Below are positions 1 through 64,000 of a stretch of DNA of 64,000 nucleotides, in pieces (positions within the stretch are counted from its first letter, which is position 1; the number at the start of each line of letters is the position of its first letter). The stretch is from the IMG/VR virus record IMGVR_UViG_3300042549_005931, positions 124,001-188,000 of that record; one strand, given 5' to 3'. Below the pieces are notes generated by a model. The model did no database searches, had not been told where the DNA came from, and saw nothing but the letters and a program-made list of their open reading frames with translations. The translations under genes were made by a program, and so were the position numbers.

Positions 1-36
1 ATTTCTTTCTTCCATAATATTTTTTTAAAAAGTTAA

Positions 37-483
37 TTAAAGTTGGTAATTTAAATAAGTTGTTTCCAATTCTTCAGATGATAATATGTCAGTAAGGTTG
101 CCCAACATTCTCTTTAGTTTCGGACGAATATCCACGGTATATCTCACCTTTGGGTGAAAATAATGTGCCGGAAATATCCTTTCAATAAATACATCCTCAC
201 CCAACTTTATTTGTAGTAAAAATTGTTCTTTATCCTTATCAGAATTTTCTTCCACATAATCAGAGGACTGGAAAAAATTTTGATTTTCACACATGTAATC
301 GGAAGTTTTTATTTTCAAATCATTCGAAATTTCCTCACAAATATTTTTAACATAATCATAAAGGTCCAATGAACGACGTGATTTAGGGGTGTGTTCCATC
401 ACATTAAAAAAACGTTGACATACAATATTTTTTTCTAATGTTAAGATGAATTCGAATTTAGTAATTGATTGCTCGTTACTCAT
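37..483 (-). CDS. hypothetical phage protein (148 aa)
   Basis: Intact ORF overlapping the end of the exonuclease gene; no recognisable motif. Confidence 0.7.
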   Translation of the reverse strand: MSNEQSITKFEFILTLEKNIVCQRFFNVMEHTPKSRRSLDLYDYVKNICEEISNDLKIKTSDYMCENQNFFQSSDYVEENSDKDKEQFLLQIKLGEDVFIERIFPAHYFHPKVRYTVDIRPKLKRMLGNLTDILSSEELETTYLNYQL

Positions 484-1495
484 AGTTTTTGATTTTAATA
501 ATTCTTTTATTTTTTTCTTTTCTTGTTAATCTTAGGAAAGGATTTAAGAATTTTGCAAATGCATCATCTGATTTTGGTAGGATATTATTAATCCCATCTT
601 CCGTCATTAATTTTATTGCGTTCTTATACGACCTTCCTTCAGAGTCAAGATTCTCCCCTATTAACTGGTTAATATTTTCCTTAGCATCTTCAGTTAGTAA
701 TGGTTCATCTAAATTAACGATTTTATTGTTAATTTCAAAAAACTCATCACCAAAAACACCATGTTTTGTTACACCGGTTAATAAATTTGTTATTAATTTA
801 TTATTTTTATCTTGTTCGAAGATAACATTACTTTTTTTAATAATATCATCTAAAGATAATTGTTTTGTTTGTACTTCAGGGAAGAGAGAAATCAATCTTT
901 TAATACCCATATTTTTAATACCTGAAATATTATCAGATGGGTCACCACATAATATCTTAATGATTTTTACATTTTCAATTAAGACATCTTCATGACTATA
1001 CTTAATAGTATCATTGACACTATAAAGTTTATGATGTGATGGATTATAAATTTTTGTGTTTTCGGAAACTAATTGAGTTAAGTCTCCATCTGAGGAATAG
1101 ACTATTTTCTTTTCCTCTGGTGAGTTCTTAGTGTAGTAAGCAATACAATCGTCAGTTTCACAGAATTCGTACTCTCCTTGACGAACAAATAACTCCTCAA
1201 GGTATTGTTTAACTCTATCTCTTTGATAATTGTATGAGTTTAATTCCTCATCACTACGAAGTCTGCTCTTTCTATTTTCTTTATAGAGATGATAAACTTT
1301 TCTTCGTGATGACGAACCTTCATGTCCATCCCAAAATACTACAATCTTGTCTAAGTGATATTCTTCGAAAGACCTTCTAAGGGTATTGAGGAAATGATAT
1401 ATTCCCCCAATATGATTTCCCCTATAAAAGAAGTTCTTACACCCGTAAAATCCGATTGTTAATAAATTGTCACCGTCGACAAGTAAAACGGACAT
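476..1495 (-). CDS. 5'-3' exonuclease / T4 RNase H-like flap endonuclease
   Basis: LLVDGDNL, VFWDG, YKENR, ETDDCIA, SSDGDLTQL and GDPSDNISGIKNMG (H3TH) motifs. Confidence 0.92.
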   Translation of the reverse strand: MSVLLVDGDNLLTIGFYGCKNFFYRGNHIGGIYHFLNTLRRSFEEYHLDKIVVFWDGHEGSSSRRKVYHLYKENRKSRLRSDEELNSYNYQRDRVKQYLEELFVRQGEYEFCETDDCIAYYTKNSPEEKKIVYSSDGDLTQLVSENTKIYNPSHHKLYSVNDTIKYSHEDVLIENVKIIKILCGDPSDNISGIKNMGIKRLISLFPEVQTKQLSLDDIIKKSNVIFEQDKNNKLITNLLTGVTKHGVFGDEFFEINNKIVNLDEPLLTEDAKENINQLIGENLDSEGRSYKNAIKLMTEDGINNILPKSDDAFAKFLNPFLRLTRKEKNKRIIKIKNYE

Positions 1496-1518
1496 TTGTT
1501 TTAATTTAAAATGTGAAA

Positions 1519-2559
1519 CTATTCTTCGTCTGAATCTGTGGCATCTAAAACATCTTCGAATTTGATGTCTTTTAAGTCAGATACTTTTTCACCAAACAAC
1601 TTGCTAATATAATCTAAATTATCTTTAACATATTGTTCACGGGAAATTTTTTCTTCAGCCGTTTCTTTTGCTCTCAAGAATCCATGTGGTGTTACCATAA
1701 TCTTACCATCAGCAAACGCAATACCATTAACGTGATTTTTCATTACGGAAATTTTACTTCTCGTAGCCACACTAATAGTTCTTTTGTTTTTTGTGATAGG
1801 TATTTTAGTTGTACCCGCATTCTTTTGATTACCAAATAAGAAAACCAATGTTGAGTTCAAATAAATTGCCTCACCACCTTTTGCTTTAATCTTTGGTTGT
1901 CCATAGATATTGTCCGGTAATTCAACCCAAGGTTGATTAACAATAATCAATGTATTTGTGTGTGGTTTCTCAGAACGACGAGAACCTGAAATACGTTGAT
2001 TGATACCCATACCAATTTTGTCAGCTAACGCCGCCGCATTGTGTTGTTTACCACCTTTACCTTCGTATGTCATCTTACAAGGTACTGAACCCACAGAATC
2101 CCAAAGGAATAACAAATCGTAAGGTATGTTACCTTTATCTTGAGCATCCATCAAATCGTTCATAAAGTCCGTAATTTGTTCGATGTAATCAAAATCGTTC
2201 TTGAAAATGTAAGGACCTGAATAAGTTACCTCACCAGTTGCCTCGTCAACTTCTTGTTCAACAGGGATACCCATAATCCTTGCGTGCTCAAAATCAAACT
2301 TTTGTTCTGTGATAATAAACACAGGTAACATTCCTTTTTTGACACCATCAGCCGCAGCACCTAATAGAGCCGTTGTCTTACCTGTATCTGAATGTCCTAA
2401 CAACATATTGATGTGACCAATTGCGGGACCAGGAATACCCGTTGCATCCAAGAAAGCATCACCTAAATCCAAGAACCTGTCGGCCTTGTAAGTAGTTTTA
2501 GTTGAGTATTTGTTTACAACACTCTCAATGCTTGAAAAATCTTGTTTTTTAATTCCCAT
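1519..2559 (-). CDS. uvsX: RecA/UvsX-like recombinase
   Basis: Walker A GHSDTGKTT, Walker B LFLWDSVGS, IVNQ and KAKGG motifs; lies next to SSB. Confidence 0.9.
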   Translation of the reverse strand: MGIKKQDFSSIESVVNKYSTKTTYKADRFLDLGDAFLDATGIPGPAIGHINMLLGHSDTGKTTALLGAAADGVKKGMLPVFIITEQKFDFEHARIMGIPVEQEVDEATGEVTYSGPYIFKNDFDYIEQITDFMNDLMDAQDKGNIPYDLLFLWDSVGSVPCKMTYEGKGGKQHNAAALADKIGMGINQRISGSRRSEKPHTNTLIIVNQPWVELPDNIYGQPKIKAKGGEAIYLNSTLVFLFGNQKNAGTTKIPITKNKRTISVATRSKISVMKNHVNGIAFADGKIMVTPHGFLRAKETAEEKISREQYVKDNLDYISKLFGEKVSDLKDIKFEDVLDATDSDEE

Positions 2560-2573
2560 ATATTTTGTTTTTA

Positions 2574-2599
2574 AAATGGGGTGGATATTTCACCACCCC
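2574..2599 (-). terminator. stem-loop between ssb and uvsX (terminator or processing hairpin)
   Basis: GGGGTGG-N8-CCACCCC followed by a short T run on the minus strand. Confidence 0.5.
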
Positions 2600-2605
2600 G
2601 TGATA

Positions 2606-3478
2606 TTAGAACGGTAATTCTTCGTCGATATCGTCATCCGCTTGTGGGTCCTCAACTACAGGAGCCTTAGCCGGTGCTGACGGTGTTGAAGGAGCTTGTG
2701 GTGATTGACCCATTGTTTCTTCGCCCGATGAGTTAGAAACCCATTTGCTCAAGTTAGAATCCCAACGTGGAACTTCACCATTTGCAACCATCTCTAAGTA
2801 ATCTTCACCTTTCTTAGAATAAACATCTGACCAAGTTAATTCGTCATTTGACCACGTACTACCGATGTTTTCATCTGTATGTAAAGGTCCCTTGTCTTCA
2901 GGAATTACTGAATTGATTGTTGTATACTCTTTACCGTTACCTGACTTAGCCAATGTTAACGATAAGATTAAATCACGACCATCAGCAACATTTGTGATGT
3001 CACCTTTATTACGGAAGATAGGGATAATTTTATCCAAGATACCATCTCCTTTTGCGTTGTGTTTAAATCTCCAAAACTTAACACCATCATTTTCGTTATC
3101 ACGGTCGATAACTTTCACAATATAAAATTTACGAGAACGATATTGACGAGCTAACTCACGGTCAGACTCAACACCTGTCATCATTAATTCATCATGAATC
3201 TCGTTTAATGGTGAACGTTTTCCTTCTTGTTTAGGGTCATATAATTTTACCCATTTTCCATCCACTTGAACTTCGTGGAAATATACCTCAACAAATGGTG
3301 AAGAACCATCTTTTGTTGGTAGAATACGAATACGTTTTTCCTCACCTTTAGAACCTTTTGGTAATACGGTAGTGAAATACTTCTTCATGCGGTCCTCAGA
3401 GGACACTCGATTTGCGTTGCCACTTGTGGCGTTCTTGTTTTTTTCGTACTGAGCCAGTACTGCATCAAATGTAGACAT
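2606..3478 (-). CDS. ssb: single-stranded DNA-binding protein, T4 gp32-like
   Basis: IRILP..DGSSPFVEVYFH, YIVKVIDRD..NDGVKFWRF and acidic tail DDDIDEELPF. Confidence 0.88.
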   Translation of the reverse strand: MSTFDAVLAQYEKNKNATSGNANRVSSEDRMKKYFTTVLPKGSKGEEKRIRILPTKDGSSPFVEVYFHEVQVDGKWVKLYDPKQEGKRSPLNEIHDELMMTGVESDRELARQYRSRKFYIVKVIDRDNENDGVKFWRFKHNAKGDGILDKIIPIFRNKGDITNVADGRDLILSLTLAKSGNGKEYTTINSVIPEDKGPLHTDENIGSTWSNDELTWSDVYSKKGEDYLEMVANGEVPRWDSNLSKWVSNSSGEETMGQSPQAPSTPSAPAKAPVVEDPQADDDIDEELPF

Positions 3479-3504
3479 AATTATATATGTTTTTAGTTAT
3501 GGAA

Positions 3505-3512
3505 CAAATATA
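3505..3512 (-). promoter_or_regulatory. Bacteroidota-type sigma70 -7 element (TATATTTG) upstream of ssb
   Basis: Matches TAnnTTTG; lies directly after a terminator and 26 nt before the ATG. Confidence 0.65.
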
Positions 3513-3515
3513 CAT

Positions 3516-3544
3516 AAAAAAAACCGCATTACGAAATACGGTTT
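3516..3544 (-). terminator. rho-independent terminator
   Basis: Minus strand AAACCGTATT-TCGT-AATGCGGTTT followed by a T tract. Confidence 0.8.
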
Positions 3545-3573
3545 AGTTATTAACATTAATTTTTTTAATAAAA

Positions 3574-3801
3574 TTACCAATTAATAGTATATTTTGGGTA
3601 CGTCCCCATGGTGTCAAAAGATTCAGTAACCGTATAACCATACTGTTTAAGTATGGTTATCATAGCGGAATTAATTTTTCCTCCATCTACTATTATTGTA
3701 TATAAACCCTGAGCGGTTGCTCCGGTTACTAAACTATCAATATATGATAGTGAACTTGTTGCCGTATTTGATGCAATTCTTGCTGCTGAACCTGATATCA
3801 T
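3574..3801 (-). CDS. small hypothetical protein, possibly virion-associated (75 aa)
   Basis: Intact ORF at the end of the late operon; Ser/Thr/Gly-rich with a TGAT motif. Confidence 0.65.
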   Translation of the reverse strand: MISGSAARIASNTATSSLSYIDSLVTGATAQGLYTIIVDGGKINSAMITILKQYGYTVTESFDTMGTYPKYTINW

Positions 3802-3819
3802 TTTATTTTATTTTTTTTC

Positions 3820-4200
3820 TTATTTGTTTAATGTAAGTAAATATTTTAATTTTTGGAATAAACCAAGCATTTCATCTCGTAAATTTAAAAGATTTGTATC
3901 TTTTTCATCGATACTGTCAGTCCATTGAACAAAAGATTTACACACGGTTTCTATCATTTCTTCAGGTTTTACATCTCCAATATTTACTAATTCAATTGTA
4001 TTTGTTTCATCATCTAACTGAAATCTACCGTATTGGCCCATTGATTGTTCAACAAATTCATCCATCAAATCTTCCAACGCATCTCTTGTTTTAGCAAACG
4101 CTTTGTGTCTTGCTAAACCTTTAGTTTGCCAATGAAATATTTTCAATTGACTGTGTAATCCTATAAGGAAATTTACATTAGAACTTAAATTCATTTTCAT
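3820..4200 (-). CDS. ferritin/Dps-like four-helix bundle protein
   Basis: HWQTKG..RH.....DALEDLMDEFVE pattern resembles the Dps ferroxidase-centre helices. Confidence 0.7.
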   Translation of the reverse strand: MKMNLSSNVNFLIGLHSQLKIFHWQTKGLARHKAFAKTRDALEDLMDEFVEQSMGQYGRFQLDDETNTIELVNIGDVKPEEMIETVCKSFVQWTDSIDEKDTNLLNLRDEMLGLFQKLKYLLTLNK

Positions 4201-4834
4201 TTTCTTCTCCCGTATCGTTAAATGTATCTCTTAATGTTTCTGGTGTAAAATCATTTACATCATCTTTTGTTAAAATGTATTCGTTTTTACCACTTGCTCT
4301 CATTTCTTCTTGTTTTTGTGAAAAGAAATCAGTTGGTTTTTGATTAAATGGATATGAATCTAATGAACGCATTTCCAATTTTTCTTGTGGTGTTTCAGGT
4401 TTCATTTGTTTTACCTCAGCACCTAATTGCTCAATCTTTTGAACTAAAGTATCCATCTCAGATAATTTGGATGCCAAGTCATCAAGTTTAGTAAATACAT
4501 CGTCCATTTTACCGATAACAGTTGAATTGTCGTTTTGTGTTCCCTCAATGTCTTTCTTAAGACTCTTAGTCATATTAACTAAGTCTGTAATATCGATTTC
4601 TTCTGTATCACCCATTGCCGGGTCTGCAGGTACGTCCATTGGTGCAGGTGCTTCACCACCTAATGCCGGGTCCGCAGGTGCTCCACCCAATGCTGGGTCA
4701 ACAGGTGCTGCCGCAGCATCTAATGCCGGGTCTGCCGGTGGTAGTGGTGCTTCTTGTTCCACTATCATTTTCTTAGCGTATTTGTTAATCGCATTATAAC
4801 GATTTAGTTCTTCTTGTAGTTTGTTTTCTAACAT
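4178..4834 (-). CDS. acidic Pro/Ala-rich protein, putative internal head protein
   Basis: N-terminal LQEELNRYNAI helix, IVE site, PADPAL repeats, coiled coil. Confidence 0.65.
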   Translation of the reverse strand: MLENKLQEELNRYNAINKYAKKMIVEQEAPLPPADPALDAAAAPVDPALGGAPADPALGGEAPAPMDVPADPAMGDTEEIDITDLVNMTKSLKKDIEGTQNDNSTVIGKMDDVFTKLDDLASKLSEMDTLVQKIEQLGAEVKQMKPETPQEKLEMRSLDSYPFNQKPTDFFSQKQEEMRASGKNEYILTKDDVNDFTPETLRDTFNDTGEENENEFKF

Positions 4835-4837
4835 GGC

Positions 4838-5041
4838 TTAATCTTGTAATAATTGTCTACCGTCGTTGGTAATATATTTTTTATTTATTCTTTCGACTAT
4901 TCCGTCTTTTTCTCTGATAGTATAACATTCTCCTGTTACCATATCACACTCTTCTCTTTCCATTCCATCGTTAGATGTGTTTCTAACTTGTTTTGGAGTT
5001 AAGAATTGGTCCATTGCGTTGTTAATTCTTGAATTATTCAT
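4838..5041 (-). CDS. small hypothetical protein (67 aa, CDMVTGEC motif)
   Basis: Intact ORF preceded by TATTTATA at 5053-5060. Confidence 0.7.
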   Translation of the reverse strand: MNNSRINNAMDQFLTPKQVRNTSNDGMEREECDMVTGECYTIREKDGIVERINKKYITNDGRQLLQD

Positions 5042-5081
5042 AACATTTTTATTATAAATATCTGTAATTAGTTAATATTCA

Positions 5082-8000
5082 CTATTCCATTTGAAAATAA
5101 ACCACATCTCCATCACCAACATCTAATTTCTTTGCCAATTGGTTAGATATTGCAACACCGTAACCCGTAATATTTGGTCCAATATTGATAGGTCCACTTA
5201 CTTGTGCCGGTGTAATGACGTTTTGATTACCAATTGCCGGTATATTAACTTTCTTTTCCAAATTTTTCGGATTAAAGAACGTAATGTTAGATGAAAGTAT
5301 ATGATTACCTGCCGGAGTATATTGAATATTAGGTAAATCAAATCTTAATGAATAATAATATGCGTTTGGTACAACTTTTTTTACTTCACGCCAAACAATA
5401 GCATTACCCGTATCACCAGTTACTACAATGTTTTTCGTGTAACTATAGATGTTCATTTTATCTTCAGATTCGATTTTGTATTTATCATCATTCATTTTAA
5501 CAGCAATGGCTCTAAAATATTCAACACCATTAAGTGTAACCTTCTGTATGTATTTCTCACCATTATATCCGTTGAATCTAACACCATATTGATTAACACC
5601 AGCCTCATTTACCAACTGTTCTCCATTAATAATATTCTTGGAATCTCCCTTATCAATTGTTAAATTACCTTGAGGTGTATTAATAGTTGTTTCATTGGCT
5701 TTCGGTCCTTTAATCATATTATCAGCCTCATTTTGTCTCGCCTGTGCCCTTTCTGTGATTTTATCAAATAATACACGGTAACTTGCCATGAACGAATCTT
5801 TTGGATTTGGTAATGATGCATAAGGTATTCTTGTACCCTTAAATGAGGTAGATATGATGTTACTTTTATTAATATTGTGTGTTACCTCAGTAATCCAATA
5901 TGTACCCCTAAACATTGGTACATTTTTTAAATAAAAATACATTGTAGGTTGTATCATCACATTACCTAAACAAGTAACGTCACATGTATATGATACACTT
6001 CTATAGATATCAAATAAACTTGTATCTATTTGTTGTGCGCCGGCACCATTTTCTGAACGACCTAAATTTTCAAGTACCGCAAATGATTCTGTGGTATTTT
6101 TTACTGAGGACTGGTCTAAGCTTACACTTTTAAAAATATTTTGATTTTGGTCACCCACACTAACTTCAAAAGCAACAACCTTATTTGATTTGGTCATATC
6201 ACTATTACTAAAAATACCCGGTATCGTTACAATTAATGGATTGTTATTAGCATCACCAATATCAAAACTATCATCACGGAATAAGTTTTTATCACTTATA
6301 TCTCTCATTTCAAGATGTTTAGATGTTGGACCAGAATATTGTACAACCATTTTAGGTGATGACTCCTCGTAATCAACATCTAAGAATGTACCAAATAAAT
6401 TATTGGCAGTCTTTTTAGAAGCATTTACCTTGCCTTTACTTTGATAGTTATTTCCGTAGAAATTAACATATGCCGGCATAGCCCTCATGTCAAATCCGGT
6501 ATCTTGAATTAACATTGATATTACACCATATAAGTTTTGTTTACTGTTGTTGACGTTTTCTAATGTCAATAATTTATCTAATGAAAGATATGCTTGATTA
6601 CCAATATATTTGTTAGCCTTATCTAAGAACATAAATTCTTCAATTAGTAATCTTTGTCCTAATGAATTACCGGCAACCCATTTATCATTAAATGATTTAA
6701 AGAAATTATATAATTCAAGTTTTAACGTTGTTTCATTATAACCCCTATCATATGTTAATGTCTGTGTGAATGTTTTTGGTTTTAACGTACCGAGTTTTGC
6801 GGTTAATGTAGCTAAAAACAATTCGTGTCTAACACTAGCACCATTTATGTCGGTTGTACTTGTGAAAACATTATCTCTAATATATTTTTGAAATTCTGAT
6901 TTGGTTAATGTGTTACCCATTTTAGCGTATCCCGCAAATATGTGAATCAATGTTCTAAATGTTAATATATTTTCCTCATTTAACTCAACGTCATTTGTAA
7001 TAAAGAATTCTTTATAGTAATCATCGTTTAAATCGGGATTACCACCAACATATAATTTTAATAGTTTTTGATTTTCGGTAGTATATTGAGACTCATTATA
7101 AGGATTAACCTTAAATGTTGTATTGTTATTCAACGCACTTAATCCCGACCAAGCGTATAAATCAATTTCTTTTGGGTTACCAATTGTAATCTTTAATAGA
7201 TTATTATCATTGATTATTTCTTGAGTTATTGTTTTTAATTTTTCAACTTGCTTTGTCTTTAATAATTTAATATATGTGTCATAGTTTGCGGTATCTGAAA
7301 TAACGACAGGGATAGTAGTCATTTCTTTTAATAAGGAAATGAAATTGTCATGTTTTATATTACTATAAACCTTTAATGGAATTTGTTCACCACTTTTATC
7401 TGATGCAAAGTCTAAAAATAACTTTTCAAACTCATCTAATATATTTGGATTAAATGTCGCAATAAGGTCATAGATTTCTCTATTAATATTAGTTATTAAA
7501 TATTGATTATCTAAGTTTCTGTTTGTTGGGTTGTATGATAAATTATATTCTTGAAAATTTGGGAATGGTAATGAATCATAGTCATCATTTAACTGAGTAT
7601 CTTCCCAAATAATACGGAAATTACTTTGTCTTGCCGACGCTACACTATTGTTTTTTAAATTAGTGGCACTATTAAAACCGTCACTAGGTAATAATGTGGT
7701 AAATTCATCAGTTAATTTTAAATCTTTATTATTTACAAATGCAGTCCAATATCTATTATTATTTACCACCTTTGACCTATAATATAATCCACCAAGTGTT
7801 GTTCCACTAGTGAATCCGGTGAGGGTATCATTGAATGTGTCATATCCGTTTATTATTTTATTATAAACAGATTGATAGTAAGGATGAAACCCACAATCAA
7901 AAGTTCCATTATAATTTATGTATTTTGTTGATAAATTATTATAATCATATGTTGGATATGTATTATCTGCCCCATTTTTATCATAATAACTTAGACCATT

Positions 8001-10850
8001 TATTGCTGTGGTTATGTTTTCATTCAAAAATCCATCTAATATATCAATTGGTGCACCTAAACCATCTTCTTGTGTTAAATAAGTTTTATATCTATGATAT
8101 AACGAACCCCATTTTAAAATCAAATGATATGGGATATGATGTGACGCACCAATTTCTTTTAAGGTTGTAGCAATTAGTGGACGACCTGAACCACCGGCCC
8201 ACTTATCAGATAAATCTCTAAATGGTAATGAATTTAATAACAAGTATGCAGAACCGGCATACTTTCCGTATGGACTTGTTTTTTTATAATCTTCAAAAAG
8301 TTGTTTATGAAAGTATGGTGTGTTTAAAATGTTTTCACTTGTATTATTTACCTTTAACTTTTGTGAAAATATGTTTTCACGCCAAGAACCATCAAGATTA
8401 TCTTTAATCCAAAATGTTGAACCTTTTGGATATGAAACAACAAGACCTTCGGTTGTATTAACACTTAATATACCATCAAACTTAAAATTATCTTTTAGTA
8501 ATTGTGGTTGATTAAGATATAAAAGATATTCATCGGAATTAAATGGATAGATACCCATTCTATATTCTTCAATTTTATAATTTAAAATATTGTCCGCTAA
8601 TTTTGTGTATTTATTATCGGTATCAACATTTTTAGTTGCTCCACTATATTGTTCTATTTTAAATGGACTATTTAAAAATTCGTTAATATATGGTGTAGTT
8701 GGTAGACTGTCTTGATAATACGGATATCTTTCAAAAGGTGATGTTGTTTTAAGTTTTTCTCTTAATTTATCTGTTGTGTTTACACCTTTTAATATACTAA
8801 TAACATCAAAATCTTCCTCAAGTACTTTTTGTAAAATTTCAAATTCAATATTAGCCAACTCTTTAATTGATTCGTTGTTAAATGAATCAACCAATGTTGC
8901 ATATTTTGAACGTTCCCATATTTCGTAAACAAGTGACGTGATATCTTTTGAAATATATGGTTGATAATTCATCCATTGGAATAGTGTAGAAATTTTTGGT
9001 ATATCTACATTTTTTTCATCATTAGCAAACACATAACTTATATTTCCAACACCACCCTCTTTTTCAGTGTTTGTGTCTAACTTTTTACTTGCAACTGCAT
9101 AATAATTTTCAAGAAAATCAATTTCGGGCCATAATCTTGGATTATTTGATTCTAATTTTTTTTCTAAATCTGGGTCACGAGGATATGCTAATATTTTTTG
9201 TTGTGATGTTGAAACTTTTTTAATTTCAGGCCACGGATAAATTGGTTTACCTTTTGTTTCATCACTTAAATTACCAATCTTTTTTGCTCTCTCCTCACCA
9301 ACCTCAAATGATTTTCTATGTGTATCTTTAAATAAACGAATATAAACATCGGCGTTAGCCATGATTACCGCAAAGATGTTCTGTATTGTAGGTTCAAAAC
9401 CAATACCCTTATCTTTATCTCGGATAATCTTATTCATTTCTTCTTCAATATTTTGAATAACCTTATTACGTTGTTTAACAAATGTATTACTTATCTCATA
9501 AATGTCTTTTAATATTTCATTTTTTGCTATACCATATATACCATTACTATCATCTTGATATGATTTATAATCTTTTATTTTAGTCGCCAAACTAATTTCT
9601 AACGCATTTTTGTCAAAATTTGCCCTTTGGTCCGCTTTTATTGTATCAAGAAGAACTTTTGAATTAGCCAATCTTCCAATATTTTGTCTAATAATATAAT
9701 CTAATGTACCACTACTGTTTTGGTCTGAATTATATACATTTTTTAAACTATTATTCTCTGATGTTGCTAATTTAAAATAATCAACACCATTTTTCACAAA
9801 GAAGTCATTTGATAATCGTACAGAAGACCATGACTTAATTTGTTCCTCAAATGTTGTGATACTTGTTTCAAATTCTTTAATACCTGAAAGAATTCTAAAA
9901 TCTACTTTTTGGTCAAATATTTCCCTTTCTAATATTTTATCTAATGAAGACGCAATAGTGATTATCTCTCTAAGAGTTCTTGGTCTTACATTAAAATCTT
10001 TCGGTAAAAAACCTTTTTGTATATATTCATCATATACCGCCTTCAATAAAACAAATCCTTTTGATGTTTTACTAATACTTTTTTCTACTCTATTTGTTTT
10101 TGGATTAAACTTACCTTTCTTATCTGTTTCTGATAAAAACATATAAGGAGCGTTTAAAATACCCTCTAAAGGTATGTCACTTAAAAAAGCGTATGTTGAG
10201 CCAACAAATGATGTTGCAATTTCAAAATTACCATTTTCGGTAAATTTTGATGTAAACTTAGTCATGTGTAACCTATAACGAATTGCCTTACCATAATAAC
10301 CTTTAACGGTTAAATAAAATATTGGCCATGGTAAATGAAAAAATGCTTTATATGGGGAATTTTCAGGTGATTCAAATAATGTCTTACCTCTAACATCAAC
10401 AAAGTTGATATTGATTTGTGGAATAAATCCACCACCCTTTATATTAATAACGATACTTTCAATACCAAAAGATTGTGCGGTGTCATCGCTTTGATAAAAT
10501 TCACCCGTTCCGACCATGTTACCATTTTTATCTTTAACCATCTTTTCACGGTTATCAAAAAATGAATCAGTCCAAGTAGAATCGTAATCCGAACCACCAT
10601 TCTTTTTCATGAAATTAAGTGTTCCTTGAGCAACTGATGTTAATGAACTTTTTTCGTCATTTGAAATTAATGTAGTTCTTGGAATTAAATCTGCCTCCAA
10701 GTTTACATACGTTACTAAATTTTCTTGTTTAACGCCCCTTGGTTGAATTTGTCCATCAACAACAGTACTATTTGGGTCAACATAAATTAAATTATTTTGG
10801 TCAACCTTTATTAAAATGTCCTCATGTTCATTAGTGTTACTGTTCTCCAT
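5082..10850 (-). CDS. very large baseplate hub protein (gp27/VgrG/late-control-D-like)
   Basis: C-proximal TCDVTCLGNVMIQPTMYFYL...GTYWITEVTHNI..STSFKG pattern typical of hub proteins; follows the tape measure, tube initiator and wedge genes. Confidence 0.65.
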   Translation of the reverse strand: MENSNTNEHEDILIKVDQNNLIYVDPNSTVVDGQIQPRGVKQENLVTYVNLEADLIPRTTLISNDEKSSLTSVAQGTLNFMKKNGGSDYDSTWTDSFFDNREKMVKDKNGNMVGTGEFYQSDDTAQSFGIESIVINIKGGGFIPQININFVDVRGKTLFESPENSPYKAFFHLPWPIFYLTVKGYYGKAIRYRLHMTKFTSKFTENGNFEIATSFVGSTYAFLSDIPLEGILNAPYMFLSETDKKGKFNPKTNRVEKSISKTSKGFVLLKAVYDEYIQKGFLPKDFNVRPRTLREIITIASSLDKILEREIFDQKVDFRILSGIKEFETSITTFEEQIKSWSSVRLSNDFFVKNGVDYFKLATSENNSLKNVYNSDQNSSGTLDYIIRQNIGRLANSKVLLDTIKADQRANFDKNALEISLATKIKDYKSYQDDSNGIYGIAKNEILKDIYEISNTFVKQRNKVIQNIEEEMNKIIRDKDKGIGFEPTIQNIFAVIMANADVYIRLFKDTHRKSFEVGEERAKKIGNLSDETKGKPIYPWPEIKKVSTSQQKILAYPRDPDLEKKLESNNPRLWPEIDFLENYYAVASKKLDTNTEKEGGVGNISYVFANDEKNVDIPKISTLFQWMNYQPYISKDITSLVYEIWERSKYATLVDSFNNESIKELANIEFEILQKVLEEDFDVISILKGVNTTDKLREKLKTTSPFERYPYYQDSLPTTPYINEFLNSPFKIEQYSGATKNVDTDNKYTKLADNILNYKIEEYRMGIYPFNSDEYLLYLNQPQLLKDNFKFDGILSVNTTEGLVVSYPKGSTFWIKDNLDGSWRENIFSQKLKVNNTSENILNTPYFHKQLFEDYKKTSPYGKYAGSAYLLLNSLPFRDLSDKWAGGSGRPLIATTLKEIGASHHIPYHLILKWGSLYHRYKTYLTQEDGLGAPIDILDGFLNENITTAINGLSYYDKNGADNTYPTYDYNNLSTKYINYNGTFDCGFHPYYQSVYNKIINGYDTFNDTLTGFTSGTTLGGLYYRSKVVNNNRYWTAFVNNKDLKLTDEFTTLLPSDGFNSATNLKNNSVASARQSNFRIIWEDTQLNDDYDSLPFPNFQEYNLSYNPTNRNLDNQYLITNINREIYDLIATFNPNILDEFEKLFLDFASDKSGEQIPLKVYSNIKHDNFISLLKEMTTIPVVISDTANYDTYIKLLKTKQVEKLKTITQEIINDNNLLKITIGNPKEIDLYAWSGLSALNNNTTFKVNPYNESQYTTENQKLLKLYVGGNPDLNDDYYKEFFITNDVELNEENILTFRTLIHIFAGYAKMGNTLTKSEFQKYIRDNVFTSTTDINGASVRHELFLATLTAKLGTLKPKTFTQTLTYDRGYNETTLKLELYNFFKSFNDKWVAGNSLGQRLLIEEFMFLDKANKYIGNQAYLSLDKLLTLENVNNSKQNLYGVISMLIQDTGFDMRAMPAYVNFYGNNYQSKGKVNASKKTANNLFGTFLDVDYEESSPKMVVQYSGPTSKHLEMRDISDKNLFRDDSFDIGDANNNPLIVTIPGIFSNSDMTKSNKVVAFEVSVGDQNQNIFKSVSLDQSSVKNTTESFAVLENLGRSENGAGAQQIDTSLFDIYRSVSYTCDVTCLGNVMIQPTMYFYLKNVPMFRGTYWITEVTHNINKSNIISTSFKGTRIPYASLPNPKDSFMASYRVLFDKITERAQARQNEADNMIKGPKANETTINTPQGNLTIDKGDSKNIINGEQLVNEAGVNQYGVRFNGYNGEKYIQKVTLNGVEYFRAIAVKMNDDKYKIESEDKMNIYSYTKNIVVTGDTGNAIVWREVKKVVPNAYYYSLRFDLPNIQYTPAGNHILSSNITFFNPKNLEKKVNIPAIGNQNVITPAQVSGPINIGPNITGYGVAISNQLAKKLDVGDGDVVYFQME

Positions 10851-11163
10851 AGTATAATTTATACAACTCTATTCCTCTTTTATAATCTTGTAGAGAGGTT
10901 GTTAATGGAAATGGAATTCTAATATACGCATTGTCCGGTATTTCAAATTCAAGACTACTGACAGTAGGATTTGCTTGTAATATTAACCAACCATACAAAG
11001 GTGAACCATAAAATTCTTCTGAAATCTTATCTAATCTATCTTTTCCATTTTTATATTGGTGATATTTGTCCGTACCCTTTATTGGTAATTCAATACCCGG
11101 TACAATTTTAAATTCACCATCAACTAAAAAATCCACATACCTATTGTAATATTGTCTACTCAT
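10837..11163 (-). CDS. baseplate wedge protein, gp53/LysM-like
   Basis: DRLDKISEEFYGSPLYGWLILQANP...IRIP is the gp53/tail-X LysM-like signature. Confidence 0.82.
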   Translation of the reverse strand: MSRQYYNRYVDFLVDGEFKIVPGIELPIKGTDKYHQYKNGKDRLDKISEEFYGSPLYGWLILQANPTVSSLEFEIPDNAYIRIPFPLTTSLQDYKRGIELYKLYYGEQ

Positions 11164-14100
11164 TTCTTATAATAGTTTAAGGTGGTACCTAATTTATTTT
11201 GTGCACTCATTATTTTAGTTAAAACCTCAGTATCATATCCCACTTCATTTGTTGGTGTACCGTATGAATATTCAACTTTTTTGTTTACATCATATGTTGG
11301 TACTTTACTATATTTAAATTTCACAGGACTCGGTGTTTCAATAAATTTTTTAAGTTTATCGTCAATTTTACTTATTATTTTATCTGTAAAATTTTTAGAG
11401 TCATTTTTATACAAATCAACAATATTTTTCTTCTCTCCTTGTAAGAATACAGATAATATTTCTTTTAATGTAGCCGTATCTATAGATGATGGATTAAATC
11501 CACTTGATAAGGTATCAACCTTACCACTTAATTTTGTATGATTATCTTTTATGAAATTAATTATTGGACTATATTCTTTATAAAAATTAGTACTACTAAA
11601 TTCACTTACGTTTAAATATAACTCCGTAAATAATTCACCCTCAATTTTACCATCAGACCCATATTGTGTTATAAAGTTCAAACTATCTAATGTTGACGTA
11701 ACGGATTGTCTATATTTTTCCAAATTTTTAATGGATTCCTTATTCATCATACCATCAATGTAACCTTCAACAAACTTAATCATATAAGGTTGTAATATTT
11801 TTTCAGAAGTTGAGCGTAATGATGATGGTATAACACCACTTAAATTTAAAATATCCGTTAAATCATTAGTGTTTATTGCGGTTACCATACCGGTTTTTAA
11901 TCCTCTTGTTTGATTTGATAAATCATCGGATACTTTATATTCACCAAGTAATTCTATCGTTTCATCCGCACCATCTGTTTTTACCGTAAACGTATTTATT
12001 TTTCTATATGTGTTTGAGAAAAATAAACTTACCGGTTTTTCACCGTATAATTTTAATAACTCATTATACGTTTTGTCATATAAATCAAAATATGCCTTGG
12101 TTCCTTCAAACGCCGGGTATATTAAAGATGGATTATAAGATAATTTTTCCCCTTGATTACCAATATATTTACCTTGAATATTTGTAATAGCACCGGCAGA
12201 ATCCGCCTCACTTTTAGGTTTAGTATTTGAAGGTAGATTAAGTCCATCTAAAAATTCTTTTGTGTATTCATCTACCGATTTACCATTAATTTTTGAAGTT
12301 ATGGTTGCTCTTTCATCATACATCTCAGTATTTGCATAGAAGTTTGAACTTAAAGCATTTTGTAATCTATCGACAGGTGCCTCTAAACCTTGTCCACCAA
12401 TAAACGCAATTTGTAATGACACATTTGCAATCATTGGTTGTACTCCAATACCTTCAGGATTTAAATCCCATACGTTATCGTCAAATGTTATATTAACATC
12501 CCTAATAATAATTTTTGAGTGATAAAAATCTCCAACTCTCATAACACAGATTGGTGGTGGACCAAATGATGTATTTCTTGCACCAATATCAAGACTATCT
12601 GAAATACCTTTAACAGGTATAGTATCACCCGGTCTTACACATTGTAATAAGAACGTTAGTCTACTATTCAATCCTTCAGGTGTCATTGAGTGAAATGCCG
12701 GATGGAAATACTTAATCTTCTCACTTAACGACTTAAACGCTAATGGTGAGTCATCTTCTAACTTCTTAAAGTAATAACACTCAGATAACATCTTCATGAT
12801 GATTCTTTGCATCACATTAATGGTTGGTTTTTTAGGTGCCGTACCTGGAATTGTATCATCATATTCCTCCATTAATGTTGTAACCGTTGTAATCGGGTCG
12901 GATACAGTTTCCTTTTGTTTTTGTGGTAATGGGGTATATTCAAGTTTAGCCGTTGCCTGTCTACAGAAAAATGCAATAGGTGCAGTAACTTTTAAACCTT
13001 TTTTAGTTGTAATCTTTTGTTTACAATTTATATTACCTTGTTCACCGGTTGGATTAGAAATATCACTATTTTCACCGTTTGTTGTGAATTTAATATTTAA
13101 TTTACCATCTTTTGCAAATCCTAAATCTTTGAAACTAAACTCTATTGGTAACGAAAATGAACCCGCTAAACCAACCAATTTCTTTACACCATCCGGTGTT
13201 ATCCATTTTTTGTTTAGAATTTCATCACTTGAGGTTCCCATTAAAACGTTTAGAAAATGTTTTAAAATACTGTTACCTCTTCTTACACCTAATAATAGGT
13301 TATAATTGTCGTCAGCAACTTCCGATGTTGCGGTTGTTATTGTTAAAGTAGCGGCATTTACTTCCCCACTTTCAATTTTAGTTTTTAAATCACTAATTTT
13401 AGTATTTAACTCACCAAATGTGGTATCCATAGTTGTGAATCCACCTGTTACAGATGTGGTTTGTCCACTAATTATTTCGTTTTTCTTAGTTGTTAAAGCA
13501 CCACCGGTTAAACCTTTTAATGGATATGGTGATTTAAAAATAACACCTCTATCATGTTCACCAGTTTTACCACTTAATGGACCAATAAGTAATTCATTTA
13601 AATCCTCAACCAATAATTTTATATACGAATCTTTTTTATTTTTATAATCGGTATATGTGTCGGCATATGTTTGACTAGCAACCGTATCACTTGACCCAAC
13701 TTTAGGGAAATCGTTTCGGAAATATAATTTTGCATTATAATTTACCGGTTCTCCACCTTTTGGTGGTGGTAATTGTGTTATAGGTACACCGGGGGTTGTT
13801 ATGGTTGTTGTAATTGGTCTCCATTTTTTAATGGTTACAGGGTCAGGATTATCACCTGAATTAAGATATGTCTGAATTAATATAGCATCCTCAATATCAA
13901 TAGTGATATAAGTTTTTAATAACTCATATAAATCTAAATCTTTACAACCAGCAAAGAAAGCATTGATATAATTGTCGGCTTCAGCTTCACTCATATCCTT
14001 GAATAAGTCTTGTGACATTAAATTCATAATACTTGGGTGGTCAACAATTACTTTAAATGAAACTTGACCACTTCTTGATGTGTTTTGATATGTGTAAATT

Positions 14101-15977
14101 GGTTCTGGTCTACCAATAAAACTATTCTCATCCCATCTTGCATTATTTTGTTCAGACACCTTTAAATCATATGGCGGAAACCACATTACACGACCACCGT
14201 TTGGTCCTCTTTCACATGCCGGTAAATCCGAAACTCTAAAACCATCGGTATTGGAACTCTTCCAAGCTAAGTTTTCAAGTGAAAACATATATTTTTTAGC
14301 GTAAAAATCACCTGAACCTTGTGTTTTTTCAACTATATTTGTTGAACCATCAAATGAACGTTTACCATTTGACATCGGCGCAATGTTTAAATTCCAAACT
14401 CTACTATCACCACCTAATACACTTGAATCAAACTTTCTAATATTTGAAGTTTTTTTCATTGTATCTGAATAATTCATATAACCTCTATCCTTTGTCCACA
14501 CTCTACAATACTCCACACCAGCTTCATCACTTGAATATTTATCAGTATATTTTATTGCAGAACCTCTTGATATTCTTGTGTCACCATCAACAAATACTCT
14601 ACTTGTTTGGTCAATAACATTTGCAACATGTGAACGAGACGCTCCACCATCTGATGGCATTGAATCTAATATTCTTTGAGTTTCTCCTAAAATTGAATCG
14701 TCTCTAAAACCATACTTGGTTGATAATGTCTCTTCAAATATTGATTGTTCCTGATTTGTATATTCGGCATTATTTGAACCTAACTTATTTTTTGAATTTT
14801 TACTATACCATGTTAAATTACCACCAATACTTCCACCTTCTGTAATATTTTTAGATTTGTGAAAAATTTCAGCCGAAACTTTATCAAACATTAATGAAAG
14901 ATAATAACTACTTCTAACGGGTCTATCGTTAAAATCACTCATCGCAAATTTTACATTATCACCCCTATCATCACCAATATACGCACTACCCTTAGGTGCT
15001 TCAAGACCTAAAACATTTTTTACACCTTGAGCCACATCATCAATAAAATTAAAAACTTTTGATGTATTTTGTGAACGAGCGGTTGTTGTATAGTCCGGTG
15101 CGTATTTTGAAAAAGCTAAACTATTGAATAATGACTGTTTTGGACCTTGACCCATATACTCAATAAGAAGGTCAGAAGGTTTTCTTGAATCTAATGGTCT
15201 TCTTTGAATACCAATTAATGAACCAATTGCCCCTGTAGCATCTTGTAAAAATTTACCGACTTCTGTTGTCGCCACAGGTCTTGTGTTGGATGGTCCGTTA
15301 AATGGGTTGGTTAAATAATCTCCAGGAATTTCTGTAAATGGAAGTGTTACACCGGCAACACTCTGTAAAAAATCAACAGCTTTACCGGGTAATGTTTTTG
15401 CTACAGTGATACTATTATTAAATTCAACTAATGGTTCTCTACCTGTAAGTAAATTAAGTGCGGTCGACGTATTACCATTTAACGCATCTATTAATCTTAC
15501 CTTACCATTGATTGTTTTTTCAATATTACGAGTTAATCTCGAATAAATTGGTCCTTCAGGACTATTTTTAATATAAGAAGACGCAAATTGAAATAATTTT
15601 GATTCGGAATCATATGCACTCGCATTTAAGATACCATATAAATTATATTTTGGTGGTTCAACATCAAAATATGGATATAATCTTAAAGGTAAACCAGTTT
15701 GGTCTAAAATATTTGTGTTTAATACTCTATCTAATCCTTCATAACCGTCTATTGGTCTGTAAAGATTAATATTGGAAGTTCTATTTAAAGTGTCTTCACG
15801 GTTCATTGTGTCATTTACAACAACATCACCGGAATTTGTATTTGGTAAGCTACTTAAATTATTATATGCATAGGTTGAATTAGTAAAAGTCTGAGGACCA
15901 TTTGGTTGATTCAGTGTTTTCCCAATGATAAAATCTCTAAATTTTTTGGTTGAGTCGAAATCTAAGTAACTTGGCAT
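11160..15977 (-). CDS. large baseplate/tail-tube initiator protein with an inserted OmpA-like domain
   Basis: Tube-fold halves (FPPYDLKVSEQNNARW..IGRPEPIYTY..TSRSGQVSF and PPICVMRVGDFY..IIIRDVNITFD..PMIANVSL) flank YN..LGVRRGNSI. Confidence 0.6.
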   Translation of the reverse strand: MPSYLDFDSTKKFRDFIIGKTLNQPNGPQTFTNSTYAYNNLSSLPNTNSGDVVVNDTMNREDTLNRTSNINLYRPIDGYEGLDRVLNTNILDQTGLPLRLYPYFDVEPPKYNLYGILNASAYDSESKLFQFASSYIKNSPEGPIYSRLTRNIEKTINGKVRLIDALNGNTSTALNLLTGREPLVEFNNSITVAKTLPGKAVDFLQSVAGVTLPFTEIPGDYLTNPFNGPSNTRPVATTEVGKFLQDATGAIGSLIGIQRRPLDSRKPSDLLIEYMGQGPKQSLFNSLAFSKYAPDYTTTARSQNTSKVFNFIDDVAQGVKNVLGLEAPKGSAYIGDDRGDNVKFAMSDFNDRPVRSSYYLSLMFDKVSAEIFHKSKNITEGGSIGGNLTWYSKNSKNKLGSNNAEYTNQEQSIFEETLSTKYGFRDDSILGETQRILDSMPSDGGASRSHVANVIDQTSRVFVDGDTRISRGSAIKYTDKYSSDEAGVEYCRVWTKDRGYMNYSDTMKKTSNIRKFDSSVLGGDSRVWNLNIAPMSNGKRSFDGSTNIVEKTQGSGDFYAKKYMFSLENLAWKSSNTDGFRVSDLPACERGPNGGRVMWFPPYDLKVSEQNNARWDENSFIGRPEPIYTYQNTSRSGQVSFKVIVDHPSIMNLMSQDLFKDMSEAEADNYINAFFAGCKDLDLYELLKTYITIDIEDAILIQTYLNSGDNPDPVTIKKWRPITTTITTPGVPITQLPPPKGGEPVNYNAKLYFRNDFPKVGSSDTVASQTYADTYTDYKNKKDSYIKLLVEDLNELLIGPLSGKTGEHDRGVIFKSPYPLKGLTGGALTTKKNEIISGQTTSVTGGFTTMDTTFGELNTKISDLKTKIESGEVNAATLTITTATSEVADDNYNLLLGVRRGNSILKHFLNVLMGTSSDEILNKKWITPDGVKKLVGLAGSFSLPIEFSFKDLGFAKDGKLNIKFTTNGENSDISNPTGEQGNINCKQKITTKKGLKVTAPIAFFCRQATAKLEYTPLPQKQKETVSDPITTVTTLMEEYDDTIPGTAPKKPTINVMQRIIMKMLSECYYFKKLEDDSPLAFKSLSEKIKYFHPAFHSMTPEGLNSRLTFLLQCVRPGDTIPVKGISDSLDIGARNTSFGPPPICVMRVGDFYHSKIIIRDVNITFDDNVWDLNPEGIGVQPMIANVSLQIAFIGGQGLEAPVDRLQNALSSNFYANTEMYDERATITSKINGKSVDEYTKEFLDGLNLPSNTKPKSEADSAGAITNIQGKYIGNQGEKLSYNPSLIYPAFEGTKAYFDLYDKTYNELLKLYGEKPVSLFFSNTYRKINTFTVKTDGADETIELLGEYKVSDDLSNQTRGLKTGMVTAINTNDLTDILNLSGVIPSSLRSTSEKILQPYMIKFVEGYIDGMMNKESIKNLEKYRQSVTSTLDSLNFITQYGSDGKIEGELFTELYLNVSEFSSTNFYKEYSPIINFIKDNHTKLSGKVDTLSSGFNPSSIDTATLKEILSVFLQGEKKNIVDLYKNDSKNFTDKIISKIDDKLKKFIETPSPVKFKYSKVPTYDVNKKVEYSYGTPTNEVGYDTEVLTKIMSAQNKLGTTLNYYKK

Positions 15978-16067
15978 TTATTTATATTTTATAATAAATA
16001 GATGAATATTATTTTCCTTTTCTTTTGTTCGGAGTTAAATTAACAAATCCTTTGGTATTTTTATGTG

Positions 16068-18002
16068 TTAAGCGTATTCTCTTGGGTTTACAGTCCTTGC
16101 AGCAAAACCGACTGCCGCATTTTTTCTTGCAGCTTCCGCAAATATGTCACCACCAGGATTTGATATAATATTGTGAGTATATTCAACTTTCTGTGGTGAT
16201 TGTTGTTGTACCGAAGCTATTGGATTTGGTGTCATTGTTTTTGTTAAATTATCTCTAATTATTTTTGCCTTCTCCATCCAACTTTCATAACTTGTTACGT
16301 CTAAATCTTTAATCGCATTAACAACATTTTTACCAGATTCTTGTGCCTTTTTAGGATTAGAGTCTAACTGTGTCTTTGATATTGTGTTCAGTAACTCTTT
16401 CATCTCTTTACCAAGTGCTGCCTCACCCATACCTTTTGCAAAATTTGCCGCCTGCACTTTAGCCCAAGTTGCCATAACCTCAATACCTTTTACCATTTGT
16501 TGAGTTTCTGTAAGTTGTTTCATCGCCATATCTTTAGGGCTCATATCTTCAAATGCCTTTTTGTTTGCCAATAACACATTCTTTTGTTCTTCGGTTAATT
16601 TAGATAATGTGATTTCACTTTGTTTACCTAATTTATCTTGTAAACTTTCAGGTACCACAATCTTCATTTCACCATCCTGCATTCTACTTAAGTTGGTAAT
16701 GAATTCTCTATCCTTATCGGTCATTGTTAATCCTCGAGACATTAGAGCTGTTGATGCTGCAACCCTTTCTTGTGCGGCAACTGCAGTTTTACCCAATTCT
16801 TCCATCGTCATACCTAACGCACTAGCCATTTCTCTTCCTCTTCTTAAGTTTATTCCTGTAATCTCAAATCTTCCTTGTGCTTGGTTATATGTTGCCAATC
16901 CTTTTGCCGCCCCAATTATCGAGTCTTGTAATCCCTCCATATTATTGGTAGATTCGTACATCATTTTTATTGGGTCACCCAAAGAACCTACAGCACCACC
17001 TAACACTTGTAATTTAGCCGCCATATCAATTGCACCATCAGGATTCATAACATCTTCAGCAACCTTAGCGACCTTATCCATACTTAATTTAAACTCAATG
17101 GATTTTTGAACCATTCTCTCTAAACCCTCAACACCGTTTTTAAAACCATATTCATTTAATTTACCGACACTATTTTTTATTTCAGTTGCAACCTTTGATG
17201 CATTTAATCCTAATGAAACTGACCTTGTTGCTGATTTACCAATAGCTTCTGTGGCTTCTTTAGCCCCAATACCAACTTTTTCATATTCACCAAGACTACC
17301 GGCCAATTCGGATAATGTCATGTTTAACGATGCTGCAACAGGTAATGCTTGTTCAATTGTTTGACTATTAATTAATGCAAATTTTCCTGATTGGTCAACT
17401 AAGGTTGTGTAGAACGAACCAATATCAGCTAATTCAAATCCATATCTTTTAGCCTCACCCTGAGCCGCAATCATTGACAGTTGGAGTCCGTCTGATAATT
17501 CACCACTAATACCTGTTTTTGTATTAATTTCCGACAATAAAACAGATTGTTCTTTTAATTGACCTAAAACCGCCTCACCTCCTTGTTTCGCTAACGACAT
17601 CGCTCCACCAAGAAAACCTTGCGTTTTTATTGTTTCTGCAATTTGTAAAAGAGTTTCATCACCTTGACCCTTACCTATTTGGGTCTCTAACGCCAATTTT
17701 GCTCCACCGGCAACAACTTTCACCGCACCATCAACAAGACCAAAAGCCGACTTTATACCACCGGTTAACGTGTTAATTGCATTTCCAACAAATCCTTTAT
17801 CACCAGTGGGTAATTCGGGTGTTTTGGTGAGACCACCACCAGTAAAACTTGTACTACTACCACTACTATTACCAATATTATTTTGCATTTTTTTAAATTG
17901 GTCATAAAGTTTACCCGCATTCGGGTCATTAGCGTTTTTGGAAATAAAATCACTTCTACTTGATGATTGATTAAATATGTCTAATGGAGTTAAGTTTGCC
18001 AT
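16068..18002 (-). CDS. tail tape measure protein
   Basis: Ala/Gly/Met-rich helical protein downstream of the tube and chaperone genes and upstream of the baseplate genes. Confidence 0.72.
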   Translation of the reverse strand: MANLTPLDIFNQSSSRSDFISKNANDPNAGKLYDQFKKMQNNIGNSSGSSTSFTGGGLTKTPELPTGDKGFVGNAINTLTGGIKSAFGLVDGAVKVVAGGAKLALETQIGKGQGDETLLQIAETIKTQGFLGGAMSLAKQGGEAVLGQLKEQSVLLSEINTKTGISGELSDGLQLSMIAAQGEAKRYGFELADIGSFYTTLVDQSGKFALINSQTIEQALPVAASLNMTLSELAGSLGEYEKVGIGAKEATEAIGKSATRSVSLGLNASKVATEIKNSVGKLNEYGFKNGVEGLERMVQKSIEFKLSMDKVAKVAEDVMNPDGAIDMAAKLQVLGGAVGSLGDPIKMMYESTNNMEGLQDSIIGAAKGLATYNQAQGRFEITGINLRRGREMASALGMTMEELGKTAVAAQERVAASTALMSRGLTMTDKDREFITNLSRMQDGEMKIVVPESLQDKLGKQSEITLSKLTEEQKNVLLANKKAFEDMSPKDMAMKQLTETQQMVKGIEVMATWAKVQAANFAKGMGEAALGKEMKELLNTISKTQLDSNPKKAQESGKNVVNAIKDLDVTSYESWMEKAKIIRDNLTKTMTPNPIASVQQQSPQKVEYTHNIISNPGGDIFAEAARKNAAVGFAARTVNPREYA

Positions 18003-18022
18003 ACATATAAATAGAAGAGTTA

Positions 18023-18181
18023 TTATTTTTCAGACTCTAATTCGATAATATAATTTACGTAATATCTTCTAATAAAAATAGGCATAGAAAGAATATCACC
18101 ATATGTGAATCCTTTCTTAACTAAAAATAAAATTTCGTCTAATTGATTTTTTCTATATTCCGAAGAAAGGGCGAAAAAATT
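18023..18181 (-). CDS. start-less 52-codon frame (gp51-like / gpT-type chaperone extension), probably reached by frameshift
   Basis: Open frame NFFALSSEYRKNQLDEILFLVKKGFTYGDILSMPIFIRRYYVNYIIELESEK fills the gap; no ATG/GTG/TTG before codon 33; overlaps the 3' end of 18153..18902. Confidence 0.75.
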   Translation of the reverse strand, partial: NFFALSSEYRKNQLDEILFLVKKGFTYGDILSMPIFIRRYYVNYIIELESEK

Positions 18182-18902
18182 CTACCCCGAATCCAATTTC
18201 AACTTGGATTGTGTCTCCTGACGGGGTTGTGATTGCTTGGGTTAAATCCAACCCCGGTTTATTTGCTAAAACATATTTTCTAAACTCTTGAGAATCTTTA
18301 ATAGGTAAATTTTCTACGAAGTTGTGAATGTTCATAATATCTTTATTACCACCAACCGATTTAATCATAAATTCAAGTTGTTTAGTAATTATCGGTGCAA
18401 CACCTAATCCGTTCCAATTTTTTTCAAGTTCATCAAGTTCTTTTAATTGTTTTACAGTTAAAAAATTAAACGTAATATTCACTTGACTTTTATTCATGAA
18501 AAATGGATACTCACCGTTTGCGTCTTCTTGTAAATTAAAATCTTTGACTTTAAGTGTTGTTAAATCAACTTTGGTGGTAAATGATTGATTAGTTTTTGGG
18601 TCTGTTGTTGTAATAGAATATTCTGTCCCAAATGAGGTATTTCTTAAAAATATTAAAATTGCTTGTTTGTCTTCTTCAATTAGTTCATCGATTGATAAAT
18701 CTCTATCTAAAATTTTTCTTTTTAATAATTCATCAGTCATTGTTCCAGAAATTAACAACATATTTGATGATAAAATATTTTCATCTGCAGCAGTTAAAAA
18801 GGATACCTTAACTGATTTCTTCTTATTTTTGTAGTAAATTCCTCTACTTGGTAATTCAACCACATCGTATGCGATAGTTGGGTCTATTCTATATTCTTCC
18901 AT
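18153..18902 (-). CDS. tail assembly chaperone / baseplate hub assembly protein (gp26-like)
   Basis: VELPSRG.YY, FLTAADENIL, AILIFLRNTSFG and C-terminal GVEFFRP; lies between tube and tape measure. Confidence 0.78.
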   Translation of the reverse strand: MEEYRIDPTIAYDVVELPSRGIYYKNKKKSVKVSFLTAADENILSSNMLLISGTMTDELLKRKILDRDLSIDELIEEDKQAILIFLRNTSFGTEYSITTTDPKTNQSFTTKVDLTTLKVKDFNLQEDANGEYPFFMNKSQVNITFNFLTVKQLKELDELEKNWNGLGVAPIITKQLEFMIKSVGGNKDIMNIHNFVENLPIKDSQEFRKYVLANKPGLDLTQAITTPSGDTIQVEIGFGVEFFRPFFGI

Positions 18903-18950
18903 AACCTATAATTTATATAATATATAGTTGAAAGTCAAGTTTTTGAGCAT

Positions 18951-18999
18951 AATAAAACCGGAAACCATTAGACAGATTTACTATTTTGGTTTCCGGTTT
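18951..18999 (-). terminator. 13-bp perfect stem-loop after the tail tube gene
   Basis: AAACCGGAAACCA (18955-18967) / TGGTTTCCGGTTT (18987-18999), 19-nt loop. Confidence 0.65.
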
Positions 19000-19017
19000 A
19001 AATAAATTTTTAAAATA

Positions 19018-19506
19018 TTAGTAAACTTGAATACATCTATCCATTCTCAAGTTACAAGTAATTGAAGCAATGGCGTCTTGACTATAATCCAAACTACCAA
19101 AATCTAAACTTGTTAAGAATGTTCCTTGGATAATCCATTTTTCCACAACAACACCTGTTGGGTCTAACATTTCTAATTCAATATCTTTCTTATATCCAGC
19201 AGCATAACCCATACGACCAGTTACTGATTCTGCATGTAAACGAAACCATTCCATCAATGCTTGTGAAGCTGAAGGTCCAATTGGGTCCTTAAACGTAACA
19301 TTCATTTCATCCCAAGTAAATCTACCAGCAACATATGTTGATGTATTTAAAAAAGGAATTTCAGTTGAAGTAATTTTAGCTGAAGGTCTTTTAGTTGATG
19401 TTACATACCATTCATTGATACCCATAGAAGAAGGGAATCTTAGAATAAATCTATTTTGTCTTTTCGGTTCAAATGGAACCGGCATTTTCATTAGTAAATC
19501 TGCCAT
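19018..19506 (-). CDS. tail tube protein (T4 gp19-like)
   Basis: FEPKRQNRF, YVAGRFTW, YKKDIELEMLDPTGVVVEKW; directly downstream of the sheath. Confidence 0.92.
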   Translation of the reverse strand: MADLLMKMPVPFEPKRQNRFILRFPSSMGINEWYVTSTKRPSAKITSTEIPFLNTSTYVAGRFTWDEMNVTFKDPIGPSASQALMEWFRLHAESVTGRMGYAAGYKKDIELEMLDPTGVVVEKWIIQGTFLTSLDFGSLDYSQDAIASITCNLRMDRCIQVY

Positions 19507-19626
19507 TTTGTATTTGTTAAATTTTTCTTTATTTTACTCTTATAAATATATAATATTTAAAAAAGTCATTTATTTTCTATTAATTATTTGACTTTGTCGT
19601 TTTTTTTGTTTAGTTTTTTACAAACA

Positions 19627-19739
19627 CCCAGTATTACTAGTTCCAGTATAACTTAATTTCTTTTATTTTACTAGAAAATTATTAATAATAAAGCTTATTA
19701 ATATAAATACTAGTATTACTAGTTCCAGTTTATACTGGG
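19627..19739. repeat. intergenic direct and inverted repeat element
   Basis: AGTATTACTAGTTCCAGT at 19630-19647 and 19712-19729; terminal inverted CCCAGTAT/ATACTGGG; central TATTAATAA/TTATTAATA. Confidence 0.85.
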
Positions 19740-19740
19740 C

Positions 19741-19770
19741 AAAAAAATGGGGATACCATCGTACCCCCAA
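19741..19770 (-). terminator. probable terminator after the sheath gene
   Basis: Imperfect GGGGTAC..GTATCCCC stem followed by T7 on the minus strand. Confidence 0.55.
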
Positions 19771-19787
19771 ATTCCCTTTAATTCATA

Positions 19788-22715
19788 TTAGATATTCTCG
19801 AATGATGCTCCTGTTGGAGTAATGATGAATTCTAAGTCAATAAATTCAAGTGCTCTCGTTGGCTTGATATAAATCTTACCTCTTAAAGTATTTGCATCAA
19901 TGTCCTCAGGGTCATTAGATACTGTAACTTTGAATTCATTTAAACCTCTTTCTTTCTTAATTGAATCCAAGATAGGATTAACCAATCTCAAGAACTCATT
20001 TCTTACTTGTTCGTCATTTTGTTCGAATAGTAATCTAACTGCTACTGCTGAAATTAACTTTCTTGCTCTTAACAATAATCTTCTTACGTTGATTCTGTCT
20101 AATGCAGATTCTTTAACTTGTAAAGTTTTGTTACCCCAAATGATTGTACCTGTATCAGCAAATGTTGCGATAGGGTTAATTCTATTTTTGTATAACTCAT
20201 CTCTTTCATCAAGTGTTAATTTTTTAGTTGCTTTGATTGCATTTACTAAACCTCTTGAATAACCTGCCGGTGCAAACCAAGGATACGCTACGTTATCTGT
20301 CAACGCGATGTTCTTTAATACTTCACCTGTTGGTGGGATGTAAAGTTGTGTTGAGTTATCAGTATCTTTTATTTGAACCCAAGGCCAATATGTTGCTGAA
20401 TAATTAGAGTCAATTGACATATTATCTAATTCACTTGCAATATCATCAGCGGTTGTGATATATTCAGGACCCGGAGCGTTTATTACGTATAATGAATCAG
20501 CTCTATCGTTTTCCACCATATCAATCGCATTAGAAACTAATGAACCATGATTTGACCAATCGATACCCGGTGTTGCGAATAAGTTAATATCAACAGCTTC
20601 AGGATTAGAGAATGTTTGAATACCTTGTAAGTAAGCGTAGTAGTCTGAGTTAGGTGAACCATCGGTGGTTACCTTAAACACACCACCATTATCAGTATTA
20701 CCACTTGTGTAAGTCGCTCTACCTAAAACAAATGCATCTGTATTTGTTCTTGTGTTTCTATAGATATCCCAACCATCAAATCCACCAAACAATGCAAATG
20801 TAAATTTACGATAATTGATATTTGTTAATTTATTATCTGTACCTGTTTGACCTTCTAAATCGTATGGTGTTGTTTGGAACTCAAATGATGGTATTGTATT
20901 ACCAGTAGCCTCACCTATTGTTGCTGCGTTAGATGATAAATGGAAACCATAAGTTACCGTATCCCCACTTACTCCTTTGAATTTCAATAAGTCACTATCA
21001 AATCCAACCTGTGTAGACAATCCTAACATTACCTTTTTAACTTTATCTCCACTTGTAGTATTTGGTACACCTGATGTACTGTAACCTGTTACATCACCCG
21101 CATCATAATATTGTGTTTTAAAAAGTACACTACCTAATGTATTACCATTATCATTGGTGAATGAACTAAAACCCTTGAAACCTGCCGGTATTGCATCTGT
21201 TGGATGATTGTCAGCTAAAATAATTGATACATATTTTGAACGTAATTCATAATCACCATCCGAAGTACCAATTTTTCTACCAATATAGCCGGTCGCCTCA
21301 GGATTCATTGAACATCTTGAATATTTCTCTAATACCACCATATTTTCGTCGGTATCACCATAATCACGAATTAATAAATCAAATTCCGCCGTGTCTAAAT
21401 TAATGTTAATTACAGAAATTTTCAATTGGAAGTTAGCGTCTTCACCATCTGAAATAGTTTGTAATTGGAATAAATCGGATACATTTCCACCACGTACCTC
21501 AGATACAACCATTGGTGATACAGTAGTATCCCACTCAGTTGCAAAATTACTTGTCTCAGAAGTATCTGTTAAAGATGAAACATCTAAACCTCTAATATAT
21601 CCTTTTTCAAAAGCGGTTGCCAATAATTTTGGATAAACTTCGTGTACATATAACGGGAAATCAGAAGCCGATTTATCGAATACTTTTCCACCTAATACTT
21701 TCTTAATGTATTTTGAAGATGATGTGTCTAATGAACATACGAATGAAGTTCCACCCGTAACGGTTGCCCCTGTTACGTTAATTACAAACTCACCTAATGG
21801 ATTAGTTGATAAATCAAAACCCGTATTATCAGAAATCGATACTTGAGTTGAACCAGTAACTTCAAGATTTAATTGTTGGGTAACACCATATGAACCACGT
21901 GGTCTTAATGCCGTAACAACAATTCCATCATAATCTGTATTTAAAACCGCATCAAATGAAAATCTTGTTACGTTAAAAATATTAGCACCACTACTCCATT
22001 CAAATAAGTATGAATAAACCGTGTCAGTACCATCGTTATATGTGTTATACCAGTTTTTATTATATGTTGATGATGCATAATTTGCACCCGTCATTGGTGA
22101 TACCACTTCAGTACCTGTCGGAATTTCAGCAGTTGGGATAACCCCAATTGCAAACCATAGACCAGTATTACCTGTTAGACCACTATATGTTTCATAAATG
22201 TAGTCAGTTACGGTACTACCATCAAAAGCCATCTTAGTTGAAAGTTCAGCATAATATGTACTACCTGTAAATCCTGATAATGGATTTGGGTCCATATTTT
22301 CAGTTACACCTGTAATCACATTATCCAACCATTGGTCTTCCAACGTCGCACCTGTTGCAACTACCGGTGAAAATCCACCTAATGTTGTGATACCTAAAGT
22401 AATATTAGGTTTATATCCAGTTAAACCAAGTACTCTTGTTACGAATAATTGATTTGACTCTTGTAAATAAGATTTTGCTACGTAAGGTAACTCATATTTT
22501 GGATTGTTGTTTCCGAATTTCTCAGGAGACGTTCCACCAAAATAAGTTTTGAATTCGTCGAAATTAGAAATTAAAATTGGTTCAAATGCTGGACCTTTTA
22601 ATGTCTCACCAACTAATCCCAATGTTGTTACTCCGACACTTTGCGCTACGAATGTTAAGTCTTTCTCGGATGTATAAACACCGGGAGAAACGAATACTCT
22701 GTTTGAATTTGCCAT
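19788..22715 (-). CDS. tail sheath protein (T4 gp18-like)
   Basis: VSPGVYTSEKDL N-terminus; YSATYWPW, WFAPAG..RG, WGNKTL, RINVRRLL, FEQND C-terminal domain. Confidence 0.96.
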   Translation of the reverse strand: MANSNRVFVSPGVYTSEKDLTFVAQSVGVTTLGLVGETLKGPAFEPILISNFDEFKTYFGGTSPEKFGNNNPKYELPYVAKSYLQESNQLFVTRVLGLTGYKPNITLGITTLGGFSPVVATGATLEDQWLDNVITGVTENMDPNPLSGFTGSTYYAELSTKMAFDGSTVTDYIYETYSGLTGNTGLWFAIGVIPTAEIPTGTEVVSPMTGANYASSTYNKNWYNTYNDGTDTVYSYLFEWSSGANIFNVTRFSFDAVLNTDYDGIVVTALRPRGSYGVTQQLNLEVTGSTQVSISDNTGFDLSTNPLGEFVINVTGATVTGGTSFVCSLDTSSSKYIKKVLGGKVFDKSASDFPLYVHEVYPKLLATAFEKGYIRGLDVSSLTDTSETSNFATEWDTTVSPMVVSEVRGGNVSDLFQLQTISDGEDANFQLKISVININLDTAEFDLLIRDYGDTDENMVVLEKYSRCSMNPEATGYIGRKIGTSDGDYELRSKYVSIILADNHPTDAIPAGFKGFSSFTNDNGNTLGSVLFKTQYYDAGDVTGYSTSGVPNTTSGDKVKKVMLGLSTQVGFDSDLLKFKGVSGDTVTYGFHLSSNAATIGEATGNTIPSFEFQTTPYDLEGQTGTDNKLTNINYRKFTFALFGGFDGWDIYRNTRTNTDAFVLGRATYTSGNTDNGGVFKVTTDGSPNSDYYAYLQGIQTFSNPEAVDINLFATPGIDWSNHGSLVSNAIDMVENDRADSLYVINAPGPEYITTADDIASELDNMSIDSNYSATYWPWVQIKDTDNSTQLYIPPTGEVLKNIALTDNVAYPWFAPAGYSRGLVNAIKATKKLTLDERDELYKNRINPIATFADTGTIIWGNKTLQVKESALDRINVRRLLLRARKLISAVAVRLLFEQNDEQVRNEFLRLVNPILDSIKKERGLNEFKVTVSNDPEDIDANTLRGKIYIKPTRALEFIDLEFIITPTGASFENI

Positions 22716-22759
22716 TGATTAATGTTTGGTTAAAATTTTTTTATTAGTTTTATTATAAA

Positions 22760-22839
22760 TATCTTTGTTTTTACCAAAGATTTCGATACTTTTCACATAA
22801 AAGATAGTAAATTATCTTTTTCTATCTTTATTTATCTTT
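22760..22839. promoter_or_regulatory. TATCTTT operator-like array between the divergent sheath and RHH genes
   Basis: TATCTTT at 22760, 22813, 22823 and 22833; inverted copies at 22776-22781 and 22800-22806. Confidence 0.6.
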
Positions 22840-22840
22840 T

Positions 22841-22999
22841 ATGGAAGAAAACAAATCTAAAAACGTAAAAATCAGTGAAAAACACCATGAGATGTTAAAA
22901 AACCACTGTGAAAAAAATGGATTAAAAATTTATAAAGTTTTAGAAAGGTGGATTGAAGATTATTGTAAACCCAAAAAGAAAGATATCTACGGTGATTAG
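22841..22999 (+). CDS. small ribbon-helix-helix DNA-binding protein (52 aa, not in ORF track)
   Basis: MEENKSKNVKISEKHHEMLKNHCEKNGLKIYKVLERWIEDYCKPKKKDIYGD: alternating beta strand, helix, Gly turn, helix; TATTTATC 4 nt before the ATG. Confidence 0.75.
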   Translation: MEENKSKNVKISEKHHEMLKNHCEKNGLKIYKVLERWIEDYCKPKKKDIYGD

Positions 23000-24246
23000 A
23001 ATAAATAAGTTACACCAATTCTTGAACCTAAATAAGGTGCACTTAACAATTTAATATTTCTTATACCATCAATATCATAACCCGAACCTTCCTCTTCTTG
23101 AAGACCGTTAATATCAACTGAAACAATACTATTAATAGGATTATTTAATTCAAATATTAATGATGAACCATCATAATCAAAATATTCCGTTGAAACTTGT
23201 AAAATGTTTCCATAATTGTCTATTACAATTGTATTTTGTCTACCCTTATAATATGTAATTGTCACAGTACTACCATCTGATGGTGGAGTATCAAATGTAA
23301 CTTTAGATGTATATGCAATATGGTAATAATCGACATTTTTTTCTTGTAACAAACCATTAACCGATACACTAAATAAAACACCAATACTTTCACCCACACT
23401 AAATTGTGTCTGAATACCATCGGCGGGAAAACTTACAATTGTTACATCAATATCTCTATTAAGAGATTTTCTCTTAGGTGCACCTTCTCTTGCAAACTCG
23501 TTTAATAAAAAGAATCTACTAATTGCTGGTTTAATTTCAAAATCATCACTATCAATTAAGAAACCTAACATTGTGAATTTGTAATTTTGTACATAATATC
23601 TACGGCCATCTATAGTATCTAATGGTGTACTATCATTAACACTATCTAAAACTATTGGGATATAATGACCTTTTACCGTTGTATACGCTTGACGAGATGA
23701 GAATTTTTGTAAAACTTTTTGATTAAACTTATTCAATTCTCTAAACTTTGTACATACAATTGTTACCTCGAAACTAATATCAACGGCAACAGGTTGTGGT
23801 ATTCTATATATGTCGGCACCAACCTGTGTACCATTCCAAGTTGGAACAGACGCATAAAAGAAAGTATCTCTATCAGGAATTGTTCTTTGTGTTACAGGAT
23901 TTGTACCGGGTTGAACATCAGGTTGTCTAATAATTGCAATAAATGGTAACTTTATATTTCTATCCTCATCAACAAATTCCCAACTATTTTCTAACTCCGC
24001 CCATCTTTGTATGGTTAAAATTTTTGGAATGATTGGTATTTGTTCACCATCTGAAACTATTTTAAAGTTTTCCTTAATGAAATCCAACATACCTAAATCT
24101 AAATCATCATGCAATATAGAATCAGGTAAGAATGTGTCGGATTTAGTTATTCTATCCAATAATTCTTGTCTTCTAACAGGTGCACTGTACACATCTTTGT
24201 TTGCACCATATACTTCTATATTGTTTTTTCTTTTAGGTATTGCCAT
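22996..24246 (-). CDS. tail terminator / sheath stabiliser (gp15-like) with two C-terminal beta repeats
   Basis: KLPFIAI.R and IPQPVAVDISFEVTI patterns; lies between neck and sheath; start reassigned to MAIPK (24246). Confidence 0.65.
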   Translation of the reverse strand: MAIPKRKNNIEVYGANKDVYSAPVRRQELLDRITKSDTFLPDSILHDDLDLGMLDFIKENFKIVSDGEQIPIIPKILTIQRWAELENSWEFVDEDRNIKLPFIAIIRQPDVQPGTNPVTQRTIPDRDTFFYASVPTWNGTQVGADIYRIPQPVAVDISFEVTIVCTKFRELNKFNQKVLQKFSSRQAYTTVKGHYIPIVLDSVNDSTPLDTIDGRRYYVQNYKFTMLGFLIDSDDFEIKPAISRFFLLNEFAREGAPKRKSLNRDIDVTIVSFPADGIQTQFSVGESIGVLFSVSVNGLLQEKNVDYYHIAYTSKVTFDTPPSDGSTVTITYYKGRQNTIVIDNYGNILQVSTEYFDYDGSSLIFELNNPINSIVSVDINGLQEEEGSGYDIDGIRNIKLLSAPYLGSRIGVTYLF

Positions 24247-24247
24247 T

Positions 24248-24760
24248 TTATACTCCTCTAAATTCAGTTTCTTGTGCCGGTGCACATGTTATTGTTCTGT
24301 AGAATGGTTTGTAACCAAACATACTATGTTTTCCATCTGAAACTACTTTACCATCGTTAGTAACTTGATAATATCTTACTCTATCTTCAGATTCTGCGTA
24401 TCCAATAAAATCACCATACTTTATATCTACACCCAATTCTTGTAAATGTTTGATATAAACTGATATTGTAATGTTACCTGGCTCATTAAATTTTATCAAT
24501 CCCGTTTTATATGATTTGTTTGTTGGTGCATCTATTTTAACCAATCCGTTAAATTCAACAGGTGGAAAATATTTGATTTGGTCTTTACCAACCTCACCAT
24601 ACACGTCGTCAGTCGTAGTTCTTGTTGTATCAACACGATATAAAACCAACTTCATATTCAAATCTCCATGTAGATACTCTGAACCCATTTGGACGTTCAA
24701 ATCAAAATCATCATTTGAAAGGAATTTAGATAGTCTTGTGATTGGTAATTTGTTTTCCAT
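24248..24760 (-). CDS. neck / head completion protein (gp14-like)
   Basis: DDVYGE..YFPPVEF and HLQELGVDIKYGDFI patterns; TATTTATA 5 nt before the ATG. Confidence 0.62.
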   Translation of the reverse strand: MENKLPITRLSKFLSNDDFDLNVQMGSEYLHGDLNMKLVLYRVDTTRTTTDDVYGEVGKDQIKYFPPVEFNGLVKIDAPTNKSYKTGLIKFNEPGNITISVYIKHLQELGVDIKYGDFIGYAESEDRVRYYQVTNDGKVVSDGKHSMFGYKPFYRTITCAPAQETEFRGV

Positions 24761-24810
24761 ATCCTTATAAATAGTAGATTTTTACGAACTTATTATTTAT
24801 ATTATAAATT

Positions 24811-26562
24811 ATGGAAATAATGATTCCCGAAATAGAGGCGAGAAATATACTTTTATCATATGAAGGGTCTAATAATCAATTATTAGATTGGAAGAAAAAA
24901 TTCACAGAGCTTAAAAGTTTTAAACTTACACGACCACAATCAGAATATGTACAAAAATATCATACTGTGGTACCAAAGGTTGCAAGAAAATATATTAACA
25001 TTGTGAGTACATTTGGTGAAAAACTTGCCGACGATAAATTACTACCAACAGTACCCGAAAAAATTTGGTGTGAAAAGTTATTATGTGAATCCGATAAGGC
25101 GTATCACATTTGGGGTAAATTATTTGAAAACGAACAACTTAGTGCTATGTGGTTACCAAAGGCCGCTATTATGCAGGAAGAAAAGAAACTAAATCGTGTA
25201 ATTGATTATTCAAAATATGGTAGTCGTCCACCAATGGACCACCAAAAAATTGCCATCGAAAAACTATTAGCAAATAATAAATTCATTTTGGCTGATGACA
25301 TGGGACTTGGTAAAACAACGTCCGCAGTTATTGGAGCTCTTGAGAGTGAAGCAAAAAAGATTTTGATAGTATGTCCCGCTTCATTGAAAATAAACTGGGA
25401 GAGAGAGATTAAGAACTACTCAGACCGACGTGTACTAATTGTCGAAGGACGTAAATGGGGTTCGACATTTGACTTTTATATTATTAACTATGATATCATT
25501 AAAAACTACCACTCGACAGATAATTCTAAAGATAGTGATGACTATAAGTTATTGGTTAATGCCGGTTTTGACTTGGCAATCGTAGATGAAGCTCACTACA
25601 TTTCAAATGCAACCGCAAACAGAACAAGATTGTTAAATGACGTACTTGACCAAATCCCAAAAGTTTGGTTATTAACAGGTACACCTATGACATCAAGGCC
25701 AATTAACTATTTCAACTTATTAAAGATTGTTGAATCTCCGTTAACATTAAATTGGCAATCATATGTTCGTAGATATTGTGCCGGTTATCAATTTAGAGTT
25801 GGTAATCGTAAAGTATGGAATACAAACGGTGCAAGTAATTTAGATGAACTTCGTGAAAGAACAAAGAATTTAGTTCTTCGTAGAATGAAAACTGACATTC
25901 TTGATTTACCTGAAAAAATTGTTACACCGGTATTCGTTGAACTTAATAGTAAAATGTACGATGAGGAATTAGAAGAATTTGCACGTATCACCAATGATAA
26001 AAAGAATGATGAAACCATTACAGTTACATTAAATCGTTTAATGAAAATTAGACAATTAATTTCTTACGAAAAAATTCCATATACTTGTGAAATAATTGAC
26101 AAATGTATTGAACAGGGTAAAAAGGTTATTGTTTTAACCAATTTTACTATGACATTGGATATGTTACATGAGAAATATAAAAAGAACTCAGTAACACTTG
26201 ACGGACGTATGCATAAAGATAAACGTCAGGAAAATGTTGATAGATTTCAAACCGATGATAAAATAAAGGTATTCATAGGAAATATTAAAGCTGCGGGTGT
26301 TGGTATTACATTAACTGCCGCTGAGGTTGTTATTATGAATGACTTATCATTTGTACCTGCAGACCACTCTCAAGGTGAAGATAGAGCGTATAGATATGGA
26401 CAGAAAAATAGTGTACTTGTTTACTATCCTGTATTTGAGAATACTATTGAAAAAATTATCTATAATATTCTACAGAAGAAAAAAGGTGTCATTGACCAAG
26501 TTATGGGTGACGGTGAATATTCTGAAACTTTTGGTAAAGACTTATTAAAGCAACTTATTTAA
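24811..26562 (+). CDS. SNF2-family helicase (HARP/SMARCAL1-like)
   Basis: LADDMGLGKT, VCPASLK.NW, DEAH, LTGTP, GVGITLT and QGEDRAYRYGQ motifs. Confidence 0.93.
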   Translation: MEIMIPEIEARNILLSYEGSNNQLLDWKKKFTELKSFKLTRPQSEYVQKYHTVVPKVARKYINIVSTFGEKLADDKLLPTVPEKIWCEKLLCESDKAYHIWGKLFENEQLSAMWLPKAAIMQEEKKLNRVIDYSKYGSRPPMDHQKIAIEKLLANNKFILADDMGLGKTTSAVIGALESEAKKILIVCPASLKINWEREIKNYSDRRVLIVEGRKWGSTFDFYIINYDIIKNYHSTDNSKDSDDYKLLVNAGFDLAIVDEAHYISNATANRTRLLNDVLDQIPKVWLLTGTPMTSRPINYFNLLKIVESPLTLNWQSYVRRYCAGYQFRVGNRKVWNTNGASNLDELRERTKNLVLRRMKTDILDLPEKIVTPVFVELNSKMYDEELEEFARITNDKKNDETITVTLNRLMKIRQLISYEKIPYTCEIIDKCIEQGKKVIVLTNFTMTLDMLHEKYKKNSVTLDGRMHKDKRQENVDRFQTDDKIKVFIGNIKAAGVGITLTAAEVVIMNDLSFVPADHSQGEDRAYRYGQKNSVLVYYPVFENTIEKIIYNILQKKKGVIDQVMGDGEYSETFGKDLLKQLI

Positions 26563-26761
26563 ACAGAAAGTCTTTTAATTCATTTAAAACACCTTTTAAT
26601 AATTCATTTAAATTTTCATCTTTTGGGTTCCCAATAAAGACTTCAATCTTTTTACCCTCTAAATCAACACTCGCACTATTTTCACCCTCACCCATTTTAT
26701 AGGAGAATTCATAATTGTACCTACCACCAATTTCAAAAAGTTCTATTAATATCTTGTTCAT
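26555..26761 (-). CDS. small hypothetical protein (68 aa)
   Basis: Intact ORF filling the gap; TATATTTA 4 nt before the ATG. Confidence 0.6.
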   Translation of the reverse strand: MNKILIELFEIGGRYNYEFSYKMGEGENSASVDLEGKKIEVFIGNPKDENLNELLKGVLNELKDFLFK

Positions 26762-26798
26762 ATCTTAAATATAAAGTATTTATAAGAATAAATCAATT

Positions 26799-27923
26799 AT
26801 GGCATCATCAATTATTACTACCGAAGAAAAAGATAAGTTATACACTCAAGTGTTTCATTTATTAGGTATGCCTGTTCGTGGTATTGAACTTACCGAAGAA
26901 CAAATGGATACTTTTTTGGAATTATCTTTATCAGAATACGAGCAATACGTATCAGATTGGTTAATCGAATCACAATGGTCCGCACTTGCCGGATTAAACT
27001 TGGACACGGCATCTTTAACACGAGCATTCACAACAAGAAGTTTAGATTATGAAACTCAATTTACACATGCATATTCTAAAATCGTCGGATTACAGACAGG
27101 TGGTGATAGTGAATTGAAAAAAGACTTCTTTACCGTTTCAGGTGGTACACAAACATATATTTTACCTGCAGGTCGTGAAATCAATGAGTTATTATGGTTT
27201 ACACGTGCTGAATTGACAGATTCCATTATTGACCCATTTTTAGGTGGATTTGGTGGTATAGGTGGTGTAGGTTTTGGAGGTATTGGTGGTTTTGCACAAA
27301 TTGGTTCTGCGGGTTCTTATTTTATGATGCCTGCTAACGACCTTTTATTGAGAATGCAAGATAGAAGTATCAAGAATAGATTAATTGGTGGAGATTTAAC
27401 ATATAGAATTACTGCGGGTCCTGAAGGTACCAAAATTGTACACTTATATAATGTGCCGGGTGGTAGATTTGACTTTGGTTCAACACAATCAAACAATTAC
27501 CAAGTTTGGTATTGGTATTATGATACTAACACTAAAGATAGAGATGAGTGTCTTGCTAAAAATAAAGATATTATTAGATTACCATCGGATGTACAAACAG
27601 AAGAATTAAAATGGTCTGACTTAAATCAACCCGCACAAAACTGGGTTAGAAAATATCTTATTGCATATTCCAAAGAAGGTTTAGGTAGAATTTGGGGTAA
27701 ATTCAGTGGAGACCTTAAAGTTCCTGATTCTGAATTAAAATTAGATTACACTTCATTACTTACAGAAGGTAAAGATGAAAAATCTAAATTGGTTGAAGAA
27801 TTAATGGCAAGACTTGAAAGACTTCGCCCCGACAAACTTCTCGAAAGAAAAGGTGCCGAGGCTGAAAATCTTAATAAGTCATTGAAATATAGAGCATTCC
27901 AAACTCCAATTACATCGTTCTAA
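26799..27923 (+). CDS. neck protein / head-tail adaptor (T4 gp13-like)
   Basis: LLGMPVRGIELTEEQMD N-terminus and WVRKYLIAYSKEGLGRIWGKF C-terminal signature. Confidence 0.82.
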   Translation: MASSIITTEEKDKLYTQVFHLLGMPVRGIELTEEQMDTFLELSLSEYEQYVSDWLIESQWSALAGLNLDTASLTRAFTTRSLDYETQFTHAYSKIVGLQTGGDSELKKDFFTVSGGTQTYILPAGREINELLWFTRAELTDSIIDPFLGGFGGIGGVGFGGIGGFAQIGSAGSYFMMPANDLLLRMQDRSIKNRLIGGDLTYRITAGPEGTKIVHLYNVPGGRFDFGSTQSNNYQVWYWYYDTNTKDRDECLAKNKDIIRLPSDVQTEELKWSDLNQPAQNWVRKYLIAYSKEGLGRIWGKFSGDLKVPDSELKLDYTSLLTEGKDEKSKLVEELMARLERLRPDKLLERKGAEAENLNKSLKYRAFQTPITSF

Positions 27924-30817
27924 ACTTCAACTGCGTGTAACACTGCATCAGTATCGGTATTCCCGATAATTTCGTCTTCATTACTTACAGTACTCTCTGC
28001 TTGTAAAAGTAGAACCTTTCTATTATGGTCTACCCAATATTGGTCGGCAAGCTCCAAACTATCTTCAACATACATAAAGAATGGGTCACGACCTACTTTA
28101 TTCCAAAAGACAACCTCACTATCCGATAAGGTCATAACCTCATCAAACTTATCTTGACCACTTTCTTTAAGTGGATGACCATTAACAAGTTCACATTGTA
28201 ACTTGGTAAAGTATTGTCTATCCTTAGGGTCTTCAATAAGAATGTCTTCACGAATGCTTGGACTAAACGCAACTAATAAAGGTTCCACACGTTTATTAAA
28301 GTTTGTTAAATAACGAGGAACATTATAATCACCCAATAAATCGGGATTATTTGTAATCTCCTTTTCATCAATCATATAACAATTAACTTCAATATAACCA
28401 TCCGGCATTGGGTATCCGTTTTTTGCAGTGAATTCTTCTTGTTGTTTCTTTGTGGGTTTTGTAATTTTCTGAACATCACCCGAAGATTTCTTTTCACCGT
28501 TATTCACATAATAGATGGTATCACCAAGACCGGCGGGATAATCACTCATCATGATTAATTCCATATGTGCTTGTCTTGACATAAGAGACCCCGATTTAGT
28601 GGTTTTCTTTACATACTTCTTATACTCATCAATCGATTGTTTAACACGAGCCTTATTGGCAATCTTTGATAATGGAATCTCTTTATTGTAAATCTTTTCC
28701 ACATAATCATAATACAACTCAACAAATGATAAACCATCACCATTCAACAAGTACTTTAAACCCTCATCCAAAAACTCCACAACATATTGTTGTAACTTCT
28801 TTGATTTAATGGTGTTACCGGTCAATTTGATTTTCTCTTTACCTTTCTTAATCAACTTGATGATATAGTTCTTACGAGATACGTTAATACAAGATGGTGC
28901 GGTGTAGTCAATATCAAGACCCATTTCGTTTCGCATAAAGATATCATTGAATTCGGCGGTGTGTGCTTCAATACCACGATATTCTTTACCTTCCTTAACA
29001 AGTTCATTAAGACCTTTACCAATGTATACGGCATCTGCAGCACTTTCAGGTGTTTCAAAGTTTACACCGTCCGTATCCATTACAAGTGGTTTATATCCTT
29101 TTTTCATATAGAACATAATCATCATACGAAGACATTGACGACCGATACAAGTAATCGTTTCACCCGAATCCATCTCACCCCAAGGAAATACATGTGGTGC
29201 AGATAATGAACCAAAGTATGCGTTGATGAAAATCTTAATTGGTAATTGTTTACGGTCGTACATCTCAGCAGCAACGGGGTCACTATCCTTCAATTCACCG
29301 GCAAGATGTTTGTACTTAATACGAATGTTACGGAAATACTTCAACATAGATTTCTGTACACCCATAACATCACAAGCGGGAAACACATCATATACTAATT
29401 GAATTGATGGATATAAGGATGAGTAGTCAAACTTTACAATGTTCTTTGCATAACCCACATTTAATAAACGAGATAACCCACCCGTGAATGGTCGTTTAGA
29501 ATCTTTTGCAGGTATTGCCAAATTATTTTCATATGACCACGCTAACATGATAATCTTCCATAATGTTGCAGTGCCCATAGTCGCAATTCGCTCATACGTT
29601 GTTGGTACAAGCTTTGAAAGTAAGAATGTAGACTGAGAGAATGAGTCATCAACAATCATTGTCTCATAAAGGTCATCATCAAGATATTGTTCAACAATTT
29701 TTCTACCCGTCCATATTTCAAACTTGCCGGGGAATCTTGTAAGTAAATCCTGTGTACCAGGTTCACCAATCATTTTGTAACCACCGGTTTTTGGATTCAC
29801 ATAATAACTCTCGTTCTCAAGATATATTTCAGAAATCTTATTACCTTTTACATAAACCCGATTTGGTTTTTCTTTTTCCAAATATGTGGTAATATACTTC
29901 AAACCCCAAGATTTAATCTCTGAGTTGATTGCTTGTGCTCTACGAACAGAGTGTGCAATATCGATAATATTAAAACCCCAAATCACGTGTTGGACATAAT
30001 CCTCCATTTCATTAGCAAGTTTTAATACACCTTTCTTTTCTTTCATCCCCGTACCTGTCAAGATTTTAGTTAAACCTTGAACATCAACACCTAAAATTTC
30101 TGCACGTTTTAAGATAAATGGAAAGTCAAAGAATGCGGAGTTATAACCAGCAACGATTGTTGGTTTTAATTCTCTAATTAAATTAAAGAATCTTTCAATA
30201 CATTTCTTTTCACCATCTTCACCAAATGCTGGAATTGTTTCTTGTAGACCACGGTTATCCTTAACTCCAATCAAAATGATTTTACAAGTCTCAGGGTCTA
30301 AACCTGTAGTCTCAATATCGAATACAAATCGATACACATCAGCATAATCCTCAATTCCTTTGAATAATCGTTTTCTTGTTTGAACAAGATACTGTTCTAC
30401 TGGTGATAGGATAGTAAAACATTGTTTTGTGTGTTCACCCCAAGGGTCAATACCACCTGTTTTGAAGAAACTGATAAGGTCGGTGTATGTCTTGATACTT
30501 TTAACCAAGAATTTCATACCAGATTCAAGTCGTTCATCACCGTGAGTATCCAACTTATCAATGATGATACCGTACTTACCCATCATTTGTTTTTGTTTTT
30601 GCTTGGAACCACCGTAGAAATTAAACTCGGTTAAGTCACCAACCCACAAAAATGGAGTAAATGAATCTGATTTAACGATTTTACCCTTTTCGGGGTCTTG
30701 AATGATTTTTGAAATCATGTTTGTGGGGTAGTCATACTCGACTCCAACGATGTACTTCTCATCGTCACCCCCGTTCAGGAAGCTCTCGATAACCTCCTGT
30801 GAGATTACTTCTTTCAT
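27920..30817 (-). CDS. family B DNA polymerase
   Basis: ExoI FDIETTG, ExoII YNSAFFD, PolA DYSSLYPS, PolB KIFINAYFG, PolC DTDG. Confidence 0.96.
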   Translation of the reverse strand: MKEVISQEVIESFLNGGDDEKYIVGVEYDYPTNMISKIIQDPEKGKIVKSDSFTPFLWVGDLTEFNFYGGSKQKQKQMMGKYGIIIDKLDTHGDERLESGMKFLVKSIKTYTDLISFFKTGGIDPWGEHTKQCFTILSPVEQYLVQTRKRLFKGIEDYADVYRFVFDIETTGLDPETCKIILIGVKDNRGLQETIPAFGEDGEKKCIERFFNLIRELKPTIVAGYNSAFFDFPFILKRAEILGVDVQGLTKILTGTGMKEKKGVLKLANEMEDYVQHVIWGFNIIDIAHSVRRAQAINSEIKSWGLKYITTYLEKEKPNRVYVKGNKISEIYLENESYYVNPKTGGYKMIGEPGTQDLLTRFPGKFEIWTGRKIVEQYLDDDLYETMIVDDSFSQSTFLLSKLVPTTYERIATMGTATLWKIIMLAWSYENNLAIPAKDSKRPFTGGLSRLLNVGYAKNIVKFDYSSLYPSIQLVYDVFPACDVMGVQKSMLKYFRNIRIKYKHLAGELKDSDPVAAEMYDRKQLPIKIFINAYFGSLSAPHVFPWGEMDSGETITCIGRQCLRMMIMFYMKKGYKPLVMDTDGVNFETPESAADAVYIGKGLNELVKEGKEYRGIEAHTAEFNDIFMRNEMGLDIDYTAPSCINVSRKNYIIKLIKKGKEKIKLTGNTIKSKKLQQYVVEFLDEGLKYLLNGDGLSFVELYYDYVEKIYNKEIPLSKIANKARVKQSIDEYKKYVKKTTKSGSLMSRQAHMELIMMSDYPAGLGDTIYYVNNGEKKSSGDVQKITKPTKKQQEEFTAKNGYPMPDGYIEVNCYMIDEKEITNNPDLLGDYNVPRYLTNFNKRVEPLLVAFSPSIREDILIEDPKDRQYFTKLQCELVNGHPLKESGQDKFDEVMTLSDSEVVFWNKVGRDPFFMYVEDSLELADQYWVDHNRKVLLLQAESTVSNEDEIIGNTDTDAVLHAVEV

Positions 30818-30874
30818 ACTTTATTTGTTTAAGTGACACATTAGCTTACGGTACTTCCGTAGTTAGTCTTGATG

Positions 30875-30889
30875 TTACAAATATAAATA
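30875..30889 (-). promoter_or_regulatory. composite promoter TATTTATATTTGTAA upstream of DNA polymerase
   Basis: Overlapping TATTTATA and TATATTTG; the same 15-mer occurs upstream of bS21. Confidence 0.6.
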
Positions 30890-30904
30890 CAAAATATTAA
30901 TTTA

Positions 30905-31261
30905 TCAAATTACGTTAATGAATAGTTTTTCTTTGATTGGTGTAATCAATATATTACCGTCACTAAATGTGATTGTAATAATACCCTCAAATCTTCCTTT
31001 TACCGATGTGTGTTCTGTGGTAAATCTATGTGTGATATAATACTCGTCTGTGGTACTATTGAATTTTTTAGTTCTTGTTGTTACAAGACATGGACTACCC
31101 AATATTGAATACTCGTTTGTTCTAACGTCAAACATCTCGAATGTAATTGTTGCACCACTCTCAAGCATGTCGTTAAATGATGATTTATCATTTTTTCCGT
31201 CATCAATTAGTCTCATTTTTAATATTGGGTCAGTTGCTCCCTGTCTGATAAAAAATTCCAT
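30905..31261 (-). CDS. virion protein, BppU-N-like beta domain
   Basis: FFIRQGATDP.L...L.D and GRFEGIITITFSDG..LITP patterns. Confidence 0.55.
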   Translation of the reverse strand: MEFFIRQGATDPILKMRLIDDGKNDKSSFNDMLESGATITFEMFDVRTNEYSILGSPCLVTTRTKKFNSTTDEYYITHRFTTEHTSVKGRFEGIITITFSDGNILITPIKEKLFINVI

Positions 31262-31272
31262 ATTATATAATA

Positions 31273-32085
31273 TTATGTTAATCTAATTAAAACGTAACTA
31301 CCACTTCTATATAGTCCTTGTAATGGTACTCCACCAGCCGCGGCTGCCGCGTCATTTGTAAAACTTGAGGTTACATTTGATAATATTGTAAATCCGTCCG
31401 TTTTTAAATTATTATTTAATTTAAGACTGCCGCTAAACTCGTATGTGTAACCACTTGTTACTGAACCGGTATTAAAACTAATTGTTGTTCCCGTGTGTAA
31501 AGTTATATGTGGAGTTTGCCAATTACCCATCGTAAATAACTTAACTTTGGCAGGATGTTGAGAACCACCTAATGTTCCGACATACATGTCTTTACCGGAA
31601 TTTATTAAGTACGAGTCATTAGCCAAACCAACCGCACCACCATTATACGTTGATGAGTTAATACCCAAATCAACATAATGAATTATCTCATTACCATTAT
31701 CTGCGGTTAATACTAAATCCGTACTGGCAAATGTACCACTATTGGTGTTTTTAATGTTAACTTGTGCATATACTTGGTTATTTCCCTCAAAATGTGCAAT
31801 GTTATAACTTCCATTATTTTGAACATGTAATATTTCAGGTTGTATGTCTTGACCACTTTGAAATGACCCGGTACCAATAATTAAACTTGGTATCTTTCCT
31901 GTAATTGTTAAATCACCATTAATTGTTTGACTCCCCGTAAATGAGTGTGAGCCACTATCAACTAATGACTGTCTTAATATAGATAATGTTGATTTATATG
32001 TTGTGCCACCATGGACAATTGCCGTTACCCCACTTAATGGTGGTGCTAGTGAACTTGATAATTCCGATATTTTTTTACTTGCCAT
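31273..32085 (-). CDS. short tail fibre / virion appendage protein
   Basis: KKISEL N-terminus, FTGSQTINGDLTITG, and C-terminal NDAAAAAGGVP..GLYR typical of fibres. Confidence 0.6.
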   Translation of the reverse strand: MASKKISELSSSLAPPLSGVTAIVHGGTTYKSTLSILRQSLVDSGSHSFTGSQTINGDLTITGKIPSLIIGTGSFQSGQDIQPEILHVQNNGSYNIAHFEGNNQVYAQVNIKNTNSGTFASTDLVLTADNGNEIIHYVDLGINSSTYNGGAVGLANDSYLINSGKDMYVGTLGGSQHPAKVKLFTMGNWQTPHITLHTGTTISFNTGSVTSGYTYEFSGSLKLNNNLKTDGFTILSNVTSSFTNDAAAAAGGVPLQGLYRSGSYVLIRLT

Positions 32086-32098
32086 TTAGATAAATAGT

Positions 32099-33211
32099 TT
32101 AATATAATAATATATTATTGTCCTCAGTTAATAAATTTTCACTATTTTCAGATAAAATACCCACATCCGTGAACCCATTCAAAACGTCACTACATGTATT
32201 TGTAACATCGGTTATATTATAATATGGTTTAACGGATGTTAAATAGTTATGATTTATCTGTATTGGGTTTAGTGGCTCTTCATAATATCTAAATCGCTCA
32301 AACCTAAAAGATGTATCTGAAAATTCATGAATACCACCTGAATAAAATAATCCACCACCCCAAACGTGTTCAATAAGGTGTTCTCCATCCCTAACTGACG
32401 GTATAATCTCTTCCCAATTCTCTAATTTGTAAATTCTTTTACCGTTTACAAATATTGACAAAGTACCTAATCTTTTATTTCTCTCATTCCACCACTTTTC
32501 ATTTAACACCTCAATAAATGACACGTCTTCAGTTGCGCCCGTTAGTGTATCCATTGGATTACTAACAGTGACTCCGGTTATCATGTCATTATAACCACCC
32601 TCATTTGCAATATCACAATCTGTATATTCGGAATAACGTTTGAAAGTAATTGCAATGTTGAATATTAAGTTATTATTACTTAAAAATGGTTCTTCAAACA
32701 TTTGTTCAGTTTGACCTGATGAGATATAACTGGTTTCAGTAAATCCTGAAATGGTATTACAATATCCAGAATACCTATAAGATAACCACTCAATCCTACC
32801 ATCTGATGTAAATTTAAATGATAAATTATTATCTAAATAATGTTCAGGTTCAGATTCGGAATTAATACCAATATAAAACAAATTATTCCCATTAGACCAA
32901 GGTTGACCAAATTTATTAATTGTGGCATCGATTGTCCAACCAAGTTCAGTTCTTCTTCTAATAAAAAATTCACAAGTACCACCTGAGTATTGTTCATTAA
33001 TATCGTAACTATAAGGTAATAAAAGACCGTTAACACAGTTAGAATCAAAAACTAAAGAATCATAGGTTATTGTACCACCGGTGGTTAAATCCAACAAGTC
33101 TTTGTCATAATCCGAGTCTGTTTGAACTAATTCAAAGTCATATAACTCCGAATTGTCTAATTTTAAATCCAATTTAGACCCATAAAACTTTAAAATATTC
33201 TGACTATTCAT
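32099..33211 (-). CDS. putative virion structural protein, lectin/LamG-like beta sandwich
   Basis: GTLSIFVNGK...FRYYEEPL...I..NY pattern; six [ST]GxT motifs; late motif upstream. Confidence 0.5.
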   Translation of the reverse strand: MNSQNILKFYGSKLDLKLDNSELYDFELVQTDSDYDKDLLDLTTGGTITYDSLVFDSNCVNGLLLPYSYDINEQYSGGTCEFFIRRRTELGWTIDATINKFGQPWSNGNNLFYIGINSESEPEHYLDNNLSFKFTSDGRIEWLSYRYSGYCNTISGFTETSYISSGQTEQMFEEPFLSNNNLIFNIAITFKRYSEYTDCDIANEGGYNDMITGVTVSNPMDTLTGATEDVSFIEVLNEKWWNERNKRLGTLSIFVNGKRIYKLENWEEIIPSVRDGEHLIEHVWGGGLFYSGGIHEFSDTSFRFERFRYYEEPLNPIQINHNYLTSVKPYYNITDVTNTCSDVLNGFTDVGILSENSENLLTEDNNILLY

Positions 33212-33264
33212 ATTTTAATAAATATCTTTCATTTGGTTTGATATTTATATAAAAAATATATCTA

Positions 33265-34038
33265 ATGAATAATTTTATAAAACAAGTTATTGAGGAGAAA
33301 TTCGCATCAAAGGCACAACAAAGGTTTTTTTATGCTCAGGCAGGTGAAGGTGGAAAAAAAGGTAAGAAGTGGTCAAAATGGGCAAAAGAATTTTCTGATA
33401 AAACAAATTATGATGAAATACCTGATAAAGTAGAGGAAGAGGATATTGATGAGATTATTGACACTAATGGAAACATTGAAACTAGTAAATTACCAACAAA
33501 TTTTAATTCAAAACAAACAACATCAAAAAGAACTTCAGATGACAACCAAAAAACTCGAGCAAATATGATGGGTAATTACGGTACAACAGGTGTTCAAAAT
33601 TATAGAAAGTATTGGATGGAAAATAGAAAAATAACTAAAGGTGAAATACTTGAAGTTATGTTAGGTGATACATTAGGTGCTGATGAGACTATATTAAAGG
33701 ATAAGTCATATAAAGAAGCGTATGTATATTTTACAAAAGAATTAGGATTAACAAGAGAAAAGGCACTTGATAAAATGGCGGACTTAGGTTATAGTGAAGA
33801 TTTACCTAAAGGTCAGGTTATTATGGTTGAAAATCCTAAAAAATACATTGAAGAATATATCGACGAACTTTTAAAGAAAAAAAATAATAATGATGATTTG
33901 GTTTCTAAAGATGAAGAAATAGAAGAAGTTGAAATCAACCCGATAGTAAAAAGACAAATCAATTCATTAAAAAATAGCATGAAGACTTATGGTTTAAAAC
34001 CTGACCACATAATGAAAGGTTTAAAAGACGATGAATAA
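33265..34038 (+). CDS. hypothetical protein, putative internal head protein
   Basis: IKQVIEE tag followed by a basic KFASKAQQRFFYA module; TATTTATA at 33242-33249. Confidence 0.65.
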   Translation: MNNFIKQVIEEKFASKAQQRFFYAQAGEGGKKGKKWSKWAKEFSDKTNYDEIPDKVEEEDIDEIIDTNGNIETSKLPTNFNSKQTTSKRTSDDNQKTRANMMGNYGTTGVQNYRKYWMENRKITKGEILEVMLGDTLGADETILKDKSYKEAYVYFTKELGLTREKALDKMADLGYSEDLPKGQVIMVENPKKYIEEYIDELLKKKNNNDDLVSKDEEIEEVEINPIVKRQINSLKNSMKTYGLKPDHIMKGLKDDE

Positions 34039-34528
34039 AGAATTAAAAGATAGAGTTTTTAATATCCCACAAAATGTTTTAAATCAAATCAATCATACGG
34101 TTGGTGGTTTAATGGGTAAACATGCAGATGGATTAATGAGAGCTAAAAAACTTTTATCAGACAAAACTGTAACTTACGGACAATTAAAAAGAATTATTCA
34201 CGATTTACAAACAATTGATAAGGTTAATAATATTACAAAATATAATTTGGCGGGTGGTGATTTAATGAACACTTGGTCTAAACAATTTTTACAAGGTGAA
34301 AGAAATTTAGTTAGTAATGCTAAAGATTCAAGAAAAAGAGCGGATGATATAGGTAGTATAACTGGAGAAAGAAGAAATAGTCACTTATCTTCACATAAAA
34401 AGAAAGATAATTTTAGAATACCGACAAATCCATTAAAAAGTAATTCAGATAAAACATCGGTTTCATCAATAACATCAACCGGTTTATTCGAAGAAATTGA
34501 AAAAATTAAAAAATTAATTATTTACTAA
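34031..34528 (+). CDS. basic hypothetical protein with C-terminal LFEEIEKIKKLI tag
   Basis: Intact, translationally coupled ORF. Confidence 0.65.
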   Translation: MNKELKDRVFNIPQNVLNQINHTVGGLMGKHADGLMRAKKLLSDKTVTYGQLKRIIHDLQTIDKVNNITKYNLAGGDLMNTWSKQFLQGERNLVSNAKDSRKRADDIGSITGERRNSHLSSHKKKDNFRIPTNPLKSNSDKTSVSSITSTGLFEEIEKIKKLIIY

Positions 34529-34529
34529 T

Positions 34530-35201
34530 ATGGAAAACAAAACACAATTAGAAATATTGGCAGAACAATACAGACAAGAAGTCGTATCAAAAAATTCTTA
34601 TAGTTCAAATCAAATATATGATTCTAACAATCCTAATTCATTATCTAATGGTGATGAAAAAGGTAAAGGAGACTATAACGGACAAATAGGTTCCTCAATT
34701 GATATTCAAAACCGTATTGGCAACTTAGCTAAAAACACTTACAACGAAAATAGTATATACGATAGTAATAATCCAAACGCATTATCTACCGGAGATGATA
34801 AAGGTAAAGGTGATGTGGGTGGACAGGTTGGTTCTTCGGTTGATATTCAAAATAGAATTGCAAACCTATCTAAAAATACATATAATGAAAAGTTTTCATA
34901 TGACTCTAACAATCCAAACGCACTATCAAACGGAGACGATAAAGGTAAGGGTGAATTAGAAACAAAAATTGGTTCATTAACTGACATTAATTCAAGAAAT
35001 GAAGTTATAGCTAAAAACATTTATAATTCTGAAAACCAATACTCGTCAATTAATTTAAATGCATTATCTAATGGTGACGATAAAGGTAAGGGAGATGTTG
35101 AAGGAAGGGTTGGTTCTTTAACTGACATAAATGTAAGAACAGAAGTTGTAGCAAAAAATAAATATAACGGTACAAAAGGATATCCTGACTTTGTAATATG
35201 A
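34530..35201 (+). CDS. protein with four tandem 47-aa repeats
   Basis: Repeat KNxY..YDSNNPNALSNGDDKGKG...GS..DI..R four times plus a partial copy. Confidence 0.8.
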   Translation: MENKTQLEILAEQYRQEVVSKNSYSSNQIYDSNNPNSLSNGDEKGKGDYNGQIGSSIDIQNRIGNLAKNTYNENSIYDSNNPNALSTGDDKGKGDVGGQVGSSVDIQNRIANLSKNTYNEKFSYDSNNPNALSNGDDKGKGELETKIGSLTDINSRNEVIAKNIYNSENQYSSINLNALSNGDDKGKGDVEGRVGSLTDINVRTEVVAKNKYNGTKGYPDFVI

Positions 35202-35896
35202 TTTTAAACAATGTTGTCCTTAAAATAATTGAGGAACAAAATATTAATACAAGTAAAACAAGACCTATTATTAACGCGATTAAAAATAGGAACAAGATTT
35301 CTTTTTATTACAAAGGACCAACAAGACCTAAAAAAACAAGTGTTAAACCCGGTTATCGTATTAAAGCTGAAGTGGTTGCATTAGGATTAAGTAAAAAGGG
35401 TAATCTACTTATTAGAGCATTTGTTAAGCCACCATCTACCTCTAAAAAAGGATTCACCAAGACGGGATGGAGAACTTTTATGGTTAGTAGAATGAGCGGT
35501 TTACAAATTACGGATGATGTATTTAATGAAAAAAGACCGGGATATAACGAGGGTGATGATAGAACATTTAGTGTGACTTATGTTAAAACAGATTGGGGCA
35601 CTAAGAGCGAACCAAAATCTATTGAAAAACCACAGGTGGAACCAACACCACAACCAAAACCACCGGTACAGGAACCAACAACTACAGTAGAACCAGAAAA
35701 AACAGAACTACCACAACCAAAACCAGTTGAAAAACCACAGGCGGAACCAACACCACAAGAAGAAAAACCGGAACCTGAAGAGTTACCTCAACCAAAACCT
35801 GAAGAAAAACCATTAGAAAATCCTGAAGAGGATGAAGATGAGAATCTTATGGAAAATATTAAACGAATAAAAGGTTTAATGTTATTGTTAAATTAA
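35198..35896 (+). CDS. stand-alone WYL-domain protein with Pro/Glu-rich tail
   Basis: AIKNRNKISFYY..G.R.......LG....GN.LIRAF....GWRTFMVSRMSGLQIT matches the WYL fold; no HTH. Confidence 0.75.
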   Translation: MILNNVVLKIIEEQNINTSKTRPIINAIKNRNKISFYYKGPTRPKKTSVKPGYRIKAEVVALGLSKKGNLLIRAFVKPPSTSKKGFTKTGWRTFMVSRMSGLQITDDVFNEKRPGYNEGDDRTFSVTYVKTDWGTKSEPKSIEKPQVEPTPQPKPPVQEPTTTVEPEKTELPQPKPVEKPQAEPTPQEEKPEPEELPQPKPEEKPLENPEEDEDENLMENIKRIKGLMLLLN

Positions 35897-35920
35897 TTAT
35901 AATAATAAAAAAATATAGAT

Positions 35921-36535
35921 ATGTCACAGGGAAACAACGGATTAAAGACTGGTCCAATTTCAGCAAATGATTTAATGAGTAAATTAGCTAAGGCAAGTAA
36001 AGTAATGCAAAAAGTACAGGGAGGAGATTTTTCAAGAGGTAATGTTAACGAGTCTATGTTATCAGGTGGATATGATGATGGTGGTGAATATGCACAACAA
36101 TCATACACTCAACCACAATTACAACAAAACCAATATAGTGCTCCTGATTTTGACGTATCTAAAATTCAAAATTCTAAATTACCTGACGCAATTAAAAAAG
36201 CTATGATGGAAAACCCAATCTCTCAAATCTCTTTAGGTGAAACTCTTGACATGGACTTTGTAAAAGGTGCTAAACGGTTAATTGAACAAGAAAATCGTGC
36301 CAACAACCCATCAAAATCAAACCAACAATCTAAACCAGTACAAAATGTTGGTGGTAATATTGATATGAACGCAATTGCAGTATTAATAGAGAATACTGTT
36401 CGTAAAGTAATGGATGAGAAACTAAATCAAATCTTAACTGCACAAACAACATCAACAATTAATGAAAATCTTGTGTTAAAAGTGGGAGATTCAATTTTCA
36501 AAGGTAAAATTACGGGAGTTAATAAATCTAAATAG
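35921..36535 (+). CDS. hypothetical protein (204 aa)
   Basis: Intact ORF with VNE, LIE and INE sites and an IENTVRKVMDE helix. Confidence 0.7.
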   Translation: MSQGNNGLKTGPISANDLMSKLAKASKVMQKVQGGDFSRGNVNESMLSGGYDDGGEYAQQSYTQPQLQQNQYSAPDFDVSKIQNSKLPDAIKKAMMENPISQISLGETLDMDFVKGAKRLIEQENRANNPSKSNQQSKPVQNVGGNIDMNAIAVLIENTVRKVMDEKLNQILTAQTTSTINENLVLKVGDSIFKGKITGVNKSK

Positions 36536-36583
36536 ATTTGTTTTTTAATTTTTTTTGTTTATTATTGGTTTAATAGTAAACAT

Positions 36584-37810
36584 ATGTCAAAAATTAAAAT
36601 ACTCGCTATTCCATCGGATTCACACGGTGTTGGCAAATTCAGAATCTTAGACCCATACAAATATATTGGGGATAATTACATTGGTGATATTCACGTTGAT
36701 ATTTCATTTAATGTACCCAATACAAACGAATCTTTCAATGGATACGATATTGTAGTATTCCATAGTTTTATACATCAAACAACACACGAAGATAATATTG
36801 ATAGAATCAAGTGGTTAAAAAAAGAAGGTATTAAAACTATCATGGATATTGATGATTTTTGGTCACCGGACCAAAGACATCCAATGTATCAACAAATAGT
36901 TACATCAAGAATTGCAGAAAGAAAACTGGATATGTTAAGATTGGTTGATTATATCACAACAACCACACCAATTTTTGCAAAAACAATCCAGAATAAATTA
37001 AACACAAAAAATGTATTAATTTACCCCAATTCAGTTAATGATGAGGAACCACAGTTTAAACCAAACCCAATAAAATCAGATAAAGTAAGATTTGGATGGT
37101 TAGGTGGTTCATCACACTTACATGATATTGAATTAATGTCCGATGGTATCTCAACAACATTAGATAATCTTAAAGATAAGACACAATTTGTGTTATGTGG
37201 GTTCGATTTAAGAGGCTCCGTAACTGAAATTGATAGAAATACCAATGAACAAAGAAAAAGACCTATCAGACCAACAGAAACTGTGTGGTATCGATATGAA
37301 CAGGCGTTTACCAAAAATTATACATCCTTAGATTTGGATTATCGAAATTATCTACTTAATTTTACGGAGTTACCATATAACGATGAGGATAAAATTTATA
37401 GAAGAAGATGGACTCAGGATATTATGAAGTATGCTAACAACTACAATTATTTTGACGTGTCTTTAGCACCATTAGTTGAGTCAACATTCAACGCAAATAA
37501 ATCTCAGTTGAAAGTTATTGAGGCGGGTTTCCATAAAAAAGCAATCATTGCAAGTGAAACTGACCCTTATACATTAGATTTAATATCTGCAGTTGATAAT
37601 GGTAACTTTAATAGTAATGGTAACGCATTATTAGTTAACCCAAAACGTAATCACAAAGATTGGGCTAAACACATGAAACGTTTAGTTGATAATCCTAATA
37701 TGATTGAAGATATGGGTAATCGTTTATATGAAACAGTAAAAGACAAATATTCATTAAGAAAAACCTGTCAAGATAGAGTAGAATTTTTTAAATCAATTAT
37801 TAACAATTAA
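36584..37810 (+). CDS. glycosyltransferase, GT-B fold (GT4-like)
   Basis: DIDDFW, RFGWLGGSSHLHD, DVSLAPL...FN..KSQLKVIEAG. Confidence 0.88.
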   Translation: MSKIKILAIPSDSHGVGKFRILDPYKYIGDNYIGDIHVDISFNVPNTNESFNGYDIVVFHSFIHQTTHEDNIDRIKWLKKEGIKTIMDIDDFWSPDQRHPMYQQIVTSRIAERKLDMLRLVDYITTTTPIFAKTIQNKLNTKNVLIYPNSVNDEEPQFKPNPIKSDKVRFGWLGGSSHLHDIELMSDGISTTLDNLKDKTQFVLCGFDLRGSVTEIDRNTNEQRKRPIRPTETVWYRYEQAFTKNYTSLDLDYRNYLLNFTELPYNDEDKIYRRRWTQDIMKYANNYNYFDVSLAPLVESTFNANKSQLKVIEAGFHKKAIIASETDPYTLDLISAVDNGNFNSNGNALLVNPKRNHKDWAKHMKRLVDNPNMIEDMGNRLYETVKDKYSLRKTCQDRVEFFKSIINN

Positions 37811-37820
37811 ATAAACAATT

Positions 37821-38054
37821 ATGTATTACACAGTAACAGTTGGCTACGAGTCAGAACAATTAGACAGAGAAGGTAATCCACGTATCACTAAATCAAGTGT
37901 TGTGGTTGCCGCACAATCAAATGTTGAGGCGAACATCACCGCAACAAAATTCTTGGCAGAAGATATGCGTTCAAGCCATATCATCGATGTGAAGAAATTA
38001 AAAATTGATTGCGTAATTGATGAGAAAAATTACCCATCATACTACGAAAACTAA
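37821..38054 (+). CDS. small protein resembling Bacteroidota DUF4494
   Basis: YY.V.V.YE......G......S.VV.A.S.VEA pattern. Confidence 0.5.
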   Translation: MYYTVTVGYESEQLDREGNPRITKSSVVVAAQSNVEANITATKFLAEDMRSSHIIDVKKLKIDCVIDEKNYPSYYEN

Positions 38055-38060
38055 TAAACA

Positions 38061-38096
38061 AACACCAGTCGTTAATTCGGCTGGTGTTAATTTTTT
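38061..38096 (+). terminator. rho-independent terminator
   Basis: AACACCAGTCG-N6-CGGCTGGTGTT followed by a T tract. Confidence 0.75.
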
Positions 38097-38104
38097 ATTA
38101 AGAA

Positions 38105-38716
38105 ATGGACAGAAAACAATTAGAAGAATATATTGAAAAATTAAAAAACTACGAAGAAATTCTTTCTTCAGAGGATGGTGTTGACCAAAAATTTATCAAT
38201 GAGTTAAACAGTGTTTTTAAACAATTGTCTCACGATGTTACACAAACACAACATCAAACAACACAGTCAAACTCATTTAATCCGCAACAATTAATTGTAA
38301 AGGTAAAAAAATTACATGAAAATGCAGTGATACCCTCGTACTCTAAACCTGGTGATGCCGGTATGGATTTAACCATCACAAGTCAAATGTCAAATACAAC
38401 ATTTGATGCGTCATATGGGTTTGGTATTGCGATGGAAATTCCCAATGGATATGTGGGTTTAGTTTTCCCACGTTCTTCGGTTAGAAACCAAGATTTACTA
38501 TTAACAAATTGTGTTGGTGTAATAGATAGTGGTTATCGTGGTGAATTACAAGCTACGTTTAAAAAAACAAATGGTTTCGAGTCAATAAAATATAATGTGG
38601 GAGACAGAGGGGCACAAATAATTATTTTACCATATCCACAGGTATTTATGGTGGAAAGTGATGAATTATCAGACACCGAAAGAGGAACCGGTGGATTCGG
38701 TTCTACGGGATTATGA
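38105..38716 (+). CDS. dut: trimeric dUTPase with N-terminal extension
   Basis: GDAGMDL, PRSS, GVIDSGYRGE, GDRGAQ and RGTGGFGSTG motifs. Confidence 0.96.
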   Translation: MDRKQLEEYIEKLKNYEEILSSEDGVDQKFINELNSVFKQLSHDVTQTQHQTTQSNSFNPQQLIVKVKKLHENAVIPSYSKPGDAGMDLTITSQMSNTTFDASYGFGIAMEIPNGYVGLVFPRSSVRNQDLLLTNCVGVIDSGYRGELQATFKKTNGFESIKYNVGDRGAQIIILPYPQVFMVESDELSDTERGTGGFGSTGL

Positions 38717-38756
38717 TATTTATCTACATAATAAACTTATTATAAATTAGGAAACT

Positions 38757-39470
38757 TTGATAAAGCCGAAAACTAAAACAGTAGTTACAGAGGAAAGAAA
38801 AACACCACATAAACAAAGAATTAGAGAGTTAATTAAAAGACCGAAAGAGAAATTCCTAACTAAAAACCAAGAAGAGTATTGGAGAATACTTGGAGAAAGT
38901 CAAATCACATTATGTTTTGGTCCGGCGGGTGTTGGTAAATCTTATATCGCGATGAAACGTGCGGTCGATTTATTATACGATGAAGATAACAAGTATGAGA
39001 AAATCATTATTGTTAGACCGGCAGTTGAAGCTGAAGAAAAACTTGGTTCTTTACCTGGTGGTTTGGAAGAAAAATTAGACCCGTACATCTATCCTTCTTA
39101 TTATCTTTTAAACAAGATTATTGGAAAAGAGGCTAGAGAAAGATTAAAAGATGAAGGATTTATTGAAGTAGCAGCTTTAGCTTACATGAGAGGATGGAAT
39201 GTAGACAATACAATACTTGTGTTCGAAGAAGCTCAGAACGCAACACCAGCTCAAATTAAACTACTTCTAACACGTATTGGTTTCAATTCAAAGTTCTTCA
39301 TTTCAGGAGACCTTGAACAATCGGACAAATACAAAGACAAAACTAAATCAGGATTATATGATGCCAAAAAGAGATTAGAAGATTTAAGTGGTGTTGGTAT
39401 ATTCGAGTTTAGTATCGATGATGTAGTTAGAAATCCTTTGATTGGTCAAATTTTAAAAAGATACGATTAA
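38757..39470 (+). CDS. phoH: PhoH-like ATPase
   Basis: GPAGVGKS, RPAVEAEEKLGSLPG, AYMRG, EEAQN, LTRIG, GDLEQSD. Confidence 0.95.
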   Translation: MIKPKTKTVVTEERKTPHKQRIRELIKRPKEKFLTKNQEEYWRILGESQITLCFGPAGVGKSYIAMKRAVDLLYDEDNKYEKIIIVRPAVEAEEKLGSLPGGLEEKLDPYIYPSYYLLNKIIGKEARERLKDEGFIEVAALAYMRGWNVDNTILVFEEAQNATPAQIKLLLTRIGFNSKFFISGDLEQSDKYKDKTKSGLYDAKKRLEDLSGVGIFEFSIDDVVRNPLIGQILKRYD

Positions 39471-39490
39471 CAATAAAGTTAATTTTGCAC

Positions 39491-39534
39491 AATAAACCCA
39501 CATCGTTTATCATAATGGTGTGGGTTTATTATTT
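39491..39534 (+). terminator. rho-independent (possibly bidirectional) terminator
   Basis: AATAAACCCACATCGTT / AATGGTGTGGGTTTATT inverted repeat. Confidence 0.75.
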
Positions 39535-39566
39535 ACTTATAGATTATTTAATTGTATATTTCCTAT

Positions 39567-40214
39567 ATGGAAATTTTTATTAGTATTGACGGTGTAATTA
39601 GAAACACGATACAGAAATTTGACTATCATTATAAGAACGAGTTTATTGATTCCGAATTCGATGAGGAAAATACATTTGAATACGGTATTTCAGATAAAGT
39701 CTTAAATGATAATCTTTTTAATTATTATAAATTCCAAGATAAAAATGAATACGACTTCTTTTTATACATGGAATATCCAATAGAAATATTTGGACACGCA
39801 GGATTAAGTTATCAAACTACGTTTACTGATTTGCATAAAATCATGCACGAAAATCCTGAACATACATTTACACTTATTGGTTTAGATGAATTAGGTAAAG
39901 CAAAACCGGCAACCTTATTCTTTTTATCAAAGAATGGATTCTTAGGTGATAACATCAAATTTATTAAAACATCACAAATTGAAGAAATGTGGTCCAAATG
40001 TGATGTGTGGATTACGGATAATAAATCAATCATTGACTTATGTCCTGAAGAAAAAGATTCAATCAAATTCAACACACCATATAACGAATACTTTACTAAT
40101 AAAAAAGAAATAACTAAATTAACTGAAATAACAGAACCATGGTTGAAATCTACGGAAAACACTACTACATTGACCTTGACGCAGTCACAGACAGATGTAG
40201 AATCGAGTCAATAA
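39567..40214 (+). CDS. HAD-superfamily 5'(3')-nucleotidase-like protein with degenerate motif I
   Basis: IFISIDGVIRN, CDVWITD and FNTPYN patterns; start reassigned to MEIF (TATATTTC + 4 nt + ATG). Confidence 0.6.
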   Translation: MEIFISIDGVIRNTIQKFDYHYKNEFIDSEFDEENTFEYGISDKVLNDNLFNYYKFQDKNEYDFFLYMEYPIEIFGHAGLSYQTTFTDLHKIMHENPEHTFTLIGLDELGKAKPATLFFLSKNGFLGDNIKFIKTSQIEEMWSKCDVWITDNKSIIDLCPEEKDSIKFNTPYNEYFTNKKEITKLTEITEPWLKSTENTTTLTLTQSQTDVESSQ

Positions 40215-40444
40215 AAAAATATGAAGAGGATGAAGAAGAGGATGAAAATTCAGGTTCTTTAAACATTTTCAAATACGAAATAGTAAAAATGTGTTTGGAA
40301 CGAGTTTTAGGTGAATATGATGAACAAGATGATGACTCCGATATATTTGGGGTGAAGAAAGCATCACAATCATTTAAAATTGCTTTTAACACATTAATAA
40401 AATATGAAATATTAATAGAAGAATTAAACGAAGACGATGAGTAA
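40139..40444 (+). CDS. acidic hypothetical protein (101 aa)
   Basis: Intact ORF coupled to both neighbours. Confidence 0.65.
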   Translation: MVEIYGKHYYIDLDAVTDRCRIESIKKYEEDEEEDENSGSLNIFKYEIVKMCLERVLGEYDEQDDDSDIFGVKKASQSFKIAFNTLIKYEILIEELNEDDE

Positions 40445-41501
40445 TATAGAAAACATTGAAAAATTAGAATCCGCATTGGGTAAATTAGAGTCGAGTGAAA
40501 ATGTTGTGTATTTTTTAACATACGACACGAGAAATAATGCAAGAGCATCAATTAAATACATTTATGATTTGGCTAAAACACTAAAAGAGAATGGAACAAA
40601 AACTAAGATTTTAGTTGAGGACAAAACTTATGCCGGTGTTGAATCTTGGTTAGGTGACATGTATAAAGATATTGAAGTAGTTTCAATTAAAGATGATAAA
40701 CCGGTTATTAACTTGGAAGATGTTTTAGTAATACCGGAATATTATTCAAACGCATTACAACAATTATCAAACATTCGTTGTGTGAAAGTAATGTTAGTAC
40801 AACAAAAAGATTACATCTTTGAAAACTTACCTATCGGTAGTAGATGGAGTGATTATGGTATTGATAGAGTAATCACTACCACGGAGGCAAGTAAAAAATA
40901 CATAATGGATTATTTTCCTGAATCGTTAGTATTCATTATACCACCAATCATTGAAGATATTTTCTCACCACTTGATTTACCGGCAAAACCATACGTAGCA
41001 ATTAATTGTAGAGATAGAATCATGCAGAGAAGATTGATTTCAGAATTCTATATTAAATTCCCACAATTAAGATGGGTTACATTTAGAGATATGATTCAAT
41101 TATCATATGATGAATTTGCAACAAATTTAAAAGAATGTATGGTTTCACTTTGGGTTGATGATGAATCGACATTTGGTACATTCCCATTGGAATCAATGAA
41201 ATGTGGTGTACCGGTAGTTGGTAAAATACCTAATACTGAACCTGATTGGTTAAATGAAAATGGTATGTGGACATATGACTCTAATAAATTGGTTGAAATT
41301 TTAGGAACATATGTTTTAGCTTGGTTAGAAGGTGTTGAATTAACTGGTGAAGTTAACAACAAAATGAAAGAAACACTTTTACCATACGAAAAATCAATAA
41401 CACAAAAAAACATAACATCAGTATTTGGTTCGTTTAAAAACAAAAGAATAACAGATATTACAAAAGCGATAGATAATTTAAAACAAGAAGAAACAGTATG
41501 A
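40437..41501 (+). CDS. glycosyltransferase-like protein, GT-B fold
   Basis: DVLVIPE and STFGTFPLESMKCGVPVVG (GT4 E-x7-E region, first Glu diverged). Confidence 0.78.
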   Translation: MSNIENIEKLESALGKLESSENVVYFLTYDTRNNARASIKYIYDLAKTLKENGTKTKILVEDKTYAGVESWLGDMYKDIEVVSIKDDKPVINLEDVLVIPEYYSNALQQLSNIRCVKVMLVQQKDYIFENLPIGSRWSDYGIDRVITTTEASKKYIMDYFPESLVFIIPPIIEDIFSPLDLPAKPYVAINCRDRIMQRRLISEFYIKFPQLRWVTFRDMIQLSYDEFATNLKECMVSLWVDDESTFGTFPLESMKCGVPVVGKIPNTEPDWLNENGMWTYDSNKLVEILGTYVLAWLEGVELTGEVNNKMKETLLPYEKSITQKNITSVFGSFKNKRITDITKAIDNLKQEETV

Positions 41502-42280
41502 AAAATATAACAGTTATTTTACCCATCCATAGATTAGATGGTAACTATAAAGAAATGTTTAGCAACGCAATTGAATCTTTAAAAGATTTCCATAATGACG
41601 TTAAACTATCTATCGTATGTCCAAACGATGTCAATATTACCCAAGAATTAAGTTCCATTACAAGTAATTTAGAAATTAATACTTTAACACATAATGGTCC
41701 TACCGATTTTTGTTCCCAAATTAATTATGGTGTTGAAAATTGTGATACAGAATGGTTTTCAATTTTAGAAATTGATGATGTTTATAAACCGATATGGTTA
41801 AAGTCAATGAATGAATATGTAAACATTTATCCAGATGTTTCAGTGTTCTTACCAATTGTAAAAGATATTAATGAAGAAGGTAAGTTTGTTAGTTTCACTA
41901 ACGAATCTACATGGGCTTACGGATTTAGTGAAAGACAAGGATTTTTAGATAATGAAGTATTGTTAGATTTCCAAAACTATCAAACAAGTGGTGGTCTTTA
42001 TAAAACACAAGTTATTAAAGATAATGGTTTATTTAAGGACAATATCAAATTAACTTTTAGTTACGAGTTCTTATTACGTTTAACACATAATGGTGTTGCG
42101 ATTATGACAGTACCTAAAATCGGATATCAACACGTAAATTTTAGAGAAGATTCATTATTTTGGAGTTATCAAAATGAAGGTACTAAACTATCTGAAAAAG
42201 AAGCTAAGTTTTGGTTGGAAACTTCTAAGAAAGAATTTTTCTTTAAGAATAAACGTGAGATTGAATATGTAGAAGCTTAA
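41498..42280 (+). CDS. glycosyltransferase family 2 (GT-A fold)
   Basis: ITVILPIH, INYGV...DTEWFSILEIDD, YEFLLRL. Confidence 0.85.
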   Translation: MKNITVILPIHRLDGNYKEMFSNAIESLKDFHNDVKLSIVCPNDVNITQELSSITSNLEINTLTHNGPTDFCSQINYGVENCDTEWFSILEIDDVYKPIWLKSMNEYVNIYPDVSVFLPIVKDINEEGKFVSFTNESTWAYGFSERQGFLDNEVLLDFQNYQTSGGLYKTQVIKDNGLFKDNIKLTFSYEFLLRLTHNGVAIMTVPKIGYQHVNFREDSLFWSYQNEGTKLSEKEAKFWLETSKKEFFFKNKREIEYVEA

Positions 42281-42978
42281 TGCCAAGAAAAAGAACCCAA
42301 AAGATATACTTTGGGGAGGAACAAGAACAAGCGGTAGTACGATATTTAGAATCCGATTCCGATATAGAAAGAAACAAGATATTCAATGAATATTTAAGAG
42401 ACCCCCTCGTTATAATGGTTGAATCAATTATTCGACGTTATAAATTATATAGAAAAGACTTAGAATTTGAAGACATACATTCAGATACTATGTCTTTTCT
42501 TATTACCAAAATTAATAAGTTTGACCACACTAAAAACCATAAGGCATATTCTTACTTTGGAACTATTTGTAAGAATTACCTTATGGGTGCCATACAAAAA
42601 GATACCAAAGAAACTAATCGTAGTGTGTCTTATGATGATATTTCATCTGACATCGAGGATAGGGCCGATTTATCTTATGTTATCGATGAGTACGTAATTG
42701 ACTATAGAGATGTTATCATTAAATTGACAATGTCTTTAGAAGAATTTATGGAAAGTGAACAACTAACGGATAATGAACAAAAATTAGGATACGCTTTACT
42801 TGAAATCTTTAGTAATTTTGATAAAATTTTTCAAGTTGGTGACGGAAATAAATTTAACAAAAATCTTATTTTATTGTCATTGAGAGAAATGACATCACTA
42901 TCCACTAAGGAAATTAGAATATCCTTAAAAAGATTTAAAAGAATGTATGACGGTATTTTAGGTGGATTTTTAGAATAA
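42280..42978 (+). CDS. phage RNA polymerase sigma factor (T4 gp55-like late sigma)
   Basis: Region 2-like EDIHSD...LITKINKFD..K.HKAYSYFGTICKNYL. Confidence 0.75.
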   Translation: MPRKRTQKIYFGEEQEQAVVRYLESDSDIERNKIFNEYLRDPLVIMVESIIRRYKLYRKDLEFEDIHSDTMSFLITKINKFDHTKNHKAYSYFGTICKNYLMGAIQKDTKETNRSVSYDDISSDIEDRADLSYVIDEYVIDYRDVIIKLTMSLEEFMESEQLTDNEQKLGYALLEIFSNFDKIFQVGDGNKFNKNLILLSLREMTSLSTKEIRISLKRFKRMYDGILGGFLE

Positions 42979-42992
42979 ATCTATTTATTACT

Positions 42993-43373
42993 ATGAGACC
43001 GAAAAGAAATTTAATAACGTTGGAGATTGATTCAGCGTTATCTTTGATGCAAGAAATCTACAATGACATTGTAGAGCAAAAAAACACGGCATCTTTAATT
43101 ATGAAAAAGATGTTATCGTTTATGAAAGACGCTGAAGACATGAGCGTTATTGGACCTGTCATTAAGGAACAACAAAAAATTCTTAATGAATGTACCGAAA
43201 AGAAAATATCATTAGTTAAGTTACAAGGTGTTATGTTGAAACAACAACAATCAAGTGGTGCTGCCGGTGGTGGTTTCACAGGTAAATTAACATTATCTGA
43301 TGAGGATAGAGATATATTAGATAAGTTAATGAATGATGATTCAGATAAAAGTACTAACAACTACAAGATATAA
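42993..43373 (+). CDS. helical hypothetical protein (possibly terminase small subunit)
   Basis: Two long helices plus a flexible tail; late motif 3 nt before the ATG; function is a guess. Confidence 0.4.
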   Translation: MRPKRNLITLEIDSALSLMQEIYNDIVEQKNTASLIMKKMLSFMKDAEDMSVIGPVIKEQQKILNECTEKKISLVKLQGVMLKQQQSSGAAGGGFTGKLTLSDEDRDILDKLMNDDSDKSTNNYKI

Positions 43374-45283
43374 TGAGTAAGATAAAAGATTTACGAAATA
43401 AGATTAAGTCCAATATTGAGTCAGTTAAGAGAATTAACGACCAAACAAAAGACAAGGTATCTGAAAGTAAAAAGAATGCGTCAGATAAATTTGATAATTT
43501 CTTAAAAGACCTACCAAGTTCGGACAAACTTTTTAGTAAAAAAATATCTGATTACGCAAACAACAAAAAAAATAATAAACAACAAAAAAATAAAGTTTTT
43601 GAAGATTTATTAGAAATTGTTCAAGGGTTTGTTGGTGTTAATAATGTTGTTGAAACTTCTGATTTATTAAGTAACAAACAAAAATTAAAAAACATTACTT
43701 TAAAATCAATTGACCACACATTAAAAAGTTCACAAAATGTAATTACGGGTAATGTTAAAAAAGTGTTATTTACGGGTGATGGTATATGTGGAGGTAATCC
43801 AATAATGCCGGTTAATTCGATACAATTAAAACCTACCGAATTTGATTTTATGAATGTTTTAACTGTAGACCCAAATAGTAATAGCGGTAAAATTGTATAT
43901 GAACAAGATTCAACACTACACAATAGTGGACTAATCAAAATGAATAGTTTATTATATGAATCATTTTCAGGTGGTGTTAAACCATTCGATTTAAAAAATG
44001 ATATCACACTTTTTAATATGGAATGGAGTGAATCAAATCAAGAATACAACTTTACTAATTTAACTGGTGGTACAAATAATATTGAAGATTGGGTTACATC
44101 ATATTATAGTAATATTGAATTCCTTGACATAAGTGGTGTAACAAAAAATGCTGTGTTAATGACCTTAAAAGGTGACGGAAATGAACCACCATTATTTGAC
44201 AAGGGTTGGAATGATTTAAATCGTTTAATGGCTAAAATGTGTGCAAGTTGTGGTAATCCAAATACTGGTTTAAATCCAAGTACTGCAACACAATTTAATG
44301 AAAATGATGAAGATGTCTCATCATACTTTGATTTTGAATCAAGTGAAGGTATTGATGTGGACGAAGAGTCTGCAAGATACAATAAAGTCTTAAAATTTAA
44401 AGATTGTAACAACTATGAAGTAAAAAGTAATCCGGAACATTTTGAGGATTTTGCGTATACGTCACAAAAAAAGAATATTAACGATGCGGTAAATGATGCA
44501 TTACTACATAGTGCCGGAGAAGCTTATGAAAAATCGGGTCAGTCACAACCACTTGATAATTTTCATATTTCTATTATGAATTCATTTATTGCAAATTTAC
44601 CAAACGCTTTAATGGGTGCAGTATTGTCTCCAAAATATATATTACCGATTTCGTTGATATATAAAGCAGTAACAACCACTGAAGAAACTGTTAAAAATTT
44701 AATGAGAAAATTATCAAAATTATTTAATCAAATCATTACAGATTTATATTGGATTTTTATTGAACAATTTTGGAAATTGATAAAAGTTGAATTACTTGCA
44801 CTTTTAAGTAAAACTGCTGCCAAAATATTACGTAACAAATTTGCAGATTATACATTAATAATTACAACATTAATATCGTTATTAACTGACATATTGGATA
44901 ATACTTTAGATAATTGTGATGGGCTATATAATGTTATTTCAAAAACCATAGACATTGCACTTAGTGGGAAAGGTGGTACACCGGCAATACCGGGATTATT
45001 ACTATCAATTGCAGATTTAAAAGGTGGTTACAGTACTGATTTAGCACAAATAGACATTATGCAAAGAGTTGAAGGTTTAGGTGTTAATACCTCAACAATT
45101 AATGGAGAAACAAATAAATTACATGATTTAGTAAAAGGTATTTTAGATGGACAATGGTCAACACAAAAGAAACATGGTTATACTGAAGCGTCTAATCAAT
45201 TTGTGATATTACCCCCACCAGTACCTGGAGTCCCAATGATTTTACCACCGGGTTTAATAAAAACAGTAGGTATACAAAGATAA
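43373..45283 (+). CDS. hypothetical, probably structural protein (636 aa)
   Basis: Intact ORF in the late operon upstream of the spike-like gene. Confidence 0.65.
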   Translation: MSKIKDLRNKIKSNIESVKRINDQTKDKVSESKKNASDKFDNFLKDLPSSDKLFSKKISDYANNKKNNKQQKNKVFEDLLEIVQGFVGVNNVVETSDLLSNKQKLKNITLKSIDHTLKSSQNVITGNVKKVLFTGDGICGGNPIMPVNSIQLKPTEFDFMNVLTVDPNSNSGKIVYEQDSTLHNSGLIKMNSLLYESFSGGVKPFDLKNDITLFNMEWSESNQEYNFTNLTGGTNNIEDWVTSYYSNIEFLDISGVTKNAVLMTLKGDGNEPPLFDKGWNDLNRLMAKMCASCGNPNTGLNPSTATQFNENDEDVSSYFDFESSEGIDVDEESARYNKVLKFKDCNNYEVKSNPEHFEDFAYTSQKKNINDAVNDALLHSAGEAYEKSGQSQPLDNFHISIMNSFIANLPNALMGAVLSPKYILPISLIYKAVTTTEETVKNLMRKLSKLFNQIITDLYWIFIEQFWKLIKVELLALLSKTAAKILRNKFADYTLIITTLISLLTDILDNTLDNCDGLYNVISKTIDIALSGKGGTPAIPGLLLSIADLKGGYSTDLAQIDIMQRVEGLGVNTSTINGETNKLHDLVKGILDGQWSTQKKHGYTEASNQFVILPPPVPGVPMILPPGLIKTVGIQR

Positions 45284-45284
45284 T

Positions 45285-45485
45285 ATGGATGTAGAAAAAT
45301 TAATTGATGTAACAAAAGATTATGAAAACAAATCAAATAAAGACTTATTTGATGCTGTTAACTTATTATACGAAGAACATGAAAAAACTAAAGAACTTAT
45401 TATTGAATTAACAAAACATTTAGAAAATGTTGAATATTATTATAATAAAGTTAATGACGAAGTAGGAAAAAGAATAAAGAAATGA
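45285..45485 (+). CDS. small coiled-coil protein (66 aa)
   Basis: Intact, coupled ORF. Confidence 0.65.
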   Translation: MDVEKLIDVTKDYENKSNKDLFDAVNLLYEEHEKTKELIIELTKHLENVEYYYNKVNDEVGKRIKK

Positions 45486-46993
45486 AAATAATTGATATTG
45501 CGGTTTGTATTGATAATAGAGACCCCGAAAATTTAGGTAGAATACGTTGTATACGTTATTCAAATTACACCGGACAAATAGAAAAGGCTTTTGATTATGA
45601 GGCGTGGGATGATAAAGATTTATTCACAGCTTTACCATTCTTACCAAACAATATCAACTTCATTCCCGAGATTGGTCAAACTGTTAAGGTTATAAATTAT
45701 AATACTGACAAAGAAACTTCAAATGCGGAATATATTGCGGGTCCATTTACTACTCGTCATGATTATAACGCACAAACACACTCCGTACAACTTGAAAGAA
45801 CCACATATGGTAATGCCGCAAAACACGGTAAAAAAATAATTGACGATAAAGGTAATTTTATAGATAAAAAATCCCAAGGTGTTTTAGCAAAACATAGTGA
45901 CTTTGGTGTATATGGAAAATATGGTTCAGATGTTTTATTTACTGAGAATGGTCTACAATTGAGAGGTGGTAAATTAACCACCAAAGATTCAGCAAAAGGG
46001 AAAGAAAAGAAGGATATGTTATACAAACCTTTATTAAGTAAAAAATTGGCAATTTTGTATTTAAAAAAATTCTCTAAAGCAAAAGAATATAAAATCGAAG
46101 AAGTTGAAACCAAAAAATTAGCTAGTGCCGACATTAGATATTTTATTGAATATAATATTAATAATTTTAATGGAGGCTCTGTCACCATAGATTATTATGT
46201 TTATCAAGTTAATAAAGCGTATGGAGATGTTTATAGAACATATAACCCAACATTACTTGACGCTAAATTAATTGATGGTCATTATAAATTAATTAATACA
46301 GATGGAACAACAACAACACCAACATTTACAAAAACGGCATCCAATTTAGTTGAAACTTATGTAACCATAAGAAATGATATAAAGTCATTACACTATAAAG
46401 GTTTAAATGAATTTAATGTCACCTATACTAGTGATGATTTACACCCATTTTATTTTAGACCAACAAAAGAATCTAGAGAAAATTTGGATTTAACTAGTGC
46501 ACAATTAGAAAACCGTATTAATATTTTTAAAAATATTTCTATTAATTCAAAATCAGGTCCCGAACATGGTTTAGCATTTCAAAAAACATCAATATCACCG
46601 CCGGAAATAACAATAAAACGAAAAGAACAAGTTTTAAAAGATTTGACAGGTAGTATGGAACAGACATTTTCCGCATTAAAATCTGATAAGATTTATTTTT
46701 TAACAACCGACCCATACAACTCTTCACAAAAACCGATTAATTTTGAGAAATTAGACAAATACGAATTAACTCAAGATAATTATTTAAAAGATATTGAACC
46801 TAACACTTATGCGACGGTAAGAGGTGAAACGTTATTAGAATTTTTACGTTCAGTGTATGAAGTATTAACAACCCACATACACAACATTAACGAACCTTAT
46901 GCTAAGTTAGCATACGATTCACATGATAATATGGAAATATTATATCAAAAACTTGAAGAGGATATTTTAAATAAATCGATTAGAATAAATTAA
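45482..46993 (+). CDS. baseplate central spike-like protein (gp5/VgrG N-terminal OB fold)
   Basis: DNRDPENLGRIRC, IPEIGQTV.V...YIAGPF, and C-terminal VRGETL....THIH. Confidence 0.7.
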   Translation: MKIIDIAVCIDNRDPENLGRIRCIRYSNYTGQIEKAFDYEAWDDKDLFTALPFLPNNINFIPEIGQTVKVINYNTDKETSNAEYIAGPFTTRHDYNAQTHSVQLERTTYGNAAKHGKKIIDDKGNFIDKKSQGVLAKHSDFGVYGKYGSDVLFTENGLQLRGGKLTTKDSAKGKEKKDMLYKPLLSKKLAILYLKKFSKAKEYKIEEVETKKLASADIRYFIEYNINNFNGGSVTIDYYVYQVNKAYGDVYRTYNPTLLDAKLIDGHYKLINTDGTTTTPTFTKTASNLVETYVTIRNDIKSLHYKGLNEFNVTYTSDDLHPFYFRPTKESRENLDLTSAQLENRINIFKNISINSKSGPEHGLAFQKTSISPPEITIKRKEQVLKDLTGSMEQTFSALKSDKIYFLTTDPYNSSQKPINFEKLDKYELTQDNYLKDIEPNTYATVRGETLLEFLRSVYEVLTTHIHNINEPYAKLAYDSHDNMEILYQKLEEDILNKSIRIN

Positions 46994-47015
46994 TTGATAT
47001 TTATAATATAAAAAG

Positions 47016-48395
47016 ATGTCATATTTTCGTTCATATTTTGAGAAAAACAACACATTAATAAAAAATGCTCATGTCAATACATCTAAAAACCCGACCACTG
47101 AGATTTTTTATGGTTCCGCATATTCAAGATTTTTATTTAAAATTGATATGGTTGAACTACAATCAATGATTAATAATGGTGACTTAGTTGTTGATGATAA
47201 TACAAGACATTATCTTAAAATGACTAATACCATTTTTGGTGATGAAGGTTTAAAAGGACAAAACAGACAAACAGGTAGAGATAGAGCAACATCGTTTAGA
47301 TTGGAGTTATTTGAAATAACTGAAGATTGGAATGAAGGTTACGGTTTTGATTATGAAGATGCTGGTTATGATTTTACTTCAGGTAATAAAACATTTAGTG
47401 AAGTCCCATCAAACTGGTTTAAAAAGAATACATTGTCGGATTGGCAAACACAAGGAGCATATATTGGTACCGGTACAACATTAACAATTGTTGAATTTGA
47501 TAACGGTAACGAAAATTTAAATGTTGATATAACTGATTACGTAAATGGTATTTTAACAGGTAACACCACAAACCACGGAATTGGTATTAAATTTGTAGAT
47601 GATTACGAAACGTTAAATGCAGACGTTGACCGTTCAGTTGCTTTCTTTACAAAATATACACAAACATTCTTTGAACCATTTATGGAATCTGTTTTTGATG
47701 ACAGAATAAGTGATAACAGACAAGACTTTGTTGAAAAGACATATCAGAATCTTTATCTATATGTAACTAAAGGAACAAACTATTATGATTTAGATGAATT
47801 ACCGATAGTTAACATTTTAGATAATACAAATACCCCAATTGCCGGTTTAAGTGATTTAACTACAACAAAAATTAAAAAAGGAGTTTATCAAGTTACATTT
47901 GGTATTGATGGCGATGTATTTGTGTGTGACGGAAAGAAATTCTTCTATGATAATTGGAGTAACTTATCAATTGATGATGTTTCATTATCCGACGTAAAAC
48001 AAAAATTCATTCCAAAACCATTAACATCAAAATATACAATTGGAGATAATCCAACAGAATTAAAAAGATATTCTATTCAATATTTTGGAATCAATCAAAA
48101 TGAAAAAGTAAAACGTGGTGAATTACGTAAAATTGTAGTTTCATTCAGGTCAATAAATGAACCTAAAACAGTTTTATTTGATGAGGTTTATTATAGAATG
48201 TTCATCAAAGAAGGTAGAGTTGATGTAATGGTACATGATTGGACTCAAATTGATAAAACAAATGAGAATTCTTTCACATTAGACACATCTTATTTAATAC
48301 CAAGAGAATATTTTTTAGAAATTAAAGGTAAAACACATTCTGAAGAAATATTTTATAACAACTACATAAAGTTTGAAATACTATCCGAAAAATAA
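47016..48395 (+). CDS. virion structural protein (DNRLRE-like plus Ig-like domains)
   Basis: SRFLFKID, ITEDWNEG.G, VDITDYVNG, NHGIGIK patterns; late motif upstream. Confidence 0.55.
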   Translation: MSYFRSYFEKNNTLIKNAHVNTSKNPTTEIFYGSAYSRFLFKIDMVELQSMINNGDLVVDDNTRHYLKMTNTIFGDEGLKGQNRQTGRDRATSFRLELFEITEDWNEGYGFDYEDAGYDFTSGNKTFSEVPSNWFKKNTLSDWQTQGAYIGTGTTLTIVEFDNGNENLNVDITDYVNGILTGNTTNHGIGIKFVDDYETLNADVDRSVAFFTKYTQTFFEPFMESVFDDRISDNRQDFVEKTYQNLYLYVTKGTNYYDLDELPIVNILDNTNTPIAGLSDLTTTKIKKGVYQVTFGIDGDVFVCDGKKFFYDNWSNLSIDDVSLSDVKQKFIPKPLTSKYTIGDNPTELKRYSIQYFGINQNEKVKRGELRKIVVSFRSINEPKTVLFDEVYYRMFIKEGRVDVMVHDWTQIDKTNENSFTLDTSYLIPREYFLEIKGKTHSEEIFYNNYIKFEILSEK

Positions 48396-48409
48396 AAATA
48401 TTTATTAAT

Positions 48410-48922
48410 ATGAAAAATTTAAATCAAATCATTAAAACTCAACTTAGAAAAGTTATTGAGGAACAAGAAACTGAGAACTATATGTTTTTTGGTAATTTAG
48501 AACAAATCAAAAGACAATGTGAATTGTTATTAAGTTTTGATAAACAAATGATTGAAAATTTATTACAAAATGGACACGATTGGGCTGATGACCATGTATC
48601 GGAGGCTAAGAATAATATGGACCAAGTTTTTGATTTTATTATGAATGAAAAAGAAAAAGGTCAAACAGTTAATGAGGCATCATCAGCAGCACAACAAGCA
48701 GCAATTGCTATCAACATGAAGAAGAAAGGTATTAAACCTAAAAACGAATCTGTTGAAATGGAAATTGATGAGAGTAAAAATTGTCCGACAGACCCAGCAA
48801 AATGGGCTGCATCAAAAGCCGCAGCGAAAAGAAAATTTGACGTATATCCTTCAGCATATGCAAATGGATGGGCTGCAAAAAATTATAAAGCTAAAGGTGG
48901 TGGTTGGAAAAAATGTAAATAA
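48410..48922 (+). CDS. modular protein, putative internal head polyprotein
   Basis: IIKTQLRKVIEE tag; basic modules after VNE and IDE sites. Confidence 0.65.
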   Translation: MKNLNQIIKTQLRKVIEEQETENYMFFGNLEQIKRQCELLLSFDKQMIENLLQNGHDWADDHVSEAKNNMDQVFDFIMNEKEKGQTVNEASSAAQQAAIAINMKKKGIKPKNESVEMEIDESKNCPTDPAKWAASKAAAKRKFDVYPSAYANGWAAKNYKAKGGGWKKCK

Positions 48923-48923
48923 T

Positions 48924-49673
48924 ATGAAAATATTAGTATCAAAAGAAGATAAGGATTATATTTTTGAATCAATTAAATCCGGTGAAGTTTTAGCGGAGGA
49001 TTTAAGAAGATGGTTTAAAGAGAAGTGGGTAGATGTATCTAAAAAAGTAGACGGTAAACACCCACCATGTGGTAGAAAAGATGCCGATGGTAAATCATAC
49101 CCAAAATGTAGACCATCTAAAAAAGTTTCTAAAGAAACACCAAAGGTGGCATCATCATATAGTAAAAAAGAAAAAAAATCAATGACTTCTCAAAAGAGAA
49201 GAGCTGAAAAGAAAGACCCTAAAGTTGGTAAAGGAAATAAACCGACAATGACACATTTTGATGAACAAAATCGTAAAAAAATGAATATAACAATTACAGA
49301 AGAACAATTTAAAAGATTGTTTGAAAATAATGAAGAAACTCCCGTATTGATATATGAAGATGAATTTGGTTCTATTGAAAATACTGACTTTGTTGTGGAC
49401 AATTTATTAAACGAAGCTGAATACCAAGGACGTAAAGTACAACTTGGTAAAATAATGCAAGGTGATATTAAAAAATTCAAAGTATACGTTAAAAACGATA
49501 AAGGTAAAGTTGTAAAGGTAAACTTTGGTTTTGGTGGTAAATCCGCTAAAGGTAAGAGAATGGTTATAAAGAAAAATAATCCAGCAAGACGTAAATCATT
49601 TAGAGCTAGACATAATTGTGCAAATCCAGGTCCACGTTGGAAACCAAGATATTGGAGTTGCAAAGCGTGGTAA
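48924..49673 (+). CDS. basic two-module protein, putative internal head polyprotein
   Basis: Start reassigned to MKILV (48924); modules DLRRWFKEKWVD..CG..YPKC and AEYQGRKV..RKSFRARHNC..YWSC..W follow LAE and LNE sites. Confidence 0.7.
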   Translation: MKILVSKEDKDYIFESIKSGEVLAEDLRRWFKEKWVDVSKKVDGKHPPCGRKDADGKSYPKCRPSKKVSKETPKVASSYSKKEKKSMTSQKRRAEKKDPKVGKGNKPTMTHFDEQNRKKMNITITEEQFKRLFENNEETPVLIYEDEFGSIENTDFVVDNLLNEAEYQGRKVQLGKIMQGDIKKFKVYVKNDKGKVVKVNFGFGGKSAKGKRMVIKKNNPARRKSFRARHNCANPGPRWKPRYWSCKAW

Positions 49674-49811
49674 TTAATTTTTACAAAAGATTGGAATCAT
49701 AATACACTGTATTGGTCTTCAACCAAATACACAAAAAATGATAAAATCACTAGAGGTAAGCATAAAGGTTTTAAAGTTACATTAATAGAATCCCCTAATA
49801 AAATTGTTTAA
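49674..49811 (+). pseudogene. possible remnant of a homing endonuclease C-terminus
   Basis: Start-less 45-codon frame ending ..ITRGKHKGFKVTLI.. Confidence 0.3.
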
Positions 49812-49838
49812 TTAAACATACTTTCATATATTTGTCAC

Positions 49839-50003
49839 ATGAAAGTCACAAAGAATGGTAATGGGTATATTTTTGAGGTGTCACTTAATGAAAAAGAAAA
49901 CCTTTATAAAATCGGGCAACTTATACTAAAAAAACAATGTAAATTCTTTTACTTCGCTACTGACAAATTATATTACATTTCAGATGTTAAATTAGAATCA
50001 TAA
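49839..50003 (+). CDS. small hypothetical protein (54 aa, not in ORF track)
   Basis: MKVTKNGNGYIFEVSLNEKENLYKIGQLILKKQCKFFYFATDKLYYISDVKLES; TATATTTG at 49827-49834, 4 nt before the ATG. Confidence 0.6.
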   Translation: MKVTKNGNGYIFEVSLNEKENLYKIGQLILKKQCKFFYFATDKLYYISDVKLES

Positions 50004-50437
50004 TAAATAACATCGACACCACACTCACCTAACATCTGTTTAGACATTTCCTGAGATTCTAACCATTTATCTTTATTTTTAGTTGTACATTCCGATTTAC
50101 AATATACAGTAGTAATTCCCGAATTAATGATTGCACGAGCACAATCTGCACAAGGTAATCCCGATGTTAAGTATATTGCAGAACCTTTAAGTGAGACACC
50201 TATACGAGCAGCGTTGTAGACTGCATTCCTTTCCGCGTGTTCAATCCAAAAGTATTTCTGTGGTCTTTCCTGACGTTCAGGTAAATCGTCTCTTAAACCC
50301 CGAGGAAATGAGTTATAACCCGTAGATAAAATTTCTTTATCCTTACCAACAATAACTGCACCTATTTGTGTTGATTCGTCTTTTGATTTGAACTTAACTT
50401 GTTCAGCAATATTTAAAAAATAATTTTTCCAATTCAT
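49973..50437 (-). CDS. dCMP deaminase
   Basis: SKDESTQIGAVI, TGYN, HAERNA, PCADC; start reassigned to MNWK (TATATTTG + 4 nt + ATG). Confidence 0.93.
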   Translation of the reverse strand: MNWKNYFLNIAEQVKFKSKDESTQIGAVIVGKDKEILSTGYNSFPRGLRDDLPERQERPQKYFWIEHAERNAVYNAARIGVSLKGSAIYLTSGLPCADCARAIINSGITTVYCKSECTTKNKDKWLESQEMSKQMLGECGVDVIYYDSNLTSEM

Positions 50438-50465
50438 ATTACAAATATACCAAAAAATTGATAAT

Positions 50466-50494
50466 AAAAAAAGGGACAACTTCGTGTCCCTTTT
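50466..50494 (-). terminator. rho-independent terminator after the major capsid gene
   Basis: AAAAGGGACA-N6-TGTCCCTTTT with a T tract on the minus strand. Confidence 0.82.
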
Positions 50495-50516
50495 AATATT
50501 ACTACAATTCTATTGA

Positions 50517-52241
50517 TTAACGTAAAGTATCGATAGAGAATGTTTGTAAACCACTTACATTAATTACACCAAAGTAACGGTTGTTAACCATTTTCTTCGC
50601 ATAACGAGTCATGATACCTTTGATAGGTGTGAAGTTAAATGGATTGTACATTGTTGGAGTTAATTGTAATGGTACGTATGGTGCGTAGATGTAACCTGCA
50701 TCCAATAATGACTTACCTTTGTGTCCAATCAAGATTTTTCCTGCTGGGAAGTAAGGGTCACGGAATACTTGGTAACGACCTGCTAATGTACCAACTTTTT
50801 CAATACCCATGTTGTATGAGTCTTGCTCAGGACCTGCGTTTGAAACGTGGAAGTACTCTAAATCGTCAAATACTGCAGAAACTTCTGAAGAAATAACAAT
50901 CCAGTTAGCACCACCTCTCAAAGTAGTCTTGTGGATTTGTGCTGAAATTTGGTTAACTTTAGTAATTAAAGTTTGGTTCCAGTCTTTTTGAGTGTAACCT
51001 TGTAAAGTTGCACCACCGTTTCCACCATATTTCCACTCATTGTAATCCCACTTAGCTGTCCAAGCCGCACCTTTACGTAAATCACGTAAGATTTCACGGT
51101 CAACCTCAGCAGCGATTTGCTCAGATAACAATGCAGTTAATTCTGCTTCAGCATCAATGTTGTGGAACGCTGAAACGTCTTGAGCTAACTCAGGAGACCA
51201 AGAAGCTCTTAATTTTCTTTCAGTTACAGAAACTGTTACAGAATCTAAATCGAAAGAAACCTCACCGATAGCATCTTCAAATTCTAAAGAAGCGTATTGA
51301 CGATAAGTTGCAACAAAGTCAGAACCAACTAAAGTTGAACCTGCAACTGTGTGGTTACTGAAACCTGCTGTAGATGAATAAGTTTGTAAATCAACGTTTA
51401 AGTAGATTACACCATTAGCATCACAAATGTCATTATATTGACCAGTAATACCTGCAGATTTTGTTCCGTATTCTACAATACCTTTACCGTATTTTTGAGT
51501 TACCACAGTAAATGGTAAAGCCGCACCCGATTGAACTTGTGCCGCTGAGATAGCCAAAGAAGCTAAGAATTCTTCAGTATCCATTTCGTTTCCGTTAGGA
51601 CCCGCTAATTTACCTGCACCACCACTAGTGAAACCTGATAACTTAACGATAACAGAACTTAAAGAAGTACCTGTAGTTCCTGTGTAAGCACTTTCAACAC
51701 CTGAAGCGAAAGTAACGATTGATGTTCCAGTTAAAGAAATTGTTGAATAATCACCTTTTGAGTAATCAAACAATCCTGAATCAGCAGCATCTGAAGTTTC
51801 ATAGAAACGGTCATAAAGATTAGTTCCTGTGTAACCAGTTGTTGCAGATGTTCCACCAGCACCACCAGGGATACCGTATGGAGAATAGTGTGCTCCTGCA
51901 TTTCTTTCCTGAATTTTAGGAATGAAATAGAATAATTTACCGATAGGTAAGTTCATAGCCTGAACTGAAACGATATCGTTCGCTAATAATTTAGAGAATA
52001 CACGACGGATGATAGGGAATACCACTGTCTCGAATGAACCTGAAGCGTCAGATACTGCTGCTTCGTTGATTAAGTAAGACGCTTGGTTTTCATATAATTG
52101 CGCGATGTTATCTCTTTGGTGACCGTTAAGACCTTCTAAAAAGCCTAAATCATCCCATTTTTTGATGGTATCTTCTTTGATAACACGAAGGTGCTTAAGA
52201 CCGATGTTACCAACCATACCTGATTCTAATAATGCTCCCAT
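50517..52241 (-). CDS. major capsid protein (T4 gp23-like)
   Basis: VSVQAMNLP.G, RKLRASWSPELAQD..AFH.IDAEAEL, YAPYVPL, P.KGIMTRY. Confidence 0.97.
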   Translation of the reverse strand: MGALLESGMVGNIGLKHLRVIKEDTIKKWDDLGFLEGLNGHQRDNIAQLYENQASYLINEAAVSDASGSFETVVFPIIRRVFSKLLANDIVSVQAMNLPIGKLFYFIPKIQERNAGAHYSPYGIPGGAGGTSATTGYTGTNLYDRFYETSDAADSGLFDYSKGDYSTISLTGTSIVTFASGVESAYTGTTGTSLSSVIVKLSGFTSGGAGKLAGPNGNEMDTEEFLASLAISAAQVQSGAALPFTVVTQKYGKGIVEYGTKSAGITGQYNDICDANGVIYLNVDLQTYSSTAGFSNHTVAGSTLVGSDFVATYRQYASLEFEDAIGEVSFDLDSVTVSVTERKLRASWSPELAQDVSAFHNIDAEAELTALLSEQIAAEVDREILRDLRKGAAWTAKWDYNEWKYGGNGGATLQGYTQKDWNQTLITKVNQISAQIHKTTLRGGANWIVISSEVSAVFDDLEYFHVSNAGPEQDSYNMGIEKVGTLAGRYQVFRDPYFPAGKILIGHKGKSLLDAGYIYAPYVPLQLTPTMYNPFNFTPIKGIMTRYAKKMVNNRYFGVINVSGLQTFSIDTLR

Positions 52242-52277
52242 TTTTTAGTTTTTGTTTTTTGGTTTAATTTTAATTTA

Positions 52278-53456
52278 TTATTTTATTTTTGACATCAAAT
52301 CCTTCATTCTTTTGAATTGTGGATTTTCGTACGCCTTTGATTCCGCTAACATTTCTTTAGAAGATGATGTTGTTGGAGTGTTAGAAATTTTATTAGCCAC
52401 TGTTTCTGTTATAGGGTTTTTAGTTTCTAACTCATTTTTTATTGTATTGAAAAGTGCTTTTGATTCGTTCATATTATTGATACCATCAAATCTCTTCAAT
52501 ATGTTTAATTTTTCTTGTTTTGTAGTTGAATGTTCTGTGAACAAACGAGTTGAATATGCTAAGTTTGCGTTGAAAACTGCAACCTCGTTAAGTTTTTCCT
52601 TGAATAAAACTAAGGCTTTCTTATATTCACCATTTTGTTTTTTCAATTTTTCAACTTCTTCGTTAATTGCTCCTGAACCTGCTTTGTATTTTGTTTTACT
52701 ATCTAAACCAGCTCTGTCTTGACCACCTTTGTTGCCATGTACATTTGATTTAGTTCTTGCAGCTTCTTCCATTTCTTCTTCTTTAGAATCATCATCTTCT
52801 TCATCTAATTCGATTTCGTAGATAACCTCATCCTCAGTCATTTCAACGTCATAAGACATATCATCACCTTCTAACATATCATCATCATCATATGACATAT
52901 CATCTTCTTCGGCAATCTCTTCACCATCTTCGTCATCGAGTTTAATGATATAATCATTATCTCCATCACTGAAGTGAACAGAGTCACCATCTTTCTTTAC
53001 GATAATACCATCTTCAGGTTTCATAGCTTTGAATACTTTCATTACTTCTTCATCAGAAGCTCCTGTCATATCCATTGCATCATCTTCATCTTCAAAAGGA
53101 TTCTCATCTTCTTCACTTTCTGAAGAATACTCATCGTCTTCTCCTTCTTCTGAATCTAAATCTTCACCTTCCTCAGAATCTAATCCTGCTGGCATTTCGT
53201 TATCAAGGTTTTCTTCTCCTTCAGCATCTTCAGCACCTTCTTCATCGGCACCTTCGTCTGACATGTCATCTGTTTCCTCTTCTTCAGGATTTGGTTGCTC
53301 AGCAACGTCTTCCTCTTTTTCCATACTTTCTTTAAGCAAGTCATTTAGTTCTTGTTTCATTGTTGAAGCAAGTATACCCTTTGCATTTTGCTTTACTGCT
53401 TCTTCAAGTGTTTGTACTTGAAGTAACGCTTGTTCTAAAATTGATTTTTCAGTCAT
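52278..53456 (-). CDS. prohead core / scaffolding protein (gp22-like)
   Basis: Highly acidic with coiled coils; lies between protease and MCP. Confidence 0.8.
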   Translation of the reverse strand: MTEKSILEQALLQVQTLEEAVKQNAKGILASTMKQELNDLLKESMEKEEDVAEQPNPEEEETDDMSDEGADEEGAEDAEGEENLDNEMPAGLDSEEGEDLDSEEGEDDEYSSESEEDENPFEDEDDAMDMTGASDEEVMKVFKAMKPEDGIIVKKDGDSVHFSDGDNDYIIKLDDEDGEEIAEEDDMSYDDDDMLEGDDMSYDVEMTEDEVIYEIELDEEDDDSKEEEMEEAARTKSNVHGNKGGQDRAGLDSKTKYKAGSGAINEEVEKLKKQNGEYKKALVLFKEKLNEVAVFNANLAYSTRLFTEHSTTKQEKLNILKRFDGINNMNESKALFNTIKNELETKNPITETVANKISNTPTTSSSKEMLAESKAYENPQFKRMKDLMSKIK

Positions 53457-53537
53457 TTTTTTGTTTTATTATCTTATAAATACTATGGTTTTATTAAAAA
53501 ATCTCTTTTAACGGGGTCATAAACAAAATAAAATCTA

Positions 53538-54221
53538 TTATTTAGATAAAAATTTGTCTAAACCACCCATTAATTTTTTCATTCTGTCATTAAGTTCAGG
53601 TTTCTCTTGTATAGACTCTTGATATTGGTCTCTATCTGCTGGGTCATTAAATACATATGCCCCCGGTGTAGATGGAGACGACACTAAGTCAAAACATACT
53701 AATTCAAAATCATCTTGAACAATATTTTGACCTCTTTCACTTTTTAATGAACCAACACCACGTGATGATATACCTAAAGTTGCACCATTCATGATTAACA
53801 TTGCCGCTTGGTCACCTTTAGTAGAAACAATACCCATCTTCTTCCAACCTGGAGAAGTGAATAACTTTATTTTACCCATTAATATTTTTCCATCCCAATA
53901 TGTTTCAAGAATTGAATGGGATACTCTATCTAAGTCGATAAGAGATGATGATGGGTGATTTAACTCATTAAGAGCACCACCTTTTTTAATAAGTGTTTGA
54001 TATTTTTCTACTTCTCTTTTAAGAAGCATTTCAGGATAGATTCTCCCGTTCTTATTTGGTGTATCGTATTTCTGTAAAACAGCATAAAGGATAAGGTCTT
54101 CTGAAAAGTCCATATCCCTCATCTCTGATATAATTTTTTTATTGTCGTCAGGGGACACATGACCCGCGTCATATTCAATAAGAATACCTTTCCCTGTTTC
54201 GTTCGGACCTAAAATCTTCAT
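53538..54221 (-). CDS. prohead protease (T4 gp21-like)
   Basis: NKNGRIYP, ELNHP, VSH, GISSRGVGS, DLVSSPSTPGA. Confidence 0.95.
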   Translation of the reverse strand: MKILGPNETGKGILIEYDAGHVSPDDNKKIISEMRDMDFSEDLILYAVLQKYDTPNKNGRIYPEMLLKREVEKYQTLIKKGGALNELNHPSSSLIDLDRVSHSILETYWDGKILMGKIKLFTSPGWKKMGIVSTKGDQAAMLIMNGATLGISSRGVGSLKSERGQNIVQDDFELVCFDLVSSPSTPGAYVFNDPADRDQYQESIQEKPELNDRMKKLMGGLDKFLSK

Positions 54222-54256
54222 TTATAGTTTTTACTATAAATACATCGATAATTAAG

Positions 54257-54682
54257 TTATTTCTTTGTTTTGTGAAAATTGTATAAATTTTTGTTAGTTA
54301 AACTATCATCAATTATACCCGAAATTAATTTTTTGATTGTATTTTTTATATCTTTTGTTTTAATATCAAATTGATTTTCAACAAAAAGTGTAATCTCTAA
54401 GTTCATAAAGGACCTTTTTTCAAGTTTTATTCCTTTTGTTCTTATATCCAAATCAACAATACATTGTTGTTTAAATAATGGATTTCTTAATTCGTAAATT
54501 GAATCTTTTATTTTACGTCTTGTTTTAAAAATTGATGAGTCGAAATCATCAGTTTCGTTTTCGGGTTGAACCCACGAATTTAATTTTAAGTAAACGGTTT
54601 TTAAATTTTTGTAATCAACGGTACCATAACCAATTTTTACGTTATTGTATTCCCCTAAAGGGATATACTTTCCTATTTTCAT
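54257..54682 (-). CDS. hypothetical protein (141 aa)
   Basis: Intact ORF divergent from bS21. Confidence 0.7.
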   Translation of the reverse strand: MKIGKYIPLGEYNNVKIGYGTVDYKNLKTVYLKLNSWVQPENETDDFDSSIFKTRRKIKDSIYELRNPLFKQQCIVDLDIRTKGIKLEKRSFMNLEITLFVENQFDIKTKDIKNTIKKLISGIIDDSLTNKNLYNFHKTKK

Positions 54683-54755
54683 TAACTTTTCATATTATTA
54701 TATTTTTATGGTGTATTCAAAATATAAGTAAAAAAAATTTAAATACAAAAAAATA

Positions 54756-54770
54756 TATTTATATTTGTAA
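54756..54770 (+). promoter_or_regulatory. composite promoter TATTTATATTTGTAA upstream of bS21
   Basis: TATTTATA 54756-54763 overlapping TATATTTG 54760-54767. Confidence 0.6.
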
Positions 54771-54787
54771 TATAAACTAATTTCCAT

Positions 54788-54976
54788 ATGTTAATTGTTG
54801 ATTTAAGTAAAGAAAAAAGTATTGAGAGTGCTTTGAGAACTTTTAAGGGTAAAGTTTTAAAAACTAAGCTTGTTCAAAAATTAAGAGAAAGACAAGAGTT
54901 CACAAAACCCTCAGTTACTAAGAGAAAACAGAAATTGAAAGCTGTTTATCTACAGAAAAAAAATGGTCTTGATTAA
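54788..54976 (+). CDS. rpsU: ribosomal protein bS21 (phage-encoded)
   Basis: IESALRTFK.KV.KT......RERQEFTKPSVTKR...KAVY, Bacteroidota-type bS21. Confidence 0.93.
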   Translation: MLIVDLSKEKSIESALRTFKGKVLKTKLVQKLRERQEFTKPSVTKRKQKLKAVYLQKKNGLD

Positions 54977-54991
54977 ACAAGACCATTTTTT
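54958..54991. terminator. bidirectional terminator spanning two convergent stop codons
   Basis: AAAAAATGGTCTTG-ATTAAA-CAAGACCATTTTTT perfect 14-bp stem. Confidence 0.75.
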
Positions 54992-55710
54992 AATTGTACC
55001 AATCTGTAATAATTAAATTTCGATGGTTTCATTTCATTAACCTCGTCTTTTACTTTGGTTAATTTACCGGTTAAATCATTATCTTTAGACTCACTCAGGA
55101 TATTACCTACTTGACCTAAAATAGATTCTTTTAAATCACTTATTTTAACTTCAAGGTCTTCGTCCGTTAAAGATAAAATACCCTGTAATTCTTTTTTCTG
55201 TGATTCATTTAATGAATTATTATATAATACATTAAAATTGTTTGCTAATACTGCATATAGAAGATTTTCATTTTCTACTAATTGTGTTTCTTCTTTTTTA
55301 ACGATTTCTTTTTTTGTTGTTAAATGTTCTACTAATTTTTTCTTCGCAATAATTTTTTTGTCAACATTACTTAAATTTTCTTCTTGAACTAATAAGTCTA
55401 AGTTTGAATATAATTCGTTTTCGTTAATTTCTACGTTTTTTAACTTTGTATTTAAATTTTTTGTGAAACTTGCGATTTTATCTGACTTGTCTTTTAAGAC
55501 CGATTGAATTTCTTCTACATACAGTTTAGCTATTTCTTTATCATCGAAGTATTTGTTTTCGATTTCTTCATAAAACAAATACATTTCTTTGAAATCTTTG
55601 TTTTCTTTAATTGTATTTAAGATATCCTTAACTTCACCTTTATTCTTGTTTGAATAAGATTCAGTTAGTTTCTTTAATATCTTTGTTTTTAATATTCCAA
55701 ATTTGTTCAT
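54973..55710 (-). CDS. head-module hypothetical protein (245 aa)
   Basis: Helical K/E-rich ORF directly downstream of portal; LTE, LNE, LKE and LSE sites. Confidence 0.7.
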   Translation of the reverse strand: MNKFGILKTKILKKLTESYSNKNKGEVKDILNTIKENKDFKEMYLFYEEIENKYFDDKEIAKLYVEEIQSVLKDKSDKIASFTKNLNTKLKNVEINENELYSNLDLLVQEENLSNVDKKIIAKKKLVEHLTTKKEIVKKEETQLVENENLLYAVLANNFNVLYNNSLNESQKKELQGILSLTDEDLEVKISDLKESILGQVGNILSESKDNDLTGKLTKVKDEVNEMKPSKFNYYRLVQLKNGLV

Positions 55711-55712
55711 TT

Positions 55713-57527
55713 TTAGTCGTTTAATATGTCTGTTATTTTAGTTTCTATTTCATAAATATTCTGTTGTGCTTTATTCATATCAAATAAGATATTAAAATCT
55801 TCTTTTTCCTCACCTAACATACCTAATATTTTTGATTTTCTTGAAGTAGATTCACTTAATGGTTCCGCAGCAGGTGCTTCGGCAGGTGCTCCACCACCCA
55901 TATCCATTCCACCACCGGCAGCAGCTTCACCACCACCTGCGGCAGCTTCAGCCTTTTCTCTTTCTTCCTCAGGGATACCATACTTAGCATCCACATTGTC
56001 GAAGATACCTGAACGTTTAATGATTAACTGACTCGTATTCATTAATTCGAAACCAACCGCTCTTTCAAGACGTTGTTGTTGTAAATCAAGTAATACTTCA
56101 GCATCACTCATACCAAGAATATTTTTCTTAGCCCATGTATGAGACACCGGTAAAATACCCATTTGAGATTGGTCAGATGTTGCATCCTTATAAAGAGTAA
56201 CCTTTTCTTTCCATTGTTCAATACGTAATAAATCAGATTGTGCTGATGGATTAGTTAAACCTAACGTAAAGTTATTTAATTCATCCTCTAAACCTAATAG
56301 ATACAAGTGAACTAATGCTATTTTATTTAACTCTTGAATAACTGATTTTTGAATTCTGTTAATTGTACGAGCAAAACGAATATCCATTAATGCTAAACTC
56401 TTACCTTCACCAACAACCTCTTCAAAACCTAAGAAAGCTTTTGGTATACGTAAAGCTGCAAGTAGTTTCTTTTGAATATATTCAATATCGGCAATTTCAC
56501 CTAAGTTTGTTGCTCCGGGTAATGTATCGATTGGACTTGGAGCTGCAGGGTCACGTACAGGGATAAAATAATCTTGGTCTACTGACATTTGATTATATCT
56601 CATATCTACCTGACCATTACGTGGGTCGGATATTTGGTCTCTTTTGAATTTACTTGCCACACGTTGTACATAAGCTTCAATATCTTTATCATCCATGTTA
56701 CCCACAAATATTTTAAAGATACGTCTTTCAGGTGCTCTTGATGTTCTATAAATTAACATCGCATCTTCAGCAAGAAGTAATTGTTTCCAAATACGTCTAA
56801 TCTTATCTAACATAGAAGTACCATAAGGTAATTTTCTATCGTCACCTAAAATTCTAAAGTGTGCAACTTCCCAAGCTTGGAATTCCATATCTTTATTCTT
56901 CCAATGGAATCTCAATTCACGTGACGGCATTTTAACATCTCTAGCTTGTCCCGCAGTTTTACTTGATGCGCCTTCCAATCTTTCAATTTCAATGTTTGGT
57001 AATTGTTGACACCCAATGATACCCTTTTCAGGGTCAATTTTTAAGTATACAAAGTTATCCCCATACTTACATAGACCTCTTGTCCACATTTGTAAGTTGG
57101 TGTTAACATCTAATACGTTTTTGAATAAGTCATCAAGGATATTCTTTACTCTTGTTGATTCAGAAAATATTGTTAATATTTCACCCTTCTCAGACATTGT
57201 GGTTGATTCTTCAGCATAGATATCTAAAGCTGCGGAAATCTCCGGAGTAAATTCCATAGATTCATAATCATAATATGCAGCCAATCTATTTGGTTCGTAA
57301 TAAACCGATTGGTTATATAATGATTGGTCAAGTTTAGCCCATTTATCAGCAATGTACTGACTTTGTTGAGCTTGTAATAACGCCTTTTCGTATTCTTCTC
57401 TACTATCGGTCTTTAATAATTCGTCTTTTGAGAAACTAAATGATGGTACTTGGTCGGGTCTTGTTTTCCCCGGATATCCAAACATCTTGGTCAATTTCTG
57501 AAAAACTGTAAAATTCTGTTCTGCCAT
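55713..57527 (-). CDS. portal protein (T4 gp20-like)
   Basis: PEISAALDIYAEE, EDAMLIYRTSRAPERRIFKI.VGN, DYFIPVR, IDTLPG, ALRIPK. Confidence 0.96.
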   Translation of the reverse strand: MAEQNFTVFQKLTKMFGYPGKTRPDQVPSFSFSKDELLKTDSREEYEKALLQAQQSQYIADKWAKLDQSLYNQSVYYEPNRLAAYYDYESMEFTPEISAALDIYAEESTTMSEKGEILTIFSESTRVKNILDDLFKNVLDVNTNLQMWTRGLCKYGDNFVYLKIDPEKGIIGCQQLPNIEIERLEGASSKTAGQARDVKMPSRELRFHWKNKDMEFQAWEVAHFRILGDDRKLPYGTSMLDKIRRIWKQLLLAEDAMLIYRTSRAPERRIFKIFVGNMDDKDIEAYVQRVASKFKRDQISDPRNGQVDMRYNQMSVDQDYFIPVRDPAAPSPIDTLPGATNLGEIADIEYIQKKLLAALRIPKAFLGFEEVVGEGKSLALMDIRFARTINRIQKSVIQELNKIALVHLYLLGLEDELNNFTLGLTNPSAQSDLLRIEQWKEKVTLYKDATSDQSQMGILPVSHTWAKKNILGMSDAEVLLDLQQQRLERAVGFELMNTSQLIIKRSGIFDNVDAKYGIPEEEREKAEAAAGGGEAAAGGGMDMGGGAPAEAPAAEPLSESTSRKSKILGMLGEEKEDFNILFDMNKAQQNIYEIETKITDILND

Positions 57528-57580
57528 TTATATAAATACTTTTTTTTATAATATAAACTAAATTATTAGTAATGGAAATA

Positions 57581-59365
57581 TTATTTTTTTCTTCCATTAA
57601 ACAACCATGAGTATTCCATATATGCTTCTCTACCAACTTGTTGATTAGTATTACCCCCATACATTGAATTGCTACTATCCATACCCATAGAACCTATTTG
57701 GTCAAATGACCCACCATATGAATAAAAAGATTTTTGTGGCTCATACGTTCTTTCAGACATTGTCCATGATTCAATCATTGCTCTATTAACTGATTCGGTT
57801 TTTTGTAATTGATTGAAACATAAATCACCAGCATATAATGCCATTGACATACTCATAATAGCATCATCGTGAGAACCTTTCATGTGGTCAGGTCTTCCGT
57901 TCATATAAACAAACGTATTAAGTTCATTTAATAGTCTACTTGACCTAACTTGAAAACCTTTTCTTAATTGTTCTTCAAATGCCGCAACAATCTGCGTTCT
58001 TTTATTGTTAAAGTTAAGACCGGGTATTTTTTCCATGGCCTTAGCGTTATATTCCCAAATGTTTTGAGTATTAACACCATCAATATAAATATTTTTATAA
58101 TTTAACTCTTGTAATTTTCTTGATGTTGCAACACCCATACCACCGGTGATATCAATAACGATAAAAGCGTTACCATATATCACACCCCACTTATACGCAA
58201 TTTGTGCCAAATCGTCCGGTGGTATCTTACCAATATATTCAAGTACTTGTTCTCTATCATCAAAATCGACAATACTAATTGCTGAAAAGTCTTCACTATC
58301 ACCTCTACTAACATCGACACCCATAATATAACGGTGACCTTCAATTGGTTCTTTCCACTGCCATAATGTAGCTTGCATGTATTTCTCAATAGGAACACGA
58401 ATCATGTTCTTAGAAATATTCTCTTGAACAAAACCCGGTATAACACCATCACCCGAACCCAAGAAGTCACACTCTAATTCTTGTGAAATTTTACGTCTAT
58501 CGTATTTGAACTTTTTAGACATAGACTCAAACCAAGATGAATATGGTTTATAACCCTGTTCTTCCAATTCTTTATAATTGGACATATCAAACTCATAAAT
58601 AACAACTTCGTTATCATCATATTGTTCTCTGTTTAACATGTAATGACATATATCCTGACATTTAACCCATCGTAAGTCTTTGGTATAACGAGGGTCTTTA
58701 AACCACCTTAAATCTGTTATGTGGAAATCATTAATTCCACGAATAGCTTGGTCGTATACACCATAATAAATTGGGTCGTAACCATTTGGAGTTGAGATTA
58801 GAATAATCTTACCACCCGTAGATAGGGAGGCCATAGATGCAGCCCAAAAATCTTCTCCTGCTTCAATATATGCAGCCTCGTCAAATACAAGTACGGTAGG
58901 TGTAAAACCACGAAGTGCATCCGCAGATGTTGCAACAGCTTTAACTTCGGAACCGTTATTTAATCTAAATCTACTCTCAGAGTTTTTATCGGGTGAAAAT
59001 CCAACATTAATCCATTCGGGCCATTGGTCTAAGAAGTTTCTAATCTTATTAGCCATTTCCACGGCGGTATCTTTCTTATTGGCAATAATCAAAACTCTTT
59101 CAGGATTTTCTGGTTTGGCAAATTGTAATTTCTTTGATAACCAAGCGGCTGTTACGGTTGTTACACCGGCCTGACGATATTTCTTTGTGATGTTTTCGTT
59201 ATAATCTTCGTAATCTTGAATTAATTGTAATTGGTCAGGAAATAGGTTCATTGGAACGAATTTCTTTTGCGTGTTATCGTATGTTTGTAGATACGTTCTT
59301 AACGCATATGGTGTATCTTTAATGATACGGGCATATTCTTTTAGTTGTTCTAATTTACTATTCAT
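57581..59365 (-). CDS. terL: terminase large subunit (T4 gp17-like)
   Basis: KYRQAGVTT, DEAA, ISTPNG, QELEC.F, GVDVSRG, HDDAIM; start reassigned to MNSKL (59365). Confidence 0.96.
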   Translation of the reverse strand: MNSKLEQLKEYARIIKDTPYALRTYLQTYDNTQKKFVPMNLFPDQLQLIQDYEDYNENITKKYRQAGVTTVTAAWLSKKLQFAKPENPERVLIIANKKDTAVEMANKIRNFLDQWPEWINVGFSPDKNSESRFRLNNGSEVKAVATSADALRGFTPTVLVFDEAAYIEAGEDFWAASMASLSTGGKIILISTPNGYDPIYYGVYDQAIRGINDFHITDLRWFKDPRYTKDLRWVKCQDICHYMLNREQYDDNEVVIYEFDMSNYKELEEQGYKPYSSWFESMSKKFKYDRRKISQELECDFLGSGDGVIPGFVQENISKNMIRVPIEKYMQATLWQWKEPIEGHRYIMGVDVSRGDSEDFSAISIVDFDDREQVLEYIGKIPPDDLAQIAYKWGVIYGNAFIVIDITGGMGVATSRKLQELNYKNIYIDGVNTQNIWEYNAKAMEKIPGLNFNNKRTQIVAAFEEQLRKGFQVRSSRLLNELNTFVYMNGRPDHMKGSHDDAIMSMSMALYAGDLCFNQLQKTESVNRAMIESWTMSERTYEPQKSFYSYGGSFDQIGSMGMDSSNSMYGGNTNQQVGREAYMEYSWLFNGRKK

Positions 59366-59369
59366 ATAG

Positions 59370-59377
59370 TATAAATA
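59370..59377 (-). promoter_or_regulatory. putative late promoter TATTTATA (one representative of about 20 copies)
   Basis: 4 nt before the TerL ATG and directly after a terminator; see findings for the other copies. Confidence 0.7.
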
Positions 59378-59378
59378 C

Positions 59379-59405
59379 AAAAAAAGGAGGTTAAACGCCT
59401 CCTTT
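59379..59405 (-). terminator. rho-independent terminator
   Basis: AAAGGAGG-N7-CCTCCTTT with a T tract on the minus strand. Confidence 0.8.
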
Positions 59406-59425
59406 ATTGTTTGTAGTCATAATGA

Positions 59426-60964
59426 TTACCTAAATTGATTTAAGAAATCTTCGTCAGATTCCTCATCATCTAAGTCGTCTTTTGAAAGTGATATTCCTTT
59501 ATCACCTAAAAAACCATTTAAATCATTTAATAATTGGTCATCATTTGTATTGTTTGACATGGAGTCAAGTTCCGTTTGATATTGTTCCATTGCATCTTCA
59601 TAATCCTCATCACGTAACATTTTAACAATACCTCCATAGATTAATGCGATTAGTCGTTTACCTCTATCCGTTTCACCCATTATTTCTTTCATTAATACCA
59701 AGAATTTTTTTGCCGGTAATGCAAAAATTTCCATCATGATATAGTTTTGAAGATTTTTATTTTGTTCTTCTAAAGTCTCTATTGGGAACGACTCATATAA
59801 TCTACGCCAAATTGCAGGTCCTAAACGTAAATCCCATATTTCATACGACAGCAATTCTTGTTTATCTCTAATTTCGGTATACATACCTTTTGATGGTTGA
59901 CCTTCTAATGCCAAAGTTTTCATCAAACCCTTTAATATTTCATGAATTAATACAGGGAAATTAACACCTTTAACTATGATATTTGTTTTTTCGGGGTCAA
60001 TTCTTGGGTCATTTGGTGTAAAATCATCCTCATCATCCTCAGGTTCATCCATATCACCACCCCCCATCATATCCCCTTCAAACTCATCGTCATCATCATC
60101 GTTCCCTGAAGTTGGTCTAACAACATCAACTCTACCGGCAATTGAACCTGCCTGAGCCATTTCTAAGTTAGCAGCACTAAATTGCCAATAATTTAAATCA
60201 TTAACTGACATCATCACACCATATAAATTGAATAATTGGTCTGAACCTGTAATTTGACGTAATCTTTCACCTAAAAGTTGGTACATCCAATGACCTTTTT
60301 TAGAAGAACCCGCAACTATCGCTTTAATTAAACGAAGCTTTGATTCTTCTAATTCTTGAGATGAATCCACATTTTGAACATCTTGAAATAACTCCATTTC
60401 CATTTCTTGATTTTCAGGTGTAATGTTGGCGATTTCTTCATCTGATAACATTTCCTCATCACTAACATCGGGGCTTTCTTGTTTTGCCGGTGAAATTTGT
60501 CCACCCATTTTAAAACCTTCTGAATTAGGATGACCCATATCTACAATAAATTTTATTTTATTTTCAATATTATCAGGTAATCCCATTTCTTTTTTAACCA
60601 CCTCAATTGCTAAATCAATAAGCTCCTGATGATAATTGCGTTCAAGTCTTTGAATTTCTGTATGTGCATTTATCATCATCATACCTAATGGTCCCATATT
60701 TTGACCAACAATTGGTCCTTGATATTGAGTTATTTGTCTAACTTTATCAACTACCTCCTTATATCTTTCAGAAGCTAAAAGTTCAAGAAAATTTTGGTTA
60801 GCCCTACCTGTTTCTGGTGTTGGAACAATACTAAGCGGTGTATTACCCGCTTCAAGGTCCCTATCAACATCAGGGTTTGGTCTTTCAGGTCCTTCGTAGT
60901 CAATTGCCATCTCTTGTAAATTTTGTTTCACCAAAGATAACAATTCTTTCTTTGTAACTTTCAT
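59426..60964 (-). CDS. acidic hypothetical protein, putative head core protein (512 aa)
   Basis: MKVTKKELLSLVKQNLQE tag; internal HEILKG; upstream of TerL. Confidence 0.65.
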   Translation of the reverse strand: MKVTKKELLSLVKQNLQEMAIDYEGPERPNPDVDRDLEAGNTPLSIVPTPETGRANQNFLELLASERYKEVVDKVRQITQYQGPIVGQNMGPLGMMMINAHTEIQRLERNYHQELIDLAIEVVKKEMGLPDNIENKIKFIVDMGHPNSEGFKMGGQISPAKQESPDVSDEEMLSDEEIANITPENQEMEMELFQDVQNVDSSQELEESKLRLIKAIVAGSSKKGHWMYQLLGERLRQITGSDQLFNLYGVMMSVNDLNYWQFSAANLEMAQAGSIAGRVDVVRPTSGNDDDDDEFEGDMMGGGDMDEPEDDEDDFTPNDPRIDPEKTNIIVKGVNFPVLIHEILKGLMKTLALEGQPSKGMYTEIRDKQELLSYEIWDLRLGPAIWRRLYESFPIETLEEQNKNLQNYIMMEIFALPAKKFLVLMKEIMGETDRGKRLIALIYGGIVKMLRDEDYEDAMEQYQTELDSMSNNTNDDQLLNDLNGFLGDKGISLSKDDLDDEESDEDFLNQFR

Positions 60965-60967
60965 TTT

Positions 60968-61990
60968 TTATTTTTTATTTTTTACTAATTTATCTTCTTT
61001 TAATGCATCGGGTCTTGGATTAGGTCCAGGTCCCGGTTGGAATGGAGTACGTCTTTTTGGTTTTTGACCTGGTTTTACTTTTGGTGGTGCCTTAACAGGT
61101 GCAGGTTGTTGTTCTGCAACTTCCAACGCAACCGGATAGTCTTTTTTCTTTTCCTCTTTTTTCTTTGGATTTGTTTTAGGTTCCTCAGGTTCATTGAATC
61201 TTCTCATTGGGTCATTTTTATATGGTCCTCTAAATGGGTCGATTGGGTCGTTGTCTCTTTTTCTCTGTGGTAATTTAAATTCATCTAATTCCATTACAGC
61301 ATCAGGTCTTGGATTAGGTCCAGGTCCCGGTTGGAATGGAGTACGTCTTTTTGGTGTTGTACCCGGCTTAGTCTTTGGTGGCGCGATTACGGGTGCGGGA
61401 TTGTTACCAGTTATTGATTTAGATGAAAACCATTCAGGAATACCATTGTGACCCTTTGTTACATTTGGTCCAAATTCGTGAATTTCTGATTCATTTAATT
61501 TCATTGAGATTAATTCCATGATTTCGTTTTTAGATGTGAAACTGTGATAATTTGTTTCAGCTAAGTTACCAACCCACTCATTAATTTCCAACTGTGATTC
61601 TTTTAAACATTTATCTTTCAAAGAATTTAATGTACAATCGTGTTTCTTCATGTATTTGAAGATATCCAATTTCATTTCTTTTCTTGACGGTTCTTCACCA
61701 CCTTTAATATGATTCCAAATTTTAGAAATTTCATCAGACTTCAATGTATCAACATCATTTAATCCACCTTCTTCTTTTTCTCGTAATTCAACATTCATAC
61801 CAGAATCGGTAACTTTTTTAATGTCACTTGGATTACTACCCTTTCTCATTATCACAGCACCTCTACCGGTTGATTGTTCACCTAACATTCTTGATGATAA
61901 ATCATTAAGTTGTTTATCGGTGAAGTTAACTAAAGTTTTCTCTGAGAATCCTTCGTTTATCATTTTCTGAATTATTTCGTTTCTTTTCAT
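60968..61990 (-). CDS. modular protein with a duplicated Pro-rich basic peptide
   Basis: Two copies of PAPVxAPPKxKPGxxPKRRTPFQPGPGPNPRPDA; many (L/I)xE sites. Confidence 0.7.
   Translation of the reverse strand: MKRNEIIQKMINEGFSEKTLVNFTDKQLNDLSSRMLGEQSTGRGAVIMRKGSNPSDIKKVTDSGMNVELREKEEGGLNDVDTLKSDEISKIWNHIKGGEEPSRKEMKLDIFKYMKKHDCTLNSLKDKCLKESQLEINEWVGNLAETNYHSFTSKNEIMELISMKLNESEIHEFGPNVTKGHNGIPEWFSSKSITGNNPAPVIAPPKTKPGTTPKRRTPFQPGPGPNPRPDAVMELDEFKLPQRKRDNDPIDPFRGPYKNDPMRRFNEPEEPKTNPKKKEEKKKDYPVALEVAEQQPAPVKAPPKVKPGQKPKRRTPFQPGPGPNPRPDALKEDKLVKNKK
61005..61355. repeat. 57-bp intragenic direct repeat (one mismatch)
   Basis: Copies at 61005-61061 and 61299-61355, 294 bp apart and in frame. Confidence 0.9.
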
Positions 61991-62388
61991 TAGTCTTTGA
62001 ATTTTATTTCTTCATTTATTAGAAGATAACTTCTAAATTTTAATTTCTTTGTAACACTATCAATTGATTCACCGAATTTAAATGTTAATCTTTCTTCATC
62101 CGAGTCAATATCAAATTTTTCCCATGCTAAAGCAACTACACCATCTACAGCGTCAATAACTCCGAAATAATCGGAGTCTTGAACTAATTCTAACTGTAAA
62201 TCTGTGTCTTTTAATAATCCCACGGTATCAACGTATTCAACGTCAGGGGATTTTGATGATACTTCTAAAGAAGCGGGAATTGTAAACCACTCATCCATGT
62301 CAATCTCAGTACTTGTACTAAAAATGAACTCATACTGTTTTTGACCCTTATAATCGGAACCAATTTCGTTGACATAGATGAGGTGCAT
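61990..62388 (-). CDS. hypothetical protein (132 aa)
   Basis: Intact, coupled ORF. Confidence 0.7.
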   Translation of the reverse strand: MHLIYVNEIGSDYKGQKQYEFIFSTSTEIDMDEWFTIPASLEVSSKSPDVEYVDTVGLLKDTDLQLELVQDSDYFGVIDAVDGVVALAWEKFDIDSDEERLTFKFGESIDSVTKKLKFRSYLLINEEIKFKD

Positions 62389-62391
62389 TGT

Positions 62392-63594
62392 TTACTTAAA
62401 ATATTTTGATAATGTTGTGTGAATATTATTGTTAATTTCGTTTTTAATTTCGTCTAAGTCGATTTCAACTTCATCTTCCATAATATCATCATCTTCCATT
62501 ATTTCTTCATCTTCCATTATTTCTTCATCTTCCATAGATTCTTCCCCACTTAAACTTGGTGATACGTAATCTGGTTTGAAATCAAACATACTATCATCAA
62601 TAGCTTCTTCATCTAAGTCAGCGTAATCATTGATGTTAAATTCGTACATTTCTTCTTCATTATCTAATCCTGATAAATCTTCCTCGTTAAAGTCTGTATA
62701 TTCTTCATCAATTGATGAATTAATAAAACTTTCTAAAGCGTCCATTGGATTTGATTCTTCACCTAATTCTTCATCAGCTGCGACAGGCTCTTCTGCAGGT
62801 AATTCCTCACCGCCAAGTTCTTCACCCCCAAAATTATCTTCTCCACCCTCAACTGCTCCTTGTTCTTCATCTCTTTCAAATTTTTCTGCAATGTCTTCGA
62901 TATCTTCATCGTCTAATTTGTCTAAATCAACTGCGGAAATAATCATATTAAGAATGTACTTAATATCATCACTTTCCATTTTATCTTTAATATCTCTTAA
63001 TTCTTGACCTAATCTACCAGCATGTTTTTGAGCTTCTGACATATAATCAGAACGTTTTCCTTCTGAAGGTGCTTCTTCTTCACCACCCATGTCTTCACCA
63101 CCTTCCACAGGAGGTAATTCAGGTAATGGTTCTTCACCTGCAGGAGACTCACCACCCTCTGCCGGTGGCATTGGAGGTAATGCCTCATCCGCAACTGGTT
63201 CTTCAGGCATTGCAGGTACAGGTGCTGGTGCTTCAGCTTGTGCTGGCTTATCAGTTTTTAAAACATATTTTGTAGCTTCGTTAATTAACTCTTCTTGACC
63301 TTTAATTAATTCAAGACGTTTAACCGCTTCAGCATATGATGAAAACTTATTTTTGTTCTTCATGAACATTCCTCCGATATAGTCAAGAGAATTTTCATTC
63401 AATCCTCTCTTTACATAGTATCCGTCTTTTTCTTTAACGACACCATATACACCACCTGTCTTAGATTCTGCTACAACCTCAGCTTTCGATGTATTTTTTT
63501 TATTATCGGTTTTGTAGTATGCCAATTCAAGGATTCTTTTTAATTTGTCATCCCCATTGAGCTTCTCACTACCAAGTGGTTTTAAATCTGCCAT
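62392..63594 (-). CDS. very acidic protein, putative prohead core protein (400 aa)
   Basis: KLKRILEL helix, LINE site, E/D/P-rich linkers; TATTTATA at 63629-63636. Confidence 0.65.
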   Translation of the reverse strand: MADLKPLGSEKLNGDDKLKRILELAYYKTDNKKNTSKAEVVAESKTGGVYGVVKEKDGYYVKRGLNENSLDYIGGMFMKNKNKFSSYAEAVKRLELIKGQEELINEATKYVLKTDKPAQAEAPAPVPAMPEEPVADEALPPMPPAEGGESPAGEEPLPELPPVEGGEDMGGEEEAPSEGKRSDYMSEAQKHAGRLGQELRDIKDKMESDDIKYILNMIISAVDLDKLDDEDIEDIAEKFERDEEQGAVEGGEDNFGGEELGGEELPAEEPVAADEELGEESNPMDALESFINSSIDEEYTDFNEEDLSGLDNEEEMYEFNINDYADLDEEAIDDSMFDFKPDYVSPSLSGEESMEDEEIMEDEEIMEDDDIMEDEVEIDLDEIKNEINNNIHTTLSKYFK

Positions 63595-63665
63595 TTTGTA
63601 TATAAATTAGATTAACTTATTCTTATCCTATAAATACATTGTAATACGGAAAAAAATAAGGTTCT

Positions 63666-64000
63666 TTATTGTGTTATGGATAATTTCTTATCCGCAACTT
63701 CACTTTTTAAATTAATTAATTTTTCTATATAACCGTTTCTACGAAGTAATTTGAAGGTTAAATTCTCATATGAGTACTCGCCACCGTCATCTAAACCACT
63801 TTGTCTAAATCTCTTTATCTTATCTTTTAATTCATCAATTTCTTCACTTACATCTTCACCATCCTTACTTTTTGAAATTAAATTGTCTATTTGGGTACCA
63901 TATTCCTCACCTTTTTCAATAATTTTTCTATCATCAATCTTGGGATTTGATTTTTCAGGTTCTACTAACCATTTATCATGTAGTACAGAATATACTCCGG
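63666..64000 (-). CDS. 3' part of a phage nucleotidyltransferase-like protein (truncated by window edge)
   Basis: Frame GVYSVLHDKWL..P...KRFRQSGLDDGGEYSYENLTFKLLRRNGYIEKL; catalytic N-terminus lies outside the window. Confidence 0.5.
   Translation of the reverse strand, partial: GVYSVLHDKWLVEPEKSNPKIDDRKIIEKGEEYGTQIDNLISKSKDGEDVSEEIDELKDKIKRFRQSGLDDGGEYSYENLTFKLLRRNGYIEKLINLKSEVADKKLSITQ

Follow-up and report, generated by a model that had tools for sequence, protein, structure and literature searches.

The 64,000-nucleotide stretch analyzed here (the window) comprises positions 124,001 to 188,000 of IMG/VR record IMGVR_UViG_3300042549_005931 and belongs to a large group of uncultured T4-like jumbo phages. 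It encodes a tail sheath, a major capsid protein (MCP) of the gp23 family, several proteins presumed to belong to the virion, and three glycosyltransferases (GTs), two of which lie in a gene chain with a phage sigma factor (Table). Along this chain, formed by GT-B, GT2, sigma, p126 and p636, start and stop codons abut or overlap. A short motif, [ST]G.T, recurs in several of the likely virion proteins, and a preliminary description had proposed that it is a sequon for glycosylation of the virion by the phage's own GTs.

Table. Features of the window related to the [ST]G.T motif. Expected numbers are from shuffled sequences; family values are observed/expected ratios over orthologues.
Position	Strand	Feature	Length (aa)	Motifs in window (expected)	Family ratio	Basis and remarks
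5082..10850	-	Presumed fibre or baseplate protein	1922	5 (1.1-1.3)		p=0.006-0.009; no orthologues in the loci retrieved
11160..15977	-	Presumed baseplate or fibre protein	1605		3.1	36 motif columns, 22 of them in reference aa 750-899 (hot spot in orthologues)
19788..22715	-	Tail sheath	975	12 (1.7 global; 2.1-2.3 local)	6.6	PF04984/PF17482, phrog_23; 58 orthologues carry 4-14 motifs each
20694..22355	-	Sheath variable insertion region (aa 121-674)		all 12 sheath motifs
31273..32085	-	270-aa protein (p270), the "fibre" of the preliminary description	270	3 (0.8-0.9)	2.9	Marginal, p about 0.04-0.06
32099..33211	-	370-aa protein (p370), predicted ConA-like lectin jelly-roll core	370	6 (0.36-0.46)	7.0	Orthologues carry 3-12 motifs
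36584..37810	+	GT4-like GT-B glycosyltransferase	408			phrog_7162 4e-39; weak PF13692
40437..41501	+	GT-B glycosyltransferase, Agt/AmGGT-like	354			PDB 8xsg (AmGGT), E=4.9e-5
41498..42280	+	GT2 (GT-A fold) glycosyltransferase	260		1.6	PF00535 4e-6; overlaps the GT-B stop by 4 nt and the sigma start by 1 nt
42280..42978	+	Sigma-70 region-2 protein (phage sigma factor)				PF04542 2.6e-5; 79-88% identical in relatives
43373..45283	+	Poorly conserved protein (p636), last of the gene chain	636	2 (0.35)	4.5
45482..46993	+	Poorly conserved protein	503	0	2.8	14 motif columns
47016..48395	+	CBM96-like protein by language-model and structure look-alikes	459	2	7.2	23 motif columns
50517..52241	-	Major capsid protein (gp23 family)		3 (aa 135, 187 and 202)	4.8	PF07068 5e-73; p=0.03-0.11

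We first recounted the motif in the translated genes. The numbers given in the preliminary description for the sheath, p370, p270, the MCP and the polymerase (two sites) were all exact, and the three GTs and the sigma factor are where it had placed them; its observation is therefore confirmed. Whether enrichment could be explained by S/T/G composition alone had been put forward as a way to disprove the idea. We compared the counts with 5000 shuffles, either global or within 40- or 20-aa blocks. For the sheath and p370 the excess survived every kind of shuffle (p<2e-4), whereas in the window alone the MCP, p270 and the 1922-aa protein (5 against 1.1, p=0.007) are marginal. To exclude a pattern picked by eye, all three-residue gapped patterns (about 48,000) were scanned without bias in the sheath plus p370. 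TG.T ranked first and SG.T second, TG.T giving 11 occurrences against 1.14 expected (p=4e-8, about 2e-3 after Bonferroni correction).

The motif is ordered and exact. In a set of enriched proteins, which was chosen after seeing the data, local shuffles gave 35 [ST]G.T against 9.1 expected (z 8.6), and 25 against 3.0 (z 12.6) when a hydrophobic residue was required at -1. Near variants were not enriched, whether with S at +3 ([ST]G.S), with A ([ST]A.T) or N in place of G, or with a spacing of 0 ([ST]GT) or 2 ([ST]G..T). Neither the Bacteroidota O-glycosylation sequon nor N-x-S/T (84 against 92.7) was enriched. On the orthologue alignments, the motif exceeded all 17 permutations of the same residue classes, both in mean count and in number of distinct alignment columns. 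It acts at the protein level, because codons vary. The enriched proteins contain no internal repeats and share no homology detectable by BLAST. The three fixed positions are kept or lost together at polymorphic sites.

The motif recurs across the clade, in about 60 sheath and 75 MCP orthologues, and turns over among 14-39 alignment columns per family. The 75 MCP orthologues average 2.64 motifs against 0.55 expected, spread over 38 columns. By contrast, observed/expected ratios were only 0-0.6 for the tube, portal, TerL, protease, helicase and the protein at 22996, as well as for the GT-B and the GT4-like enzyme. The GT2 (4 occurrences against 2.4 expected in 33 orthologues) is not enriched either. 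The two sites of the polymerase are frozen with an invariant x and are thus incidental. The "virion proteins" of the preliminary description is too broad a term, since the tube, the portal, the 22996 and 24248 proteins and the 644-aa protein are not enriched, and several enriched proteins are only presumed to be in the virion. Outside the clade, no such enrichment was found in T4, Mel-JY01, LR756508, Flavobacterium phage immuto or a phi92-like phage.

The position of the sites was then examined, as buried motifs had been named in advance as evidence against a surface modification. In the sheath, motif columns lie almost only in reference aa 75-374 and 450-674; one column at about aa 750-824 carries the motif in a third of orthologues. 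Residues ~100-640 stand where T4 gp18 has residues 88-300, so that the sites fall in the regions replacing its outward-facing domains. In the MCP, nearly all columns lie in reference aa 100-349, in the divergent insertion part between the two stretches that align to T4 gp23. Exposure rests on this homology mapping and on low-confidence models, solvent exposure itself not having been calculated. In the AF2 model of the sheath, pLDDT is 70-85 for aa 101-390, and the sites sit in loops, strand ends and short helices. The model of p370, also of low confidence, gave generic lectin/CBM jelly-roll matches, and p370 orthologues add PT-rich linkers and extra C-terminal domains.

None of the three GTs has a membrane segment. 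The GT4-like enzyme is 54-73% identical in clade relatives and 40% in distant lineages, with 26%-identical homologues in phi92-like phages. The GT2 is conserved next to the GT-B in all relatives, and the order GT4-like...GT-B-GT2-sigma is kept down to 25-40% identity. The GT-B has 481 clusters of homologues; all six that were looked up lie on contigs of this phage group, five with the same gene order and the sixth on a 1.3-kb contig without context. GT-B and GT2 have no homologue in 50,697 phage records. The only solved relative of the GT-B, AmGGT, belongs to the Agt family, whose members extend protein-linked glucose (PMC12159676). This similarity is weak and the family also acts on free oligosaccharides, but the nearest named bacterial cluster is likewise "alpha-1,6-glucosyltransferase". 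Distant relatives add variable sugar pathways beside the module, including NeuB, a CMP-transferase, a GT29, a faint Maf-like hit, GLF and epimerases.

Motif and GTs were compared between lineages, since relatives that lack the GTs but retain the motif would have contradicted the proposal. The nearest phages without GT-B/GT2 homologues do not carry the enrichment, and distant lineages that keep the GTs still show it (MCP 3 against 0.48; a p370-like protein 6 against 0.49), although in two of them the 47016 orthologue has no motif. No lineage separates the GTs from the motif: every motif-rich lineage has them, so that the co-occurrence amounts to one phylogenetic event and is not replicated. Against the proposal, a phi92-like phage with a four-GT cluster and a distant GT4-like homologue shows no motif enrichment.

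Altogether, the interpretation given in the preliminary description is partly supported, each of its own tests that could be run having been passed. Our preferred reading, to which we give a probability of about 0.4, is that Phi-[S/T]-G-x-T is a recognition site for cytoplasmic O-glycosylation of virion proteins by the phage's own soluble GTs. The analysis itself establishes a real, ordered and exact protein-level motif, lying almost only in variable insertion regions, mapped as outward-facing, of several unrelated proteins and gained repeatedly at different positions across a large clade, together with a deeply conserved module of three GTs without membrane segments in the same genomes. The remainder is inference, and no data here show that any sugar is attached. 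In this view, the GT2 or the GT4-like enzyme would put a first sugar on a Ser/Thr hydroxyl of the motif, on proteins folding or assembling in the cytoplasm, although no GT here can be assigned as a peptide-initiating enzyme and no known protein GT uses such a sequon. The Agt-like GT-B would extend the chain, and lineage-specific pathways (nonulosonic acid, galactofuranose, deoxyhexose) would vary the glycan. The result would be a glycan coat on head, sheath and appendages.

It is also possible, and only slightly less likely, that the motif is selected but unrelated to the GTs. It might be a lineage-specific structural or assembly element of the decoration domains, such as a favoured strand-end, turn or helix-cap (buried hydrophobic residue, S/T cap, Gly, then a beta-branched Thr), or a contact or recognition element for another virion protein or chaperone. 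The hydrophobic residue at -1 and T/S at +5 fit a strand or turn context, the modelled sites sit in loops, strand ends and short helices, and some sites are conserved in position for 50-85% of orthologues. In a fibritin-like relative, the motif recurs once per 60-aa coiled-coil repeat, sometimes with Cys instead of Ser. The GTs would then serve something else, such as DNA hypermodification or remodelling of host surface glycans; phage GTs are best known for DNA glucosylation and host modification (PMC12619734, PMC12838424). Such targets are not excluded, the window covering 64 kb of a 269-kb genome, but no hydroxymethylase-type or T4 AGT/BGT-type gene was found in it. Moreover, a general structural preference should also appear in the T4, Mel-JY01 and immuto homologues, and it does not. 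The motif occurs in proteins with no detectable homology to one another (the ConA-like and CBM96-like folds are leads only) and in mixed secondary-structure contexts, and its turnover among columns is unlike a fixed structural residue set.

Recognition by a factor other than the three GTs, for phosphorylation or another modification or processing step, perhaps by a host enzyme, appears unlikely. The exact spacing, all-or-none co-variation and positional turnover point to recognition by some factor without identifying it. However, no kinase or other protein-modifying enzyme was identified among the genes of the window, and the host's known sequon is not enriched; that system is periplasmic and cannot reach cytoplasmic virions. 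The GTs are the only conserved candidate modifiers seen. An artefact of composition, repeat ancestry, DNA-level signal or selection by eye is very unlikely. The regions are indeed rich in T, S and G and orthologue counts are not independent, but the local shuffles and permuted patterns exclude composition, and the unbiased scan, codon variation and absence of repeats or a shared domain detectable by BLAST do not support the other forms of artefact.

Glycosylation of phage particles by phage enzymes has a precedent. In mycobacteriophages Che8, Corndog and Myrna, soluble phage-encoded GTs are proposed to decorate capsid and tail proteins in the cytoplasm, giving a glycan coat (Freeman et al. 2023, as cited in PMC12619734 and PMC11256854). 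In those phages of actinobacteria, glycosylation is demonstrated and sits on C-terminal extensions of capsid and tail-tube subunits. Here it is only inferred, the host is probably a member of the Bacteroidota, the candidate sites form a defined internal motif in insertion domains of sheath, MCP and appendage proteins, and the tube has none. T4-type glucosylation of hydroxymethylcytosine by alpha- and beta-glucosyltransferases and other phage DNA glycosylation (PMC12838424; bioRxiv 10.1101/2023.12.21.572611) also involve soluble GT-B enzymes in a T4-like phage. No gene of the window has a Pfam match to the T4 AGT or BGT families, and DNA glycosylation would not explain the protein motif. The "moraphages", jumbo aquatic phages with predicted Bacteroidota hosts (PMC12619734), share the core gene set: T4-like structural genes, a sigma-F-like factor, PhoH, dUTPase and four core orthogroups of putative GTs whose target the authors leave open. 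That paper reports no motif, and we did not establish whether the clade is identical with the moraphages.

Cellular and eukaryotic-virus systems offer further comparisons. Actinobacillus/Haemophilus cytoplasmic N-glycosylation (NGT/HMW1C plus Agt alpha-1,6-glucosyltransferase) modifies surface proteins in the cytoplasm at a short sequon and involves the Agt/AmGGT family, to which the only solved relative of the window's GT-B belongs. However, no NGT (GT41) was identified in the window, and AmGGT itself acts on oligosaccharides rather than glycopeptides (PMC12159676). Self-encoded capsid glycosylation in chloroviruses and giant viruses is the subject of reviews (PMC5408694, PMC9614988). Virus-encoded cytoplasmic machinery acts there on the major capsid protein at atypical, virus-specific sites, but these are eukaryotic viruses with N-linked glycans at Asn in other sequence contexts; homology to them was not examined. 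Finally, flagellin O-glycosylation with nonulosonic acids (Maf-type transferases) is a cytoplasmic modification of Ser/Thr in surface-exposed regions of a polymerising protein. Flagellin sites have no strict sequon, and the window itself has none of these genes. One distant relative of this phage, however, carries NeuB, a CMP-sugar synthetase, a GT29 and a faint MptE/Maf-like hit just upstream of the GT-B-GT2 pair.

The window belongs to a 269-kb contig, IMGVR_UViG_3300042549_005931 (IMG/VR), and has a G+C content of about 31%. It encodes a gp23-family major capsid protein (MCP), a T4-type sheath, tube, hub, portal, prohead protease and large terminase (TerL), together with a DNA polymerase, PhoH, dUTPase, dCMP deaminase and a sigma-70 region-2 protein. 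The phage, which is uncultured, is a distant T4-like jumbo myovirus. No cultured phage is close, the best cultured matches being Flavobacterium phage immuto and Microcystis phage Mel-JY01, at about 41% MCP identity. Its gene set resembles that of the "moraphages" described from aquatic metagenomes with predicted Bacteroidota hosts (PMC12619734), although membership of that group was not established. The positions of the genes and loci considered below are collected in the table.

Positions of the genes and loci considered in this part (L numbers designate loci retrieved from other phages or contigs)
Feature	Sequence	Position	Strand
GT4-like glycosyltransferase	window	36584-37810	
GT-B glycosyltransferase	window	40437-41501	+
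GT2 glycosyltransferase	window	41498-42280	+
Chain of GT-B, GT2, sigma factor, 126-aa and 636-aa proteins	window	40437-45283 (junctions 41498/41501, 42280, 43373)	+
Small 101-aa protein	window	40139-40444	+
Two adjacent small proteins, weak T5orf172 and WYL hits	window	34530-35896	+
Same-frame ORF pair	window	59426-61990 (60968-61990/59426-60964)	-
Same-frame ORF pair	window	61990-63594 (62392-63594/61990-62388)	-
Overlapping ORFs	window	22996-24760 (22996-24285 with 24248-24760)	-
Overlapping ORFs	window	48410-49673 (48410-48922 with 48753-49673)	+
Two separate genes at the place of the 48410-49673 overlap	L205	18227-19793	
Nonulosonic-acid-type cluster	L205	1092-9655	
Nonulosonic-acid-type cluster (same contig as L205)	L213	7247-19078	
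UDP-galactopyranose mutase, RmlD-like reductase, double GT2	L210	442-6704	
Epimerase/dehydratase	L204	579-1670	
534-aa fibritin-like protein	L212	1969-3573	-
Four-glycosyltransferase cluster	L201 (phage phi92)	10644-13820	
Four-glycosyltransferase cluster	L203 (phage alia)	43544-46720	

The preliminary description had reported an excess of [ST]G.T in virion proteins, and this observation held, its counts being exact. It had also stated that an explanation by S/T/G composition alone would refute its reading, and we compared the counts with 5000 shuffles. The sheath contains 12 [ST]G.T against 1.7 after global shuffling or 2.1-2.3 after shuffling within 40- or 20-residue blocks, and the 370-aa protein (p370) contains 6 against 0.36-0.46, both with p<2e-4. 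The other proteins are marginal in the window alone. To rule out selection by eye, every three-residue pattern in six gapped shapes was scored. TG.T is the top pattern and SG.T the second for sheath plus p370 (11 vs 1.14, p=4e-8), and both are among the four strongest over all window proteins.

The codons at the fixed positions vary as in the background (ACA/ACT/ACG/ACC, TCA/AGT, GGT/GGA/GGG). The signal is therefore in the protein, and a DNA-level motif was rejected. In nine proteins taken together, [ST]G.T occurs 35 times against 9.1 expected (z 8.6), and 25 times against 3.0 (z 12.6) when a hydrophobic residue is required at -1. These nine proteins were chosen after the family analysis, but the sheath and p370 results stand on their own. 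The motif is exact, since the near variants [ST]G.S, [ST]A.T, [ST]N.T, [ST]GT and [ST]G..T are all at expectation. Neither the sequon of Bacteroidota general O-glycosylation, D-[S/T]-[A/I/L/V/M/T] (35 vs 28.5, z=1.3), nor N-x-S/T (84 vs 92.7) is enriched. The other 43 window proteins have 8 motifs against 5.3. A redundancy-weighted profile gives Phi(-1, 57% hydrophobic vs 34% background)-[S/T]-G-x-T, with T/S favoured at +5.

The clade is common in metagenomes, as more than 600 IMG/VR contigs matched the sheath and more than 600 the MCP. Fifty-eight distinct sheath orthologues (66-93% identity) carry 4-14 motifs against 1.0-1.9 expected, and p370 orthologues carry 3-12. Summed over each orthologue family (families without a common name are designated by the first nucleotide of the window gene, or by protein length), the observed/expected ratio is 7.2 for 47016, 7.0 for p370, 6.6 for the sheath, 4.8 for the MCP, 4.5 for 43373 (the 636-aa protein), 3.1 for 11160, 2.9 for p270 and 2.8 for 45482. 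It lies between 0 and 0.6 for the tube, portal, TerL, protease, the 52278 and 22996 proteins, helicase, PhoH, dUTPase, GT-B and the GT4-like enzyme, and is 1.6 for GT2 (4 vs 2.4). The polymerase scores 5.3, but this comes from two frozen sites with an invariant x, which is ordinary sequence conservation. Pfam, PHROG and NCBIfam searches returned nothing for p370, p270, or the 47016, 43373, 45482, 11160 and 5082 proteins.

In the enriched families the motif appears at many different alignment columns. As a control preserving both phylogeny and composition, we counted the 17 other orderings and spacings of the same residue classes on the same alignments. [ST]G.T is highest in mean count. In number of distinct columns it is highest or, in the 43373 family, tied for highest: sheath 39 vs at most 34, p370 33 vs at most 15 (26 for the overlapping TG.[ST]), 47016 23 vs at most 15 (20 for TG.[ST]), MCP 38 vs at most 27 (29 for TG.[ST]) and 11160 36 vs at most 20. 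Together with the global and local shuffles, these permuted patterns reject composition as the explanation. At polymorphic sites the three fixed positions tend to be all present or mostly all gone, a pattern to which alignment shifts and shared ancestry can contribute. A shared inserted domain or internal repeats were also rejected, as the enriched proteins gave no significant BLAST hits with one another and the sheath has no internal repeats.

All motif columns fall in poorly conserved insertion regions and none in the conserved cores. A profile of the sheath family aligns positions 632-958 to T4 gp18 residues 298-653, and the N-terminus weakly to residues 4-84. About 540 residues therefore stand where gp18 has its domains I and II, which face outward in published structures. 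In the MCP, residues 324-548 and 68-106 align to gp23, and the motif-bearing stretch lies between them. Exposure of the sites on AlphaFold models had been proposed in advance as a criterion. The models are poor overall (mean pLDDT 48 for the sheath and 51 for p370) and solvent accessibility was not calculated, so that restriction of the sites to exposed parts of virion proteins is suggested by the homology mapping without being settled by it. Only sheath residues 101-390 reach pLDDT 70-85, and the nine sites located there sit in loops, strand ends and short helices, with no single structural context. The predicted p370 core matches generic ConA-like lectin and CBM jelly rolls, and the 47016 protein has CBM96-like look-alikes. 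Many p370 orthologues (loci L005, L013, L015, L016, L020, L025, L027 and others) continue after the conserved core into long Pro/Thr-rich linkers (TPTPTPT...), and some then add extra C-terminal domains, reaching 480-1150 aa. The window's copy lacks the linker.

Outside the clade, the 49-kb structural region of T4 gave 11 motifs against 11.2, with none in gp18. Mel-JY01 gave 6 vs 7.4, with none in its sheath, and the huge phage LR756508 gave 5 vs 3.2. Immuto gave 38 vs 21.5 overall, mostly in Thr-rich fibres, whereas its sheath has 2 vs 1.3 and its MCP 0 vs 0.53. The enrichment is therefore specific to this lineage and is not a general property of T4-like structural proteins.

The GT4-like protein is a GT-B enzyme (phrog_7162, 4e-39). 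The second enzyme, referred to here as GT-B, has no Pfam hit but matches AmGGT (PDB 8xsg) in a phmmer search (E=4.9e-5). AmGGT is a GT-B relative of Actinobacillus Agt, which extends glucose already N-linked to peptides (PMC12159676). The nearest named bacterial look-alike cluster of the window's GT-B is "alpha-1,6-glucosyltransferase" (score 0.98). These similarities point towards an Agt-type elongating enzyme but do not suffice to assign it as one. The third is a GT2. None of the three has a membrane segment, so they could act in the cytoplasm. No HMW1C-like GT41 initiating enzyme was found among the Pfam, NCBIfam or PHROG hits of the window proteins, and no T4 AGT/BGT-family transferase was detected, Pfam giving only weak Glyco_trans_1_4 and Glycos_transf_2 hits.

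GT-B, GT2, the sigma factor, the 126-aa protein and the 636-aa protein have abutting or overlapping stop and start codons, suggesting translational coupling of the GTs with a sigma factor and a presumed virion protein. A scan for the T4 late-promoter consensus TATAAATA, intended to time GT expression, was uninformative (19 vs 14.4 expected). The small 101-aa protein lies just upstream of GT-B and overlaps its start. Twelve of its 21 orthologues carry one [ST]G.T (about 0.6 expected in total), although the window's copy has none.

All three GTs are present and syntenic in every relative with enough flank, at 54-74% identity where the gene is complete. GT-B and GT2 have no tblastn match in 50,697 phage records. 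The GT-B family comprises 1,509 clusters at 90% identity, and an exhaustive search found 481 clusters of GT-B homologues. All six that we examined, at 25-40% identity, lie on contigs of this phage group. Five show the same PhoH...GT-B-GT2-sigma-p130-p6xx order, while the sixth is a 1.3-kb contig holding only the gene itself. The GT4-like enzyme was recovered at 40% identity in two of those lineages. These relatives add different sugar genes beside the module. One, a more distant relative with an MCP 55% identical (L205 and L213, both from the 117-kb contig ena:ERZ27297473:k141_929959), carries a nonulosonic-acid-type cluster directly upstream of GT-B-GT2-sigma, comprising NeuB, a CMP-sugar synthetase, a GT29 sialyltransferase-family protein, a faint MptE/Maf-like hit, three methyltransferases and another GT2 (GT2_5). 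Another (L210) has UDP-galactopyranose mutase, an RmlD-like reductase and a 497-aa double GT2, and a third (L204) has an epimerase/dehydratase. The conserved GT module thus appears to have a lineage-variable sugar-supply region next to it.

In the distant lineages that keep the GTs, the motif persists in some proteins: 3 vs 0.48 in the MCP at 55% identity, 3 vs 0.37 in a 453-aa protein and 6 vs 0.49 in a p370-like 515-aa protein. The 47016 orthologue has none, and the sheath genes of these lineages were not reached. Co-occurrence of motif and GTs among related phages had likewise been put forward as a test: lineages with the GTs have the motif and phages without GT-B/GT2 lack it, but this amounts to a single phylogenetic split, which leaves co-variation undecided. 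The phi92-like coliphages carry a conserved cluster of four GTs next to the primase/helicase and polymerase genes, one of which is a distant homologue (26% identity) of the window's GT4-like enzyme; no stated function was found for the cluster. Phage alia, which carries it, gave 16 motifs against 11.9, providing no support for a link between this type of cluster and the motif.

Altogether, the motif behaves like a recognition site. It has exact spacing, a strict Thr at +3 and S or T at position 0, it turns over in position while its density is maintained, and it is restricted, in one phage lineage, to regions mapping to the outer parts of proteins with no detectable homology to one another. 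The only conserved candidate modifiers seen are the three soluble GTs, and the variable sugar pathways next to them in relatives suggest a diversifying surface glycan. We therefore rank phage-encoded O-glycosylation at this sequon first, with a probability of about 0.4. The motif and its distribution, and the conservation of the GTs, are results of the analysis, whereas sugar attachment and the participation of the GTs are inferred. The preliminary description had proposed that the phage GTs decorate surface loops at a phage-specific sequon, forming a glycan shield, and this interpretation is partly supported. The link is circumstantial: glycans on virion proteins were not measured, the co-occurrence is a single phylogenetic event, and no GT can be called a peptide-initiating enzyme. 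The main rival, which we consider only slightly less likely, is that the motif is a lineage-specific structural, assembly or binding element unrelated to the GTs. In a fibritin-like coiled-coil protein of a relative (L212), repeats of about 60 residues each contain NTNL(D/N)TL-[S/C]-G-[F/Y]-T-x-x-EIERL, so that the motif or a Cys variant recurs once per repeat, which fits either reading. A DNA or host-glycan role for the GTs is not excluded either. The possibility that the DNA rather than the virion is glycosylated had been named beforehand as an objection. No dCMP/dUMP hydroxymethylase or other route to a modified base was found in the 64-kb window, where only a dCMP deaminase and a dUTPase were found, but the other roughly 200 kb of the contig were not examined and the question stays undecided.

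In its fullest form, which is possible but tentative, this reading holds that a large, abundant clade of aquatic T4-like jumbo phages runs its own cytoplasmic protein O-glycosylation system with a defined five-residue sequon, Phi-[S/T]-G-x-T. A conserved GT4-like/GT-B/GT2 module would coat head, sheath and appendages, and lineage-specific sugar pathways (nonulosonic acid with a GT29 sialyltransferase, galactofuranose, deoxyhexose) would diversify the glycan. Virion glycosylation by phage enzymes is known in mycobacteriophages, and virus-specific capsid sequons are known in chloroviruses. In the literature searched, no paper describes a TGxT/SGxT-type sequon or sheath glycosylation, and the moraphage paper notes four core GT groups while leaving their target open (PMC12619734). 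If the motif is a sequon, it would be the first defined acceptor motif for phage virion glycosylation, and the first case in T4-like myoviruses and in phages of (probably) Bacteroidota. A glycan coat would affect particle stability, adsorption, grazing and recognition, and the evolution of capsid surfaces, and a short portable sequon with three small soluble GTs would also be a useful glyco-engineering tool. Even if glycosylation is wrong, an exact four-residue motif repeatedly re-created in unrelated surface domains of one phage clade needs an explanation.

Elsewhere in the window, two adjacent small proteins between p370 and the GT4-like gene give weak T5orf172 (E=2e-4) and WYL (E=2e-3) hits. 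Two ORF pairs are each in the same frame, separated only by a stop codon plus one codon. This could be chance adjacency or stop read-through, and all four proteins lack family hits. Finally, two pairs of neighbouring ORFs overlap in different frames, by 38 nt (22996 and 24248 proteins) and by 170 nt (48410 and 48753 proteins). These are probably over-extended GTG/TTG starts rather than frameshifts, and a relative (L205) has two separate genes at the second place.

What the first reader, a model, noticed from the sequence alone, without database searches (positions are those of the whole stretch)
22754..22999. Unannotated RHH regulator with a helically phased operator array overlapping two divergent late promoters
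Seen: a 52-aa RHH-like ORF runs antisense within the tail module. TATCTTT occurs at 22813, 22823 and 22833 (exact 10-bp period). Inverted pairs are AAAAGATA-N6-TATCTTTT and ATCTTTG-N7-CAAAGAT. One site overlaps the gene's own TATTTATC motif and another overlaps the sheath promoter motif (22754-22761). Known: RHH proteins (Arc, CopG, omega) bind arrays of short repeats cooperatively and autoregulate. Inference: a feedback switch tuning sheath/tube expression, or a centromere-like site.
Basis: partly seen in the sequence, partly recalled or inferred. Interest (0 to 1): 0.6.

Follow-up and report, generated by a model that had tools for sequence, protein, structure and literature searches.

The report
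Phage RHH regulator beside tail-sheath gene
A tiny, strongly conserved DNA-binding (ribbon-helix-helix) gene sits back to back with the tail-sheath gene of an uncultured freshwater jumbo phage, and the short spacer between them carries a conserved array of its probable binding sites: an ordinary kind of self-controlled regulator in an unusual, very stable place.

Summary
The 52-aa ORF (22841-22999, +) is a real gene. It has over 200 homologues at 70-96% identity, a coding-type substitution pattern, and is divergent from a tail-sheath gene in 269 of 270 related loci. Sub-threshold Pfam, PHROG and PDB hits are almost all to ribbon-helix-helix (RHH) proteins, and so are the best fold matches. A homodimer model with an antiparallel N-terminal ribbon passes its controls.

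TATCTTT occurs six times in the 125-bp spacer, one copy imperfect. Three copies lie at an exact 10-bp period, and this array is unique in the 269-kb genome. In 64 distinct relatives the heptads and the 10-bp period are kept while the spacers drift. Sister clades of the protein carry different heptads (CATAC-type, TTCTGCC-type) in the same layout.

TATTTATA is the phage's general upstream motif. One copy precedes the sheath gene and touches a heptad. A TATTTATC variant overlaps the last heptad, 4 nt before the small gene's ATG.

Best reading: an autoregulated RHH repressor of the Arc/CopG/omega kind that, in this clade, also acts on the sheath promoter. DNA binding, the sign of regulation and expression of the ORF were not shown. 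It is a new member of a known kind, of moderate interest.

The parts
19788..22715 (-). Tail sheath gene (975 aa), divergent partner of the small gene
   Evidence: Pfam Phage_sheath_1 E 9.5e-14 and Phage_sheath_1C. tblastn hits to phage sheath genes. The tube gene (19018-19506) and baseplate hub gene lie downstream.
22754..22761 (-). TATTTATA, the phage's general promoter-like motif, 38 nt before the sheath ATG
   Evidence: This 8-mer occurs 47 times in oriented non-coding upstream DNA against 1.6 expected. 67 genes carry TATTTAT[AT], with no conserved -35-like element. It is present before the sheath gene in 64 of 64 distinct relatives.
22760..22782 (.). Inverted pair 1: TATCTTT(G)-N7-(C)AAAGATT. 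Its left heptad overlaps the sheath motif by 2 nt. TATCTTTG also matches a Bacteroidota-type -7 box.
   Evidence: It is the only such palindrome in the genome. It is kept in 60 of 64 distinct relatives with per-column identity of about 0.9-1.0. TAT[AC]TTTG boxes occur elsewhere in the genome.
22787..22794 (+). Conserved block TACTTTTC, a weak -7-like box and a candidate alternative promoter element for the small gene
   Evidence: The block is conserved in relatives. Its variants are TACTTTT[T/C/A/G]. The role is inferred only.
22799..22820 (.). Inverted pair 2: AAAAGATA-N6-TATCTTTT
   Evidence: AAGATA-N5-7-TATC is present in 54 of 64 distinct relatives.
22813..22839 (+). Three direct TATCTTT heptads at an exact 10-bp period, ending 1 nt before the ATG
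   Evidence: In relatives there are 2-4 units, and successive units are 10 bp apart in 105 of 109 cases.
22829..22836 (+). TATTTATC, a variant of the phage promoter-like motif. It lies 4 nt before the small gene's ATG and overlaps the third heptad.
   Evidence: A 3-5 nt distance to the ATG is the genome-wide mode for this motif. TATTTAT[ACT] lies within 40 nt of the ATG in 50 of 64 relatives, though not always at the same heptad.
22841..22999 (+). 52-aa ribbon-helix-helix-like gene: ribbon about residues 7-12, helices 13-26 and 30-41, conserved basic/DIYG tail
   Evidence: Family hits: Pfam RepB-RCR_reg and ParG below cut-off; PHROG Arc-like repressor E 2.9e-4.
Models: AF2 monomer; Foldseek list dominated by RHH proteins; dimer model 0.42 against 0.00 for controls.
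Conservation: 224 homologues; codon-position identity 0.91/0.92/0.61; single copy in the genome.
22996..24285 (-). Convergent 429-aa gene of unknown function. Its stop codon overlaps the small gene's stop, so there is no room for terminators.
   Evidence: No significant family hit. This neighbour is not conserved across clades.

Best explanation
The 52-aa ORF encodes a ribbon-helix-helix DNA-binding protein that works as a dimer. Its dimers most likely bind the clade-specific heptad TATCTTT side by side on one face of the DNA.

The inverted pair at 22799-22820 and the three heptads at a 10-bp period (22813-22839) cover the gene's own promoter-like TATTTATC and its start codon. The protein would therefore shut off its own synthesis once enough has been made (autorepression).

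In the window's clade a further palindromic heptad pair (22760-22782) abuts the TATTTATA element of the divergent tail-sheath gene. The same protein would then also set the level or timing of sheath transcription, most likely by damping it.

Shown here: the gene is real and conserved, it has RHH character, a homodimer is predicted, and the site array is conserved and co-varies with the protein clade.
Inferred: binding of this protein to these sites, and repression of either promoter.
For: 1. Real gene.
- 224 homologues of 51-53 aa at 70-96% identity, on contigs up to 330 kb.
- 140 clusters at 50% identity in the exhaustive search.
- Identity by codon position is 0.91/0.92/0.61.

2. RHH character.
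- Pfam RepB-RCR_reg E 7.7e-4 and ParG E 5.9e-3. 12 of 30 diverse members hit RepB-RCR_reg, 3 hit ParG and 1 hits MatP_C.
- PHROG Arc-like repressor E 2.9e-4.
- ParG, SvtR and omega are among the top PDB profile hits.
- The model has helices at 13-26 and 30-41. The Foldseek list is almost entirely RHH proteins.
- The homodimer model scores 0.42 against a best control of 0.00. That mark was reached by 21 of 30 solved homodimers and 0 of 23 single chains. The runs agree in at least 95% of contacts, with partner pLDDT 71. The ribbon contacts are symmetric: 9:9, 8:10, 7:11.
- K7, N8, K10 and G27 are invariant in 128 distinct proteins.

3. The sites.
- The array is unique in the genome.
- In 64 distinct relatives every spacer holds at least 2 TATCTT copies, and the unit spacing is 10 bp in 105 of 109 cases.
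- Mean intergenic identity is 0.81 against 0.61 at third codon positions. The heptads and palindrome reach 0.9-1.0.

4. Co-variation with the protein.
- Clades with other ribbon and helix-A residues carry other repeats in the same layout. CATAC occurs in 34 of 41 and TTCT[GA]CC in 32 of 34, with no cross-occurrence.

5. Link to the sheath gene.
- The small gene is divergent from a sheath gene in 269 of 270 loci, while its other neighbour varies.
- The direct units sit 50-70 bp from the sheath motif in all four clades examined.
- The TATTTAT[AT] promoters have no -35-like element of their own. A protein bound directly upstream would therefore sit where the polymerase must.
Against: - No binding data and no protein-DNA model.
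- All family and fold matches are below curated or significance thresholds individually.
- Expression is not shown. The one RNA data set with matching contigs covers only the sheath gene.
- The DNA-facing ribbon residues N8, K10 and S12 are the same in the window's clade and in the small KNLKIS clades that carry CATAC repeats. A simple ribbon code therefore does not explain the change of site.
- Only the window's clade has a repeat copy at the sheath promoter: 64 of 64, against 3 of 41, 0 of 34 and 0 of 5 elsewhere. Direct repression of the sheath promoter cannot be the family's general role.
- Clade-level differences in the spacer could partly be plain divergence.
- The small gene's true promoter is unknown. 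Candidates are TATTTATC, the -7-like TATCTTTG and TACTTTTC.
Confidence: 0.6

Rival explanations
1. The RHH protein binds the array but activates the sheath promoter. It would bind 50-70 bp upstream on one helical face, like a class I activator or an upstream stimulatory element. The copy next to the promoter would add fine control.
For: The direct units lie at a fixed 50-70 bp from the sheath motif in all four clades examined, while their distance to the small gene's ATG varies. The units are strictly 10-bp phased. The + oriented copy at 22760 is in helical phase with the three-unit array, at offsets of 53, 63 and 73 bp. The TATTTATA promoters lack a -35 element.
Against: By general knowledge, known small RHH factors act mostly as repressors. 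In the window's clade a palindromic site directly abuts the promoter element, a position typical of occlusion. The fixed distance can also come from a fixed position of the small gene's own promoter.
Confidence: 0.15
2. The protein only autoregulates at this locus and its real target is elsewhere: host DNA, the missing 19% of the phage genome, or a protein partner bound by the conserved C-terminal DIYG tail. Sitting next to the sheath gene would be a frozen accident of gene order.
For: Sister clades have no repeat copy at the sheath promoter. The C-terminal D48-x-Y50-G51 and H16/C23/C42 are conserved yet are not needed for a minimal RHH fold. The record is about 81% complete. One homologue (L086) lies next to a primase-like gene, not a sheath gene.
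Against: 269 of 270 loci keep the sheath neighbour across clades only about 50% identical, while the other neighbour changes. No second array was found in 269 kb. The gene is single copy. The window's clade has an invariant heptad palindrome at the sheath promoter.
Confidence: 0.15
3. The repeats act without the RHH protein. The inverted pairs would be RNA hairpins in the small gene's leader or in read-through transcripts from the upstream - strand operon, acting as an insulator or in translational control. The 10-bp phased T-tracts would bend the DNA.
For: The RNA folds are better than shuffles: -10.4 kcal/mol (z -2.5) for 22795-22850, and -6.5 kcal/mol (z -3.6) for the - strand palindrome. 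In the window an 11-nt perfect complement pairs 22796-22806 with 22833-22843, which includes the ATG. In the KNLKIT clade a central palindrome shows compensatory changes and is followed by a T-run on the - strand.
Against: The ATG-sequestering complement is not kept in relatives. A hairpin does not explain direct repeats at a strict 10-bp period. TATC is the most conserved part of the unit, not the T-tract. The stems are AU-rich and weak. There is no Rfam match. The palindrome next to the sheath promoter is invariant in sequence rather than co-varying.
Confidence: 0.07
4. It is a centromere-like site with a ParG/omega-type adaptor for segregating or positioning phage DNA, or alternatively an RHH antitoxin.
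For: ParG is the second Pfam hit and the best Foldseek and PDB-profile RHH hit. Such proteins typically bind arrays of short repeats (general knowledge).
Against: No ParA-type ATPase (AAA_31) was found in the record, although the controls were detected. There is no co-oriented downstream gene that could be a toxin or partner, because the next gene is convergent and overlaps the stop codon. The tight pairing with a structural gene's promoter is not expected for either role.
Confidence: 0.03

Closest known systems
Arc and Mnt repressors of Salmonella phage P22 (RHH; phrog_582 'Arc-like repressor')
   Same: A phage-encoded protein of about 50 aa with a beta-alpha-alpha fold. It forms a dimer through an N-terminal antiparallel ribbon. 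Neighbouring dimers would bind about one helical turn apart, at a spacer between divergent promoters, and autoregulate. PHROG hit E 2.9e-4. Arc appears in the Foldseek list.
   Different: Arc controls the antirepressor region of a temperate phage; here the partner is a tail-sheath gene of a jumbo phage in which I saw no lysogeny genes. The sites here are 2-4 direct heptads plus inverted copies, not one 21-bp operator. In the model the residue on the ribbon's symmetry axis is hydrophobic V9. The conserved His/Cys residues and the DIYG tail are extra.
CopG / RepB-RCR_reg plasmid copy-control RHH proteins (Pfam PF10723, PF01402)
   Same: This is the best Pfam family: 19.8 bits against a cut-off of 21, and 12 of 30 relatives match. 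These are small autoregulators that polymerise cooperatively along one DNA face over their own promoter.
   Different: The score is below the curated cut-off. No replication gene is co-transcribed. The setting is a phage structural module.
Omega (inc18 plasmids) and ParG (TP228): RHH proteins that bind arrays of short repeats
   Same: Both recognise short non-palindromic units repeated in direct and inverted orientation at several promoters. The top structural and profile hits are to these two.
   Different: Omega heptads are contiguous with a 7-bp period; here the period is 10 bp. Omega and ParG work with ParA-type ATPases, and none was found here. Only one array exists in the genome.
SvtR / AvtR, RHH regulators of archaeal viruses that control structural genes
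   Same: These are viral RHH proteins that regulate virion-protein genes as well as their own. Both appear among the weak hits.
   Different: They come from archaeal viruses. There is no detectable specific sequence relationship and no shared site architecture.

Membership tests
Ribbon-helix-helix superfamily (Pfam clan Met_repress) | About 45-residue beta-strand / helix / helix unit | tested here: met
   The AF2 model has helices at 13-26 and 30-41 and an extended N-terminus, with mean pLDDT 72. The best Foldseek rows are ParG, omega, Arc, McdB, CopG, AvtR and PutA, with TM 0.5-0.6 but all at E > 0.5.
Ribbon-helix-helix superfamily (Pfam clan Met_repress) | Homodimer with an antiparallel two-stranded ribbon made of the two N-terminal strands | tested here: met
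   The dimer model scores 0.42 against a best control of 0.00. That mark was reached by 21 of 30 solved homodimers and 0 of 23 single chains. Contact agreement is at least 95% and pLDDT is 71. The contacts 9:9, 8:10 and 7:11 are symmetric. This is a prediction only.
Ribbon-helix-helix superfamily (Pfam clan Met_repress) | Glycine-containing turn between the helices; polar or basic residues alternating with hydrophobic ones in the strand | tested here: met
   G27 is invariant. K7, N8 and K10 are invariant, with V/L/I at position 9 and I at position 11, in 128 distinct proteins.
Ribbon-helix-helix superfamily (Pfam clan Met_repress) | Sequence match to a curated RHH family above its cut-off | tested here: not met
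   RepB-RCR_reg scores 19.8 bits against a cut-off of 21, and ParG 17.2 against 21.4. The hits are weak but consistent: 12, 3 and 1 of 30 relatives hit three RHH families. phrog_582 gives E 2.9e-4. PDB profile hits are at E 0.2-1.
Ribbon-helix-helix superfamily (Pfam clan Met_repress) | Sequence-specific binding to repeated operator sites | not testable with these tools
   Indirect evidence only: a conserved, phased, clade-specific repeat array lies beside the gene.
ParG/omega-type partition adaptors | Partner ParA/ParF-type ATPase and centromere repeats | tested here: not met
   No AAA_31 match in the 269-kb record, while all 14 control genomes were detected. The record is about 81% complete, so absence is not absolute.
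RHH antitoxins (ParD, CopG-type VapB, RelB) | Co-transcribed toxin gene directly downstream | tested here: not met
   The next gene is convergent and its stop codon overlaps the small gene's. The same geometry is seen in L082-L085.
CopG / RepB-RCR_reg copy-control repressors | Operon with a replication initiator whose promoter the protein represses | tested here: not met
   The neighbours are the tail sheath gene and a 429-aa gene of unknown function.

The most novel reading that the evidence does not exclude
A whole lineage of freshwater jumbo phages may keep a dedicated one-gene control cassette for a single virion protein. In this reading, an RHH protein and its repeat array have changed their recognition sequence together, clade by clade, and set the dose or timing of tail-sheath synthesis. 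One possible benefit is avoiding the runaway sheath polymerisation seen when sheath protein is in excess. The invariant His16/Cys23/Cys42 residues and the C-terminal DIYG tail could let the switch sense metal or redox state, or a protein partner.
Probability: 0.25. Interest if true: 0.55.

Novelty: new member of a known kind. Interest (0 to 1): 0.4.

Why it matters
Small RHH repressors with repeat operators are textbook. A regulator held next to one structural gene in 269 of 270 loci across clades only about 50% identical, apparently in lytic jumbo phages (I saw no lysogeny genes), is not something I found described in two literature searches.

If the protein does tune sheath transcription, it gives a simple, testable example of gene-specific dosage control inside a phage late programme.

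The clade-specific heptads (TATCTTT, CATAC-type, TTCTGCC-type) with near-identical ribbons are also a natural series for studying how RHH specificity changes.

The promoter motifs found along the way give a first transcription map and a host clue for an uncultured group. These are TATTTATA, often 3-5 nt from the ATG, and Bacteroidota-type -33/-7 boxes.

Tried and rejected
- **Close DNA relatives among sequenced phages:** none. tblastn of the small protein against phage records gave only chance-level hits.
- **Sliding-clamp or partner-binding tail:** no other protein in the genome, including the DNA polymerase, ends with a DIYG-like tail. Idea dropped.
- **Partition system:** no ParA-type ATPase.
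- **Phage RNA polymerase as reader of TATTTATA:** no T7-type and no multisubunit RNAP. The T7-type search detected nothing in any control genome either, so it is uninformative. Two sigma-70 region 2 ORFs were found instead.
- **Expression:** the single metatranscriptome with matching words (X20) has contigs only on 19863-22600 and none on 22709-25000. These are contigs, so strand, transcript ends and absence cannot be judged.
- **Known RNA families in 22600-23100:** none.
- **Sigma-70-type consensus scan of the region:** 6 sites against 5.5 expected, uninformative. No terminator between the genes.
- **Long-range complements (22721-22735 with 22768-22782; 22796-22806 with 22833-22843):** not kept, and not co-varying, in relatives.
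- **Second array in relatives' contigs:** two of five loci could not be searched. The three records searched (39-52% complete) gave two exact hits: one is that record's own sheath-side array, and the other is an isolated, unexamined pair elsewhere in G001. No sign of a second array, but the test is weak.
- **Cultured distant relatives with a similar sheath (Microcystis phage Mel-JY01, Flavobacterium phage immuto):** no divergent small gene is annotated before the sheath gene.
- **Literature:** two searches found no description of this arrangement.

Full report
**Setting.** The window is bases 124001-188000 of a 269,133-bp IMG/VR virus record with 32% G+C, estimated about 81% complete. Near-identical DNA occurs in lake and other freshwater metagenomes from about a dozen studies. 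No sequenced phage is close at the DNA level. The sheath protein is distantly like those of Microcystis phage Mel-JY01, Flavobacterium phage immuto and T4-like cyanophages.

**The observation.**
- The 52-aa ORF runs 22841-22999 on the + strand.
- On one side lies the - strand tail-sheath gene (19788-22715; Pfam Phage_sheath_1), with tube and baseplate-hub genes beyond it.
- On the other side lies a - strand 429-aa gene whose stop codon overlaps the ORF's stop.
- The 125-bp spacer holds TATCTTT at 22760, 22813, 22823 and 22833 on +, at 22806..22800 on -, and an imperfect copy at 22782..22776 on -.

These copies form two inverted pairs of opposite polarity and a three-unit direct array at exactly 10 bp. 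The arrangement is far beyond chance. The 10-bp pair pattern gave 3 matches in the window, two of them here, against 0.23 expected. The triple is unique in 269 kb even with two mismatches. It is the only place with 4 copies in 60 bp, and the only palindrome of its kind. The single word TATCTTT is common in the window (64 against 26 expected), so only the cluster counts.

**The ORF is a gene.** A word-indexed search found 224 proteins of 51-53 aa at 70-96% identity, on contigs up to 330 kb. Sources call them 'hypothetical protein', or wrongly 'coproporphyrinogen III oxidase'. The exhaustive profile search found 140 clusters at 50% identity. Across 61 distinct related loci, pairwise identity by codon position is 0.91, 0.92 and 0.61. 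That is the same pattern as in the sheath gene's 5' end (0.89, 0.93, 0.62). The gene is single copy in the genome.

**It looks like a ribbon-helix-helix protein.**
- No single match is significant by curated thresholds. RepB-RCR_reg scores 19.8 bits against 21, and ParG 17.2 against 21.4.
- Almost every weak signal points the same way. 12, 3 and 1 of 30 diverse relatives hit RepB-RCR_reg, ParG and MatP_C. PHROG 'Arc-like repressor' gives E 2.9e-4. ParG, SvtR and omega are among the top PDB profile hits.
- The AF2 model has helices at 13-26 and 30-41 after an extended N-terminus. Its Foldseek list is almost wholly RHH proteins, all at E > 0.5 as expected for 52 residues.
- A two-copy model scored 0.42 against a best control of 0.00. 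That mark was reached by 21 of 30 solved homodimers and 0 of 23 single chains. The runs agree in at least 95% of contacts, with partner pLDDT 71. The symmetric contacts 9:9, 8:10 and 7:11 are those of an antiparallel ribbon. This supports dimerisation and likeness to RHH dimers but does not show it.
- In 128 distinct proteins K7, N8, K10, H16, L19, K20, C23, G27 and I38 are invariant.

**The spacer is under selection and the array is conserved.** I collected 80 close loci, then three further sets seeded with diverged homologues, plus five loci found by exact look-up. In the 64 distinct spacers of the window's clade:
- the sheath-side TATTTAT[AT] is present in 64;
- TATCTTTG is present in 60, and the N7 palindrome in 60;
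- the second inverted pair is present in 54;
- there are 2-4 direct TATC units before the ATG, and successive units are 10 bp apart in 105 of 109 cases.

Mean identity of the spacer is 0.81 against 0.61 at third codon positions. The heptads and the palindrome reach 0.9-1.0, and the bases between units drift. TATC is the most constant part of the unit, which argues for base-specific recognition rather than only T-tract bending.

**Co-variation with the protein.** Average-linkage clustering of the proteins gives the window's clade and several sister clades.

| Clade | Ribbon and helix-A start | Repeat in the spacer | Distinct spacers with at least 2 copies |
|---|---|---|---|
| Window's clade | KN[V/I]KIS-EKHH | TATCTT | 64 of 64 |
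| Sister clade | KNLKIT-PQTH | CATAC(T) | 34 of 41 |
| Sister clade | KNLKID-SEVH | TTCT[G/A]CC | 32 of 34 |
| Two small clades | KNLKIS | CATAC | 5 of 6 |

None of these repeats occurs twice in another clade's spacer. The layout is the same everywhere: one inverted copy, then direct copies at a 10-11-bp period, just 5' of the small gene. This is what a regulator and its operator look like when they diverge together. Two caveats apply. Clade-level differences are not independent events. The presumed DNA-facing residues N8, K10 and S12 are identical in two clades with different repeats, so specificity must also involve the N-terminal arm or the start of helix A.

**Link to the sheath gene.** In 269 of 270 loci the small gene is divergent from a gene whose product starts with the conserved sheath N-terminus. 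The downstream neighbour changes between clades. The direct units lie 50-70 bp from the sheath-side motif in all four clades examined, whereas their distance to the small gene's ATG varies. Only the window's clade also has a repeat copy touching the sheath motif: 64 of 64, against 3 of 41, 0 of 34 and 0 of 5. Mel-JY01 and immuto have no divergent small gene annotated before their sheath genes.

**Promoters.** TATTTATA, read in the gene's direction, is the dominant upstream word of this genome: 47 copies against 1.6 expected.
- 67 genes carry TATTTAT[AT] within 90 nt. No -35-like element accompanies it, and the distance to the ATG peaks at 3-5 nt, which suggests very short or absent leaders.
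- It precedes structural genes but also the DNA polymerase and SNF2 helicase genes. 'Late' is therefore not established.
- The phage has two ORFs with sigma-70 region 2 and no polymerase of its own that I could detect. A phage sigma factor is the likely reader of the motif; this is an inference.
- The sheath gene has the motif 38 nt upstream, at 22761..22754.
- The small gene has TATTTATC 4 nt upstream, which fits the common geometry. A TATTTAT[ACT] lies within 40 nt of its ATG in 50 of 64 relatives. Canonical TATTTATA copies occur before the gene in two sister clades.
- A second class, TTG-N19-TAT[A/C]TTTG at 20-40 nt from start codons, is concentrated at 253-268 kb. It matches the Bacteroidota -33/-7 promoter type known from the literature. 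TATCTTTG at 22760 and TACTTTTC at 22787 resemble its -7 box, so a host-type promoter for the small gene cannot be excluded.

**Mechanism proposed.** RHH dimers bind the heptads cooperatively on one DNA face. The four-copy block at 22799-22839 overlaps the small gene's promoter-like element and start, giving autorepression. The palindrome at 22760-22782 directly abuts the sheath promoter element, which has no -35 box of its own. Occupancy there should hinder the polymerase and damp or delay sheath transcription.
- Shown: a gene, a fold class, a predicted dimer, and a conserved, co-varying site array.
- Inferred: who binds, and with what effect.

Activation from the -60/-70 position, pure autoregulation with a target elsewhere, and RNA-hairpin or DNA-bending roles remain possible. 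Partition and antitoxin roles are unlikely.

**Expression.** One metatranscriptome held a few matching words. Its contigs lie only on the sheath gene, and none reach 22709-25000. Because these are contigs, this neither shows nor excludes transcription of the small gene.

**Comparison and verdict.** In function this most resembles Arc/Mnt, CopG and omega/ParG: small RHH dimers that polymerise on short repeats and control their own and a neighbouring promoter. It is not a demonstrable member of any one curated family because every score is below cut-off. It lacks the partners that define partition adaptors, antitoxins and copy-control repressors. It is a new, widespread family-level member of a known kind. 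Its interest lies in the near-universal pairing with the tail-sheath gene and the clade-wise recoding of its repeats.

Noticed in passing
whole genome G000; in the window e.g. 24766-24773 (-), 24794-24801 (+), 26777-26784 (+), 57531-57538 (-): TATTTATA, read in the gene's direction, is the genome's dominant upstream motif: 47 copies against 1.6 expected, and 67 genes carry it. No -35-like element accompanies it. It most often lies only 3-5 nt before the ATG, which suggests leaderless or near-leaderless mRNAs. It is the reverse complement of the T4 late-promoter word TATAAATA.
   Followed up: partly
G000 253-268 kb (outside the window); in the window e.g. upstream of 3478 (-), 30817 (-), 50437 (-): There is a second promoter-like class, TTG-N19-TAT[A/C]TTTG, 20-40 nt before start codons. 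It matches the Bacteroidota -33/-7 promoter type and hints at a Bacteroidota host and an early gene block at the record's right end.
   Followed up: partly
window 42280-42978 (+) and G000 80206-81015 (-): Two phage ORFs carry sigma-70 region 2 (E 1.2e-6 and 1.1e-17). No phage RNA polymerase was detected. These are candidates for reading the TATTTATA motif. The second one has a -7-type box upstream.
   Followed up: partly
window 22841-22999 (protein residues 16, 23, 42, 48-51): H16 and C23 are invariant, and C42 is present in 124 of 128 distinct homologues. A C-terminal D-x-Y-G follows a lysine-rich stretch and is also conserved. None of these is needed for a minimal RHH fold. They could form a metal or redox site, or a partner-binding tail. 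No other protein in the genome ends in a similar tail.
   Followed up: partly
L089-L168 (KNLKIT clade), centre of the sheath/RHH spacer: A 9-10-bp-arm palindrome shows compensatory changes between members and is followed by a T-run on the - strand. It looks like an intrinsic terminator that would stop read-through from the upstream - strand genes just before the sheath promoter. The window's clade has no equivalent.
   Followed up: no
L086:3399-3656: This is the one homologue (46% identical, ribbon KNIKIS) that is not next to a sheath gene. It precedes a primase-like gene. Its upstream region also carries several TATC units, two of them 10 bp apart.
   Followed up: no
window 22996-22999: The stop codons of the small gene (+) and of the 429-aa gene (-) overlap. 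Relatives show the same tight abutment (L083, L085). Transcripts of the two strands must therefore overlap, giving scope for antisense interference between the regulator's mRNA and the - strand structural-gene transcripts.
   Followed up: no
window 19863-22600: Contigs of one metatranscriptome (X20, 90-99% alike) lie along the sheath gene, consistent with sheath mRNA being abundant in a natural sample. Contigs alone do not prove transcription.
   Followed up: partly
homologues P0008, P0019, P0039, P0045, P0048, P0115: Some public records name these 52-aa proteins 'coproporphyrinogen III oxidase'. One cluster member is named 'GTP:adenosylcobinamide-phosphate guanylyltransferase'. The first name traces to a chance sub-threshold Pfam hit (E 0.087 here) and is a mis-annotation.
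   Followed up: yes

What the first reader, a model, noticed from the sequence alone, without database searches (positions are those of the whole stretch)
35198..35896. HTH-less WYL domain carrying putative capsid tags at both ends
Seen: a WYL domain (about 35260-35545) with no DNA-binding HTH, a long PEPK-rich linker, an N-terminal LKIIEE and a C-terminal LMENIKRIKGLM, in a late operon. Known: WYL domains sense nucleic acids and regulate defence and DNA-damage responses (BrxR, CapW, DriD, PafBC). Inference: a packaged and injected decoy that sequesters ssDNA/RNA signals or poisons host WYL regulators.
Basis: partly seen in the sequence, partly recalled or inferred. Interest (0 to 1): 0.62.

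Follow-up and report, generated by a model that had tools for sequence, protein, structure and literature searches.

The report
Phage WYL protein with capsid tags
A large T4-like phage makes, late in infection, a small DNA/RNA-sensor-type (WYL) protein without any gene-regulator part, whose two ends look like removable address labels for the inside of the virus head, so it is probably carried in the head and perhaps injected with the DNA; this has not been shown.

Summary
The ORF (35198-35896, +, 232 aa) is real and conserved. Residues ~20-131 fold as a WYL domain: the AF2 model has pLDDT 89, and the nine best PDB matches are all DriD, BrxR, CapW or PafBC (Z 7.9-9.6). The Pfam hit is below threshold, but profile-linked relatives pass it. 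There is no HTH. A Pro/Glu/Lys linker and both conserved ends are as described.

New evidence partly supports the "capsid tag" reading:
- The C-terminal tail motif also ends the phage's own gp21-type prohead protease and its scaffold protein. In a distant orthologous phage, the WYL tail matches that phage's protease tail.
- Every tail has a hydrophobic-x-Glu site, the T4 gp21 cleavage type, on the side facing the protein body.
- 79% of family representatives have such a site at residues 4-22, as in the T4 capsid targeting sequence.
- The operon follows the phage's late promoter (TATTTATA).
- One relative is fused to a head-maturation protease domain.

Best reading: a prohead-targeted, protease-trimmed internal head protein, analogous to T4 internal proteins (confidence ~0.5). 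Presence in virions, injection, ligand binding and the "decoy" role are untested. It is a new variant of known kinds.

The parts
33242..33249 (+). Late-promoter motif TATTTATA, 23 nt upstream of the first gene of the operon
   Evidence: The 8-mer occurs in 31 of 121 upstream regions against 1.1 expected. It lies upstream of the sheath, portal, terminase, prohead protease and scaffold genes. Sequence read.
33265..34038 (+). First operon gene (257 aa). Its N-terminus holds a VIEE-K leader-like motif that is conserved in orthologues.
34031..34528 (+). Second operon gene (165 aa). Its C-terminus carries the same tail motif, preceded by L-F-E.
   Evidence: With the protein under study, one of the only two real ORFs (of five regex matches in the genome; the other three are 50-52-aa ORFs of unrelated sequence) that match the strict tail pattern. 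The tail is conserved in orthologues L001, L003, L088 and L090.
34530..35201 (+). Third operon gene (223 aa), a repeat protein with an N-terminal L-A-E site
   Evidence: Tandem repeat of 141 bp x 2.4 copies at 34614-34954.
35198..35896 (+). The ORF under study (232 aa, P0001): leader + WYL domain + Pro-rich linker + tail
35198..35236 (+). N-terminal leader (aa 1-13), predicted helix ending in I-I-E-E. Candidate propeptide or capsid-targeting sequence with an (I)xE cleavage site.
   Evidence: Conserved in the family. 79% of 141 family representatives have [LIV]xE at residues 4-22, against 14% of background windows, and the Glu peaks at residues 12-14. Helix 2-16 in the model.
35255..35590 (+). 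WYL-fold domain (aa ~20-131), basic (pI 10.5), with a conserved C-terminal RPGY...GDD extension strand
35603..35833 (+). Disordered Pro/Glu/Lys/Thr linker (aa 136-212). It contains two conserved ELPQPKP motifs, at 35705-35725 and 35780-35800.
35846..35893 (+). C-terminal tail (aa 217-232): an L-M-E site followed by an amphipathic helix, core IKRIKGLM. Candidate prohead-docking tag.
35921..36535 (+). Fifth operon gene (204 aa), conserved neighbour of unknown function
36584..37810 (+). Glycosyltransferase (408 aa), downstream and possibly on the same transcript
   Evidence: PHROG 7162, E 4e-39. No terminator-like site before 38061.
38061..38098 (+). The only terminator-like hairpin plus T-run downstream of the operon
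53538..54221 (-). gp21-type prohead protease (Peptidase_S77). Its C-terminal tail (53541-53606) carries the same motif (RMKKLMG), preceded by I-Q-E.
52278..53456 (-). Acidic scaffold-like protein. Its C-terminal tail (52281-52331) carries the same motif (KRMKDLM), preceded by L-A-E. Its N-terminus has an I-L-E site.
50517..52241 (-). Gp23-type major capsid protein. Its propeptide of about 60 residues ends in I-N-E|A-A.

Best explanation
The gene encodes a late protein of a 269-kb T4-like phage. It is built from four pieces: a short N-terminal leader helix, a basic WYL-fold (Sm-like barrel) domain without any DNA-binding HTH, a roughly 77-residue proline-rich spacer, and a C-terminal amphipathic tail.

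Proposed mechanism:
1. The tail, which is the same motif that ends the phage's own prohead protease and scaffold protein, and/or the leader dock the protein into the assembling prohead core.
2. The gp21-type protease then cuts at the hydrophobic-x-Glu sites next to each tag. This releases the WYL domain plus spacer inside the head, where it stays with the DNA and is probably ejected into the next host. This parallels the T4 internal proteins and Alt.
3. Once inside the host, the WYL domain most likely binds single-stranded nucleic acid or a nucleotide-type ligand.

Shown here: the ORF and its conservation, the WYL fold, the absence of an HTH, the sharing of the motifs, their orientation relative to the cleavage-type sites, the presence of the protease, and the late-promoter motif. 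Inferred: docking, cleavage, residence in the virion, ejection and ligand.
For: - Fold and family.
- Late promoter TATTTATA 23 nt upstream of the overlapping operon, the same motif that precedes the sheath, portal, terminase, protease and scaffold genes.
- T4-type head machinery: Peptidase_S77 and Gp23. The capsid protein's propeptide ends in I-N-E|A, like L-T-E|A in T4-type gp23.
- The tail motif is shared with the protease and the scaffold. It is conserved in IMG/VR relatives.
- A matrix built without this protein ranks its tail second among 79,453 non-seed windows.
- The motif occurs 15 times in the proteome against 4.8 in shuffles, and 8 of the 15 are at protein termini.
- In a distant orthologous phage (about 37% identity in the WYL domain) the WYL tail matches that phage's protease tail at 5 identical and 5 similar positions out of 12.
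- 40 of 45 full-length cluster representatives keep the tail, and all 40 have hydrophobic-x-Glu within 9 residues upstream.
- The two proteins that carry the motif at their N-terminus have L-N-E|Q just after it.
- Leader statistics.
- One relative (P0260) is fused to a head-maturation protease domain.
- Unrelated cargo domains (ParB_N, EF-hand) carry the same kinds of terminal motif.
- Literature: the T4 capsid targeting sequence directs diverse internal proteins to the scaffolding core and is removed by gp21 (PMC3012670, PMC9958956, PMC7411985). The C-terminal propeptide of the SPN3US protease has been proposed to target it into the prohead (PMC7411985).
Against: - There are no virion proteomics, no isolate and no homologue in any cultured phage.
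- The leader is not picked up by the matrix of the other N-terminal tag family, where it ranks 190th.
- Amphipathic helices of this composition also occur by chance. The next matrix hit is the end of a 1042-aa protein that is probably a tail-fibre protein.
- The prediction of the tail in complex with the capsid protein gave no answer.
- The WYL body is not significantly depleted of cleavage-type sites: 56 observed against 72 expected.
- Late timing rests on a motif alone.
- A glycosyltransferase, and further downstream dUTPase and PhoH genes, follow on the same strand, so the neighbourhood is not purely structural.
Confidence: 0.5

Rival explanations
1. A cytoplasmic late protein that is never packaged. 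The WYL domain binds ssDNA or RNA, or senses a nucleotide, in the infected cell. The C-terminal peptide tethers it to another phage or host machine, for example in replication, recombination or late transcription, as the C-terminal clamp-binding peptides of T4 proteins do.
For: Characterised WYL proteins act in the cytoplasm as sensors of ssDNA or RNA (structures matched). An acidic stretch followed by a hydrophobic C-terminus is also typical of clamp-binding peptides (my own knowledge). Nucleotide-metabolism genes lie downstream on the same strand.
Against: The tail motif is shared with the prohead protease and the scaffold protein, not with the polymerase, the sigma-like factor or any replication protein. 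The sites flanking both tags match the specificity of the head protease. The promoter is the late type, as for structural genes.
Confidence: 0.2
2. An assembly-only core component. It enters the prohead with the scaffold but is then expelled or degraded during maturation, like T4 gp67, gp68 and gp22, and is not delivered to the host.
For: It carries the same tags as the scaffold and protease. It has a long disordered acidic linker like scaffold proteins. It is strictly syntenic and universally present in the clade, which suits a structural role.
Against: The folded basic domain has no (L/I)xE site, and only one weak site (V-Q-E followed by Pro) lies between the two tags. After trimming, a stable product of about 200 residues is therefore expected. 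A conserved ligand-binding fold is hard to explain for a pure scaffold.
Confidence: 0.15
3. An external head or neck decoration. The tail anchors the protein to the capsid, and the proline-rich stalk displays the small barrel domain on the outside as an adhesin.
For: A TonB-like proline-rich spacer (weak Pfam TonB_N hits in two homologues). A glycosyltransferase gene lies in the same operon.
Against: The anchoring motif is shared with the protease and the scaffold, both of which are internal proteins. The domain is strongly basic and of the WYL type, whose known ligands are nucleic acids.
Confidence: 0.07
4. The terminal motifs are generic amphipathic helices with no common function, and the protein is simply a stand-alone phage WYL protein of unknown role.
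For: The motifs are short. The pattern was defined after seeing the data. One high-scoring window is probably unrelated.
Against: The tail is conserved in 40 of 45 divergent cluster representatives, always with the adjacent hydrophobic-x-Glu. The tail matches the protease tail of the same genome in two divergent phages. The motif is enriched at protein termini, P about 2e-4.
Confidence: 0.08

Closest known systems
[quoted passage not shown]
   Same: A T4-type head with a gp21-family protease. A short N-terminal leader ending in hydrophobic-x-Glu. Late expression. Small, charged, non-essential-looking cargo encoded in a cluster. The same tags attached to diverse cargo domains.
   Different: No sequence similarity to the T4 internal proteins. 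The cargo is a WYL fold. There is an additional C-terminal tag, shared with the protease and the scaffold, which has not been described for T4 internal proteins. Packaging is not demonstrated.
WYL-domain regulators BrxR, CapW, DriD and PafBC
   Same: The same barrel fold with its N-terminal helix (Z 7.9-9.6). The family's sequence hallmarks are present: F-x-Y, a conserved Arg in strand 2, and R-x-F-x-x-x-R-hydrophobic.
   Different: No winged HTH and no WCX dimerisation domain. The protein is encoded by a phage in a late operon. The domain is attached to a proline-rich spacer and terminal tags. The ligand is unknown.
C-terminal docking tails of maturation proteases and scaffolds (SPN3US gp245 propeptide; HK97 protease tail; herpesvirus protease and scaffold tail cut at the M site)
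   Same: The protease and the scaffold share a C-terminal tail that is preceded by a protease site. In those systems the tail binds the capsid or core and is then cut off.
   Different: Here a third and a fourth, non-assembly protein carry the tail. Binding was not demonstrated.
Stand-alone phage WYL proteins (database clusters of 90-160 aa, uncharacterised)
   Same: Homologous domain (profile E 1e-6 to 1e-12). Many have the same kind of leader. All are viral.
   Different: They lack the linker and the tail. None has a known function.

Membership tests
WYL domain (Pfam PF13280) | The Pfam model scores above its gathering threshold | tested here: not met
   18.4 bits against 21.8. The hit is sub-threshold but present in 23 of 23 homologues.
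WYL domain (Pfam PF13280) | Sequence link through intermediates to proteins that do pass the Pfam threshold | tested here: met
   A profile of the domain finds P0233, P0258, P0252, P0194 and P0247. These score 41.6, 41.9, 26.7, 24.2 and 22.0 bits for WYL.
WYL domain (Pfam PF13280) | Sm-like five-stranded barrel with a preceding helix, closest to solved WYL domains | tested here: met
   Model pLDDT 89.3. The top nine PDB representatives are all WYL proteins, Z 7.9-9.6, clear of Hfq/Sm at or below 6.7. Foldseek probability is 1.0 but E is only 0.015-0.05.
WYL domain (Pfam PF13280) | Binds ssDNA, RNA or a nucleotide ligand | not testable with these tools
   The only indirect hint is a basic domain, pI 10.5.
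WYL transcription regulators (BrxR, CapW, DriD, PafBC) | N-terminal winged HTH DNA-binding domain | tested here: not met
   Only 14-16 residues precede the domain, and no HTH family matches.
WYL transcription regulators (BrxR, CapW, DriD, PafBC) | C-terminal WCX dimerisation domain | tested here: not met
   After the barrel there is only a short conserved extension with one strand (aa 126-130), followed by a disordered linker.
T4-type internal (ejection) head proteins | The phage has a gp21-family prohead protease and a Gp23-type capsid with a cleavable propeptide | tested here: met
   Peptidase_S77 at 76.6 bits and Gp23 at 247 bits. The propeptide ends in I-N-E|A-A, against L-T-E|A in T4-type gp23.
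T4-type internal (ejection) head proteins | Short N-terminal propeptide ending in (L/I)-x-Glu | tested here: met
   I-I-E at aa 10-12 and I-E-E at aa 11-13. The feature is conserved: 79% of family representatives against 14% of background windows. This is met at the sequence level only.
T4-type internal (ejection) head proteins | Late expression together with the head genes | tested here: inconclusive
   The late-promoter motif lies upstream of the operon.
T4-type internal (ejection) head proteins | Present in virions in processed form and ejected into the host | not testable with these tools
   No isolate and no proteome. No homologue in cultured phages.
Protease/scaffold-type C-terminal docking tail | The same tail motif as the phage's own protease and scaffold, preceded by a protease-type site | tested here: met
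Protease/scaffold-type C-terminal docking tail | The tail binds the capsid protein or the core | tested here: inconclusive
   The complex prediction with the capsid protein gave no answer.

The most novel reading that the evidence does not exclude
A very abundant, uncultured clade of T4-like jumbo phages, probably infecting Bacteroidota, may use two interchangeable terminal tags that its protease removes. One of them copies the docking tail of its own protease and scaffold. With these tags the phage would load a set of unrelated cargo proteins into the head: the WYL domain, a ParB-like protein, an EF-hand protein, a metalloprotease-like protein and others. The injected HTH-less WYL domain would then act as a sponge for the ssDNA or nucleotide signal that de-represses WYL-controlled defences such as BREX or CBASS. 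That would be a pre-loaded anti-defence protein of a new type.
Probability: 0.12. Interest if true: 0.85.

Novelty: new variant of a known kind. Interest (0 to 1): 0.62.

Why it matters
How proteins are selected for the prohead core is still called mysterious even for T4 (PMC9958956). Here one phage group offers a readable code: a tail shared by protease, scaffold and cargo, plus leaders, each next to a cleavage-type site. That code predicts which proteins are packaged, and it can be tested with reporter fusions.

If the WYL domain is indeed delivered with the DNA, it would be the first case of a phage carrying the sensor module of host defence regulators as cargo. It would also give a direct handle on the signal those regulators read. 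The tags could serve for loading foreign proteins into capsids, as the T4 capsid targeting sequence already does.

Tried and rejected
- Complex prediction of the capsid protein (574 aa, shallow alignment A4) with the tail (aa 192-232): verdict 'no answer', score 0.00. This is not evidence either way.
- PHROGs for the protein: no family.
- tblastn of the protein, and of two distant relatives, against 50,697 phage records: nothing, or only an uncultured 636-kb phage. No virion proteome can therefore be borrowed.
- Profile against PDB sequences: none with A2, and BrxR at E 1.9 with A3.
- T4 late promoter TATAAATA: not the promoter of this phage.
- Idea that the leader belongs to the 'ILTE-S/E-Q' N-terminal tag family of about ten other late genes: rejected, because the matrix ranks it 190th.
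- Depletion of cleavage-type sites in the WYL body across the family: 56 against 72 expected, not significant.
- The same tail in the protease or scaffold of T4, a Vibrio T4-like phage and Microcystis phage Mel-JY01: not found. T4 gp21 ends in a merely similar AMKKAL. The motif is specific to this clade.
- The genome search on the record behind L001: record not held.
- The search for related loci with P0178: one partial locus.
- Mapping of the ssDNA-contact residues of DriD or CapW onto the model was left out, because no residue-level structural alignment was available.

Full report
**Setting**

The window is part of a single 269,133-bp contig of 32% G+C. It carries T4-type genes:
- tail sheath, B-family DNA polymerase, baseplate hub;
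- Gp23-type major capsid protein, portal, large terminase;
- a gp21-type prohead protease, Peptidase_S77.

The capsid protein is at most 44% identical to that of any deposited phage. Metagenomes, however, hold thousands of close relatives, on contigs of up to 335 kb. This is an abundant, uncultured clade of T4-like jumbo phages.

**The observation**

ORF 35198-35896 (+) encodes 232 residues. Its ATG overlaps the stop codon of the preceding gene.

The word search found 428 homologues of 225-288 aa. In an alignment of 23 of them (59-92% identity), three parts are conserved:
- the first roughly 135 residues;
- two ELPQPKP motifs inside an otherwise variable Pro/Glu/Lys/Thr linker;
- the last roughly 16 residues.

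The neighbourhood is syntenic in every contig examined, including one whose WYL domain is only about 37% identical. The gene order, by protein length in aa, is 250 / 163 / 220 / this gene / 190 / glycosyltransferase / 78 / about 70 / dUTPase / PhoH.

**Is it a WYL domain?**

- Pfam scores WYL below threshold, 18.4 against 21.8 bits. The same weak hit appears in all 23 homologues.
- A profile of the domain, searched against 1.84 billion cluster representatives, found 251 clusters. Distant ones are stand-alone proteins of 97-140 aa. Several pass the Pfam WYL threshold on their own, at up to 41.9 bits.
- With 87 diverse sequences, AlphaFold2 gave a confident model: pLDDT 89.3, pTM 0.81, a helix at 22-30 followed by the barrel strands.
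- Against 48,161 PDB representatives, the nine best matches are all WYL proteins. They are DriD 7tzv (Z 9.6), BrxR 7qfz (Z 9.5, rmsd 2.6 over 85 residues), DriD 8tp8, BrxR 7t8k, CapW 9c5g, PafBC 6sj9, CapW 7tb6, PafBC 9fnd and DriD 9cu3. WYL1 follows at 6.7 and Hfq/Sm proteins at or below 6.7.
- Foldseek agrees in ranking, though its E-values are weak.

I accept the WYL fold. Nothing resembling an HTH or a WCX domain is present. The domain is strongly basic (pI 10.5) and the linker is acidic and proline-rich.

**Late operon**

The T4 late motif is not used here. The most enriched 8-mer in upstream regions is TATTTATA, in 31 of 121 regions against 1.1 expected. It lies 11-46 nt upstream of the sheath, portal, terminase, protease, scaffold and many other genes, and 23 nt upstream of 33265. 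Gene 33265 is the first gene of the overlapping series 33265 / 34031 / 34530 / 35198, followed after a 24-nt gap by 35921. The only terminator-like site lies at 38061-38098. Late timing is thus inferred from a motif, not measured.

**The C-terminal tail**

The tail core (IKRIKGLM, family consensus I-K-x-I-K-x-L-M) has close counterparts at the extreme C-termini of three other proteins:
- the prohead protease (RMKKLMG);
- the acidic scaffold-like protein (KRMKDLM);
- the product of gene 34031, two genes upstream in the same operon.

The same tails are conserved in IMG/VR relatives.

Statistics on the motif:
- A loose pattern occurs 15 times in the proteome against 4.8 ± 2.2 in shuffles. Eight of the 15 are at protein termini, against 12.5% expected (P about 2e-4, defined post hoc).
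- A position matrix built from six instances without this protein ranks its tail 8th of 79,459 windows. The only better non-seed window is an internal copy in the scaffold itself.
- The next hit is the end of a 1042-aa protein, probably a tail-fibre protein. It is a reminder that such helices can arise independently.

Evidence from other phages:
- In the distant orthologous phage (locus L094), the WYL tail and that phage's protease tail agree at 5 identical and 5 similar positions out of 12, including a shared G-x-L-D extension.
- Of 45 full-length cluster representatives, 40 keep the tail. In all 40, a hydrophobic-x-Glu lies within 9 residues upstream.
- In the two proteins of this genome that carry the motif at the N-terminus, an L-N-E|Q site lies just downstream of it.

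A site on the body side of the tag, whichever end the tag is at, is what a detachable address label would need. T4 gp21 cuts after Glu in (L/I)-x-Glu. The capsid propeptide here ends in I-N-E|A-A, where T4-type gp23 has L-T-E|A.

**The N-terminal leader**

Residues 1-13 form a helix ending in I-I-E-E-Q, and E13 and Q14 are invariant. Across 141 family representatives, 79% have [LIV]-x-Glu in residues 4-22, against 14% of other windows in the same proteins. The Glu peaks at positions 12-14. Distant stand-alone relatives typically read hydrophobic-I-L/T-E-A.

This matches the T4 capsid targeting sequence in length, position and chemistry. That sequence is about 10 residues long, is removed by gp21, and directs otherwise unrelated internal proteins to the scaffolding core (PMC3012670, PMC9958956, PMC7411985).

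In this genome the pattern [VIL][IL]EE[QK] occurs five times, four of them within the first 25 residues of a protein. The leader is not, however, a member of the separate N-terminal motif family described under other observations below (rank 190).

**Further support**

- One relative (P0260, 659 aa) fuses an XkdF-type head-maturation protease domain to this WYL domain.
- The proteins that share the terminal motifs carry unrelated domains: ParB_N, an EF-hand pair, and a weak M48-like HExxH. This is expected of a targeting signal, not of a paralogous family.
- For phage SPN3US, the C-terminal propeptide of the protease has been proposed to target it into the prohead (PMC7411985).
- From my own knowledge, the HK97 protease tail and the shared C-terminal tail of the herpesvirus protease and scaffold, cut at the M site, work the same way.

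**What is not shown**

- There is no proteome, no isolate and no homologue in a cultured phage.
- The complex prediction with the capsid protein gave no answer.
- Nothing here tests ligand binding, ejection or any effect on host defence.
- Recent work shows that WYL repressors sense a cue produced by restricted infection (PMC13622015). This makes a sponge or decoy role conceivable, but it is speculation.

**Verdict**

The structural half of the interpretation (an HTH-less WYL domain bearing targeting-type tags in a late operon) is supported by new comparative evidence. The functional half (an injected decoy) is open.

My probabilities:
- about 0.5 for a packaged, protease-trimmed internal head protein;
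- 0.2 for a cytoplasmic late WYL protein;
- 0.15 for an assembly-only core component;
- the remainder for an external decoration or meaningless motifs.

This is a new variant of two known kinds: T4-type targeted head cargo, and WYL domain proteins.

**Other observations**

- About ten late genes at genome positions 240-251 kb share an N-terminal I-L-T-E-S/E-Q motif.
- A Bacteroidota-type -7 box, TAnnTTTG, is enriched upstream of other genes.
- A ribosomal protein bS21 gene sits inside the head module.

Noticed in passing
G000:C1:240050-250938 (locus L095), also 218257-219399; outside the window: About ten late genes on the minus strand begin with a shared motif, M-(K)-x-I-L-T-E-S/E-Q-hydrophobic-K-R-I. 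It contains a T4-type L-T-E site at residues 5-9. The bodies are unrelated (ParB_N, a weak M48-like HExxH, unknowns). Internal copies occur in two other proteins. This may be a second capsid-targeting or propeptide class.
   Followed up: partly
G000:C1:247467-248102 and 250951-251472; 74689-75936 (locus L096): Two proteins carry the protease/scaffold-type tail motif at their N-terminus, followed by L-N-E|Q. A 415-aa EF-hand protein carries it at its C-terminus. The tag therefore appears to work at either end of a protein.
   Followed up: partly
whole genome; e.g. window 33242-33249, and upstream of 19788-22715(-), 55713-57527(-), 57581-59380(-): The late promoter of this phage appears to be TATTTATA, not the T4 motif TATAAATA. 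It is often only 11-25 nt from the start codon, which implies very short leaders. A Bacteroidota-type -7 box, TAnnTTTG, is enriched upstream of other genes and hints at the host phylum.
   Followed up: partly
window 54788-54976 (+): A ribosomal protein bS21 gene (Pfam 45.2 bits) sits inside the head module, on the opposite strand to its neighbours. It is conserved in the distant relative L094.
   Followed up: yes
window 34530-35201 (+): The upstream neighbour is a repeat protein: a 141-bp unit in 2.4 DNA copies, and about four copies at protein level of a Y-D-S-N-N-P-N-A-L-S-x-G-D-D-K-G-K-G unit. It has an N-terminal L-A-E site. Function unknown.
   Followed up: no
window 50517-52241 (-), aa 1-60: The propeptide of the capsid protein is almost invariant, even between phages whose WYL proteins are only about 37% identical. 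It ends in I-N-E|A-A. This would fit a hub that binds the shared tails.
   Followed up: partly
window 35705-35725 and 35780-35800: Two copies of ELPQPKP are conserved inside the otherwise variable linker. No explanation. They could form a polyproline-II ligand or a rigid spacer.
   Followed up: no
L092:8001-9980 (protein P0260): A 659-aa protein from another phage type fuses an XkdF-type head-maturation protease domain, this WYL-type domain and a further conserved C-terminal domain. It lies next to very large (990 and 1551 aa) proteins and a lysin.
   Followed up: partly
window 33265-34038 and 48410-48922: Two further late proteins start with a K-x-V-I-E-E-(K/Q) leader like that of the protein under study. 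The second ends in a weak DUF5872-like segment.
   Followed up: no
G000:C1:203000-214000: The ORF scan gives many short, odd reading frames here, of the kind usually seen over tRNA gene arrays. Not checked with a tRNA finder.
   Followed up: no
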